Assembly: GCA_000320545.1 (NCBI GenBank)
Contig: ADNK01000750.1
Coordinates: 1 to 51,845, forward strand
Direction: 5' to 3'
Length of the DNA: 51,845 bases
From: Bigelowiella natans CCMP2755
Lineage: Eukaryota > Protista > Cercozoa
A model generated the notes under the pieces. That model saw nothing but the letters and a program-made list of their open reading frames with translations, was not told where the DNA came from and made no database searches. This document shows, one piece after another, positions 1 through 51,845 of the stretch; the stretch's first letter is position 1, and every line of letters starts with the position of its first letter. The position numbers were made by a program, and so were the translations under genes.

Positions 1-46
1 GAACTAGGAGCACACATACAGCTACACACATACGCACACACACACA

Positions 47-87
<41 letters not shown>

Positions 88-147
88 AATGCATGGAATG
101 AGTGCTGAATGGGATGTTCGTTGGTTAACGTGCGTATATCAAGCGAG

Positions 148-523
148 CGGTGATATCCGTTATTGGGCAAGCTTCCCTGGCTACTCGACTGATGGTCGCA
201 GCGGGACCAAAACAAAGGCCGCGATAACGCACATCATCGTAAATCCCATGAAAAATAGTCGTAGCGAGCACAAAACAAAACATCTTCATCACTGCTGTAC
301 TTACAAAAGCGATGAACAAGCTCATTTATTGCATGTATGGCCAATGGCGCTAATATCTAACGCTTCCTCCTCCTCCTTCTACTTATTCTTCGTCTTCTTA
401 TATTGTATTATCGTCGGCCTACCACCCAATCACAGCCCGTTTTTGGACCGAGGATCGTAGTTAATCGGCCGTTATGCGACTATGCGAAGGTGGTGATCAG
501 TATGTACGCACACTCACTCACTC

Positions 524-580
<57 letters not shown>

Positions 581-605
581 TTGTGTGTGTGTAGAGAGAG
601 AGAGA

Positions 606-701
<96 letters not shown>

Positions 702-2968
702 AAGAGAGAACAGGAAGAAATCATTTCCAAAGATGGGGGATGGTCCTGCCGCAAGTGCACGGCCTATTCTTCATTCATCAGAGTCAAGAACAATGAGGTG
801 TACCGTCGTACGTTATATGACATCATTTTCAGCTTTTTGCCGCCGGTGCGGTAACCGAAAATGAGGCAGAGGAGGAGGAGGAGGAGAAGGGGAAAGCAGA
901 AAAGCGTATAGAGCAAAAGAGCAGCTTGGAAAGTGGAGACCAAGAGCAGCACCAGAATGGGGGAGTGAATGATGAGTACGGTGATGATAATAACAATACC
1001 ACTGATGATGACGACAAGAAGTTGACGATTACGCGGAAGAAGAAGACGGAGAAAATACGGCAACCATCACTCCTCGGTGTGCTCACAGTTGATAGGCGTG
1101 TATGCGCGCCGCATCAGAACAGATACGCAAACAAACATCGTAAATAATGTCGTCTAGCATATTCCAGAAGCAAATTGTTTGCTTTGTGCTTGCTTTGTTT
1201 TGGTGAAACATGTAGATAGCCTCTGCTCCTCTCTGTCCTCTCTTCTTCTTCTATTTCTTCTTCTCATTCTATAGCAGTGGTCGCACGGTGCGATGTGAAG
1301 CTATGCAACGGCATGCACGCATTCATGCGCATGGAGTGATAACACATATGACACTTTTCCCATCATAATCGCAGAGCTGACCGAGGAAGCGAATAGAATG
1401 GAGGATGAACTGTGGGGAGTCGTAGCGCAATACGCACAGTATATTTACTTTCACAAGGTGTATGGGATGATTGTTATTCCGAGTAGGGATTTAGGAAGAA
1501 TGTCTATTTAAGATACTAATGATGCACTCCTCGTCATGTAATCTTTGTTCTTTCTTCTAGGAAGAGAAGATGATGATATGAGATGAAAGATTGGATGTAT
1601 AATAATCGCAGATGATCTTGACTAACTTGAGTCGTTACTCTCCCCCCCCTCTCCATCTATCTCCCCTCTCCTGTTTAGGGGCTAGTGCTTACGGAAGAAG
1701 AGGTTGCTTCAATATTAGGCTGGCGCTCCCGCATTGCCAAGGTAGATTAGTTTTGTTATACACGGGAGAGAGGGGGGGGGGGGTGAGGGGTGGAGGGGAG
1801 AGATTCGACGTCTCAACTGTTTGCTGTATTAATCGTAATGATTCTTGCATATAAATGCTATGCCTACTACAGGATCGAGAGTCTCCGTATTGGCAGCTTC
1901 AGGCTTTGACTCGAGAGGTAGTAGATACATTTTGCGGTAGTAATTGAGGATAAAGAAACTTCGGCGAAGAACTATGTGTCCGGTGCATACTACGTACAGT
2001 CGCGCGTGCATGCAGCGCGATCGGGAGAAGTTTGATATATCTGAAGATGATATCCTCTCCTCCTCTCGCTCTCTCTCTCTCTCTATCTCCCTTTCATCTT
2101 TCGCTCATTGTAAATATGATGCACCGAAAATAATGTTAGATCTCGCGGTTTATGAAATCAATAAGGAGTCCATCAGGAATAGCAGCAACTTCACTGTTAT
2201 CATCAGGGTCCAGGTTGTGCCACGTTGCATGTAGTAGCAGCGAAGAACCCGCATATCATAATCCTCTTTATCTTGATTCACCATGTTTTTTTAATTCTGT
2301 CACATAATTTCCCACATCTTACTATTCGTGTAAATATCGTGTCCCTGCAAACGTGTATTTATACATTAAATCACATGATGTTTTTATCGGTTGTGAATGA
2401 TGTATTTGCAGCGTTGAAGGTGGTAGAGATCGCAAGGCTTTCTCAGCAATTCAAAAGCGGATTGAACAAGAAAGGAAAATCGCCCCAACGGTACGACGTA
2501 CCACACATCACATCTAAGCATGCAAAGAATAGTGCGAATAATCATATCAAGAGACATATCTCTGAATCGTTTTATGTCTTCGCCCTGTTCCCATTCATTC
2601 AATTGCAATCTTCGTTGTTCTTGTCGTCAACACTGTGCAGCGAATAAAGCAATATCTATCAATCGTGCATCGGGCGAAGGAGAAGCAGAGCAAACATCTC
2701 AAGCTGCTTGACAGTCAAATCCCTGTAATGATGAGCCAATTCTGTGTGCGTTTCTCAAATCTACGTGGATCCTGCACGATGAGCTTCTCTCCTATCCCAA
2801 CACCAATGGAAATAGCTCGAGACAGTGGTGTTTTCATGTTGAGTTGCCTTTTTCATCGGAGAAACGTGTGGATGATGACACTGACGTTGCAAACAAACAC
2901 CAAGTCCGCACGTTGGTTTTTGTGTTCGCGTCTGCCTCTGTCTCACGTGTGCTGACCCTGTGTGTGTG

Positions 2969-3011
<43 letters not shown>

Positions 3012-4735
3012 ATCGTGTGATTTAGGAGGAGGAAATGCGATTCTCAAACTTTGATCCGGATCGGATTCTGCTCAAACCTGAGCACACTACAGCTCCTCCA
3101 AAGGGGCAACTGTGACAAGGATGGATGCTGACTTTGGTGGAAACGTGCTGTTGTGTGAAGAACACGTTTGTCTGCGTTTTGCGCGAAGTGAAGCACCATC
3201 GTTTGTTGAAGTGAACAAAAGTTTGATTTGTGCGCAATCCGCACCAGCGCGTGTGAAGTGAAGCTCACTCGACCGCCAGCTGGTCAGGTGTGCTGCGAAC
3301 ATTGACTTGCTGTGCAACAGCTAGTCAGGTGTGCTGCGAACATTGACTTGCTGTGCAAAAGCGGAGCGCTTCCACTTCACACTCCAACGTCAACATCGCG
3401 CTGTCGCACGTGTGTGCACTCTGCAGTCCAAACTTTGACTTGTTCTGGACAGGAAGCACGCAGCAGTGGCGTGGCTTCCACGATGTGCCGCTCCTCCACT
3501 TGCACGATTGCCAGGTCTGGAGGTTGCCCCCACTGCTGCTGGACTGCGTGCGCACGTTGTCACCTGCTAGCCTGGTCATTGACAATTCGCGGTCAATCTC
3601 GCAATGGCTAGATGGTCTCGTGGGCACAAGTGACTTTTCAGTGAGGTCGTCAGCTGTGCCAAGCATGCGCACAACGCAACAAATCAGTGTTTCCAAACCG
3701 TGCGCGTGTTCACTGGAGCGCGTGTGTCGTGCGTTGAGACACGAACAGAACAGCAAGTGAATGTGCCGTCCAGCTGTGTCGCAAACCAATGCCTTCGTGT
3801 GTCTCCTTCTTGCTGACGCGATCATGCTGCAAAGTGGTTCGAAGCAGTGCACTGAGGTTCAAAGCAACCCACCAGAGTGGCAGAACAGCTTCCTGGGACA
3901 AAGAAAGCACCCCAAAACAACACCTGCCTGCAAGCGCAGGCGGACGAAATCACAGGCTGGAATCTGAGCCGATTTGAACGATTGAATCTAAATTTTCATG
4001 TCGTCTTCGTTAACAAGAGGCGGTTTTGTGCAGGATGTGTTTCGTAGTACCGGTAGTAGTTAGTGAGTACCTGATGACATTTTTGACTGACACCTGATGC
4101 TCCAACAAACAACAACAGATCCACCATCATCTAGACGACCTACCACTAGTCAGAGGGTAAAACTACTACTACTACTACTGCACATGCTACCACCACCACT
4201 ACCCACCCACTTGTGTGAACTAAGAGCATACTATTACTTTGCTAAACTGCCTTCGTTTTGTTTTGTTTTGTCAAGTAAGAAGATCTGCGTGAGCTGAAGG
4301 AGTCGGCTCCGAAAATAGCGCTACCCTGCTCAAACGGACGAGTCCTAGCCCCCTTCACCACTCTTCCTCTTCTTCATCGTCTTCTCCTTTTTTCAATAGA
4401 CCCACAAGCGGAATCATCATGGGCGCGTCGTCTTCATCAGAGGTTAGATTTCTAAATAATGTACACAAATTCGTCGTCTGAGCCGTTCCACAATCGTTGT
4501 ATTGTGAATTGATGCTACTACTGTTTTGCGTACCAGCCATTGTACAATCCGGTCAATGACCTCCGCGAAGGTACTTTATTCAACTACAAATTACTCGATA
4601 ACGTGTTTTAAGCGGAATGCACGGTGTTATTTCGGACATATTTCTACTGCCTGATGTTGTTAATGTTCGTGGTTATTGATGATTCAGAACCACAAGACCT
4701 GGAAGCAAGGATATCTTGTCAATCAATCCTCAGGT
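148..4735 (+). CDS. Multi-exon gene of unknown function, 5'-incomplete; possible RanBP2-like zinc finger near 735-865; middle part TA-depleted
   Basis: Series of short open exons bounded by AG/GT: ~1374-1458 ELTEEANRMEDELWGVVAQYAQYIYFHK, ~1680-1740 GLVLTEEEVASILGWRSRIAK, ~1874-1917 DRESPYWQLQALTRE, ~2412-2490 VEGGRDRKAFSAIQKRIEQERKIAPT, ~2641-2724 RIKQYLSIVHRAKEKQSKHLKLLDSQIP, ~3026-3102 EEEMRFSNFDPDRILLKPEHTTAPPK. WSCRKCT (~741) and FCRRCG (~835) could form one finger. No family recognised; ends uncertain. Confidence 0.45.
527..703. repeat. Compound (TA)n-(TG)n-(GA)n intronic microsatellite, typical of introns throughout the window
   Basis: Directly visible. The intact long (TA)n shows that TA loss is regional, not genome-wide. 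Confidence 0.95.
2815..3987. other. TA-depleted (hypermutated) tract inside a host-like gene
   Basis: Manual count: 5 TA dinucleotides in about 1170 bp (3 CTAG, 1 TTAG, 1 CTAC). Flanks have several per 60 nt. Confidence 0.9.
3277..3358. repeat. 41-bp tandem duplication
   Basis: cagctggtcaggtgtgctgcgaacattgacttgctgtgcaa followed by cagctagtcagg...; the copies differ by CTGG versus CTAG. Confidence 0.95.
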
Positions 4736-4751
4736 ATTACATAGAATATAT

Positions 4752-4793
<42 letters not shown>

Positions 4794-4882
4794 ATGTGTG
4801 CGTGTGTGTGTGTGTGTGTGCGTGAATGTATATGAGTGTATGTGGCGTTAACCACAAATAACACATTCCTACTACGCATCAG

Positions 4883-7264
4883 TGCCGATTCTAAAATCGT
4901 CGGGATTGACCTTGAATGGGAAAATATCCATTTCTCTGTTCCCGGAAAAGGTATAGCAACCTTATCATTCTGACTACGCTTATAACTTCCGCTCGCACTG
5001 CGCGACAGAGCATTAGGGAGAGCAACCCTTTGGTTCACAGAAACATCTTCGAGTATTGACTTGGATTCAAATAACTTAAACAGAGGCGGGATCGATGAAA
5101 CACATCTTAAACGGGTGCTCCGGACAAGTGAAGCAGGGCGAGTGTGCGTGCATTATAGGGCCAAGGTAGTAGGACGTAGAGACGACGATGATGATGATGA
5201 TGATGATGATGATGGTGATGCTACATTTCTGGCTAGAGTAAAGACTGAACGATCAATTCAAAGCATGCCCGTTATTATGGACTTTGGAAGCTTGATGACC
5301 CTCTCTCCCCCCTGCCTCTCTCCCTCCAAAAAGCGGCGCTGGAAAAACAACAATGATGAATCTCCTAGCTGGTGATAAAACAGCCATATTTTGTTTGTAT
5401 TGGTGTACTCCGTGAGTGCCACCATGTGATGATTCCTAGCGGTAGGAAGAAACAGGGAAGGAACTCCCTTGCAGCAGCCTCTTTATTGTCCTTTGCCAAT
5501 AGGAGCAGCGCCATGACCTTATCCTCTTCTTCTTTAATTTCTCTCCTATTATGCCTCCTCCTTGTTGCAGCTAATGTAATAACAATAATAATAATAATAG
5601 TATTAATAATAATACATGATAGGACGAGTGAGCGCACCGTGGGAGGGAGAGGTTACTGCCAATGGGCTTCCGGTAATTGTTTACCAACCATCAACCGATC
5701 TATACTACTACTACTTGCCACGTCTTTGAGGAGAATAGCAGCCTGTTGTTCTCCAAACACACTTAGCGTACATTGGTATGAGCAAGCAGCCATCTTCCCC
5801 ATCCACGTACCACCCCCTCAAACAATTCAATCGATAATACCAACGAAAGTGCTAGAGTATGGCGTGTAGAGAATGATATGGTGGGACCGCGTGTGCAAAA
5901 ATTCGTGCCAACTAAAAGGGGGTTGGGGTGCGGATATCATCTTGAAGAAATTGAATGGATGTGTGCATGATGATCTAATAGTCGTTATTGAATAAAAACA
6001 GGTGGAACCGAGGCAGTTCAGCCAGAGCATTGCGTACGTCATGCAAGATGAGGTCAATTCAATATCAATACTACTACTACTACTACTTCTACCAGCACAG
6101 GAGTTAGTTGGCATTTACTACTATCAGCATGATGAACATGAGTAGTAGTAGTGGTAGTAGTAGTAGTAGTAGTAATAGTAGTTGCGATAGCACCAACAGC
6201 GACATCACAGATCATCATCTTCCAGGCACTCTTTGCGACGGCCACGCCCCGGGAAGCTTTGCACTTCTCTGCAGCAATGAGACTGCCGCGTAATATTAGT
6301 CAAACGACTTTTGTATACATGTAGAGAGAGGCAGAGAGAAGTTGTATCTGGGTGCTTGTTGCATGCTGCCGTCGTTGGTATATTGGGATTTGGTAGGCCT
6401 CTCTTCTTCTTTTCTCCTTATACTTAGCCTTACTCTCTCCTCTTTCATTTTCCTACTACAAACCCCGTACAAACAGCATCAACTACTATTGCGGCAAGAA
6501 CACGTCTAGTCAATTCACTTCTTAAAGACCTTAACCTCGAAGAGTAATAGTAGTAGTAGTAGTAGTAGTAGTAGTAGCAGTAGTGTAGTACTGAGAGAGA
6601 AACATTGCTTTCAATGTAGAAGTAGTAGCCCCCCCCCCAGCCATTTATGTCTTGTTTGTTTGCTCTTTGCCCGCTCACAAACTGCACCCCCCCCCCCCTT
6701 CTTCCCCCCCGTGCAAAAACTTCCTCCCTATATTTTATACTAGATGTGCTGATACTCTGGTGGGGTCAGTGCTTATTCCTGGTATATCTGGGGGTGAGAA
6801 GAAGGTAATTTTGTCATTCACTACTCGCCATTATGCACGTCGCATATTAGAAATGTGTACATTTAGAGGACTTCTGTGGGGGTGGAACTTATCACCCAAC
6901 CGAAGATCATATTCCTAGATGAACCTACCAGCGGCCTCGATACCTATTCAGCGTATCATCTAGTACAGATTCTCAAGGCTCTATGCCAGCGCGGTTGCAG
7001 GTACTCTTTGATAAGCTGTTGTTTCTTCTGAGAGCTTCATCTTTTTCTCTTCTATTTCTTTGTATTCTTCTGGGCGCAAGCTTTATACATACACACATAT
7101 TATTATTATTATTATTATTGTTGTTGTTGTTGTTATCAGTGTCGTCTGCACGATCCATCAGCCTTCATCAGAGATATTCCATCTGTTTGACAAAACCATT
7201 CTCATTCAATCAGGTTTGATGTTGTTTTTATATTGTTTTGTACTGATCTCTCTTTCCACATACG

Positions 7265-7303
<39 letters not shown>

Positions 7304-7602
7304 GTGTGTGTGTGTGTGTGTGTGTATACAATACCGTCCTCTTGATTCCCTTCCCTTAAAGTCGTCGTAGATCTTCCCCACAATCGAATTCTCTCCTTTC
7401 ACTTCTCCTCTTCCTCCTCCTCCTCCCCTTAATCAGGCAGTATTGTTTACAATGGGAGGGTTGATGAGATGGTTTCTTATTTCTCCACCTTGGGATCTGC
7501 CTATGAATGTCCTCCCAACTATAATGTACGTATGTGTGCACTACTTCAAACCATTAGCTGATTAAACATGCAAGGATTAATCACATGAAATCATCACAAG
7601 TG

Positions 7603-7643
<41 letters not shown>

Positions 7644-9746
7644 TACATAGTATCCCACCTCCTCCACACAGATATCATCATCTTTCCCACCCCCCCCCCC
7701 TTCCCGCACCACCACCACGAGCACTCCGGTGGTGTGAGAATATCATCGCTCTCTATTAACGTCGTACTACTACTACTACTACTCTACTACCACTACCACT
7801 ACCACTACTACTGGGGTTCTTCTTCTTCTTCTTCGTCGTTGTCGTTTTGCAGCCCGCAGATCATGTGATGTTCCTTATGCAAAAGAAAGGTGGTGATTCA
7901 TTCATTCGTTCAGTCATTTTTGAGTATGCTGTAGTAGCAATAAATGGCAGTAGTAATAGTAGTGGTAGATCGATGAGCCCCTTCTACTGTCGTGTTTGTT
8001 ATTTATAACCTCCCCTCCACCCGTCCTCCTCTTCCCAACAGAGTCCAAAGATAGTCCCTACTACTTAAGGGATAAGTGGGCCGAAAGAGTAGTCAGAATT
8101 CTTTCATGCATGAAAAAACAGTTGATCAGCCTTCTCTGCATTATTATGTGTATGCGTGTTGTTAGTATGTGTCTACAAACATTTGTGGGGCAGGGATCGA
8201 TGCTCTTGCTTCTTGATTTCTCCTTCATCTTAGCATGACAGATGATGACGATGATGATTATGATGATAATGATGATGGTGATGATATCTCTGTATTCCAG
8301 GAGAAAAATGAGCAGAAGTTGCTTGTTGACCAGTCGATAAAGCTGGAGAAAAAGGTGATAGCAGTGTATAATACCGAGGGTCTTATCATCATTTACAATT
8401 CTTATTATCATAATAGTATATAGTTTTGATTATCATCATGTGGTCCCTTCTTCCTTCTCTTTCCTATTCTTCTTCTTCTTCTTCTTCTTCTTCTATGGGT
8501 GTCCTTAGTAGCACTCACTTGTTCTAAGGGTTACTAATACTACTACTACTACCACTACTACAACAACTACTACTTACTTGCGTAGAGATCGCAGTTCCAG
8601 GTCAGCTACAGCTCCAAAGCTGGTATTCTGAGGCAATTTCAGCACCTCATCACTAGGGAGGTAATGAGTAGAATATCAAACAAATCGATGATATTTTGTT
8701 TTTGTAATTTGTTTGTACGAATACTCACCAAAGGAAGAAATCGGTATGATGACGATGATGGTGATGATGATAATAATGATGATGACGAGAAGTAGTTGTA
8801 GAACATCATCAAAGGTTGGAATATTATAGGCACCTGTGCCTTCGGCTTCCTCCTCCCCCTCCTCCTCATTTACTTGCTCTTGTTAATCTTCAAATGACCT
8901 CCTCCTTTCCGCATCATCATCATCACCATCATCATCCGAAATATCCGCCATCATCATCTTCGTGTACGACTGCTACCTCATTTGCGTCATTATTACTGGT
9001 GATACTAATGCTGCTGCTGGCGGTGCTATATACCAGGCAAGGAACACTGTTCGGGACAAAAAAACGCTGTTTACGAGGTCGTGATTAATCCACATCATCA
9101 TCACCCTCATCACTATGATCACAATTGAGAATAATAGCAAAGCAATGACGGCAGCCAACTCCCCCTCCCATTCATGCCCTCTCCTAACAAATGCAGCGAG
9201 AGTGAGAGAGTGGGTGAGCTATTCCGGTATAGCAAAAGGAAAATGACAATATTGATGATAATAATCATATCATTAGTCTACCATCATTGAAATAGTAATG
9301 GTTCTAAATAATAATAACCTATACATGTTTGGATGAAAAGGTTTTTCTTAACAATCTTCCTCAATCTCCTCTACGGCATGGTATTTAAGGTGAGAATAGC
9401 TAGATAGAGATGTGTGCGTGTGCTGCGGATAGTAGTAGTACTTGTGGTAGTACTAGCAGTACTAGTAGTGAATCACGTTGGCCACGTGTGTGTGTGTGTG
9501 TGTGTGTAGTTGTCTTTCGCGCTTCGCTGCTCATGAATTATATCACCCAGTGTGTCAATGAAAATGACGTAGACATCCATGTTGTTGTTTTGTTGATGAT
9601 GATGATGATGATGATGCTTTTATAGATAGAGTTAAATATAATTATGCCATCTTGAGCTACTGGTGGTGCTGTTTCTTCCGTGGTTATTCTCATCGTCACT
9701 ACTACCCAGGGAGTAGGATCACGAGACGATATGCAAAGCAGATACG

Positions 9747-9777
<31 letters not shown>

Positions 9778-10495
9778 CAAACTAGAAGCAGCTGCATTAT
9801 CATCATCATCATCATCATCATCGTCGTCGTCGTCGTCATCATCATGGGTGCCAATTCGATATGCTGTTTATATGAGGTGGACAAAAAGATAGTTCTTCTG
9901 CTGCTGCTGCTACTGCTGCTGTTGTGCAGAGTTGTTGTTTACGGTGGTGGTGGTGGTGGTGGTAGTGGAGATTGCCTATTCTTTATTTAACCGCTGCTGC
10001 TTTGCTGCTTCATCCATCATACGGCTCTGTCGTGCATCTACCATATCTATCCCTCAGGAGCTCTATTACAGCTATGCGTGAGTGCAATGTTCGGATGTGC
10101 TCAACCAGCCATACTCACATTTGTAAGATTCAACCTATTTAGTGTCTCGTAACGTGTACTTTTTAAAGCCGCCGCTGATGATGATGATGACGATATTGAA
10201 GACGATGATGATAAGGAGGGGGAGGAGAAGGGAACGATATTATCTTTTTGATTGAGCTGTCATCTTCTTCTATAATATTTACGTATTCCTCTGCCCCCCC
10301 CCCCCCCCCCCCCTCTCCTCTCCCCTTCTCCTCCTTCTCCTCCATCGTAGCCATTCGAAAGGCCTGTCTTCATCCGTGAGTACGTATCCGGAACGTACAA
10401 TCTTGTCCCTTACTTTCTATCAAGTGATGATGCTTATACTTATTACCTATTATCATTCTAGTAGTACTCGTAGTGGTTGTAAGTAGTAGTAGTGA

Positions 10496-10528
<33 letters not shown>

Positions 10529-10939
10529 AGGAAGGAGGGGTTTGGGTGGATTTCTTGATGGATTTTACACTACATATGGACAGCACCAGCCTTCAAGTAG
10601 CTATTCTAGATATACACCGGTAGGAGGCGGAGGATTAAAACTGCTGAAGAAAGAATGAGAGAGGGGGGGAAGAAGTCAGATTGTAATTTACTGTTTGGTG
10701 ACATCTCTTCTTCTTCTTCTTCTTCTTCTTCTTCTTCTTTTTCTTCTTCTCTGTTGCGTATGATTGATGTATATGAGTGCAGAGGCTATCATGGAAATAC
10801 CTCTAGCTGCTTTACAGACGTTGGCGGGGTTAATGACAAGGTCAGAATAATAATAAGAAGATAGGAGTATGAGAGGAGAGCAACCTTGCCAGGCGCTGCC
10901 GTTGTCAATATCGTCGTCATTATTATCATTATCATCGTT

Positions 10940-10971
<32 letters not shown>

Positions 10972-11311
10972 TTGAGCACTCCTCTCTATCATCTTTCTTT
11001 CCTTCTCAGCTACTTCCTCATGGAACTCAAAGGCCGATTCATTCGATTATGGATGGTACAGATCCTTATTTTCTTGTGAAAAGAAGAAGTTGCAGCAGCA
11101 TCAACAGAATAGTCGCAGGGGTAGAACCATCGCAAGGGGTTTCCTCGAAAATTATACGTTAGATTGAGTATTAATGTGTGGGTTTGTTGGTGTTGTGTGG
11201 GTGAAATACTGATGATAACAAGGGAATGTTTCTTCTCGGTGTTGTGAGCTCTTCAGTGGCAATAGCCCTTGGTTGCGCAACAACGAATGTCAAGGTAGGC
11301 AGTGTGTGTGT

Positions 11312-11343
<32 letters not shown>

Positions 11344-12521
11344 TTCGATTAGCACAATCTCCTCCTCCTCCTCCTTCTCCTCCTCCTCTTCCTCCTACTT
11401 ATCTCTATGATTCTGCATCAGACCGCCATTGAGGCTGTTCCTTTAGCGTTTGTGCCACAGATGCTTTTCGCAGGTGATAACTAGTATGTTTTGGTACTAG
11501 TCGAGCAGCAAAACACACGTGTACACACACGCACATCACACGTTTGATTCCCTAGGAATCTCTTCCCTGGACTTGTTCCTTCTCCATAGAGAAGAAGACA
11601 TGTTACATACAAGTTGCTCGCGGAGTGTGGTTGTATTCTCGTCATCATTTCTTGTAGTAGCTGCTACATCATCATATCTTAAACATGGCAGGATTCTTTG
11701 TCCCAATCGCACAGATCCCGGTGTACCTACGGTGGAGTCAATGGCTATGCACATTAAAGTGATGAGACCTCGATGACAATGATGATAATGATAATAATAG
11801 TAATAATCTTACGCTAAGAAGAAAAGTTGTTCTTGTTGTTCTTGTTGTGGCACATTATTTATGAGAATGATGGACACTATCAACTAGGTATTCCATTAAC
11901 ATCATGCTTCTGACTGAATTCACTGAGGTAATAGCAGCAGCAGCAGCATAGCAGCAGTAGTACCATTCGCAGTCCTAGTTTTTGTTGTTGAAGAAGTAGT
12001 AGGACAGACAAATGAGGCGTTCTTCATGTTCGCATTAAAACTTCTGCAACGAGTAGTTAGGAATGATAACAGTGATAATGACAATGGTGATAGTGATGAT
12101 GACATCGATCGTCTCTCAAATGATAATACATACATTCATTCAATATATGTAGGACACCCCACTTGTCAATGCATTATTAGAACGTGAATCCGTGAAACGG
12201 TACGTACACAGCAGAGAGCTCAGAACCAGCTGCTAATACTATCGTCGTTTGCTTGTGATCTAGATCTTCCAAGTCATCATAGGTGACGTCTACTCCTGCT
12301 TCTTATGATTATAAAATGGTGTGTGTTCCCTACTTGGCAGCTCTGAGTTCTGGTTCTACATTGCCATGCTCCTGGTAATCGTATGATCTCACAATAAAGG
12401 AGAAGACCATTCGATGATATTTCTTAAATTAGTAATTATTTTCCAATTATAGGTACTTTTTGTAGCTTTCCGGATCGTAGGCATGATTGCTCTCGGTCTT
12501 CGTTCTCGGTCTCAATTTTAG
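4883..12521 (+). CDS. ABC transporter subfamily G (White-type half transporter), more than 25 short exons; start codon not located
   Basis: Exons give IDLEWENIHFSV (4883-), Walker A GPS|GAGKTT (~5150-5360), Q-loop AYVMQDE (~6030), signature ISGGEKK (~6785), Walker B IIFLDEPTSGLD (~6910), H-loop CTIHQPSSEIF (~7150), TM-domain motifs ERPVFIREY (~10360), PQMLFAGFFVP and YLRWSQWLC (~11460-11760), stop TAG at 12519-12521. Confidence 0.9.
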
Positions 12522-13316
12522 AGTCATGCGTGGCGTCTCCATTTTGCTATGTTTGATCCATCGATAATTGTTATCACACAGCTCATACGCTTTGGACTAT
12601 GCAGTATCGTCATGCAGGCTTTAAGTGTTTGGAAATGCGCAACTCTAATGATATTTTACAATGCAATAGCATCTACTTTATCGATTGCTATAGTTTTCTA
12701 AGCATGGGCATCCGGTACAGTAGGCGAATATTAGTGTCATGCCACCAGCTATATACATGCGTGTAGGCCCATTGTAACTTGCAAGGCGCCCGCAAAGGTA
12801 AGTGTGCACGTATTGAATAAGCTCGATTATCGCGCGCGGCGACGACCTCTACACCTGCTAGTAGCCTGCTGTGCAAATGAACTTCAGCGTGTTCGCAAAT
12901 AACACTTCACTACTTCATTTCGTCCTGCGCTATGCGCGAGCACATAATCATAGCATGCTAGCATGCGCCATCTACCAAACGCAATTATTTAGTAGTTTGT
13001 GTTACACATGCTTGTCTAAGCATATACAAGATGACACATGCCGCTCCACATCTATGCACATCATCTACTATTTGTCATCTAGACATGCTCGCTATCTAGC
13101 TAGGCGCCACTAAAATCTAGAAAATGTCTCGAGGGACAGAATGATGCGTTCCTCCCAACGCATGCATTCATGGTGTTTTTGAACAGGACTCAAGTAGCAG
13201 GTGCGATGTGCTTTTGCGTTGAACTTGCATGCCATGAGCAATGAATAACTAAGCATCGCATTTTTAAAAATGAATGGGTGCTGAGCTTAATTCGATCCAC
13301 AACACAAGAGAGCTCT

Positions 13317-16251
13317 CTATATACCAACGGAGGGTTGGATCGTCGGCTTGTGCCACTGCGACGTTCCAGACGATTGATGGAAATAAAATGGCACGCCCTC
13401 ATTCGTGTACTCTAATCGCCACCCTGGTGGCAGAGTAGCAGCTTGTCCGTTATGGGTAGTAGTTGGTTCCAAGGCAACTGCCTGAGCAATAACAGCAGGC
13501 TGCTGCTTTTGTCTCATCGTCTGCTGCTGCTGTGTGTGATGCGATCTGGTTCCGTGATTAACCATGAAGCTATTCTGGCGTCTGTTGCCTCCGCGTGGAA
13601 CTCCCCCTTTGCCTTGCCTACAGCAGCAGTAATATAGTGCGCAAGCGACCGCCAATACTACGAGAACCCCGACTACAATACCTGCTATTGAGCCCCCATT
13701 GTCCTCGCCGCTGTCTCCCCCTCCCCCACCACCACCCGAGCCCACTGTAGGAGAAGGGGCTGATGGGTTAAGAGACTCAGGCACACTCACGGTGGACACG
13801 GTCGTACCGAAGAACCCTGAGAGCTGTGCAGGTGAGTAGTTGGATAGAGCGCTAGCGGTTGCCTGTGGAGACTGTCCTTGGGACATGTGGAGAAATTCAA
13901 TGCTCATGCGAACACTCGCGGCGACGTAAGTCACTGTGAACGAGTCGTCCGCGACACCGAGGAGGCTGCTCAGTGTACTTCTGTACGTGGTCTGAAGAGT
14001 TGGCGTGACTTGCGCCAATGTCAATGTCGAGAACAGGATGCTCACTCGAAATTGCTCAATCGTCGGTGCTTGGGTGGGCGCCGTTGATGTGAATACGACA
14101 GGAGATGATGATGGAGAGTATGTACCACCTGGTGTAGTGGGTTCTCTTATAGGAATGCTAGGTACAGGCGTTGGGTATGAGCTCGGAAAGTTGGTAGGAA
14201 GATTTGTAGGGAAGGGGGTGGGATCGACTGTTGGCGTATTTGGACAGGTGGGAGGACTGCCTTCGCACAAAGAGTTGGATACAGTGCCACCTGACTCGTC
14301 TCTACAAATTGCATCGAAAGGACACACTCGGTACCATCGATACACCCTCAACTGAGAGCTGTCAACACAGGCTGGCGTGCCTCCTGCATCATACTGACTT
14401 TGGCATTGCTTTCCGCTACCACACGGGGTACCTGTCACAGCTAATGCTGGGAAGAAAGTGCTATAGCCACCACTCGCCGCAGTTGTGCAATGAATTAAGC
14501 TGCAATCCGCGTATCCATTGTTGAGATTCCTTGGATATATATACCCAGCTTGTGGCGGCGACACACAATTGTCGGCTGGGGAAACACAATGCCCCTCGTA
14601 ACACATTCCAGCAGCAGATATGCTGGTGGATGTGAGATCATTGCATGTAGTTCCAGTGGCGGAGAACAAGTCCATTGGGCACTGTCCTGAACTGCCGGTA
14701 CAAAACTCATCGACATCGCAATCCGAGTGTACGGATGAGCGACAGTTAGTAGTGGAGGGGAGAAATTGCCCGCTCTGGTCACAACAGGCTTCAGTGATGG
14801 CACATTGGCAGCCTGCATTTAACGTACAAGTACTCATATCACAACATGAATCTGTATTGCCAAAGCCGACGTCACACTGTTCACTATCGTCTATAATCCC
14901 ATCTCCACATATAGGCGCTGCGTTCCACTTTGATGCCCCAGAATCATTCTCTAGGCAACTATTCCCAGTGCTCCTGTAAGTTGCACGTGTCGATCCATTT
15001 GTATAAGTTGCATCGTTGGTTCCAGCAGTGAGGAAGATATTTATATCTTGCTTAGAAACGACAGAGAACTGGGTACGTACTGTTGCTTCATTCCCTCCTG
15101 GAGACATAATTGTTGGGGAACCTTGATAATCATGACTCATACCGAAGTTGTGACCCAGCTCGTGAGCCACGGTAGTTCCCACATGAATCACAGATCCGCC
15201 CCCCACCATATTAAGATTCATGGACAACTGATTATTACACATGCCCCACGTGTAAGCGATACCAGCTGTAGAACCACTCAGATTCTCGTCCGTGAACAGC
15301 GCGTAATTGTCGATGGGATTGTTGAAAACGCTTGCGAGGGTTGCCCTATTCGAGTACGAGAAGGATCTGAAGGATGTCAATAAGCATATCGCTCCAACCT
15401 CACCTGCGGCACAAGGATTGTCGCAAGCGGACCCACCGCTGCAGCACTGAGTCTCGCAGTTCGTAGTTGTGTAAGTTAGATCGGATGGGTTGGCATTGCG
15501 GAAGCTCAACTGCCCTATTAGCCTTGGGGTCACATAGCAGTTGAAAACACCATTTTCACGGAGTCCTGAATATGTTTGTCCTCCATAGACCCCACCAACG
15601 TATGCTAGGTACACGATATTGAACACGGCGGCTGAGTGTTGCTCCGTGTCGTCGCCACGAATTGATACACGCTTGAAGTCATTAACGACCAGGATGTCTA
15701 CGAATTTTCTGTTTGTCGCGGAGCTGTCGCACTCACCGGTGTCCAGTGGATGGATTTGAGAGGTAACTTTGGATAGGATCTTGAGGCGGGAGTTGTGTAC
15801 CTGCTCTTGTTGGTCATGGTGGTAGTGATCGTGAGACGAGTTCTCTACATGATGGTGATGATGGTGATGATGGTCATGTTGCGCATCCTTTCCTAATTTC
15901 TTCTGAGGATCTTTGAGGTTTCGATGATATCCTGCCTTCTTTAAACGAAACTTTCCATCCTGATCAACTTCAAGGTTTTCATGATTCCCGCACGTTAACC
16001 TAATATATGTTCACACATTTTTTGTTGATTAAACCAAGCTGTAGAGCATTATATATTTTATCCAATCGGGTTCATCAAAGAGTATAATAAAATGAAAAAT
16101 TAAGGTAGTACGTACTCTTGTTTCGGATTGTGGTGCTTGAGGTCGAAAATAATATGCCTAGCTTCCTTTCTGTCTGCAGCACCCTCATTAACATTATGAA
16201 TCTCGAAGGTTCCCATTTTGTGTTCCAGCACGCCCATGACCACTGATAATG

Positions 16252-16295
<44 letters not shown>

Positions 16296-16966
16296 AAGAT
16301 ATGTGTGTGTGGGGGGGCGGGTAGTAGGGGCTGTGAGCCATCCCTGAATTACAGCCGAAGTAACCGTATAATTTTCAGGCTAGGGGAAATATGCAACGAG
16401 CAGAGGCTACGAAATCTTTCAGTATACAACTGATACGGCGGTAGTCGAAAAGAGTGATATGTTTCTTTCAGGTGAAGTTGAGAAATCCTTATTATTTATT
16501 TTTGAGTCTAATTTCGGTCTATTACTTCCTGAGCAGGTACTGAAATAGGCTTGGCCGATATGCTCGTTATCATGAACTACCGCAGTTCCCTGGTAAAAGC
16601 AGTCCGGCACGCCAGGTGATTCTTTCACAACCGCCCCAGTTCCATCCATATGTACTGTCTTGTAGTCTGGATGGAACATCTCCGTCGTTCGAGAGCCCTT
16701 AACATGAAACACGCTCTGAAAAGCTTCGAAGGAAAATGAAACGGTTTCCCCTTTGAGGTGTTCCGTCTGAAGTTTAACTCCTCGCCCTTGTGGCGGGGAA
16801 AGCTCAATGTACCTTGGAGCAAAGTGATGCAAAATGTAACTTAAGTTTACGAATTCCAGGGCAGAGGTATTACAGCTTACTCAAAATATGATGTCTCAGC
16901 TGTGATATCTTCCAATCGTGACGCTCCCCCCAAGTTTATTGAAAGCAGTAACGAGAGCAAGATCAT
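13317..16966 (-). CDS. ADAM-family (M12B reprolysin) metalloprotease: signal peptide, prodomain, catalytic domain, disintegrin/Cys-rich, PT-rich stalk, TM, cytoplasmic WW domain
   Basis: MILLSLLLSINLGG signal peptide (ATG 16966); prodomain ...DCFYQGTAV...YFSTCSG (16832-16525); HELGHNFGMSHD zinc motif; CGDGIIDDSEQCDVG disintegrin start; TM IAGIVVGVLVVLAVACALYYCCC; LPPGWRLEYTNEGVPFYFHQSSGTSQWHKP WW domain; last exon about 2.67 kb. Confidence 0.92.
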
Positions 16967-17910
16967 GGATGTGCCGTGAACTTTCAAATGGTGAACAACA
17001 TCATCAATTAATCATTCATTTCGGGAGTTTTTTGGAATCACCTACCTCTCGCCCTCATCGCATGCAACCGGTTCAAAGATAGGTAGGAAGTATAAATGTA
17101 CTGTGCGTTGTTAAAACTTTCTCCGAGGTTGCTGTGCGCACACTCCCTCTTCCATACAATCAATACATGTAGACTAGTAGATCTACAATTACTCGTAGGA
17201 GATAAGCACAGGACGCTACCGAAACTGTGTCGATAGTAGCCCATTTCCATAAATGCGACATTCTAATTTCGCAAATATATAACATAATCAAAGGGGATTC
17301 AACAGGTTTCTGGGCACGCGCGTTACATGATTCACTAATAATAGCAAATCATGGACCTAGGAGGATTTCAATGGATTTCCAGCAATTTCCAGTGGATTTC
17401 CAATGAATTTTGGGCTGCTACTTGTTACACTTGAGCAGCTAAGGAGGATGGATGATTTAAGGACAAATTATCTACGGATACTACTGGGACCGACATTAAG
17501 CAAAACCTGCTAAGTTTGCCAGACTAGGAGTATCTTCAAGCAAATCATGATGATATAATACGATATCAAGAGGGTTTTTCGTGGCGCTTCTCACTTTATT
17601 ATGAGTAGTTTGTATCTTATGACTTGTTGAGATTGGTTTTTAAGGGTTGAAATTGAGGGTATTTCTCCTGTTCGCGCTACTCGAAAGGATCAGAACGATC
17701 TGATTATATTAGATCGCACGCTGTTCGTTGGGGGATCATCTGTGTTTAGGTAGGTGGGAAGCGGATGAGCTGGTTTGCAAGGAATTAGAATTTACTTTAT
17801 TGTGGCTGGAAAATGAAGGATAAACTATATTTATGTAGAAAAGTTTCCTGTTCATGTAGGTGGATGGGTGTATATGTGTATGTGTGTGTGTGTGTGTGTT
17901 ACATTTGCGT

Positions 17911-17954
<44 letters not shown>

Positions 17955-18078
17955 CCCCTTCCCCGTTCCTTGTCCGCTCTAATGCGATCAAGTAGTGAAA
18001 TGTATGTGTTTGTGGTAACTGATCGAAAAAGTATTCACGCACAGATCCTGTGACTATACGCTTAAAGGAGCAGCAACC

Positions 18079-19523
18079 ATGGATGATGAAAAAGATGAAA
18101 TGACGGCCCAAATTAAGAGGCGAGTAAAGAATAATAGCTTATATCAGCAGCAGATATCGGCTTGGAGACCCCTTGTCACTCCGACTTGCATATCGTGGAT
18201 CTTCGTTGTGGTGGCCATTTTGTTCTTAACATTGGGTGCTGTAATTCTCGATCAATCCGCAAAGGTTCTGTAATCCACAACCGAAAGTGAAAAATTGTTA
18301 TTTTGCAGTTTTATTGGTTTCAACCTGATCTCTTTTTATAAACGACAATAAACAGACACTAGAACTTACTAAGCGGTACGACGATAAATGCGGAAACGAT
18401 GCAGAGTGTACCATAACTCTCAAAGTGGAAGAAGACATGAAAGGCCCTATTTTCTTCTACTACAAGCTCGTCAACTTTTATCAAAACCATCGCTCCTATG
18501 TCATGGACTACGACATACAACAACTTCAGGTTGAAATCCAAGAATATGTCAATGAAACTTTTCCTCTTAAGTCGTATTCTTGTTTTAAATTTCGAAGGGA
18601 GATGTCGATGATACAAGTTCATGCTCTGTTGAAGAGACAAAGACCAAGGACGGAAAATCAACTTATCCTTGTGGCCTTATTGCTAACAGCTTCTTCAACG
18701 GTTGTTCACAGTCTATACTTTCAGTTTATAACCTGTGATCGCTGCATTATCACTTATGATGTTTTGGTGAACCCAACAGACGTTTTTACAGTGTACCAAA
18801 ATGGCAGATTGCTCGAAGGCAACGTAAGCATTCCGTTCATCCTTTCGTCGTATTTTCTATATTTAATATCCAACCACTATAGGAATGGGATGGTAGCGAT
18901 ATTTCGTGGGAATCAGATCGCAACACAAAATTTAAAGGACCAGATGGAGGAGTAGCTGTATTAGAAGAGGTTAATCGAAATGGGACTAATGGAAATAGGC
19001 TCCCCCTTCCAGACGACCAAAATTTTCAGGTTCTAATTCACAATGACATTATTACAGGCATCAAATATGCACTTTATGTTTCTACAATATCGATGCAACC
19101 TTCATTAAGATAGTAACAATGAACACTGTAGGTTTGGTTTCGAGTTGCCGGCCTCCCTCGTTTCAACAAGTTATACCGAAAAATTGGAATGGATTTAAAG
19201 AAAGGCGATGAATTGACAATTACGATACAAAACAATTTCGATGTTAGAAAATTTAACGGGGAAAAGCACGTGTTTCTCTCTCAAGTGAGCTGGCTAGGAG
19301 GCTCGAACTTTTTCCTGGGTTCATGCTACATCATCGTCGGATCACTCTGTGCAATTTATGCGATTTTGATGTTGTCTTGGCGTGCGCACCACGCCAGACC
19401 GTTGGGGAAAATGGAATATTATGAATGGACAGGTACCATAATAGATAGCACTAACTTCATCTGTTTCTAACCGATTTTCCCTTGTCTGTAGGCCTTGGAC
19501 GGGTCGTGAATGCCAATGGTTGA
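18079..19523 (+). CDS. CDC50: CDC50/LEM3 family P4-ATPase flippase beta subunit
   Basis: QQQISAWRP, FYYKLVNFYQNHRSY, PCGLIANSFFN, ISWESDR, QVWFRVAGLPRFNKLY, SWLGGSNFFLGSCYIIVG; short GT-AG introns; stop TGA at 19521-19523. Confidence 0.95.
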
Positions 19524-19849
19524 GTTGTTGGGCTCACTCACATGCATGATGAACTATACAAAGTTTCCTTCAAAATGTTTCCTGTCCCCAATGGCAGAGA
19601 TGAAATTTTGGTCACATGAGGGACTTGAAAAGAGTCCTTTCTAGGCTACTTGTGTGGAAGAAAAGCCGCGCTTCAACAAGTAGGACGAACGCATGGGAAC
19701 ATCGCTTTGACATGCACGGAACTAGCTTGATTTCAATTCTTGACTTGTGCACATTCTTCAAAGCCATCGCTGTGCGTTTGCATGGAAGTTGTGGATGTGC
19801 GATGCAAGCAAAAAATACAGCGAAATAAACATGATAGACATGCAACATG

Positions 19850-20190
19850 ATGTACATGTATGTGTGTATACATGAGACGGATGTAATGAACAATTAAATT
19901 TTTTCAATGGTCATCCTGATGTAGCTGTGCAATGCAGCGGCTACAGCGCTAATGCGCTAATGTTGTGTCTGTTGGTTTCTACCACTACGTGCGTGCTTCA
20001 TGCACTTGAAAGCGTCCTCGTTCGACCGATGATGATGTCGCGCATTGCGCGCGACGACAGTTCTTGTTTCTTTTTCAGCTTTTGTTAGCAGCTTTGTCTC
20101 GTCATTGCGATTCATGATTGCGCTCATTTGATTGCGCAATCTGATTTGTTGTTGACTGTGTGTTGGACATTGCAGGAGGTGATCCAAGTG
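19850..20190 (-). mobile_element. LINE (non-LTR retrotransposon) 3' fragment, copy 2: end of CCHC finger, 3' UTR and microsatellite tail
   Basis: MDHLDHLLQCPTHSQQQIRLRNQMSAIMNRNDETK... is homologous to DMDHILQCRKCGPQRLRINKQLTAIMDRNDETT of the adjacent copy; shared 3' UTR; (AT/AC)-type tail near 19855-19870. Confidence 0.75.
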
Positions 20191-21465
20191 ATCCATGTGT
20201 GCATGTATGAGACGGATGCAATGAAGTGTTCAAAATTTTCCAATGGCCATCTCCAATGTAGCTGTGCAATGCAGCGGCTACAGCGCTTACAAATTGTGTC
20301 TGTTTGTTTCCTTGGTCACATGTTGCATGCATGAAAATGCATCATGATTTGGTCTAGCATGTCGTGCTTTGCGCGCAGCTTTGCGAGTTGATTTTTCTGC
20401 GGTTGTGAGGCGCGTAGTCTCATCGTTGCGATCCATGATGGCCGTCAGTTGTTTGTTGATTCTGAGTCTCTGTGGTCCACATTTTCTGCATTGGAGAATG
20501 TGGTCCATGTCTTGCAATGTGTTGCATGTGTCGCACATTGCTTCCAATTCTGTGCGTTGTCCTCTGGACAGCAAAAAAGTTCCAAGGTACCGGTTGCCAA
20601 CACCACAGATGGCGCGCATCCATGATGTGGCAATGCTTGGCAGCTTCAATGTGATTCCTGTTGTGCGAGATCCAGGCATCCAGGCATGAAACCAAGTTTC
20701 TTCAAATGCATGGCCTTTGTTCCCTCTTGGCACCAGTTTGTTTTGAAATTGGATGTAGCGATCCGCATGATCGTTTTGTTGTGTGTGTTCAATTTCCTTT
20801 TCAGTGTCTTGCTTCTGGCACATGTGTCGTGGGGTGTTCCGCTCCAAGCAATTTGGTCGTGATCAAACTGAGTCGGCGGTACAAGGACACTCTGTTCCAC
20901 GACCTAGTTGTGTCATGCTAGCATGCCATTTGTGTTCCAGTGAGGATTCAACGTGGCATCCGAAAGAGCTCCAATTGAGTACTTCTTCTTCCACCACGTG
21001 TCCGTTGCCATCATTTTTGTCCACCCATGCATTGGTTCGCAACCATGCTTTGGTGCATTGAACTTGTGTGCGACAACGTGGTGGCAACATTGCTAGATTG
21101 CCGCTAGCACATGGGGTGTGTCATTGGAAATGGATCCTGGCAATCCCAGCACTCTTTTGAGTGTTTGTGATTCCATGGAATCCAGCAGCTTTGTTTTGAG
21201 ATTTTTGCGGGACCTCCATGTGCTAGATGTGGGTGCGACATGTCTGCTTGTGGCTGTGAACCACGTGTTGCAAAACTTCATTCTTGTGTTGAATGGCATT
21301 TGTGATCGCATGGAGCACAGCCTGAGCAAGAATCTTCTCTTTTTCTGCAGCTTCAGATGTGCAACAAGGGCGTGCTTTTCGAAAGTTAATATTTCGTCAA
21401 ACCACAGTCCCAAGCATTTGCCACATTCTTTCCTTTTCATTTTTCCTTGCAGGTTGAGTGATGTG
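20190..21465 (-). mobile_element. 5'-truncated, degenerate LINE: end of RT domain, C-terminal CCHC finger and 3' UTR
   Basis: KECGKCLGLWFDEILTFEKH...RLCS...KFCNTW...RVLGLP matches the LINE RT C-terminus (YLG.xxD..LT...H) if C is read as Y; WMRAICGVG...CDTCNTLQDMDHILQCRKCG is the LINE ORF2 C-terminal zinc finger. Stops or frameshifts are present. Confidence 0.85.
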
Positions 21466-22057
21466 TTCATGTGTGTACATGCATTGATGTGTGTACACAT
21501 GTGTGCACACACACACACATCTCATGTACACAGGCCACATTGCTGTGTCCATTGCAAGTGTGGCTATGACATATATGTATGTACACAATGTGCATAGCAC
21601 ATGTTACATGTACATATATGTGCACCATCCACATTGCTCTGTGTCCATTGTTACAAACACGTGGACGCAACGTTTCTCCATCGATCCGAGTGCATGACCA
21701 CAAATGCTTACACGTACTAGCTTAGAATGGTTCCTACATTCCATTGCCATGGACAATACAACATTGTGTCTGATCATGTGCACCACGCATGCACATCACG
21801 CACTGCTGTCGTCGCGCATGCGGGGGGCGCGGATCGAAGGTGCGTTTATACGCACCGAATAAAGGCCGTCGCACATCCAAGCACACAACAGCACACATGT
21901 ACACCCTAGAGAAGAGAGAAATTGACTAGTATCTGTCCATATGTACGAACCCTCTGTGTAATTGACTTCATAGACTTAATCCATGACAGTGTCGGACGCT
22001 ACATTTAGTGCACATTCCAGTGTAACCCATGCTAGCATGCTCCTCTGACCTACTTAC

Positions 22058-22915
22058 TTAGCTATCTGCCTTAGATTCGTTTTCCATGTTAAGAGTTTTC
22101 AAATTCACAGCGTTTTTCTTCAGAAGTTCAGCTGCTTTACGTTCCTCCTCCTAAGCAAGAAAAAGCATTGATAACTCCAAAAAAAATTGTCGCTCTCGCC
22201 AAACACTATCCTCCCCCCCTCCCCTCTCTCTCTCACTTAGACGCACCACACACCACTACACACACGCACGCACACACCACACCACACATGCTCACACACA
22301 AATGAGCGCATAATACGTAAGAAAACTAGTATTATTTACATGTATCGCATATGTGCATTCAGATGCAAGGTATTGTTTTATATTTTTCGTTGCTTATTCT
22401 ACACTTCGTGCTTGTGTTCTAAGATGATGTAAATTGCCGTCTGAATCGAGTATCTAAATTGTACAGAAACTTAAAAATGTGTTTTTAATTACATCAGCAT
22501 AGACGCCCCATTCAGCATTGTCCCATCCAGAGTTGTCTTTCGTCCTGTCACCACAGTCTGGAATCTGGGCTTCCTTACAGAGAGTGCAATAGTTGATCTC
22601 TGACTTTTCGTCTCCCTCGTCTTTCTTCGAAATGAGGCTCTTTTTGTCAGGCATCTTGAAACCTTCTGTTTACAAACAGTTCAGCTTTAATGAACCCACC
22701 AAAACTTAAGAACAGCCTTGAGATAGCCTCAATATCTGCCTCATACCTATCTTCTTCTACCCTCTGTTCCCAATTCTAAGTCTGTATCGGCAGGCTATGC
22801 AGCAGGCGAAACAACTAAAGGGCAAAAGAAAAAGTTTTCGTCTCGTCACCGAATCGAGTCAAATGTCTACAAATTAGGTATAGCCTGCATACAAAGAAGA
22901 AGCGCAGTTCGTGCC
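22058..22915 (-). CDS. Small multi-exon gene of unknown function (5' exons unresolved)
   Basis: AG/GT-bounded open exons GFKMPDKKSLISKK...YCTLCKEAQIPDCGD...GWDNAEWGVYAD and EEERKAAELLKKNAVNLKTLNMENESKADS* (stop at 22058-22060). Confidence 0.4.
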
Positions 22916-23607
22916 ATTTTCGAAGAAATGCAAAAATAATATGGCTTTTTAGATGTAAGGGAGGAGAATTATGGATAATTCTGTATGCCTTTTCGCTTTG
23001 CGGCATTACTTTGTACCTTGTATTCCAACTTCCCGAATTTCCGAGAAATAAAATTGTCCTTTTATCTCAATAATTAATCGGTTTATAGAATTTTCGAGAA
23101 TATTATTCAAAAAGCCATTTTTTCGACACGAAACGGTTTTCAAAATATTTTGTTTTCTCTGTGGATTGTTACCGGTACATGTAATTGGATTCCAACCAGA
23201 TCTACTGGCAGGTGACGTAGACTGAACATTTACTCTAATTTGCAAATTCGATAAAAAAACGATGTCGCTCATAAGAATTATGTTATATTTTTTTCCATCA
23301 TCTTGAAATTTTGTCGATTCCAGCCGACGTAGAGATCTGTATCGCATTGAGGTTCATCACACGGGTAATAATAATTCCTCTCCGAGTTTTAAGCCGAAAT
23401 CCTTTATAAATGTAGCATACAATTGAAGAAACTTGTAAGAAACTTCCTCTTTTTCTAATTTTTGGTTTTAAGATATCAATAAGATGGCGGGATCTATTTT
23501 TATATGGGAAAAATAAAATTATATGGAGCAATCCGACTGCAATGATGAATTTGACACTCCCTTTTTGGTTGTGATTCATTTTGGGGTCGACAGTTGGAGA
23601 TCTGAAA

Positions 23608-24953
23608 ATGAGCCTGAGTAAGACTCAAGTGGATATTGTTGGTATTGTTGGTTCTCTCAGAACTCCCTCCCCCAGGCTCATTGTTAGTTGAAAAATTAGA
23701 ATCAACGAGCAAGCCCAAGGCGAGGCAAACCTATACTTTAATTCTAGCTGCTACATCTACGGACTCTTAGGATCATGATTCGTGCACGCGCTACTGGACC
23801 TGCGATTGCTTCTCGAAGGTCTCCGAGGAGGAGGAAAGTGTCCTCTCCCATGGAGCAGAGTACTTCCCAAGCCATCACCGTATTCAATTTGATTTCGCGT
23901 GTCAGTATTCTGAGAAAGAAAATCGACGCAAAACAATTCCGAGATATCTTCATCCGAATATTATGCGAGCGTCTTTCTCCAAGGGACTTACAAATGTAAG
24001 CATCCATTCTTTGTTCTGTGAGCATTTGCTTTGATAGATAATTATAAGAAAATCGAATATGTCTGCTGCATTTAGTATCTAAACTATGTGAAAATACATT
24101 CAAGTAAAATACGATTCCTGGTAGGGTTTTGGAGTCTCTCAATTCTCAAATTGCGGCTCCACGGGCACCCTCAAGAAGAACGAAATATCGTTCTAAAACT
24201 TCCAGGAGAAATCTGAGGACAATTAAAGGGAAAATAAAAAGTGATTCCAGGCCTGCAGCATTGAATGTCAACTGGCCGTCCCAGAAAGCTCCACGTCGAT
24301 CTCCACGGCTGTCACCCCGAACTCCAACGTTGGTTTCCGCTCTGGTCAATCTTACGAGGCAGTTTGACTTCCCCGAGGATAATAAAGAGCATGCGGAGGG
24401 TGGTAAAGAGTTCCAGGTTCCAGAAGGGAAAAAAACAATGAAAAGGCCACCGCCTCTACCGGTGCCAGTGATGTCCTTGGGGGGAAGTGATGGAAGAGCT
24501 TTTACCCTGAGACGCTCTCCTCGCTTCACCTCAAAACGTCAACAAGATGAACTTGAAAAGGAACTGAAGAAGGAAAAAGAGCTGCCACTTGCTGGAGCAG
24601 CCTGGGATGCACCAATAAAACGCCGCTTGGACTTCCCCTCTCCCATTCCCCTCAGTAAGCCTCGCGGTTTTGGGATGCCTCGGGTTGCTGTTATCCGAAA
24701 AGATAGAGGTAGCAAACGAAAGAGGAAGATGACTGCAAAATGCACAAAACTTGCAAACACCAGCGAGCCTGGCGGAAGCAGTCGTGTCGAAACTAAAGTA
24801 GAAAGTCCCACTTCTTCTTGTACGCACGAGGTTCCTACTACCGGTAATGATCTCCCGATGAGTCCAGGGAGGCAATATTTGCTGAGAAGCTTTGTTGCAC
24901 CGGTATCTCCGCTCCTTCGTGCACGAAGGGGACAACTTCCCCTTGATAGATAA
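23608..24953 (+). CDS. Basic, low-complexity, probably disordered protein with multiple SP-x-R/K and RxL motifs
   Basis: Spliced MSL|KLPPPGS...KAR|IMIRARATG...RRSPRRRK; 274-codon final ORF with RRSPRLSPRTP, RRSPRF, KRRLDF, MSPGR. The second intron needs a GC donor (gcaaac, ~23722). Confidence 0.6.
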
Positions 24954-25499
24954 ATCATTGCCTCCGCTGTTTACAGTGGACAAAAGTTATTCAATATATA
25001 ACAACTTCCAGTACGCTGCTTTGACGGACTTTATTAATCTTGTGTAGTTTGAATCACTTCTTTTTCCTCCCGAAACATTTGTTGTGTTGTACTTCCAACA
25101 TTTATTTTTTCCTGCTGATACCACCCCCAGAGATTTTGAACGAAACTAATCCTATCTCGGTTACTCTCGGGAGATATTTTGTCATTAAGTAGCATTTGAT
25201 TTTAGTTTTTAATATTCGGAGAGTAATTAAGTTCCCTCTTCATTGAAGTTAAAGTTCGCATAGAAAAGAAAAATATACAGTTTGCATGCTCTGAAAAAGA
25301 GCATTGTATGGGGCTCATTGTATTTTTTGCCCAAAGTGTCACAGACACGATTTTAAGGTATTTCTTAAATTTTGTACACAGTTTACTATCTTGATCTATC
25401 AATTTACTGGTTTCATCAGCAGCAACAATTTGGATCGATGGTGGAAGTTTAGACGCATGAGTGTCATCATGCTCTTGTTACAGCAGCATCGATCATGGT

Positions 25500-26600
25500 A
25501 CGATGGCATGGCATCGCGCTGCTAGCTGGCTACGATGCGAATCGAATAAGCTCTACAAGTCTAGAGCTGCACAAAGTTGTACTGCATGCTGGTCTAGTGG
25601 CTGCGGCTCTGAGGCTGTGTGGCGTCGCATTGCCGCGCAGCGCGCATGGCAAGCTAGCTTGTTGAGAGACGACACACATTATTTCTGTCAACGCTAGAAC
25701 GCATTGAAGGCTATAATTGAAAGTTGCAGCTGCACAACAATAATAACGTGGTCCACCATGCCAATCTGCATCGCAAAATTAAAGTTATAAAACGTGTGTT
25801 GCATCAAACTTCTAAAGCCCTATGAGGCTATATAGCGTACGCAAGTACGAACATATGTAGTTTTAAACACATGTCCTTGACATGTATTGTATACTAATAT
25901 AATAATGAACCACAAATGTCTTAGAGCTAGAACATGTGTGCTTTTGAGCGGGTACGCTCTTGTTATGGCCCTATATGAGGGCTATGTAAACTAGCTAGCT
26001 AGTCTAGCAGCGCTCACATTCCATGCATGCTAGCATGTCATGCGCATCATTGTTGCAGCTGCACATGTTATGACTGATGAACGCGCACATCTAGCTAGAC
26101 ATCGCTGTGAATGTGGTGCGCAAACTGAGTATAGCATGCGCAGGCTGCTAGCGCGCAGCAGGATGCAATACATGCACGTGCGAACGTATACGCATAGCTA
26201 GATAGCCTGTCTAGCTGTGATGCACACTAGCACAGTCTAGCAGTGTCGTCAAGCTGTACGCATGCTAGTATGTTGTATAGCATACACATGCACAGCGGTG
26301 CATGTACAAATTTAGATCCATTACACATGTAAGGTAATCAGTAGCACTAGAGCAAGACTAGAAGAAACAATGTGTGTGCACTAGAGCAAACTATAAGTTT
26401 CAGCTAATCTGTAGTATAATGCGCACAAGCTGAGCCACTTTTGACTTTTGATGCATGCATGTTGCAATGTTGCATGTATACGCCATCACCCGCTTATCAT
26501 TACATATTGTCAATATAAGTTGCGCATTACTTCGCATGTTGTAACAAATGCGGGCACGCTAGCCCCTACTAATTTAATTCGATGTTTTTCCATGCACACA
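25500..26600. repeat. Non-coding CTAG/CATG/TGCA-rich island, probably a partially hypermutated repeat remnant
   Basis: About 10 CTAG within 26000-26280 plus gctagctagc runs; no ORF; no terminal repeats identified. Confidence 0.45.
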
Positions 26601-26749
26601 TGATCACTACGCCCTTGCTAACGTCTACGATCAGTCGTCTTTGTGCTATTAAGTCAATGCATTGAGAATAAATCTGTCCATGCAGTGACATGTAGCCATA
26701 GGATCAGTACGACTGCTATATTCAATCCAAAACCACTAAATGGGAGTAA

Positions 26750-27361
26750 TCTAATACAATTCCAATGGTATGTAGGCATCAGCGGACATTGGGGTTTTCA
26801 GCCTCCGATCGGTACCTTTCAAATTATAGTTACATCTCTTCATGCAATATAATATTTTGTTTCATAGACGCTCCTAAATCGCTTCTCGTGGGAACATTCA
26901 AACGTGCATTTAACAATCTCCACGAATATTCTGTTCTCTCATTGTCATCATTATTTGTCAAATCCAATTTATTTATTTATTTACCGCATCTCATTGTATG
27001 AAAACAATCGTTCCGGAGATTATGGTCATCACATGCAGGCCGTGGATCTACATGGTTCTGTGAATGATGGAATTCGTTATCATTTCAGAATAAATGCTGC
27101 TATTACTAACTAACTAGTAGATGATCTGTTTTACATATATTATGATTATTCACGATAACAATGAAGGCTTGCGATCACCTGGTTGAACCATGAATTAGGT
27201 AATTTCATAGCACCATCCCTACATGTATCATACAAAATAATAGATGATAAGAGATAGTATTTTAGTTATGATAATTTTTGTGTTAAAATAGCAGACCGTG
27301 TTTTGTCTTTTTGTTCAACCTTTGAGTCCTTTAAAATATTGTTCGGTGAAAAATGGTAAAC

Positions 27362-27395
<34 letters not shown>

Positions 27396-28147
27396 GAATG
27401 GATGTACAAATGATGTATTGAAGGATCTATTAATAACGGTGATAGATTATACTTCTAATTAGCTACAGGGTCGGTGACGCACTCACTTACTCCTCTACAT
27501 ACGCACAAAAAACTGCTGCTACTGCTACTGCTACTACTACTACGACGACATGATATCTCATCATCATCATCATCATCATCATCCTCACAATCATCGATAG
27601 GAGGTAGTACCACCACCATTATGAGGACATATCATCATCGTCAGGTATATGCTTGTAGTAATAGTAGTAGTAGTTGTTGTTGTTGTTGTATCGGCAACTG
27701 AATAATACTTCATTTCATTCATCAATAATCATGCAGCAAATATATCACTATCATCTTTCGCATATGATCATACTATTCCGAGAGAAGAAGCAGTTGAGTT
27801 TGCAGATTAATAGTGTAGTGATGGTAGTAGTGAGAAGAAGCAGCTGTGTTTGGTACAGCAGCAGCAGCAGCAGTAGCAGCATTAGTGGCATTACAAGTAA
27901 AGTACCGGAGGGTTATAGTCTGGAGTGGTGCAGGAGGAGGAGGTGGAGGAGGAGGAGGAGGAGGAGGAGGGAGATATGAAAAAGAAGAAGAGAAAAAGAA
28001 GAAGAAAAAAAGAAGAACAGTGAGCAAAGAGGAGGATCACTGTGATGATTACTACAGTGGTGGTCTCTGTGCAATGTCTCATTCATTCATTCATTCATTC
28101 ATCAATAGTTCATGATTTCTTCCATCCATTCAAAAAATAGTAATAAC

Positions 28148-28181
<34 letters not shown>

Positions 28182-28462
28182 ATAGTAATATCATTAGCAG
28201 TAGTAGTAGGTAGCACCAGGATTATGAAGGAGAGTCATTATTCCAGAGGCGTCGTGGTAATGATTGATATATTTCTGCATGTATGCATGCAATCATCTAT
28301 TACTGTTACTCATGCTTTCACTAAGTCAAAACAAAAAGAGATGGTGGTGGTGATGATGATACTGATGATAATTATAATAATAAATGATAGTGACATCACG
28401 CAGCCTGATGATGATAATAGACGACTCAGATTTAAGCAATAATAGTAGATATCGTCATCGTT

Positions 28463-28497
<35 letters not shown>

Positions 28498-28613
28498 TAC
28501 CATAATTGCATAATTACCACTATTACTACTAGCGAAACAGCAGTGTTATTGTCATCATCATCATCATCATCATTTTCCCACATCTATCTCCTCACACCAA
28601 AGTTCTTCTTCTT

Positions 28614-28648
<35 letters not shown>

Positions 28649-28979
28649 TGTATGTAGAAAGGAGAGACCAAATTGTCGTCGTCGTCGTCGTCACTTGATT
28701 GTAGTTTTTCCTTCTTTTTCTTCTTTCTTTGAGCGCATACAGAGCAATGTCCTTGCACCTAGAGTGAGTGAGTGAGTGAGTGAGCGAGCTCATCGCGTAC
28801 AGGGAATTTTTGCTTTTTTCCTTTCTTTCACATGTATGTGGAAGTGATGAAGATGATGAAGATGATACTACTGTCCTAGTTTCATCATCATAATCATTAT
28901 CATCAGATGTAATCTTGTTCGTCGTCGTCGTTGTGAGGATGTTTCCTTTGTTTACACACAGTGGAGAAAGGGTCGTTGC

Positions 28980-29013
<34 letters not shown>

Positions 29014-29204
29014 GGGATTGTCGTCATTGCTGCTTTGACACATAAATTCCATATTTGCAAACCATCTGATGATGATACACGGATATAAGAAGAAGGAGAG
29101 AAGAGAAGGATAGTAGTGAAGTAGTAAGTAGTATTGGTAGTAGTAGTAGTAGTAGCTGTGAAATTAATGATATAAAATGGCCCAAATGCACACACACACA
29201 CACA

Positions 29205-29242
<38 letters not shown>

Positions 29243-29678
29243 CACACGCACACCTATCTTCTCCACCCTCTTTTTCATATTTATCATCAGCACCATGCAT
29301 ACCCGAAAAAACAGGGAAATGCGACAAATTATCAAGAAAAAGATAAAGATATTGACATCAGTCAGTCAATAGGTTATTGCTATTATCGATAACGACTACA
29401 TTCAAAGCACTACTGCTGCTGCTACTACTACTACTACTTTCTACCCTTGCTTGAGCATAGTATCAGGCGCTGATAAGTTGGTGCTGTTGGCGTATCTATG
29501 AAGCAACATGTTCAGGACGAATACGTCATTCAACCTGCATATAAAGCATAAAGATAATAATAATAATAATCATCATCATCATCATGAAATTATTATGTAT
29601 GATGATTAACAAACGAGCAAACAAAAGAGTAGCTAACTCTCGAATCATTACACATAAGAGAGGTTTAATCGAGGTTGC

Positions 29679-29719
<41 letters not shown>

Positions 29720-30690
29720 ATGATGCTACTACAATTAGTGGTAGTCGTCATTATTACTATCAATATTGTGATCATAATTCAAGTAGTATTTTAGTCTTTT
29801 TTTCTTATTTGTTCCTCGCTATATATGAATGAAAGAAAATTAAAATGATGATGGTGATGATGATAGTGATGATGATAGTGATGATGTATGAGGATGTATG
29901 AGTATTATTCAGTATACCCGATGTTATTCCTTATCCATGGAATTTCGCAGAATGAAGAAGACATGAAGGAAGAGGAGGAAGAGGATGTTGTTGTAGATGA
30001 TGAAGATGCTGGGTTATGTGCTCCTCCGTGTCCTCGCCCCCCCTGCCCAAATTGACTTCTACTTGCTTTCTCGGTTGTTGCAGCGGAGAGAAGACACTTC
30101 CGAGCCAAAGCCAGCATCGGCCCATTGTACCATTTTAACGCCTATTGGTAATCGTGGTGGTGATGATGATGATGGTAATGACGATAGTAACAATAATAAC
30201 AGAAGAGATAGTAGCTTAAATTATCGTCAGTAATATAAACAACTTTGATGATGGAAGAAGAAGAAGAAGAAGAAGAAGAAGAAGAAGGCCGTAGAAAAAA
30301 GGAAGTGGTGGTAAAGACTAGCATGATATTTTAGTAGCGGACAACTACTAATACTAACTGTAGATATCACTACCGATTCTATTTACGAGAAAAAGGAGGA
30401 GGCTATAAGTAGTTGCAGCAGCAGCATTAAAAGTAGCTAATTAGAGAAGTGTGGGTGCTACTGTATGTTGTACCGTATTGAGGAAGTTTCTCGTCTTTTT
30501 GGAGACTCTAATGCTTACAACCCCTGATGATGGATGGCCACCACCCCCACCGATTGGGAACACGTAGAGTAAAATAGATGGATAGATAGTGATTGCTCAT
30601 GTTGGTTAGAAGAAGAAGAAGAAGAAGAAGAAGAAGAAGAAGAAAAAGAAGAAGAAGCGATAAACATATTTACAACTCACTACTTATTGC

Positions 30691-30727
<37 letters not shown>

Positions 30728-31252
30728 TAATAATTATCATCCTGTGCATCATTCATCGTCATAATCTTATCGTCTCCCATCATCAATCACCACCTGTTTC
30801 TATTTTAAAGTCGTAGCACCATAGCGGTATGTCCTGTAAAGACCTGAAGATTGGAGGGGGGAGTCGAGAATAATTCTGAATGAAAATCATGATGATATTG
30901 ATAGTGTAGTTGTGATGTAACAATTGTTGTTCTTTCTCATCCTCCTCCTCCTCCTCATGATTATCATTATCAGCAACTACATAATATACTTGCATACATG
31001 CATGTGTATCGACATGTGATAATATGTGGTTCCTTAAAGTATTATTTTACTTCTTCTTCTTCTTCTACTACTACTACTAGGTACATTATCTTACTTTACT
31101 CCTTCCAAATGTCGTCGACATATCAATTCAACAATATAAACAATATCTTTGCCATTCGTAAAATTGCTGATTAGTAGTAGTAGTAGTAGCAGCAGCAGCA
31201 GAAGAAGAAGAAGAAGAACACACTTTCTTACGCATGCAGCAGGATGATGATG

Positions 31253-31284
<32 letters not shown>

Positions 31285-31699
31285 GATGGACGCCGACATA
31301 TTATTGATGAGATCATAAAAGAGACATCGTGGAAAAGTTCCAGATAGGACAACAATACCACTATTCATATCTAATACTACTACTTCTCGCTATTTTCGTC
31401 TTCTTCTTCTTCTTCTTCTTCTTCTTCTTCTTCTTCTTCCTTTTCCTCTTCTCCTTATTGTTGATGTCTAACTCTTGTAATAATCCGGTAATACTAATAC
31501 CCATTATCATCATCATCATCTTCTTCTTCTTCATCATCATGTCTATGCTGGATATTTCCCCTCCCCCTTCCTCCCTCCATTACCTATCAATATATTTATC
31601 TAACAACACATGAAAATAATACATAATCAACGCACTAGTATTCCGAGTCGAGCTTCGATACAAATTCCGTGTCGACATCCACCCAGATTAGATGGGAAC

Positions 31700-31735
<36 letters not shown>

Positions 31736-34362
31736 AGAGGTGATGATGATAATGATGATGATGATGATGATGATGATGGTAAAAACAAGGGCGACAAAGC
31801 AAATCCGAATACGATGCTTTATATATTGGACAAACTAGAAATGATATCATACACACCAATGTACTCGTGTTAAATTATCATCATAGCAATGAGTCAGTAA
31901 TTTTCTTCACCGTCATGATCATACTCCTACGACTATTACTACTACTACTACTACTACTTCTTCTTCTTCTTCTACTCGGTACTACGTGGTCAAGAAAGAA
32001 GATAAAGGAGGAGCTATAGTCATGAATGAATAAAAGAGAGCATCATCAATGAATACAAGAGAACATCATCATCAACCCTAGTGGTAGTTGATTTGCTGCA
32101 TGTGCCATAGCTGCGACCTGAATAATTACCATCGATTACTAAGTTCCAACAAGCAGCATGGAAAGATAACTTGACTCTCACATTATCATTATACCATCAA
32201 TGTGTTTCATTAATTCCCCTGGCGCTTACCAATGAACCACTATCAATCTATCATTACTCCTCCATGATAATAAATAGCAATAAATAGTGGTGGTGGTGCC
32301 TGCCTTTCTAATGAGTGCTTTTCCATCCATGATACTGTCCGATAGTGATCTAACTCCATCAATCTTGTAGAATTCGTTCACGTACGACCTTAGAAGATGA
32401 TCATCATGGATACAGACGACTCAAAACAATAAAAAGCATTACATTACATGATATACTAGTCGAGAAGTGAGAGGATGAAGCATGTTGTCATATCTGGCAC
32501 ACGAAGCCACATCATCAGAGTATGCGACCATAGCTACAGGTATGTCATTATTGTGAAGAATACTGATTTTCATCTACCCTTCGTTTTGAAGAAATTCAAG
32601 TAGGTTTGGAACAGCCTATTTTAGTTGTTTGCGTATTATTGACAAAAATCAGAAAACCGTTGCATTTGTACGATGAATAGACGCTTGCTGAAAGAAGCAC
32701 AGCAATTCAGGAGAGCAACATTTGAGCACCACTAAATGGCGCATGCATGATAAATAATTACTACTTTGATGAAGAACCAAGAAGAGACCATATATCATGA
32801 GTAGGAGTATGTAGTACCTCAAATACATCCAGGAAGCAATCAGATTGGGGTATTTCATCTTCTCGAAACATCGTCAAAATTAGAATTAGGTTATTTTTTT
32901 AAAAAGAAGGGGGAGGAAGAAGAAATAAAGGCAATACTGTGAAAACGATATTATTGAGTGGATTGCCGTGCTAATATGTGGAAGCAGCTGAATGCTGATG
33001 CTTTAAATCAGTGTTCTTTTTCTTGACCTTTCTTCAGAGGATTTCGGCCTGTAATAAATAGTAGAGTATCATACGAAATCAGATGTCACAATTTTATTAC
33101 TACTCTAATCCTTCTTATTATCACCATTGCGATCATCCAATTAGCGTGGATGCTTGAATTGCTTGTTCTCGTTATCATCAGCATCATCATCATTATCATC
33201 ATCATCACCTCCACCACCAGCCGTCGTTGTCATACAATATCGATGATAAGTAACATACCGTAAGCAATTTCCCATGTGTTTTCATGATACCTGAGGATGG
33301 TGACAAGATGGTGTACTATTCTTATAACAGTAATTATAACATAAGCCCATGTCAACAACGGATGTCTAAAGCGTTCATTACACGGTAGCTAGTTAAGTTT
33401 CTTTGTTAAAATATTACATCCATAAAGGATATGGAATTCGGTTTTGCCACAAGCTGTGAGAGAACTCAGATCTGGAAAAAATATTCATGATAATTAGCAG
33501 CTGCTGCTAGTTTGTATAATAAACATCCTCCCTCCTGACCCTTATATATCATCGCCGTGATACCTTTGCCTCAGTTGGATGAACTTTGAATTCGAAGATG
33601 TCACGAAAACAGTGTATGGCTGCTATACATAAATTGCTGATGTCAACGAGAAGTGGATCATATTGAAAGTGAAAAAATGACATATATACTACGTTTTGTA
33701 ATTTGTCTTGCTCGATGTCACACCTCAAGCTTTCATTGAATGTCAGTCGCCTACAAAATTTTAGTGCCAACTCCTCTGAGATTTCGGATATGTCAGATGC
33801 TGTATCATATTTGAACAACCTGCCACCAAGGTTCTCTCCAACCCGCTCAATCTCACGAAAGAATCTCTCTAGATCATCCTGAGAACAATGGCATCACGAA
33901 AGAATTCTCTAGAGCATCCTAGGAACAATGGCACACAACATTTATCATGCGTTTGAGTCTAACAACCTCAGTTGAATCTTTGATTTCCGTGCTGGAGCTC
34001 TGGGGATTTGAATGTGTAATGATTTGAGATGAATGATAGTCGGGATCATCACTTATGTGATGGTTGTTATTGATGATAGGCGTAAAACTTTCGGTTGATC
34101 CAGGCAAGGGGGTAGAAAAAGGCCTTGCCGCTGGGTAAAACGTAGTGTTTAGTACCACCAGAAGAATCAATAACCCAATGGAAGAAGCCAATATTACCAC
34201 TGATTTGGTCATCAACCGTAGAATTGACGAAAATAAGCGCCCACCATGCAAGTATTTTTTTTTTTCGATGCCTACGAGTCTTTTCTTATTCCTTTTGATC
34301 ATACACGTAATCCCTCCTCTATCCTTCCTTGTTGAATTGGATTTAAATGTTGGATTCTTCAA
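26750..34362 (-). CDS. Type II membrane protein, probable GT-A-fold glycosyltransferase; many micro-exons, 3' end uncertain
   Basis: N-terminal TM VVILASSIGLLILLVVLNT with S/T/P stem (34210-33950); exon HLIWVDVDTEFVSKLD (~31695-31640, DxD motif); MNSGIVVL (~31365); LNDVFVLNMLLHRY (~29530). Other exons are open but unassigned. Confidence 0.5.
33853..33933 (-). repeat. 41-bp tandem duplication spanning a splice acceptor
   Basis: Minus strand reads tgccattgttcctag|gatgctctagagaattctttcgtga tgccattgttctcag|gatgatctagagagattctttcgtga. Confidence 0.85.
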
Positions 34363-35511
34363 TGGACAGCTTGTTTATGTCGACTATGTGCGTAAGATTC
34401 TGCTAGTAGCACGTAGTCCTCCTAATAGGTGGATGAGTGGTGATGCTGATGAGATGATGATCAGTACTTTCTTCTCCTTTCATTGGGGTGAGCAACAAAT
34501 CATGAAGCATCCGGAAAGAATAAAGAAGAATAACAACAACAATAACAACAACTTTGCATTCTGTTGAGTTTCAAAAGAAGTGCAAAGAAGTTCGCATTCA
34601 AATGAAGAGAGAATGGGAGAACAGCGAGTGTATACATGTACACGCAACGACAAATTATTGTGTCATTTTTTTAAAAAAATGACATGTTTTTGTCAACAAT
34701 CCAGTGATGCCGTAACTGCAACAGTTATTATTATTATTTTTTCGGGAGCTACGGTATCACAATAGATTTTGTCAATTTTCTAAAAATTGCAGATCTATCC
34801 GAAAGATTATATCTGACGCAACACCACAGGAATCAGAAAATCCATGACAGAAACATCCGGTAGTGCTGGCATGAAGATCATAAACATCCTGAGTTTAGGC
34901 ATAAAATGTGCTGCCGCAAGGGAAATTCAGATACAAATCCCCAAAGCCCACGCTGTACAAGGTGAGCAGTCCTACGCAGATGATTTCTAAGAACTTGTAA
35001 TGAGATAAAGGAAATTAAATATGGCGTAATTTATACAACAAATGAAAATCCTGTAAGTCGGATGGTGTACATTGTCTTATTCATTATCTTATATCTTTAC
35101 TAAAGTGAAGCAAGATATGTTTGAAAAATAATATAAGAATGATTATGTGTTTTCGGCATACAAGATTTCGTGAAACCCACCGAATTTGTGTTTTAATTTG
35201 GAAGGGAATCAAGATTTTCCAAGAAATTGCTTTCTTTTGCGATGATTTTTTCAATCAAAGCTCTTAAATATCAAAAGAGATCTAAACAAGGTATGCCGCA
35301 CCCCCGAACACCATCCCAGTAATTTGGTACGGTCTCATTGCTCATGGACAATCTTAGAGAGCTACAAATTTGTTCCATATTGTTTACTTGTTCATTCTTT
35401 ATCTTTACACCTGCAACACTGGATTTGTCAGCATCTTGAAGCCTCAGTCCATCACTCAGATTTACCTTTCTTATGTGTTTCTGGTGGTTTGTTCACATTA
35501 GAAAGTAAAAA

Positions 35512-35862
35512 ATGTCTTGGGATGCATACTGTGCCCTTCCTTCTGCAAAAGTAGTTGGTCTTTATGGCCTCGATGCTAAAAATTTGGTCTGGGGGAAAAA
35601 AGGGACCTTTTCTCCAAAGGCAGGAGAACTTGCTAAAATAAGCACAGCTGGGCCTGGAACATTGGTCAGCTATGATGGCACGAAGATGATGATTATCAAA
35701 GACAGTGAAGGTTGCCTGTTCGCAGCATCTAGTGAGCTGTGTTTGGTGTTCAAGAAACTCAAAAAATGTGCTATGGTTGTTATTGGTGATAAATCCAAAA
35801 AAGATAAACTGATTGAGGAATGCAACAAATATACAAAGCCTCTAATTGACGGGGGATACTAG
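35512..35862 (+). CDS. Profilin-like protein, intronless, 116 aa
   Basis: MSWDAY N-terminus, G.YGLD...W, Y.G.KMMII, C-terminal helix ending ...LIDGGY*: the profilin hallmarks. Confidence 0.8.
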   Translation: MSWDAYCALPSAKVVGLYGLDAKNLVWGKKGTFSPKAGELAKISTAGPGTLVSYDGTKMMIIKDSEGCLFAASSELCLVFKKLKKCAMVVIGDKSKKDKLIEECNKYTKPLIDGGY

Positions 35863-36039
35863 TATCTCCAAAAGACAGTCTACTGATGTGAGATGGTGTA
35901 GGGGATATCTAGCTAAGTGTACTTCTGGCTTGGCCCATTTCTCCTCTTATGCCGTTCATTGTGTGTTGCTGCATGCAGAGGAATCTGTTGACAAGTAACC
36001 CGGAAAGAATGGTGACATATCATCACAGCATGATCAAAC

Positions 36040-36726
36040 TTGCTTGCCTTTAGCGGTTGAATTATTTGAGCCAGAACTCTGCACGCAACACGCTACTGCT
36101 CGGCCTTACATCGACCCCAGTAGCCCGCACTTGCCAGCTTGCTGCAAAATTCAACACAAAAGTTCGGACAAATTTGCCATTCAGCCGAGCCAACAAAGCT
36201 TGACTAAACTGGCATGTGCCGCATGGCATCATCCATGTTGAAATGCTGGCATTCCCTTAGCTAGCTTGGCTTGGTCTTCTCTAGGAAGTTCGAACAGCGT
36301 GCGTGACATTGCATTGCATGCTTGGTGTCGTCCCAGGCCATGCTGCTGCAGTCTGCACTAGCTAGCTAGCATCGCACAGAGCAGCAGGTGTGCCAAAAGG
36401 CCAAAACTAGGGTTTGCACGTCATTGGATCAAATCATCGTGTTCACAACGTGCCACACCTCGATCAAACCCTGCAATGGCCTCCAGCGCGATCGCACGCA
36501 GCTGCGATGCGGCCGCGCGGCCGCGGCCAGCCATGGCTGGCCTGCTAGCTGAAAAGATGTCTGCACGCTTTTGTGGCTCGTTCAAAGCCGCCTAGGTCAA
36601 GATTTGCGGCCATTTGTGGCTTTTTGAAGGACCGCTCTGAGGTGCCAGAGCCAGAAAATTCTGGCCATGTTGGTGCACAATGCAACTGTGCACGCTGGCA
36701 TGCAAGGCACAGCCAAGCGACTTGAG
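36040..36726. repeat. Unclassified TA-poor, CTAG-rich repeat-like sequence upstream of the LTR
   Basis: TA frequency declines toward the LTR; ctagctagctag runs; GC-rich palindromes at 36509-36542; no coding signal. Confidence 0.4.
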
Positions 36727-37130
36727 TGTCAGCGGTGTGGCGCCACCCACGATTGAGAAGCTGTCGCAGTGTGCACACGCCCGTTCACACTGCACGCTGC
36801 GCTGTGCACATCTAGACATCCAAACATCACTGCACGCTGCGCTGTGCACATGCGCATGGAAGTTCTCAGAACTTCGAGAATCTTCCAGAGAATTCGAGAA
36901 CATTCCGGAAGCTTCGAGAATCTTCCACGATGTTCGAGAATTCTCCAGAAGCTTCGAGAGCATTCCGGAAGCTTCGAGAATCTTCCAGAACACTCGAGAG
37001 AATTCGAGAGAGTTCTGGAGGATTCGAGAATGTTCGCGAATGCGCCGGAACCCAACGCGCACATACACGTAGCGCAATGAGTTGACAACAATCATCAGAA
37101 TTCAAACGGACGCAGAACTGCGTGTTGACA
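36727..37130 (+). repeat. Putative 5' LTR (about 404 bp)
   Basis: 5-bp terminal inverted repeat TGTCA/TGACA; internal 24-bp direct repeat cactgcacgctgcgctgtgcacat; degenerate gaagcttcgagaatcttccag subrepeats at 36860-37040. Confidence 0.7.
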
Positions 37131-37371
37131 CTTGGTGACATCAGCACAGTCCCGATCAGCGCACACAAAGCGAAGCAGCTGCCCCCAGCCCGCTGAAAGG
37201 TCACGATCCTCAAGAGGACTTGCTGGAGAACCAAGAAAGAAAAAGGAACCAAGCAACCCCCCCCACCACCCCTTCCAACTGAAAGGGCCAAAGCGACAAC
37301 AGCATTCCCTCAGCCAATCTTCGGTCAAGCCTTCACAACACTGAAAGACAAAGAAACAGGAACAAGACACC

Positions 37372-38470
37372 ATGTCAGACAAGCAGATGGACTCCCTGCT
37401 GAAAAACTTCACCCTCAAGTGCGATGGTGGCAACTGCAAACCCCACACGTGCAAGCCAATGTCTGCTTTCGAAGCAGCCGATTTGGAATCATGCTTCAAT
37501 GTGAACGTGGAAACAGGAGGAAAGGTGACAGAAGTGAACGCACGCACCGACCCTGCTCACCGACGAGAAGTGCTCAAGCTTTCTCCAGAGCAATTTGACA
37601 TCCTCAACCCTGAACCTGAAGGAAGAGGATCACAAGAGAAGGTGAACAAAAGAAAGAGAGGAAGGTTCTTTCTCACAGCTGCTCTGCCTGACAAACTCTT
37701 CGATTTGCTCGAAGGAAAATCCAAAGATGCAGCAGTCACCTCAGCAGCCTTGCTGGAGAAGTGCGAGCCTGCCAATCCTGCAGCCGTCAAAAAACTTTGT
37801 TCGAAGCTGAGTGACACAAACACGGGTCAGTGCAATGCTAGAATGGAGACTTTGCAAAGCATCGTTCTGACCTTGACTCCACTGCAAGAAGACTTCGAGT
37901 ACAGCACGAAGGATGCTCCGACAACCAAGCGCTTGCCACTCCACTTCGAGGACCAGCACCTAGCGAAAAATGCGAGACCACAGTGACAGTTGTCAACAAC
38001 AAGAAAGACGTCACCTTCGACTCTGCAGTGGACATGATCCGTTCCCACACGAACTCCCGATCGCTTGATGACGGGCAGAAACCTTCAAAGAAACACACAG
38101 GACACGCAGCTGCAGAACACAAGTGCGCAAGGATGCACGATGGCTTGGAGAAAAGGCCAAACGAACTCACTGGTCAGCTGAAGACCTGCAAGAGGAAACT
38201 CAGAAAAGGAAAGAACAGGCATGACAGCGGAGCACATCAAGATGACTCCAAGAAGCAAAAGAGAGAAGACCACTTCTCAAACTCAAAGAAAAGAACAAAG
38301 TGCCATCACTGTGGCAAGAAAGGACACTGGGAGAAAGAGTGCAGAAACAAGACAAGAGACGAAGGCAAGCAAAACAAAGGAAAACACCGTTCTTTCATTG
38401 ACCATGGCTCTCCTTCCCAAAGACTTTCCCACATCAACAAGATGGCACGCGACAGTTCTCACCTGCAAAC
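37372..38470 (+). pseudogene. gag: Copia gag pseudogene (frameshift near 37960)
   Basis: LKCDGGNCKPH...MSAF resembles the Copia gag N-terminal (F/Y)DGxNY..W motif with Y->C/H; LPDKLFDLL...ALLEKCEP; EKCETTVTVV; knuckle CHHCGKKGHWEKEC (CX2CX4HX4C). One Tyr in about 400 codons. Confidence 0.8.
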
Positions 38471-39115
38471 GCTGAAGTGCACCCATGAGCCTTTGATCCT
38501 TCTTGTTTGCAAGTGTTTGCAAACACCAAACACTTGCAAACCATTGTTTGATTGCTTCAAACACTGCGCGAGCTCTTGAATCGAAAACAAGCATTTGATG
38601 ATTTGAACAAACAATGTTTGGTCAAACACGTTTGCAAACATGTTTGTTTTCAAGTGGTTGTGCCTAGCTAGCTAGCTCTGGTCAACATCTGTCCATGGCT
38701 AGATTGTGGCTGGCGATGCCGTTTGTGACTGCTTGCAAACGACATGCAGGCGGTGGGTCGATTGAAATGGTAATTGATCGTGCATCAAATGCTTCACCAG
38801 TCGAGAGCGCTGAAGCATCGCACAGCAGCAGTTTTTGAATGCAATGCAAGGCACACGGGTGCTAGCGTGCGTCTAAAAGCAAGTACATGAACACAGCACT
38901 ACCCTGTGTGGCTACACAGAATTGCATCATGTAGGCTCGTATTATTTTGTGATGTTCAGCGGTATAAAAAAACTGCATTGATTACAGCCTCGCCCGATCC
39001 GCTATCATATCGTGTATGCATGCTAGATCTCGTGCGCTGTGAAGTATGAGATGAAATACTACAAGACGCCGCCGGAAATAAACATTCCTGTAAGATTAAA
39101 GACATTATCCAGAAC

Positions 39116-39406
39116 CTAGCTACTACCCATTTGAGCGGCAACCTGAGAAGGAGGAGAAAAAAGAAGTCATTTAACAAATTTCAAGCAATTTCCAATTCTC
39201 ATATTCTCGGAAAATATACTGCTTAAGCAGAGGCGAGTACTACTAACGAAATACTACCTCATCTGCAAAATTTTCCTCCTTCTTCTCAATTCCTTCTCCA
39301 AGCTTGAATTTCATAAATCTATTTATTAATTCAATATTCTAAGATGCTATTTCGCATGTGATGTATGCAGGCGTTTGTAGTAGTAGCAGTAGTAGGAGTA
39401 GTAGTG

Positions 39407-39440
<34 letters not shown>

Positions 39441-40949
39441 CAGTAGGAGTATCATTTGCAACTGAAGCTGATGCGTAGAAGCAGCATAAATAGTAAGCAC
39501 GTCAATGTCGTCGTCGTCTTCGTGAATTGTTGGGTAGTAGTACCTTCTAACCACGATGTTTTCGCCTATAGTAGCCACGGACTCCTTAATTATTTGACCG
39601 ACCTTTCTGGAAGGATCCATGATGTAATCCTGCTCCAAAAGAGCTCTTTCGTTGAAAATCTTGTCTACACGACCTGGCAAGAACAATCAGTCAATCAAGG
39701 GGGAGGAGCAGGAGGAGAAGGTACCACTCATCAACCTTATAGAAATGGATGATGGGTGGTATCAAGGGGGAGGAGCAGGAGGAGAAGGTACCACTCATCA
39801 ACCTTATAGAAATGGATGATGGGTGGTATGTGGCATGAATCAATTATGATGAAATTAGGCAGCACCATCTACTGCTACTAGTAGTACTAGTACTACAACT
39901 ACTCGACTACTACCTTGAACAATTTGAGATCTGATGTTTTCAGGTTTATTTGCCAAATCTTCACGACCCATCTCGATCTGGATCTGTGGGTAGAAGGAAG
40001 GAAGGAAAGAAGAACAAGATAGGATGATTCAGATAGAGAGAAAGAAAGAAAGAAACAGCTCAATAGCATTTAAAGGAGGTGTGTGCAGTATGAGTAGTAT
40101 TGTAGTGGTAAAAGTAGTAGTAGTAGTGGTAGTTTGTTCTGAGAGAGATCAGCACGTTCATCGACCTTAATGTATATAACGCAGTAGATAAGAGAAGAGA
40201 GAGAGAGGGAGAGAGAGGGAGATGTTTCAAGGCATATACATATACTTCATCGCTCACTGATCCAACCCCTTATTTCTTTCTTTCTTTACTTGTTTATTCA
40301 TTTATTTCTTTCTCAAAAACAAGATGCAGTTGATATGTATAATGGTCTATTATTAATATTATTGTTACCTCTCTTTCTCTCACTTCCGGATCGATTTCGT
40401 CAACCGAAACGTACTCAACATCCGGGTTAGCTGCAACCTAATAACCAAACCAATATCATCTATCATTTATACCATCTTCTTTACGACAAAGACGCAGCGC
40501 CAGGAAGGAGAAGGAGGGGGAGGAGGAGGAGGAGGGAAACTTTTGAATAAATCTTGAGATTCGCACTACGAGTATTCTTTTTACTAAAGTTGGCTACTGC
40601 CTCAATTCCTGATGTCAGTGAGTATTACCTGCATAGCTAGATTGTTTGCCAGCTCTGTAAACTTCTGTTCAATGGTAGAGGGTGAAGGGAAGAAGATGAG
40701 GTATCAATGTGTGTGTACGTGCAGCACACTACGTGAAGATGATAATATATACTGCTGTTAGATAGATAAATGGTGGATCATGATGATCATAGGTAGTAGT
40801 TTTGGTAAAACAACCGTAATCATATTCTTCGAGAAATCCATCATATTCAACAATGAACAACTTTTTTGAGTGTGCTTACTATGTTACTTATTCCGTCTAA
40901 TTATATTTTCCTTCTCCTTCTTCTTCTTCCTCTTCTTCTTAGCATTTCT

Positions 40950-40982
<33 letters not shown>

Positions 40983-41387
40983 CTCTCCTCTTGCCACAAA
41001 GTCGGTCTCACAGTTGAGCTCAAGTAACACTCCCATACGAGATCCAGGATGAATATACTCCACAACCAAACCTTTATAACAATAGATGATTGGTAGTCAC
41101 TACATTATTCATTGATCTTGATGATATATTAATGACACATACTTATATTTTTTTATCATTATGTATCTTATATGTACACTTACAATGATCATGGAAAAGC
41201 AGCACTTACAAAACATTACTTTCATTGTTGTTGGAGTACTTTCTTACTTATTTACTACTACTACTACTACTACTACTACCTTCAGCTGCAGTTCTACCAG
41301 CTTTCTTCGCTGCTCCAGCAATTCCTTTCTTACGTAGGAAATCCTCTGCTTCTTGCAGGTTGTTATTGCTAGCAGCAAGTGCCTTGA

Positions 41388-41424
<37 letters not shown>

Positions 41425-41469
41425 TATTACCATGCATACCAACTAAAATAAAATGATTTATAGGCTACT

Positions 41470-41524
<55 letters not shown>

Positions 41525-41717
41525 CTCCCATCTTCTTCTCACCCCTACTACTACCACTACTACTAGTACTACTTTCTTGCAATCCATCATTCCAGCACCA
41601 GTCTTGTCTCGCAGCTCCTTAACCATCTTCGGGCTGACAGCAACCTGAGAAAAATAAGAGAACAAGAATAAAAAGAAGAGAATTATTGCGTGCGTGTTTG
41701 CGTGTGCGTGTGAGCCT

Positions 41718-41761
<44 letters not shown>

Positions 41762-41875
41762 GAGATATGTAAAGGTTAGGGACATTGACTGTGAGAAGTG
41801 TGTGAAAATGGATTGTGTGATGGATTGTGTGAGAAGTAACAACTATGTATCAATGTGCGGATGTACGGCAAAACT

Positions 41876-41907
<32 letters not shown>

Positions 41908-42144
41908 ATAGTAGTAGTAGTAGTAGTAGTAGCAGTAGTAATAGTAGTAGTAGTAGTAGTAGTAGTAGTAATACTAGTAATACTAGTAATACTAGTAATA
42001 CTAGTAGTACTTTTGGCTTGTCCTCAGTCTTTTCTTCTTCCACTTTAGCTGCTTCAACTTTAGGCTCTTCTTCTTTCTGTTAATTGTCATAACAACAGCA
42101 ATAGTGATGACAAAGATCAAAATAATGATAGTGATAATGGAGTT

Positions 42145-42178
<34 letters not shown>

Positions 42179-42781
42179 AAGTAGTAGCGGCGCATAAAAG
42201 CAGCACATACATACAAGAAGTATGTCGTCGCATTATCAGTATTGCATACTTTGGCATAATTGGGCAATAAATCATCTGTTGTTGTATGAAACAAAAGGAT
42301 TATCATCCACATCATCATCATCATCATCATCAGTTTAAGTTAATTCATTGATGATCTATTATCCATACACTTCATGTATTATGAGAAGCATCTGCAGTAC
42401 GTAATACTAGCTCTTAGTTTTTTCGTTTTGATAATATGTACTATTACTACTACTACTACTACTACTGCTACAAGTACTACTTTCTTTTCTGCCTCTGCTT
42501 TCATAGCTGCTGTCTGTTCTTCCACTTCTTTGGCCAAATCACCAACCTATATCATATTATCAACATTAGAAGCCTCATCATCATCATCATCATATTAGCT
42601 GGAGAAGATACCCATCCTTTAATATTGAAAGTAGTATTATCTTAACAATAATATTAAATTTACTGAAAGTCAATATGCACAAAAACATAAATCCGATATA
42701 TTCTTCTTGTTCTTTCTCTCCTTCTTCATGGTTTCTCCCTCCTTCTTTTTAAGTGAGATTTGAATTCATAATTCCAACACT

Positions 42782-42815
<34 letters not shown>

Positions 42816-43194
42816 GCAGCAGCAGCAGCATATTTTCAAGGTTGATAATACGACGATATTAATCCAATGAGCTAATGGCTGTTCTTCGATGTGATTCTCA
42901 TGGTTTGTGATTATTAGATGTCTTTCCTCCTCCTCCTCCTCCTCCTTGTCCTGGGGAACTACTACTACTACTAATACTACTAATACTAATACTAATACTA
43001 CTACTACTACTAATACAACTAGCACCTTTTTCTCCACTCCCTCACCCAGAATAAACTTATGAAATCTTCTGATCTTAATGTTCTCCCCCAGTTTGCCAAT
43101 AGCTTCAACCACCGCTTCATTGACGGTTCTGGATGATGAGGAAGGGGAGGGGGGGGGGGAAGAGGAGGAGGACAAAATATCAACACAACATCAA

Positions 43195-43243
<49 letters not shown>

Positions 43244-43296
43244 AAAAACGAAGAAGAGCTATGTTATATCCAACAAGGCGAAAAGTAGTATAAAAT

Positions 43297-43331
<35 letters not shown>

Positions 43332-43908
43332 ATGGTGATGACCAGCTACAAATCTATCTATCTACAGATGTACTACGAACACACGGGGGAGGGAAGGAGG
43401 TAGATCAATACTTGGTAGGATCCATGATGTATGCTTGCTCGAGGAGGGCTTTTTCTTTTACCAGCTTTGCAACCCGGCCAGCTGTAGTTTCATTGATTGA
43501 TTGATTGATTGATTAGGTGTTGTATGCTTTTATGATGATGAGGAGGAATCATGACAGGTAGGAAAAAGAATAGTAGGTTACTACAACTCATACCATTTAC
43601 CATCGCTAACATATCTATACTAATATCATTATTTTTATTATTATCACCCGATGATGATCATCCTCTGCTTTTCATCTTATTATTTGAGTTGTTATGCTAC
43701 CAACCGCTACTACTACATGCTGTTTGTTTGTATTAACAGCAGCAATTATAAGTATTAGTATTAGTAGTAGTAGCACCAGTGATTTGCTCACGAATATTTT
43801 CTGGCTTTGTCTTAAGATCTTCCATATTTTTAATCACCTTATTAAGAGAGAGAATAATAATAATTATACTCATCATCTTCTGTAGGGTTATTTATCTTGC
43901 TCTCTCTT

Positions 43909-43956
<48 letters not shown>

Positions 43957-44353
43957 CTTACCTCTGTTTCCCTAGCAACGTATTCTGGATCAGCGTCATC
44001 AACATTCACATACTCTACATCAGGATTTGCAGCGACCTAAGAAGAGTGCCCCCCCCCCCAAATCCCAACATGATCACATGATTTTATCCCAACATGATCA
44101 CATGATTATCACAGTGCCAAATACCATCGAGATTAGGTTTTAACAGACAAAGAGGATGATCTTAAAGAGAGGGAAGGAAAAGGGAAAGAATAGTAGTGAA
44201 GTGATGATGATGATTCCCTCCTCCTCCTCCTCCTCCTCATCGTCGTCGTCGTCGTCGTCTATACAACATTAGTAGTACCTGCATTGCGAAGGATTCTGCT
44301 AGTTCCTTAAATGCTTCCCCTCTTGACACAAAGTCTGTCTCACAGTTAACCTA

Positions 44354-44393
<40 letters not shown>

Positions 44394-44886
44394 CGATCAT
44401 CATCATCATCATCATCATCATCATATATTGTTGTACAGTTGTTGATGTTGTCATCGTTTATAGCCACCACCACCACCATCACCACCACCATCGTCATTAC
44501 CATTGATCATGAGCATGACACCCACTACTACTACCATTACTACTGCTGCGTGTACTACCTCCAATATTATTATCATCATTATTTTTATCTACTTACTACC
44601 TCTATGAGCACTCCGAGGCGTGATCCAGCGTGAATGTAGGAGACAATAGCCTATTGTAGTCAAGATCATCATCCATCAGTGAATCATTCGTTAATGCATC
44701 ATCATCATCATCATCACCATCATCATCACCATCACAAACTTGTAATCGATAATAAATAGTAGCACTGATGTTGCTTCACTCAGTACTCGTTTGAAATATA
44801 TAATGAATAGTAGTACTAGTACTACCCCTTCTGCAGCTACACGGCCTGCTTTCTTCTGTGCCCCTGCAATACCTTTGTTCCTGACA

Positions 44887-44918
<32 letters not shown>

Positions 44919-46207
44919 ATAATAGTAGTAGTCATAGTCATGAAATAATAATAAGAAGAATTATAATAGTAACTATGATAAGAGGTGAGAAGGCAAATAT
45001 GATGATATGAAGATAACATCATCTTCCTGGTTCTTTTCTCATTTTTCTTACCTTCGACTCCAATTCACATATTTTGTTTTAATAATTATATAGAAGAAGT
45101 AGTAGCAGTAGTAGTAGCAGTACCTCAAATACTCTTCCGCTTTGGCTAGATCCCCATCACTTTCAGCAAGGGCCTGATGGAAGAAGAGAAGGAAAAGGCG
45201 TTTGAGACCAATCGTATTATTATCAACTAGTTGTGTTTCTTGCTGTGTGTGTTGTTGCTGCGTCTATCTTTGTGTCCTCCGTATTATTATTAGTATTACC
45301 GCTATTCCGCTATGAGTAGTAGTAGTAGGTAGGGGGTACTATTTACACAATTACCAAGTACATCTCTTCTATGTATAACTACTACTACTACTACTACTAC
45401 TGCTACCACTCTACTACTGCACACTGATACACACTGATAGATACAACTACATACAAACACCAATAATGCTATGTATACCGCCCCCCCTGTTCTCTTCATC
45501 CTCCCTCTTCCTCCTCCTCCTCCTCCTCCTCCTCCCCATCCTCATATTCCTCCTCGTTTTTATCATTACTACAACTAAGACTAATACTGCATGTTAATAT
45601 CCGTACAGATACTACTTCGCTGGCAGATAAGAATTACCTTCTTACACTGCATCATGCCCACCTAATAGGAAGTAGGAGAAGGAGGAGGAGGAGGAGGAGG
45701 AGGAACGATGAGATTAACAAATTCTACGCTCTATTTGATCTTTTACACATTGACGAAGAGAGATGGTAAACTCTATTATTGAAATGATAGGTAGTTTCAT
45801 ACCCCTGTTTTGTCACGTAGGGTCTTGACGGTAGATGCTGAAATATCTGCAAAGACTCGCATGTTATCCATTCTAGGACGGCTCACTGTGAGCGACGAGA
45901 AGGGCCTTGAAAACATTTAGTAAAGGCATGATTTTATTATTTCTGGTTCGCCTAAGTTTTCAGGTGGTGTGGGTGGGTATCTAGATATTTATTTGTTTAA
46001 GGATGGTTTCATCATGTACCTAGAAACTGGTGAAACGGTAATCATTCGACTCATTGAAGCAGCAGAAGCAGATGGGATGCCACCACCTACGTTTGCTGCT
46101 GTTGTTTTGTGACCTACCCCAATATAGAGGAGGAAACATAACATAGATCCGAGAAATACATTCACAGAGAAAGAGAGTCTTTCTGCACGGCGAAGGGTCA
46201 GCAGCAT
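39116..46207 (-). CDS. tsf: Plastid-targeted elongation factor Ts with two tandem UBA+EF-Ts units, about 20 exons
   Basis: Presequence [30 protein letters not shown] plus S/A/R-rich transit peptide; unit 1 VKTLRDKTG|VGMMQCKK|ALAES...NCETDFV...GENIKIRRF...LGEG; unit 2 [17 protein letters not shown]...NCETDFVAR...GENIVVRRF...LGEGIEKK; ends VAAQMGSS* (39116). Confidence 0.95.
39694..39829. repeat. 67-bp perfect tandem duplication within an EF-Ts intron
   Basis: atcaagggggaggagcaggaggagaaggtaccactcatcaaccttatagaaatggatgatgggtggt twice. Confidence 0.95.
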
Positions 46208-47264
46208 CTTTGAGAAGAATGAATCGAAGGGACCTTTAGAAGGATCAAAAGACGACGTGCAGATATTTCACAATACTATCGTTACAATAAGATTATGGGC
46301 GAGATGGGATATTCTTCATCATGGCGAAATTTCCCCCCTTTTTTTTCCTATCTTGCATGCTAGAAGCAAAGAAGCAAATCTCCCACGGGGAAAAGTTTGT
46401 TCACCTCCTCACTATTAGTTAATACCGAAAGAATGAAGCTTCATACTATATTAAGTACTGCGTGGTAGGTCCACGTAGACACCACGACCTCTCCCCCCAC
46501 CCCACCGTACACAGATCTATATCCTATAAAATTAGTGCTACCACTAGAAATAGGTATTTTTACGCTTCTTCCGAAACACTCACAACTGACGGACTCGTTC
46601 ATAATAGTTTCAATGAAAAGGGATTATTTTCAAGGGAGGGGTAGGGTACAGACGTATGGCCGACGTCAAGCGATTTATGGTACCGCTCCGACACAGACTT
46701 TATATAGGTACAGGTCATTTTGTATTAACGACAAGCAGCAATCAGTTTAAATCCAAGGATTTTGAGTCGCAACCTGGAGCTACGGAGAGGAGGAAATTGG
46801 AAATGCAGCGCAAGTTGTAGATCGATCTATTTGTTACTTACGACTTAAATGATAGAACGCTATTTGTTACATACGACTTACAGATCTACCAAAAAGTGTC
46901 TACACGCGCACCACATTTCTTCTTCTTACAAAATACCGCTTATTACACCGGAATAACAGTGATACGAACAATGATCTGCCAGAATGTAATGACCATTTTG
47001 CCTGAATATCTTGTCTGTTCCTTGTCTCTGCATGTTTTGACACGAGACACAACCAAATCCCACGCAAAATCCTTAGGAAAATGTAGGATTAATACTGGAT
47101 ACGACATGTAAATATGCTTGTCTTATTGTAAAAAAAATGCTAACGATTCCTTTTTTGCCCTTGTTGTGGTAGCTACTTCGAAAATCATCACATTGAGCTG
47201 TGTGTGAGGAAGTGAGGAACTGCTTGAAGGGGATAGAAGAACACAGCTGAACAACCACGGCAAT

Positions 47265-47826
47265 ATGTCGGAAGGGAAAATTTCCCTCATCGGGGTTGTT
47301 CCTCCTCCTGATAAGAAGGAAAACAAACTTGGACCAGGTTGTGCCCCCGTAGTCACTATGTCACCAGCTCAGCATTCCTCTTCTTATTATTTATCATGAT
47401 CTTTTAGCTAATATGGACCCGTCCCTTACTCGGATGCAGACAATGGACTACAGCTGTCCTATATGCTTCGAAACCATGGGTAGTTGTAAATAAGCAGCAG
47501 AAGTGATAGCAGTCGTTAGTCAGCAAAATAAGCATTTAACCTTCTCACTTAAATATCTCTGTATTATATCGTTCCAGCATATCCAATCAAGACTCCCTGT
47601 GGGCATATCTTTTGCTTAAGTTGCATGAAGGACATGGCAAAGCGACCAAAGTTTTACAAGTGTCCGACTTGCACCAGAGATCTCAAATCCTTTAAACCCC
47701 AGGTAATTCATACAGGATAATGTACACGGAGGCAATTATGGAGAAGTACGTCGTATTAGCATAAGTAGTATAACGATGTTAGCACAGTAGTAGATGTAGT
47801 GGTGGTGGTGGTAGTAGTAGTAGTAA

Positions 47827-47859
<33 letters not shown>

Positions 47860-49613
47860 CCGTATGTGGTTATGATAGTCACTGGTACTAGTAAGCAGCT
47901 GTGGAGAAAGTGATATTAGCTCAGGTAGTAGTGGCGGTAGTAGAAGCAGAATGACGAGGGGGAGGAGGATTATGTCCTCATCTCTATTGGGATTTTTCGT
48001 GCTTCTTTATCACATTTTCTCGTTCACAATTTTTCGTCATCATAAGGGGAGTTATCTAAATTCTTAGAGGAATGGCGTGGATAAGGACTTGAGTAAGCAT
48101 TTTGCCGATATTAACTCCAGAAGGTAGTAGTGTAGCCCATTCAGCTCTGAGACTACGACGGCAACATCATGATGTGTTACCTGAGAGAAAGAGAGAGGGG
48201 GGGGGGGGGGGAGATAGAGAAGCTTGCATACTTTCTTCATCATCGTCACCATAATCTGCCTTCTCTTTTCCTATATCCCCCTCGATTAGAGTTGCTGCAG
48301 GGCTTGCGACTCCAGATACAATGCTGAGTGTGTATGATCTCCCTAATCTTCCCTCAGAAGAAGCTCTGGTAGTAGTGATCAAATCAAATTATAGTAACTA
48401 CCAACTTTGTACAATGAAGAAATAGAGCAAGAAAAAGTAGACATAACAAGGAATAATATCCTTTATTTTAGCATGAGCATCTCTTTCTTTCTTTCTATCT
48501 ATCGTTATTTTCAGAGAATATTGGCAAAGCATCAGCTCGAAAACGGTTTACGGCCTTTACGCAACACGGTCAGTTTCAATTAATATAAACATCATATATG
48601 TTGAGAAAACATAGTTCAACTCCACGGTCAGTTTCAATTAATATAAACATCATATATGTTGAGAAAACATAGTTCAACACGGTCAGTTTCAATTAATATA
48701 AACATCATATATGTTGAGAAAACATAGTTCAACTCATCGTTGTCAATACCTGCATTCCTTTCTCTCACACGTACAAAATCCACAATAACACAAGGGGTGA
48801 TTTCTTATCATCATCTTCCATAATTTTATATAATATTTTCAGGTGGTGCGAAAAATAAAGTCAACTATGATTTCAAGGTTAGGTTCTTCAAAATGAAATA
48901 TGAGTGCAAAGCTACCTAATATACATCGGGTATTTACCACAGATACTGTTTCTTCTTGTTATTCTCCTCCTCCTTCCTACTATTTTTCCTCCAGATTCAA
49001 GCTACAAGCATTCGTAGAGAAGCGAACAACGGTGATGCTACTACCACCACTACCATTACTTACATTAAGAATCACGAACGATTTTGAATTAACTACTCTT
49101 TGCAACTTATTGTGTTTTTTTCCATCTTTATTTTCTCAAATATTGTGTCGCTTATTCTTCAAATATTCTACTACATTTTTCTTCTCAGTTTTGGAAAAAG
49201 GGAAGCATCGGTAGCGTTAAAAAATCAGACCAAAAAGCAATTACAGCAGCAGCAGCAGCAGCGAATAGTAGCGTGGATGCTGTATGGTCTCTACCAGTTT
49301 TCCCACCTTCTTTCTTCAAGGTTTGTAGTATGTAGCAATTATAGTTTATTCTTTCCCAACCACCAGTATAAAAAAAGACAACAACTGTAAAATAAAGACA
49401 ATGTTCATTTGCACATTTCTCCTCCTCCTCCTCATCTTTCTCATATTATTTTCTTCTTTTCCTAGGAGGGTTCTGTGGAAATAAGTATCATCGGTACAGA
49501 GCAGCCTGTGGTGAGATCAGCAGCGGAAAAAGGGAAAGGAGGAGGAGAAGGATCTACTGAAAATGATGATGCGAAGAGTCGGCACATTGGTCATCGATAG
49601 CATTAGTATTTAT

Positions 49614-49645
<32 letters not shown>

Positions 49646-50466
49646 GTTGTAACATTGGTGGATTGGATTATCATGTAATATATGTAGCTGCATTCATTAC
49701 GACACAACAAGGTGAAGCAATAGACAAATTAAGCATCTAAAAATGTGCTTTCACTAGGTTTAAGAGCGGATTTTGCTATAAACGAAACCACAAGGGTTGG
49801 TATTACTGAGAGAGAGAGAGAGGGGGGGGGGGGGGGGGAGCCTCAACGACGCCTAGCATTAAACTGATGATGCTATCAGTCATGTCATGTCGACGAGTGA
49901 GGAGGATGCACACATCAGCACCCTTTCTCCCTCCTTTCACCTGTCAGATTCTCCTAGTAGCAAATATTGTAAGGAGGAAGTGTTGTACACATGATGATGC
50001 ACTCCAAATTTTGAAGATTGTTGTACAACTTGTACTTTAACTTATTGTCAAGAAGAAAGTAGTCTCTTCTCTCTCTCTCCTCTTCTTCTTCTTCCTACAC
50101 TACTACTTCTATATAGTAATGCTGCATCATCTATCTCAGTTGATTTTTGGAGACACAAACGTGGATATCCCTGATGAGAAAATAAAAGAATTTGAAACGG
50201 GTAGTTATTTAGTTAGTAGTAGGGCTGTTTACTCTACACTTATGCCATCATGATCGATCATCATAATCCATTCTTCCATCATTGATGACATACGCACCAT
50301 GCTAAAATAATAATAACATGGAACGAAAGTAAAGCATAACACAACATAATACTAATAAATCAACTAGTTAATATTAGATGCTGCTCAGTGCTGAATTAGC
50401 GACAGCAACAACAACAACATCTTATTTCCATATATTGTAGCACACACACACACACACACACATTTG

Positions 50467-50510
<44 letters not shown>

Positions 50511-51505
50511 CAAGGTTTAAAGGAAAGTAATACGTCATGGAACTGGCACGTGCTGCCTCCAGGAGATCACAGAATAGAAGCAACTAAAGGAGTTGTGGAC
50601 AAATCTCTCGAGGTAGTAGCGTTGATGTTGTAGGGTTAGTGGTAGAAGAAGAAGAAGAAGAAGAAGAAGAAGAAGAAGAAGGAGAAGAAGAAGAAGGAGA
50701 ACGTTATCATCATTGATTCAAAATACAATGATGGGTAGTATTAGTATTAGATGGCTATTGTGATGATTGATGATAAACCCATCTTCTTACATTAGAGGGC
50801 TGTTGTGATGATTGATGATGAACACATCTTCTTACATGAGAGGGGGGACATCAAAATGAGGGAAAGAAGAAGCGAAAACGACAAATCATCAATGAAGAAC
50901 TCCTCCTCCTCCTCCTCCTCCTCCTCCCACAATTTAATGCATGCACCTCACTGATCATCACCGGTTGGTTGGTTGGTTGGTTGGTTGGTTTGTTGGTTGG
51001 TTTGTTGGTTGGTTTGTTGCTGGGGTTATTATAGGACCTACCTACCTATCCCATTATCATCACTCACTCACTCACTCATCATCATCTATGATTTTAGAAC
51101 GCAATCCATATGACCTTTGAGGAGAATATAAGTTTGGCAAAGACGAAGAAGCAGGTATGCTCTCGTAGTTGCTCTCACACCGACCGATCCACACCACACC
51201 ACACTACACCCACTAGTTACTACTAATTGCTACACCACACCACACCACACCCACTAGTTACTAATTGCTGCTGCTGCTACTGTGTGTGAAAGGAGGTGAC
51301 TTAGGTGTGAGTAAACAGCAGAGCAGATTTTTATTTTGGTGATGATTGATGGAAAGTAGTAGCAGTAGGAGTGGTAGAGTGGTAGTGGTGGTTTTGATAA
51401 TCTTTGTTCTATATGTTGTTGATGTTACAGAGGATCTTAGCACGTAGGCAAGCAATACGGTAATTATGCTTATTCATGTTATTACTCATACTCATACTCA
51501 TAATA

Positions 51506-51544
<39 letters not shown>

Positions 51545-51572
51545 GTATAATGATAACCCTTAGTAAGTAGAG

Positions 51573-51604
<32 letters not shown>

Positions 51605-51845
51605 ATGTATTTTCTGATTTTCTTTTCATCGATCATCTGTTGTCTGTTTTTCTCCTTTTCATCCACCATTATCCATTTAGCACTCATCATCATCATCATC
51701 ATCATCATTATCACCATCATCATCGTCTTTATGCATCTTCTCAAGTAACACACCATCAATCTCCATTGGACAGGTTTTACAGGGTATCTGAGGTTTCTTG
51801 TGAGTTTGGAAGAACACGTAGACAGGTTCCTCATGTAGTGTTATC
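47265..51845 (+). CDS. RING-HC (C3HC4) E3 ubiquitin ligase candidate; 3'-incomplete, may start upstream (~46640)
   Basis: Spliced CPICFETM|AYPIKTPCGHIFCLSCMKDMAKRPKFYKCPTC (47455-47685); further AG/GT exons such as RILAKHQLENGLRPLRNT, LIFGDTNVDIPDEKIKEFET and NAIHMTFEENISLAKTKKQ. Confidence 0.75.
48565..48735 (+). repeat. Three tandem 55-58-bp copies containing a splice donor
   Basis: cacg|gtcagtttcaattaatataaacatcatatatgttgagaaaacatagttcaa at 48565, 48623 and 48678. Confidence 0.95.
50753..50842. repeat. 45-bp tandem duplication (intronic)
   Basis: ggctattgtgatgattgatgataaacccatcttcttacattagag versus ggctgttgtgatgattgatgatgaacacatcttcttacatgagag. Confidence 0.9.

Follow-up and report, generated by a model that had tools for sequence, protein, structure and literature searches.

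A sharply bounded TpA-depleted tract in probably non-coding DNA upstream of a candidate ABCG transporter gene of Bigelowiella natans

De novo hypermutation of TpA to TpG or CpA was demonstrated in Bigelowiella natans, and TpA-depleted clusters were mapped throughout the genome of this organism (Mettrop et al. 2026, bioRxiv 10.64898/2026.01.13.699255; hereafter the preprint). In two viral regions, 230 of 231 de novo mutations were A to G or T to C changes, on both strands, and nearly all of those listed fell at TpA. Hypermutation arises in the chromosomal DNA of non-retro elements, in bursts that occur in some lines only, and its main target is a single-copy viral insertion. The authors of the preprint infer that adenine deamination underlies the changes, and they name an ADAT2-like candidate, Bn78255. 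A cluster was defined as three or more consecutive 1-kb windows in which rho for TpA is 0.43 or lower and the joint rho for CpA+TpG is 1.52 or higher, and about 81% of the genes in TpA-poor clusters are without annotation (bioRxiv 10.64898/2026.01.13.699255). Such a process, in which selected eukaryotic DNA undergoes regulated, TpA-specific and GC-ward hypermutation, is remarkable, and it is already in the literature.

We describe herein a tract of 1173 nt from the same species that probably carries the footprint of TpA hypermutation on non-coding DNA. It lies in contig ADNK01000750.1 of strain CCMP2755, a stretch of 51,845 nt (52 kb) that was analysed as a whole and is called the window below. 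While the kind of phenomenon is already known, the tract would be a further, small and non-coding instance of it. As such, it would show that footprints occur below the 3-kb cluster size of the preprint, and that a saturated footprint can sit a few hundred bases from the candidate start of a gene without recognisable TE or viral content. [quoted passage not shown] Most predicted genes in their clusters are unannotated, and the tract is also without recognisable content. Unlike those clusters, the tract is only 1.17 kb long, is non-coding, and shows no viral or TE domain.

Other known systems resemble the tract in part. Fungal RIP is also a hypermutation that is regional and sharply limited, consists of transitions at a specific dinucleotide, and inactivates unwanted DNA. 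However, RIP changes CpA to TpA and thereby adds TpA, whereas in the tract TpA is destroyed (10-fold depleted) and CpA is enriched. Moreover, RIP requires a duplicated sequence, whereas no duplicate of the tract was found within the window, and the main target in the preprint occurs once. ADAR hyper-editing, an A-to-I change with a preference for a 5' U that becomes fixed through reverse transcription, shares with the tract an A to G change with T or U directly on the 5' side. Nonetheless, the tract has a surplus of TpG as well as of CpA, from which it appears that both DNA strands were hit, and the changes in the preprint arise in chromosomal DNA and outside retroelements. The tract also has no long inverted repeat that could form double-stranded RNA.

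Composition and limits of the tract

Between positions 2815 and 3987, five TpA remain (at 3023, 3088, 3322, 3568 and 3609), versus 55-92 expected (Table 1). The observed/expected ratio of TpA is 0.08 in the tract and 0.85 in the whole 52-kb window; the active NCLDV region of Mettrop et al. has a rho of 0.45, compared with which the tract is near saturation. The Poisson probability of five or fewer TpA in the tract is 6e-33 at the TpA rate of the window, and 5e-18 once the A+T content of the tract is corrected for. Both edges are sharp, in that the nearest TpA outside the tract lies at 2813 on the left and at 3989 on the right, and in both flanks TpA occurs once per 10-40 nt. A sequence-only reading of this DNA had reported a TA-free tract of 1.17 kb; the tract is real and its limits were given exactly, and "TA-free" is nearly right, five TpA remaining.

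Table 1. Features of the tract, its surroundings and the rest of the window
Feature	Position	Strand	Remarks
TpA-erased block	2815..3988	.	5 TpA in 1173 nt; TpG and CpA up; non-coding by every test run
Left copy of 9-nt direct repeat TTTTCATGT	2831..2839	+	possible target-site duplication
(TG)26 microsatellite	2959..3010	+	inside tract; kind common elsewhere in window
Two tandem 41-nt copies	3277..3358	+	one base apart: CTGG (G at 3282) vs CTAG (A at 3323)
Right copy of 9-nt direct repeat TTTTCATGT	3993..4001	+	possible target-site duplication
Candidate first coding exon (MGASSSSE) of ABCG-type half-transporter gene	4419..4442	+	ATG at 4419; upstream in-frame stop at 4290
Second TpA-poor tract	19990..21500	-	ORF-rich; zinc-knuckle-like repeats; weak coding periodicity; retroelement-like by eye only
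Third TpA-poor tract	36030..38665	+	gag-like ORF with CCHC knuckle; weak Pfam match, E about 1e-3

The other dinucleotides concerned change in the opposite direction, with observed/expected ratios of 1.84 for TpG and 1.57 for CpA; that of CpG is 0.85. Set against the window-wide ratios, the tract has lost 50 TpA and gained 53 TpG and 21 CpA, and 26 of the 53 surplus TpG belong to the (TG)26 microsatellite. The gain of TpG and CpA thus matches the loss of TpA, which fits a conversion of TpA to TpG or CpA on both strands. The tract has a G+C content of about 53%, versus about 42% in its flanks. The nuclear genome of B. natans has 44.9% G+C, its exons 48.8% and its introns 40.9% (bioRxiv 10.64898/2026.01.13.699255), and the window agrees with these values.

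When the cut-offs of the preprint are applied, the 1-kb window 3001-4000 passes both, with a rho of 0.11 for TpA and 1.65 for CpA+TpG. It is the only qualifying 1-kb window at the tract, where a cluster takes at least three, and the tract falls outside the cluster definition because the block is only 1.17 kb long. The need for three consecutive windows is a rule of detection and not a property of the hypermutation process.

The (TG)26 microsatellite inside the tract could be thought of as a converted (TA)n, but this was rejected, because independent TpA units should yield a mixture of TG and CA, and because runs of (TG)n abound in the window beyond the TpA-poor tracts. The tandem 41-nt copies differ by a single base, at which one copy has a TpG and the other a surviving TpA; this is the only internal hint at the direction. 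The direction presumed here, from TpA towards TpG and CpA, is taken from the de novo mutations of the preprint, and the chemistry at the tract would by the same analogy be a deamination.

In the mechanism that we propose, the non-coding spacer DNA upstream of the ABCG transporter gene would have been the substrate of hypermutation. On each strand, an A following a T would be changed to G, i.e. TpA would become TpG or CpA (T:A to C:G), and the conversion would have gone on to remove about 90% or more of the TpA in the tract. TpA within CTAG, and to a lesser degree within GTAC, would have escaped. The unit marked for mutation may have been a discrete old insertion, for example a non-coding part of some mobile or foreign element.

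Possible origin of the block

The two copies of TTTTCATGT bracket the TA-free span almost exactly. The chance of a non-trivial repeat of at least 9 nt in this geometry is about 4%, as determined empirically from positions along the window, and the pair could be a target-site duplication, which we treat as a hint only. Given the sharp edges and the 9-nt repeat, we prefer to regard the block as a discrete old insertion, and would give this origin close to, but no better than, an even chance.

Further marks of an insertion were sought in several ways. Comparison of the tract with the window by blastn at a word size of 9 yielded only (TG)n matches. Within the window, no second copy rose above shuffled sequences, whether exact matches of at least 28 nt were sought after collapsing purines and pyrimidines, or blastn was used with TG, CA and TA collapsed. 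Terminal inverted repeats are absent from the tract, as is any inverted repeat above 18 nt, and a search for paired TG...CA ends flanked by a matching 4-6 nt was negative. At the protein level, Pfam gave no match to the ten longest stop-free pieces of the tract, a homologous-protein search with its 177-aa ORF found none, and IMG/VR scans with two of its ORFs returned nothing, so that no TE or viral protein signal is recognisable in these searches. The statement in the sequence-only reading that the tract has no TE motif was therefore borne out, in the form that none is recognisable. As these searches brought to light neither a further copy nor typical termini nor a TE or viral protein signal, the case for an insertion rests on the sharp edges and on a repeat with a chance rate of about 4%. 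It had been concluded from the missing motif that targeting does not follow TE identity; this was already implied by the single-copy viral insertion that is the main target in the preprint.

The main rival to an insertion is that the block is a native spacer or intron of the host that was marked locally, either by small RNA from convergent or antisense transcription or by a patch of heterochromatin, with the TTTTCATGT pair being due to chance. We consider this unlikely, although several observations speak for it: no TE or viral feature was found in the tract, (TG)26 is typical of the genome's own non-coding DNA, and the 9-nt repeat has the chance rate given above. On the other hand, very sharp edges on both sides fit a discrete unit better than a spreading mark, and the window's other two TpA-poor tracts look element-derived. 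The period-3 signal-to-noise ratios of these other two are 2.8 and 2.2.

Coding status and neighbouring genes

The preferred reading, a hypermutated block of non-coding DNA, differs from that of the sequence-only reading in where the block is placed. The latter had put a hypermutation tract within a host-like gene whose exon-like segments would run on into the unmutated gene on either side; the footprint of TpA conversion was upheld, and the placement within a host gene was not. For the placement to hold, exons and introns of a host gene would have to have been hypermutated together in place, with damaged or recoded exons joined to intact ones on either side, which we regard as improbable. The three-nucleotide periodicity of the tract has a Fourier power signal-to-noise ratio of 0.90, a value that is matched or exceeded by 42% of shuffles, versus 10.7 for the ADAM-like exon and 4.7 for another ORF of the window. 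Neither Pfam nor the homologue searches found anything in the stop-free pieces of the tract or of its left flank, and an Rfam search of the tract matched no family. Long ORFs are to be expected in such DNA, since TAA and TAG are gone.

A further argument for exons had been the presence of Cys and His where Tyr would be expected. In all six frames of the tract, Tyr occurs 0-1 times, and Cys and His together make up 11-15% of residues, versus 6.5-9% in the flank. Because TAT and TAC are impossible without TA, Tyr is lost and Cys and His are raised in every frame, as in any TA-free DNA, and this feature is thus no separate observation. A codon-usage score was also trained, with some 1,000 codons taken from the window, but was dropped, as it did not distinguish the frame even of a known ABCG exon; codon scoring is uninformative here.

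What speaks for a host gene is found at and beyond the left edge. Two open segments bounded by AG and GT (2412-2491 and 2641-2725) join in frame, and an acceptor-like AG lies exactly at the left edge of the tract (2814-2815). Nonetheless, these left-hand exons are only putative: ten pieces of the left flank, these two segments included, had no match in Pfam, and a homologous-protein search with an acidic piece at 821-1144 found nothing. There is no peptide match to the left of the tract, though the protein collections contain a transcript-derived protein of the same species for another gene of the window. When 1.84 billion representative proteins were scanned by HMMER with 2566-2952, only two matches were obtained (P0008 and P0009). 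Both are long tandem-repeat proteins with 32-33% identity over several stretches, and both were rejected as chance matches inflated by repeats.

To the right, the gene of an ABCG-type half-transporter has a candidate start of its own, 431 nt downstream of the end of the tract, which also argues against exons that run through the tract. Its assignment was made by eye from the motifs that follow downstream, namely a Walker A SGAGKTT, a Walker B IIFLDEPTSGLD and then TIHQPS. Exact-pattern scans of JGI metagenome and transcriptome contigs, with a 26-mer of the tract (2860-2885) and with a pattern across the ABCG start (4410-4435), gave 0 matches each; they had no positive control and carry no weight.

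Among the other genes of the window is an ADAM-like ORF of 769 aa (13317-15626, minus strand); the closest of its named homologues, with 42% identity, is that of the chlorarachniophyte Norrisiella sphaerica (MMETSP0113). The source mmetsp includes a peptide, P0001, that the window encodes. In addition, P0010, a cluster member of 1043 aa, comes from a transcript contig of 3663 nt in JGI dataset 3300017192, and this contig aligns to the window in four spliced blocks with 99.3-100% identity.

That the paucity of TpA has a compositional or selective cause instead of a mutational one, as it might in a structural element or a promoter island, is hardly credible: the tract does lie upstream of a candidate gene start and does exceed its flanks in G+C, but TpA alone is affected while CpG is not enriched, TpG and CpA rise by as much as TpA falls, no Rfam family matches, and the window has just three such tracts, of which the other two show coding periodicity and look element-derived.

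Sequence context of the surviving TpA

The TpA that survive in the three tracts of the window are concentrated in CTAG, and three CTAG sites are among the five TpA left in the tract at 2815-3987. Fifteen of 34 (16 of 35 if the edges are handled slightly differently) lie within CTAG, versus 3.7% of background TpA (Fisher p 6.5e-13), and six lie within GTAC, versus 4.3% of background TpA (Fisher p 0.003). The density of CTAG inside the tracts is unchanged at 2.84 per 1000, versus 2.90 per 1000 in the background. By contrast, TpA flanked by A or T is nearly erased, with 2 of 34 survivors versus 34% of background TpA (p 2e-4). A tetranucleotide balance, in which NTAN lost was set against NTGN plus NCAN gained, gave no positive correlation. 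It was not used as evidence, because a background rich in A+T and in microsatellites is a poor proxy for the ancestral make-up of the tracts.

The survival of CTAG may reflect either a preference of the enzyme or a protection of the site, and the concentration of surviving TpA in this tetranucleotide is a constraint on any model of the enzyme or of a modification that protects the site. A stronger view would be that the machinery can be aimed at a short piece of the cell's own non-coding DNA beside an active gene, without any foreign or repeated sequence, and that CTAG, which survives completely, and GTAC, which survives in part, are palindromes under site-specific protection, for example by adenine methylation, beyond the taste of an enzyme for neighbouring bases. 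We hold this combination to be a long shot; if true, it would open a way to study the chemistry as well as the signal for targeting. The smaller points made by the tract leave the general picture unchanged unless it proves to be native host DNA.

A term search of the main text of Mettrop et al. showed that the words "CTAG" and "context" are absent from it. When the base on the 3' side of the mutated A was tallied by hand for scaffold 10 in their Table S2 (n=206), G was found 20 times, C 52 times, T 67 times and A 67 times. G is thus the rarest base at this position among the mutations of the preprint, which is the same direction as the sparing of CTAG in the three tracts.

Surviving TpA and its sequence context

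When the three TpA-poor tracts (2815-3987, 19990-21500 and 36030-38665) were pooled, 15 of the 34 surviving TpA dinucleotides lay in a CTAG context and a further 6/34 in GTAC. CTAG density within these tracts stayed at the background level, and TpA with A/T neighbours was nearly eliminated. In a hand tally of the published list of de novo mutations in B. natans (Mettrop et al., bioRxiv 10.64898/2026.01.13.699255), G was the least frequent 3' neighbour of the mutated A (20/206).

Repeats and knuckle segments of the second and third tracts

A (CTAG)3-type repeat of 13 nucleotides is found close to both ends of the third tract; this may be a motif marking the element's termini, or just CTAG that survived. 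Across the whole window, CTAGCTAGC occurs 8 times versus 0.29 expected. The degenerate tandem repeat recognized by eye falls in the non-coding left portion of the third tract, 5' of the gag-like open reading frame (ORF). In the second tract, the paired knuckle segments look like a partly duplicated 3' end of a retroelement, for which Pfam gave no support at 19960-20862 (minus strand).

Coordinates of features in the window
Feature	Position	Strand
(CTAG)3-type repeat, CTAGCTAGCTAGC	36358-36370; 38664-38676	
Tandem repeat, unit ~20-30 nt, …GAAGCTTCGAGAATCTTCCAGA…	36860-37040	
Gag-like ORF with CCHC knuckle	37983-38579	
Two alike C-terminal segments, each with Cys/His knuckle, …ILQCRKCGPQRLRINKQLTAIMDRNDETTRLTTAEK…, …LLQCPTHSQQQIRLRNQMSAIMNRNDETKLLTKAEK…	19960-20862	minus
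ABCG-type half-transporter gene	4419 to about 7560	plus
ADAM-like gene (reprolysin, disintegrin, C-terminal WW domain)	13090-17219	minus
ADAM-like gene, block 1	17219-16878	minus
ADAM-like gene, block 2	16812-16526	minus
ADAM-like gene, block 3	16242-16114	minus
ADAM-like gene, block 4	15999-13090	minus

Genes and microsatellites

The four blocks of the ADAM-like gene were set by L001, a spliced transcript contig from JGI dataset 3300017192. The ABCG-type gene consists of numerous exons, each very short, and the residues MGASSSSE at its candidate N-terminus resemble a myristoylation signal. Spacers and introns throughout the window carry microsatellites at very high density: dinucleotide runs of (TG)n, (TC)n and (TA)n, together with runs of trinucleotides, which would, if translated, give poly-D, poly-N, poly-T, poly-M and poly-I.

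Follow-up and report, generated by a model that had tools for sequence, protein, structure and literature searches.

Three short TA-poor tracts in Bigelowiella natans as probable fossil footprints of TpA-specific hypermutation

TpA hypermutation of integrated viral DNA has been described in Bigelowiella natans in a recent preprint, the main text of which leaves the enzyme unnamed (Mettrop et al., April 2026, bioRxiv 10.64898/2026.01.13.699255). Mutation-accumulation lines gained 231 mutations in two viral inserts, and 230 of these changed A>G or T>C within TpA steps. The hypermutation was seen in asexual culture, and over the long term it leaves DNA low in TA and high in CA+TG. By a rule of three consecutive 1-kb windows the preprint reports 124 TA-poor clusters genome-wide, and the RT and DDE Pfam families are enriched in TA-poor CDS. 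A naturally occurring system that edits T:A to C:G in targeted chromosomal DNA would be a new kind of genome defence, of clear interest for base editing, and that claim belongs to the preprint. Its main text and abstract contain no mention of CTAG, ApT, strand runs, LTR pairs or copy-by-copy polarity (Mettrop et al., 2026).

We have analyzed a stretch of 51,845 nucleotides of the B. natans genome (the window), which holds three short stretches where nearly every TA step has been turned into TG or CA. An earlier note on this DNA took such loss for the mark of a candidate 'reverse-RIP' genome defence system; the system is already described, with an experimental demonstration in the main text of the preprint (Mettrop et al., 2026). 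The process itself is already known, and our copy-by-copy comparison adds rules to it. We consider it highly probable that the tracts are fossil footprints of TpA-specific hypermutation in B. natans, that the three differ in history, and that the process changes T:A pairs within TpA to C:G.

Three TA-poor tracts in the window

The intervals 2815-3987, 20401-21360 and 36721-38760 contain 5, 10 and 10 TA steps respectively, exactly as had been counted by hand, with none at all in 37081-37830 and 37965-38660. The corresponding TA observed/expected ratios are 0.08, 0.17 and 0.08, compared with 0.85 for the whole window, and across the three tracts the ratio is raised to 1.59-1.84 for TG and to 1.27-2.03 for CA. 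In 300-bp sliding windows the median TA ratio is 0.84, and the low-TA windows cluster in three separate blocks (about 2700-4050, 19500-21450 and 36450-38850). Judged from the positions of individual TA steps, the edges of the tracts are sharp to tens of bases (Table 1), bearing out the regional nature of the loss. Outside the tracts six (TA)14-22 arrays are intact, again as the earlier note had it, and the peptide motifs ECGKCLG, KCDGGNC and CHHC that it named are all found as described.

The exons that adjoin tract 2 belong to a CDC50-family gene, an identity verified by Pfam. A 59-nt intron of this gene at 19431-19489 is spliced. The gene is an unmutated neighbor of the tract, and was used as a control.

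Table 1. Positions of the tracts and associated features in the window
Feature	Position	Strand	Remarks
Tract 1, single-copy, TpA-erased	2700..4050	.	Core 2815-3987 with 5 TA; AT observed/expected 0.57
Tract 1, edges	2657/2813 to 3989/4045		From TA positions
CDC50-family host gene, 3′ exons and 3′ UTR	18425..19890	+	Pfam; TA content normal; transcribed
Very high-copy short repeat(s) adjoining LINE 3′ end	19838..20190	.	Moderately TA-poor; TA observed/expected about 0.25
Tract 2, edges	about 19900 to 21476		From TA positions
Tract 2 core, 3′ part of 5′-truncated non-LTR (LINE) retrotransposon	20194..21468	-	
Tract 3, edges	36408 to 38771/38863		From TA positions
Left flank outside Copia element	36410..36726	.	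Same signature; TA 0.17, TG 1.8, CA 1.5
5′ LTR of old Ty1/Copia, internal tandem-repeat region	36727..37199	+	Aligns with 417-bp LTRs of full-length paralogs
Gag region, Retrotran_gag_2 and zinc knuckle	37372..38503	+	Pfam; Copia family homology ends at 38503
8-bp insertion, form N4-CTAG-N4, AATG duplicated	37834..37845	.	Missing from all 19 paralogs
Ancestral CTAG	37960..37963	.	TA survives in window copy and both other mutated copies
Right flank past Copia homology, TpA-erased	38504..38860	.	Leftover TA nearly all within CTAG

That the tracts might be artefacts of assembly or contamination deserves almost no credence. Both unique flanks of tract 2 are identical to contigs of three independent DNA runs (2021 and 2025), which also enter the tract, so that tract 2 is not an assembly artefact; tract 3 belongs to a family native to the genome, and normal host genes lie on either side. 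Among the three runs there was no TA>TG or TA>CA difference in tract 2, in a comparison of contigs, which can hide rare variants. The LINE body gave no visible RNA, and no RNA editing was seen at tract 2, where the lone RNA-only change (T>C at 20305) lies outside a TA step in multi-copy sequence. The tracts look like fossils.

Different histories of the three tracts

Tract 3 is an old, truncated Ty1/Copia copy comprising the 5′ LTR and gag, a diverged member of a Copia family native to the genome; homology to the family is absent to the left of 36723. Over the same stretch each of 17 Copia paralogs has 61-67 TA steps vs 5 in the window copy. Comparison with these unmutated paralogs gives the polarity of the change. 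Out of 58 conserved ancestral TA steps in the window copy 24 have become TG and 30 CA, with 1 kept as TA. Mobile DNA has thus been a target, both strands have been changed, and the direction TpA to TpG/CpA is the opposite of that of RIP, as the earlier note had proposed on each count. The expected conversion of tyrosine codons is likewise complete in gag, where all 21 have changed, giving 11 Cys, 9 His and 1 Arg. The outcomes in the window copy, whose subfamily is only 86% identical to the other copies, bear no relation to the outcomes in the other mutated copies, with which they agree at 26 sites and disagree at 26. Three leftover TA steps in the tract arose anew through C>T or G>A, and were then left unconverted. 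Tract 3 was mutated in place.

Tract 1 is single-copy. It has no DNA paralog in its own genome beyond one 150-bp match, and two protein searches found no protein paralog there; a scan of viral contigs revealed no viral relative. It contains many long open reading frames because the stop codons TAA and TAG have been lost, and Pfam gave no match for eight further ORFs of this tract and two of tract 3. A (TG)n array lies within it at 2959-3010. This DNA was probably mutated in place.

The core of tract 2 has a different past. All 24 LINE paralogs sampled are TA-poor, with observed/expected ratios of 0-0.51, and in the longer ones RVT_1 lies directly 5′ of the homologous part. There is a gradient of depth over the element, indicating a copy number of roughly 170 at the 3′ end and of about 5 at the 5′ end; in the adjoining repeat, at 19838-20004, word depth reaches 47,000-56,000 vs 60-80 for single-copy DNA, and in the paralog search this part gave matches of its own (query 451-790). 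At 42 of 74 sites a single outcome is present in at least 90% of the copies, where 0.016 such sites would be expected from independent hits, and the Cys of the K-Y-L-G motif (KCLG) is common to all 17 copies that cover it. The TA-poor zone stops within about 10 bp of the 5′ truncation point of the LINE. By the alignment of copies, the TA-poverty of tract 2 was mostly inherited from an already mutated source. The earlier note had read KCLG as a Tyr to Cys change; the conversion signature stands, while its having been made at this locus does not, given the 17 copies with the same residue.

An explanation by inherited composition alone, in which the elements arrived or were amplified TA-poor and nothing happened at these loci, is therefore largely true for tract 2, where shared sites, shared KCLG and the coincidence with the truncation point all speak for it. 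The possibility that all copies are equally TA-poor with Cys in place, which the earlier note had raised against itself, holds largely for the LINE with its 24 TA-poor copies and is false for Copia. For tract 3 inherited composition fails: 17 paralogs are TA-normal, outcomes differ between copies and between LTRs, and flanks that are not part of the element are mutated as well. Even the LINE has 18 sites with mixed outcomes, and private hits in individual copies, and the raised TG and CA of the family indicate conversion within the source lineage rather than an intrinsic bias. As an account of the window as a whole, inherited composition is improbable. Spread seems to continue in retroelements that are already partly mutated, namely the LINE subfamily and perhaps the Copia lineage to which the full-length elements considered below belong.

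Action of the process on Copia elements

Two full-length mutated Copia paralogs (L051 and L052), in each of which 318 ancestral TA steps were scored, provide a much larger sample of outcomes. These steps became 19 TA, 158 TG and 130 CA in the first, and 26 TA, 136 TG and 143 CA in the second. Including double CG outcomes, 291 and 286 of the 318 bear A>G or T>C, and G>A and C>T together number only 14 and 35 in the two elements.

Over their 417 bp the two LTRs of L051 differ from each other only at TA sites, of which there are three, with the readings TA/CA, CA/CA and TG/CA. Thus 2 of the 3 sites on which this test is based differ between the LTRs, with 0 background differences in 414 bp, in an element with 94% of its TA converted. 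Because the LTRs differ only at TA sites, the hypermutation acts on integrated DNA. It acts after integration, and is near-saturating while background mutation is near zero.

Either strand is picked at each TA, independently of neighboring sites. Runs tests of strand choice along the two elements gave z = +1.8 and -1.4, i.e., no strand-coordinated runs, and neighboring sites up to 15 bp apart were hit on the same strand in 84 cases and on different strands in 95 in one element, and in 88 and 83 cases in the other. The bases flanking TA impose hardly any bias on which strand is hit. The same outcome is found in both elements at 61% of sites (160/263, p = 5e-4), and some of their conversions may be inherited and not independent. 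The unique flanks, outside the elements, bear the same TA to TG/CA signature, which extends past the element by distances of a few hundred bases up to over 1 kb.

All 17 sampled Copia copies of the other kind are unmutated. One is an intact copy with a 1480-aa open reading frame and LTRs that are 99.76% identical; two that were checked are 99.7% identical over their full length. About 8 of the 17 lie within DNA that is already TA-erased. Repetition alone does not trigger the hypermutation, and the process does not need a repeated or a currently active element. Guidance by homology, as suggested in the earlier note, is unlikely in view of these at least 17 unmutated copies, two of them 99.7% identical in full length, and of the single-copy tract 1. 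A RIP-like process triggered by duplication or homology might be considered since two of the three tracts are repeats, and the main text of the preprint itself draws the analogy with RIP (Mettrop et al., 2026). The same observations on unmutated copies (one of them intact) and tract 1 nevertheless make it very improbable, as do the opposite polarity and dinucleotide, and the 186-kb viral target described in the preprint is single-copy (Mettrop et al., 2026).

Sequence context has a marked effect in one case. In the full-length mutated elements TA was kept in 16 of 20 ancestral CTAG sequences vs 29 of the 590 TA outside CTAG (p = 2e-16); TA inside CTAG is largely spared. The protection is about fivefold beyond the prediction from half-sites, which suggests a protecting CTAG-specific modification or binding factor. 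An ancestral CTAG of this kind is present in tract 3 (Table 1). The 3′ G by itself was considered as the block and rejected: conversion by strand is 0.40 with a 3′ G and 0.45-0.51 with the other 3′ bases, and ATAG/CTAT sites are almost fully converted (1/90 kept). Only the full CTAG blocks.

The idea that every CTAG in the tracts is a spared TA was also partly rejected. Perfect 4-bp duplications flank 8 of the 20 CTAG sequences in the tracts, and one of these is a proven 8-bp insertion by comparison with 19 paralogs. Since the insertion is absent from those paralogs, its TA was gained later instead of being spared, and with the 4-bp duplications it indicates that part of the CTAG excess in the tracts arose by later insertion.

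ApT is converted as well, though weakly, at a few percent of the rate for TpA. At V-A-T the private A>G changes numbered 15/613 vs 10/2011, 20/620 vs 19/2028 and 29/133 vs 28/558 in three comparisons; the polarity is inferred in the window copy, with its 86% identical subfamily, and is sound in the two younger elements, where the effect is small (2-3%). A fall in the AT ratio, from about 0.8 to 0.64, occurs only in the old window Copia copy. A-A-N sites have changed at 0-4%, vs a complete loss of TpA.

These results bear on A-to-I editing of RNA by an ADAR-like enzyme, or editing of cDNA before integration, with the changes fixed by reverse transcription. Retroelements are among the targets in the window, ADARs favor a 5′ U, and the genome has one A_deamin-type gene. 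Yet reverse transcription makes LTRs identical, and those of L051 differ at 2 of 3 TA sites, one of them TG vs CA; moreover the hits are divided equally between the strands and form no runs, A-A steps are nearly untouched (0.4-1.7%), and mutation extends to unique flanks and to a single-copy tract. In the main text of the preprint the targets are double-stranded DNA viruses that mutate in culture in their integrated state (Mettrop et al., 2026). Editing at the level of RNA or cDNA is extremely improbable.

Candidate mechanism and comparison with known systems

In the process that we propose, T:A pairs in TpA are changed to C:G, TA reading TG or CA according to the strand hit, and the action proceeds one domain at a time on mobile or foreign DNA that is silent. 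One base of the double-stranded TpA would be altered enzymatically, with conversion of adenine to inosine as the leading guess and oxidation of thymine as the main alternative. Adenine deamination and a 6mA-linked step, both put forward in the earlier note, are guesses at this stage. Targeting may follow a silent-chromatin or RNA-guided state, and the process would be episodic. We tentatively suggest that the agent could be an enzyme recognizing TpA as a palindrome in double-stranded DNA (methyltransferase-like, or dimeric and base-flipping) rather than a single-strand deaminase. If partly mutated elements do keep spreading, the defence would be leaky, shaping the evolution of elements more than killing copies. 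A double-stranded DNA enzyme of this kind is suggested by the random choice of strand without runs, the protection of CTAG, the weak use of ApT, itself a palindromic substrate, and the covered unique flanks.

A scan of the genome for deaminase folds found one A_deamin locus and six CDA-fold loci, and an insensitive exon-by-exon six-frame search gave no match to the Tet_JBP, Dam-like and N6/N4 methyltransferase families; the scan crosses introns poorly, the controls for the Tet_JBP search gave no match anywhere, and the result does not discriminate between mechanisms. It follows that the lack of a Tet_JBP match weighs little against modification of the thymine of TpA instead of the adenine, e.g., oxidation by a dioxygenase to 5-hydroxymethyl- or 5-formyluracil that mispairs with G. 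The symmetric pattern is compatible with attack on either base of the pair, and there are precedents for the chemistry: thymine is hypermodified at TpA in kinetoplastid telomeres and in dinoflagellates, and 5-formyluracil leads to T-to-C changes. We regard attack on thymine as rather unlikely, the adenine route remaining our leading guess.

Whatever its chemistry, the search for the enzyme is constrained by these properties: action after integration, independence of strand without runs, sparing of CTAG, weak activity at ApT, independence of repetition, and spill into flanks. The tracts resemble the process described by Mettrop et al. (2026), in the text of the preprint, in the change of TpA to TpG/CpA, on both strands and regionally, in the combination of low TA and high CA+TG, and, for tracts 2 and 3, in the mobile origin of the DNA hit. 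They differ from its clusters in being fossils of 1-2.4 kb among host genes, too short for the three-window rule, and from its viral targets in being Ty1/Copia, LINE and a single-copy stretch without recognizable origin. The presence of such short tracts among ordinary genes, below the threshold of the preprint, implies that more of the genome has been touched than the 124 clusters suggest, and some retroelement lineages appear to have spread after mutation.

RIP in Neurospora and other fungi is similarly heavy, regional and dinucleotide-specific in its transitions, ruins mobile DNA and may reach into flanks. However, it changes C to T mainly at CpA, creating TpA, and is triggered by duplication, whereas here T:A becomes C:G at TpA, repeats can stay untouched and single-copy DNA is hit. 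RIP occurs in the sexual phase, and the process in the preprint in asexual culture (Mettrop et al., 2026). Hyperediting by ADAR of double-stranded RNA derived from repeats shares the reading of A as G and the preference for a 5′ U, but its target is RNA, it also edits A after A, and it would leave identical LTRs, none of which fits the present data. APOBEC3 provides a further example of host-driven, context-specific hypermutation of mobile elements, acting on retroviral and retroelement cDNA. It deaminates C on single-stranded minus-strand cDNA, giving strand-coordinated runs of G-to-A before integration; here, by contrast, the change is at A:T, without strand coordination, and follows integration.

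TA depletion in three tracts of the window

We have recounted TpA in the three tracts, numbered 1 to 3 from left to right. The counts of the earlier note were reproduced: 5 in 2815-3987, 10 in 20401-21360 and 10 in 36721-38760, with zero in the stretches 37081-37830 and 37965-38660; the peptide motifs described there and the surviving (TA)14-22 arrays were likewise present. The observed/expected ratio (obs/exp) of TA is 0.08, 0.17 and 0.08 for tracts 1, 2 and 3, compared with 0.85 for the window overall. That of TG in the tracts is 1.59-1.84 and that of CA 1.27-2.03, and CpG is unremarkable. Sliding windows of 300 bp have a median TA obs/exp of 0.84, with strong depletion confined to three blocks, whose edges, taken from the TA positions, lie at ~2657/2813-3989/4045, ~19900-21476 and 36408-38771/38863. 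Outside these edges normal TA density (~1 per 10 bp) is regained within tens of bases. The hypermutation signal is real and strong, with the polarity given to it in the earlier note, which was right in outline.

The neighbours of the tracts are ordinary host genes. The ADAM-like gene combines a reprolysin propeptide, M12B metalloprotease, disintegrin and C-terminal WW domains, which is unusual for a protist. Tract 1 is single-copy, and searches of the DNA and protein of its own genome, of Pfam and of viral contigs revealed neither a recognisable protein nor any paralog or relative among viruses.

Coordinates of features in the window and of loci elsewhere in the genome (G000)
Feature	Position	Strand	Remark
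ADAM-like metalloprotease gene	13317-16832	minus	host neighbour
CDC50-family gene	18.4-19.9 kb		host neighbour
Tract 2, 3' part of 5'-truncated non-LTR element	20194-21468	minus
Tract 3, 5' LTR of Ty1/Copia element	36727-37199
Tract 3, gag part of Ty1/Copia element	37372-38503
N4-CTAG-N4 sites	3567, 3608, 9400, 12958, 17174, 20918, 21093, 22032, 25694-26358 (9 sites), 36362, 36812, 37838, 38668
L051	contig G000:C873		mutated Copia element
L052	contig G000:C485		mutated Copia element
L053	G000:C460:66000-75500, element at 1439-7953		apparently intact Ty1/Copia
A_deamin (ADAR/ADAT1-type) locus	G000:C2414:14438-15741		sole one found in genome scan

Direction, timing and strand of conversion in the Copia family

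The Copia family of tract 3 has many copies within its own genome, of which at least 17 are unmutated. Full-length copies are ~6.4 kb in length, with LTRs of 417 bp. The unmutated copy L053 retains an intact ORF of 1480 aa, whose gag, protease-barrel, integrase and RVT_2 domains are in Copia order; its LTRs are 99.76% identical, and it is 99.7% identical to a second unmutated copy, L050, across the full length. From these sequences the family looks to be active now, or to have been so recently.

Seventeen TA-normal paralogs were compared with the window copy over a shared region of 1.67 kb. They contain 61-67 TA (obs/exp 0.57-0.61, with TG and CA ~1.0), compared with 5 in the window copy, and 8 and 3 in two further paralogs (L002 and L012). 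At the 58 positions where these paralogs conserve TA, the window copy has 24 TG, 30 CA, 1 TA, 1 CG, 1 TT and 1 gap. None of the 21 Tyr codons of the intact gag survives in it: 11 read Cys, 9 His and 1 Arg. Because the paralogs are TA-normal and the Tyr codons have been converted, the polarity TpA to TpG/CpA is fixed for tract 3, and inherited composition is ruled out as its cause.

The mutated full-length elements L051 and L052 were compared with the unmutated L050 and L053. The 318 ancestral TA are represented by 19 TA, 158 TG and 130 CA in L051, and by 26 TA, 136 TG and 143 CA in L052. The LTR pair of L051 is identical over 417 bp except at three TA sites (TA/CA, CA/CA, TG/CA). Since reverse transcription yields identical LTRs, these differences indicate that conversion in L051 took place on integrated DNA. 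It was near-complete before any background difference appeared, consistent with the ~1000-fold rate excess measured by Mettrop et al. (bioRxiv 10.64898/2026.01.13.699255).

The window copy shows no relation in outcome to L012 (26 the same, 26 different) and almost none to L002 (28 the same, 21 different). L051 and L052 read alike, both TG or both CA, at 61% of sites (160/263, p = 5e-4); one LTR site reads CA in all four of their LTRs. This agreement suggests that some of their conversions, though a minority, came down to both from a partly mutated common source, which may still have been able to transpose.

Runs tests for strand coordination in the two mutated elements gave z = +1.8 and -1.4, and TA pairs no more than 15 bp apart were converted on the same or different strands at chance level (84/95 and 88/83). 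The effect of flanking bases on strand choice is weak (best position p = 1e-4). The lack of strand coordination and the slight influence of flanking bases argue against an RNA intermediate, and also against a deaminase moving processively along exposed single strands.

A mostly inherited LINE tract and the unit affected

Tract 2 is different in origin. Longer paralogs of this LINE carry RVT_1 directly 5' of the shared part, and read depth declines from 3' to 5', the pattern expected of LINEs. All 24 copies sampled are TA-poor (0-0.51; TG ~1.5, CA ~2.0), in a sample drawn with a mutated query and so biased to the relatives of that query. At 42 of 74 inferred TA sites (at least 15 derived copies) one outcome is found in at least 90% of copies, where 0.016 such sites are expected under independent hits. 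The Tyr of the K-Y-L-G motif is canonical in LINEs; it is replaced by Cys in all 17 copies that cover the motif. Eight sites still have TA in most copies, and the window copy retains it at 6 of them. The TA-poor zone ends within ~10 bp of the LINE 5' end. As outcomes, Cys and TA-poverty are common to the copies, and the edge coincides with the LINE 5' end, tract 2 is for the most part copied from a source mutated beforehand and bears few hits of its own. The refuting alternative named in the earlier note, inherited composition, largely holds for this tract, since the copies are TA-poor alike and share the Cys. Ultimately, the source lineage was probably hit by the same process.

Across the unique flanks of tract 2 (to ~19900, from ~21435), contigs of three DNA runs, one of 2021 and two of 2025, match the window without a mismatch. 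The interior of the tract is high-copy by contig depth. No TA to TG/CA differences between runs were seen at tract 2 in these contigs, which hide rare variants. RNA maps to the CDC50 3' exon and UTR, with a 59-nt intron spliced out; the LINE body has essentially zero RNA. A short, extremely abundant repeat at 19838-20004 is placed at the end of the CDC50 3' UTR and adjoins the LINE 3' end. Its contig word depth of 47,000-56,000, compared with 60-80 for single-copy DNA, suggests several hundred copies.

The erased zone, depleted in TA with TG and CA raised, extends ~175 bp past one LTR of L051 and at least 1.4 kb past the other, and at L052 the entire 10-kb locus is erased. In the window, the signature continues past the Copia homology for ~320 bp on the left side and ~270-360 bp on the right. 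The unit affected is a domain, not an element.

All 17 sampled unmutated Copia copies are untouched; the intact one is among them, and one full-length pair shares 99.7% identity. Roughly 8 of these copies sit within DNA erased beforehand, as seen in the upstream flanks of L003, L006-L010, L015 and L018. New copies may favour such regions or persist in them. Lying in an erased domain does not alone cause mutation, and repetition is neither sufficient nor necessary for conversion. The homology guidance suggested in the earlier note is unlikely, given these unmutated copies and a tract 1 that is single-copy and mutated. Three newly arisen TA in tract 3 have not been reconverted. Together with the unharmed fresh insertions in erased DNA, they point to an episodic process and to the tracts of the window as fossils.

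Sequence context and the published process

Ancestral CTAG retained its TA in 16/20 cases, compared with 29/590 for other TA contexts (p = 2e-16). The half-sites slow conversion mildly (CTAC/GTAG 17% kept, CTAA/TTAG 13% kept), and by our own calculation conversion at CTAG is ~5-fold below the prediction of a rough multiplicative half-site model. A simple rule in which a 3' G blocks conversion fails, as ATAG/CTAT is nearly all converted. Of the residual TA in the tracts, 20/65 lie in CTAG, compared with 3.6% of TA elsewhere. The window also contains 21 N4-CTAG-N4 sites whose 4-bp flanks form a perfect duplication; chance would give fewer than 1. Eight are within the tracts, and that at 37834-37845 is an 8-bp insertion missing from 19/19 paralogs. 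On account of these duplicated sites and this insertion, we attribute the CTAG excess of the tracts partly to true immunity and partly to stereotyped insertions made later. There is a CTAG-rich island at ~25.7-26.4 kb.

Private A>G changes outside TpA are concentrated at V-A-T in L051 (15/613 versus 10/2011, p = 9e-5) and L052 (20/620 versus 19/2028, p = 2e-4). The same is true of the window copy (29/133 versus 28/558, p = 2e-8; reverse change at V-G-T 5/153), for which the polarity is deduced, as its subfamily shares only 86% identity with the rest. Unmutated copies have an AT obs/exp of 0.78-0.84 and young mutated copies one of 0.81-0.82; the value is 0.64 in the window copy and 0.57 in tract 1. 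We read the ApT changes as a probable side reaction that runs slowly, at a few percent of the rate at TpA, and is visible in old tracts only.

A six-frame family scan of the genome found one A_deamin locus and six CDA-fold loci, and no match to Tet_JBP, Dam-like or N6/N4 methyltransferase families. Such scans are poor across introns and the Tet_JBP control was also silent, so they decide nothing. The data do not distinguish adenine deamination from thymine oxidation.

What the earlier note proposed as a candidate system has already been published. In their preprint of April 2026, Mettrop et al. (bioRxiv 10.64898/2026.01.13.699255) report that, of 302 new mutations in B. natans mutation-accumulation lines, 231 fell in two integrated viral regions, restricted to some lines, and that 230 of these 231 were TpA changes, either A>G or T>C. 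They describe 124 TA-poor, CA+TG-rich clusters, with TA-poor CDS enriched in RT and DDE domains, and propose an ADAT2-like deaminase as the enzyme. Our literature search found no other papers on TpA hypermutation. With the thresholds of the preprint, as approximated here, none of the three tracts reaches three consecutive 1-kb windows, so they would fall outside the 124 clusters. The main text makes no mention of CTAG, ApT, strand runs or LTR comparisons (bioRxiv 10.64898/2026.01.13.699255). To a process that was itself already known, copy-by-copy comparison adds mechanistic constraints.
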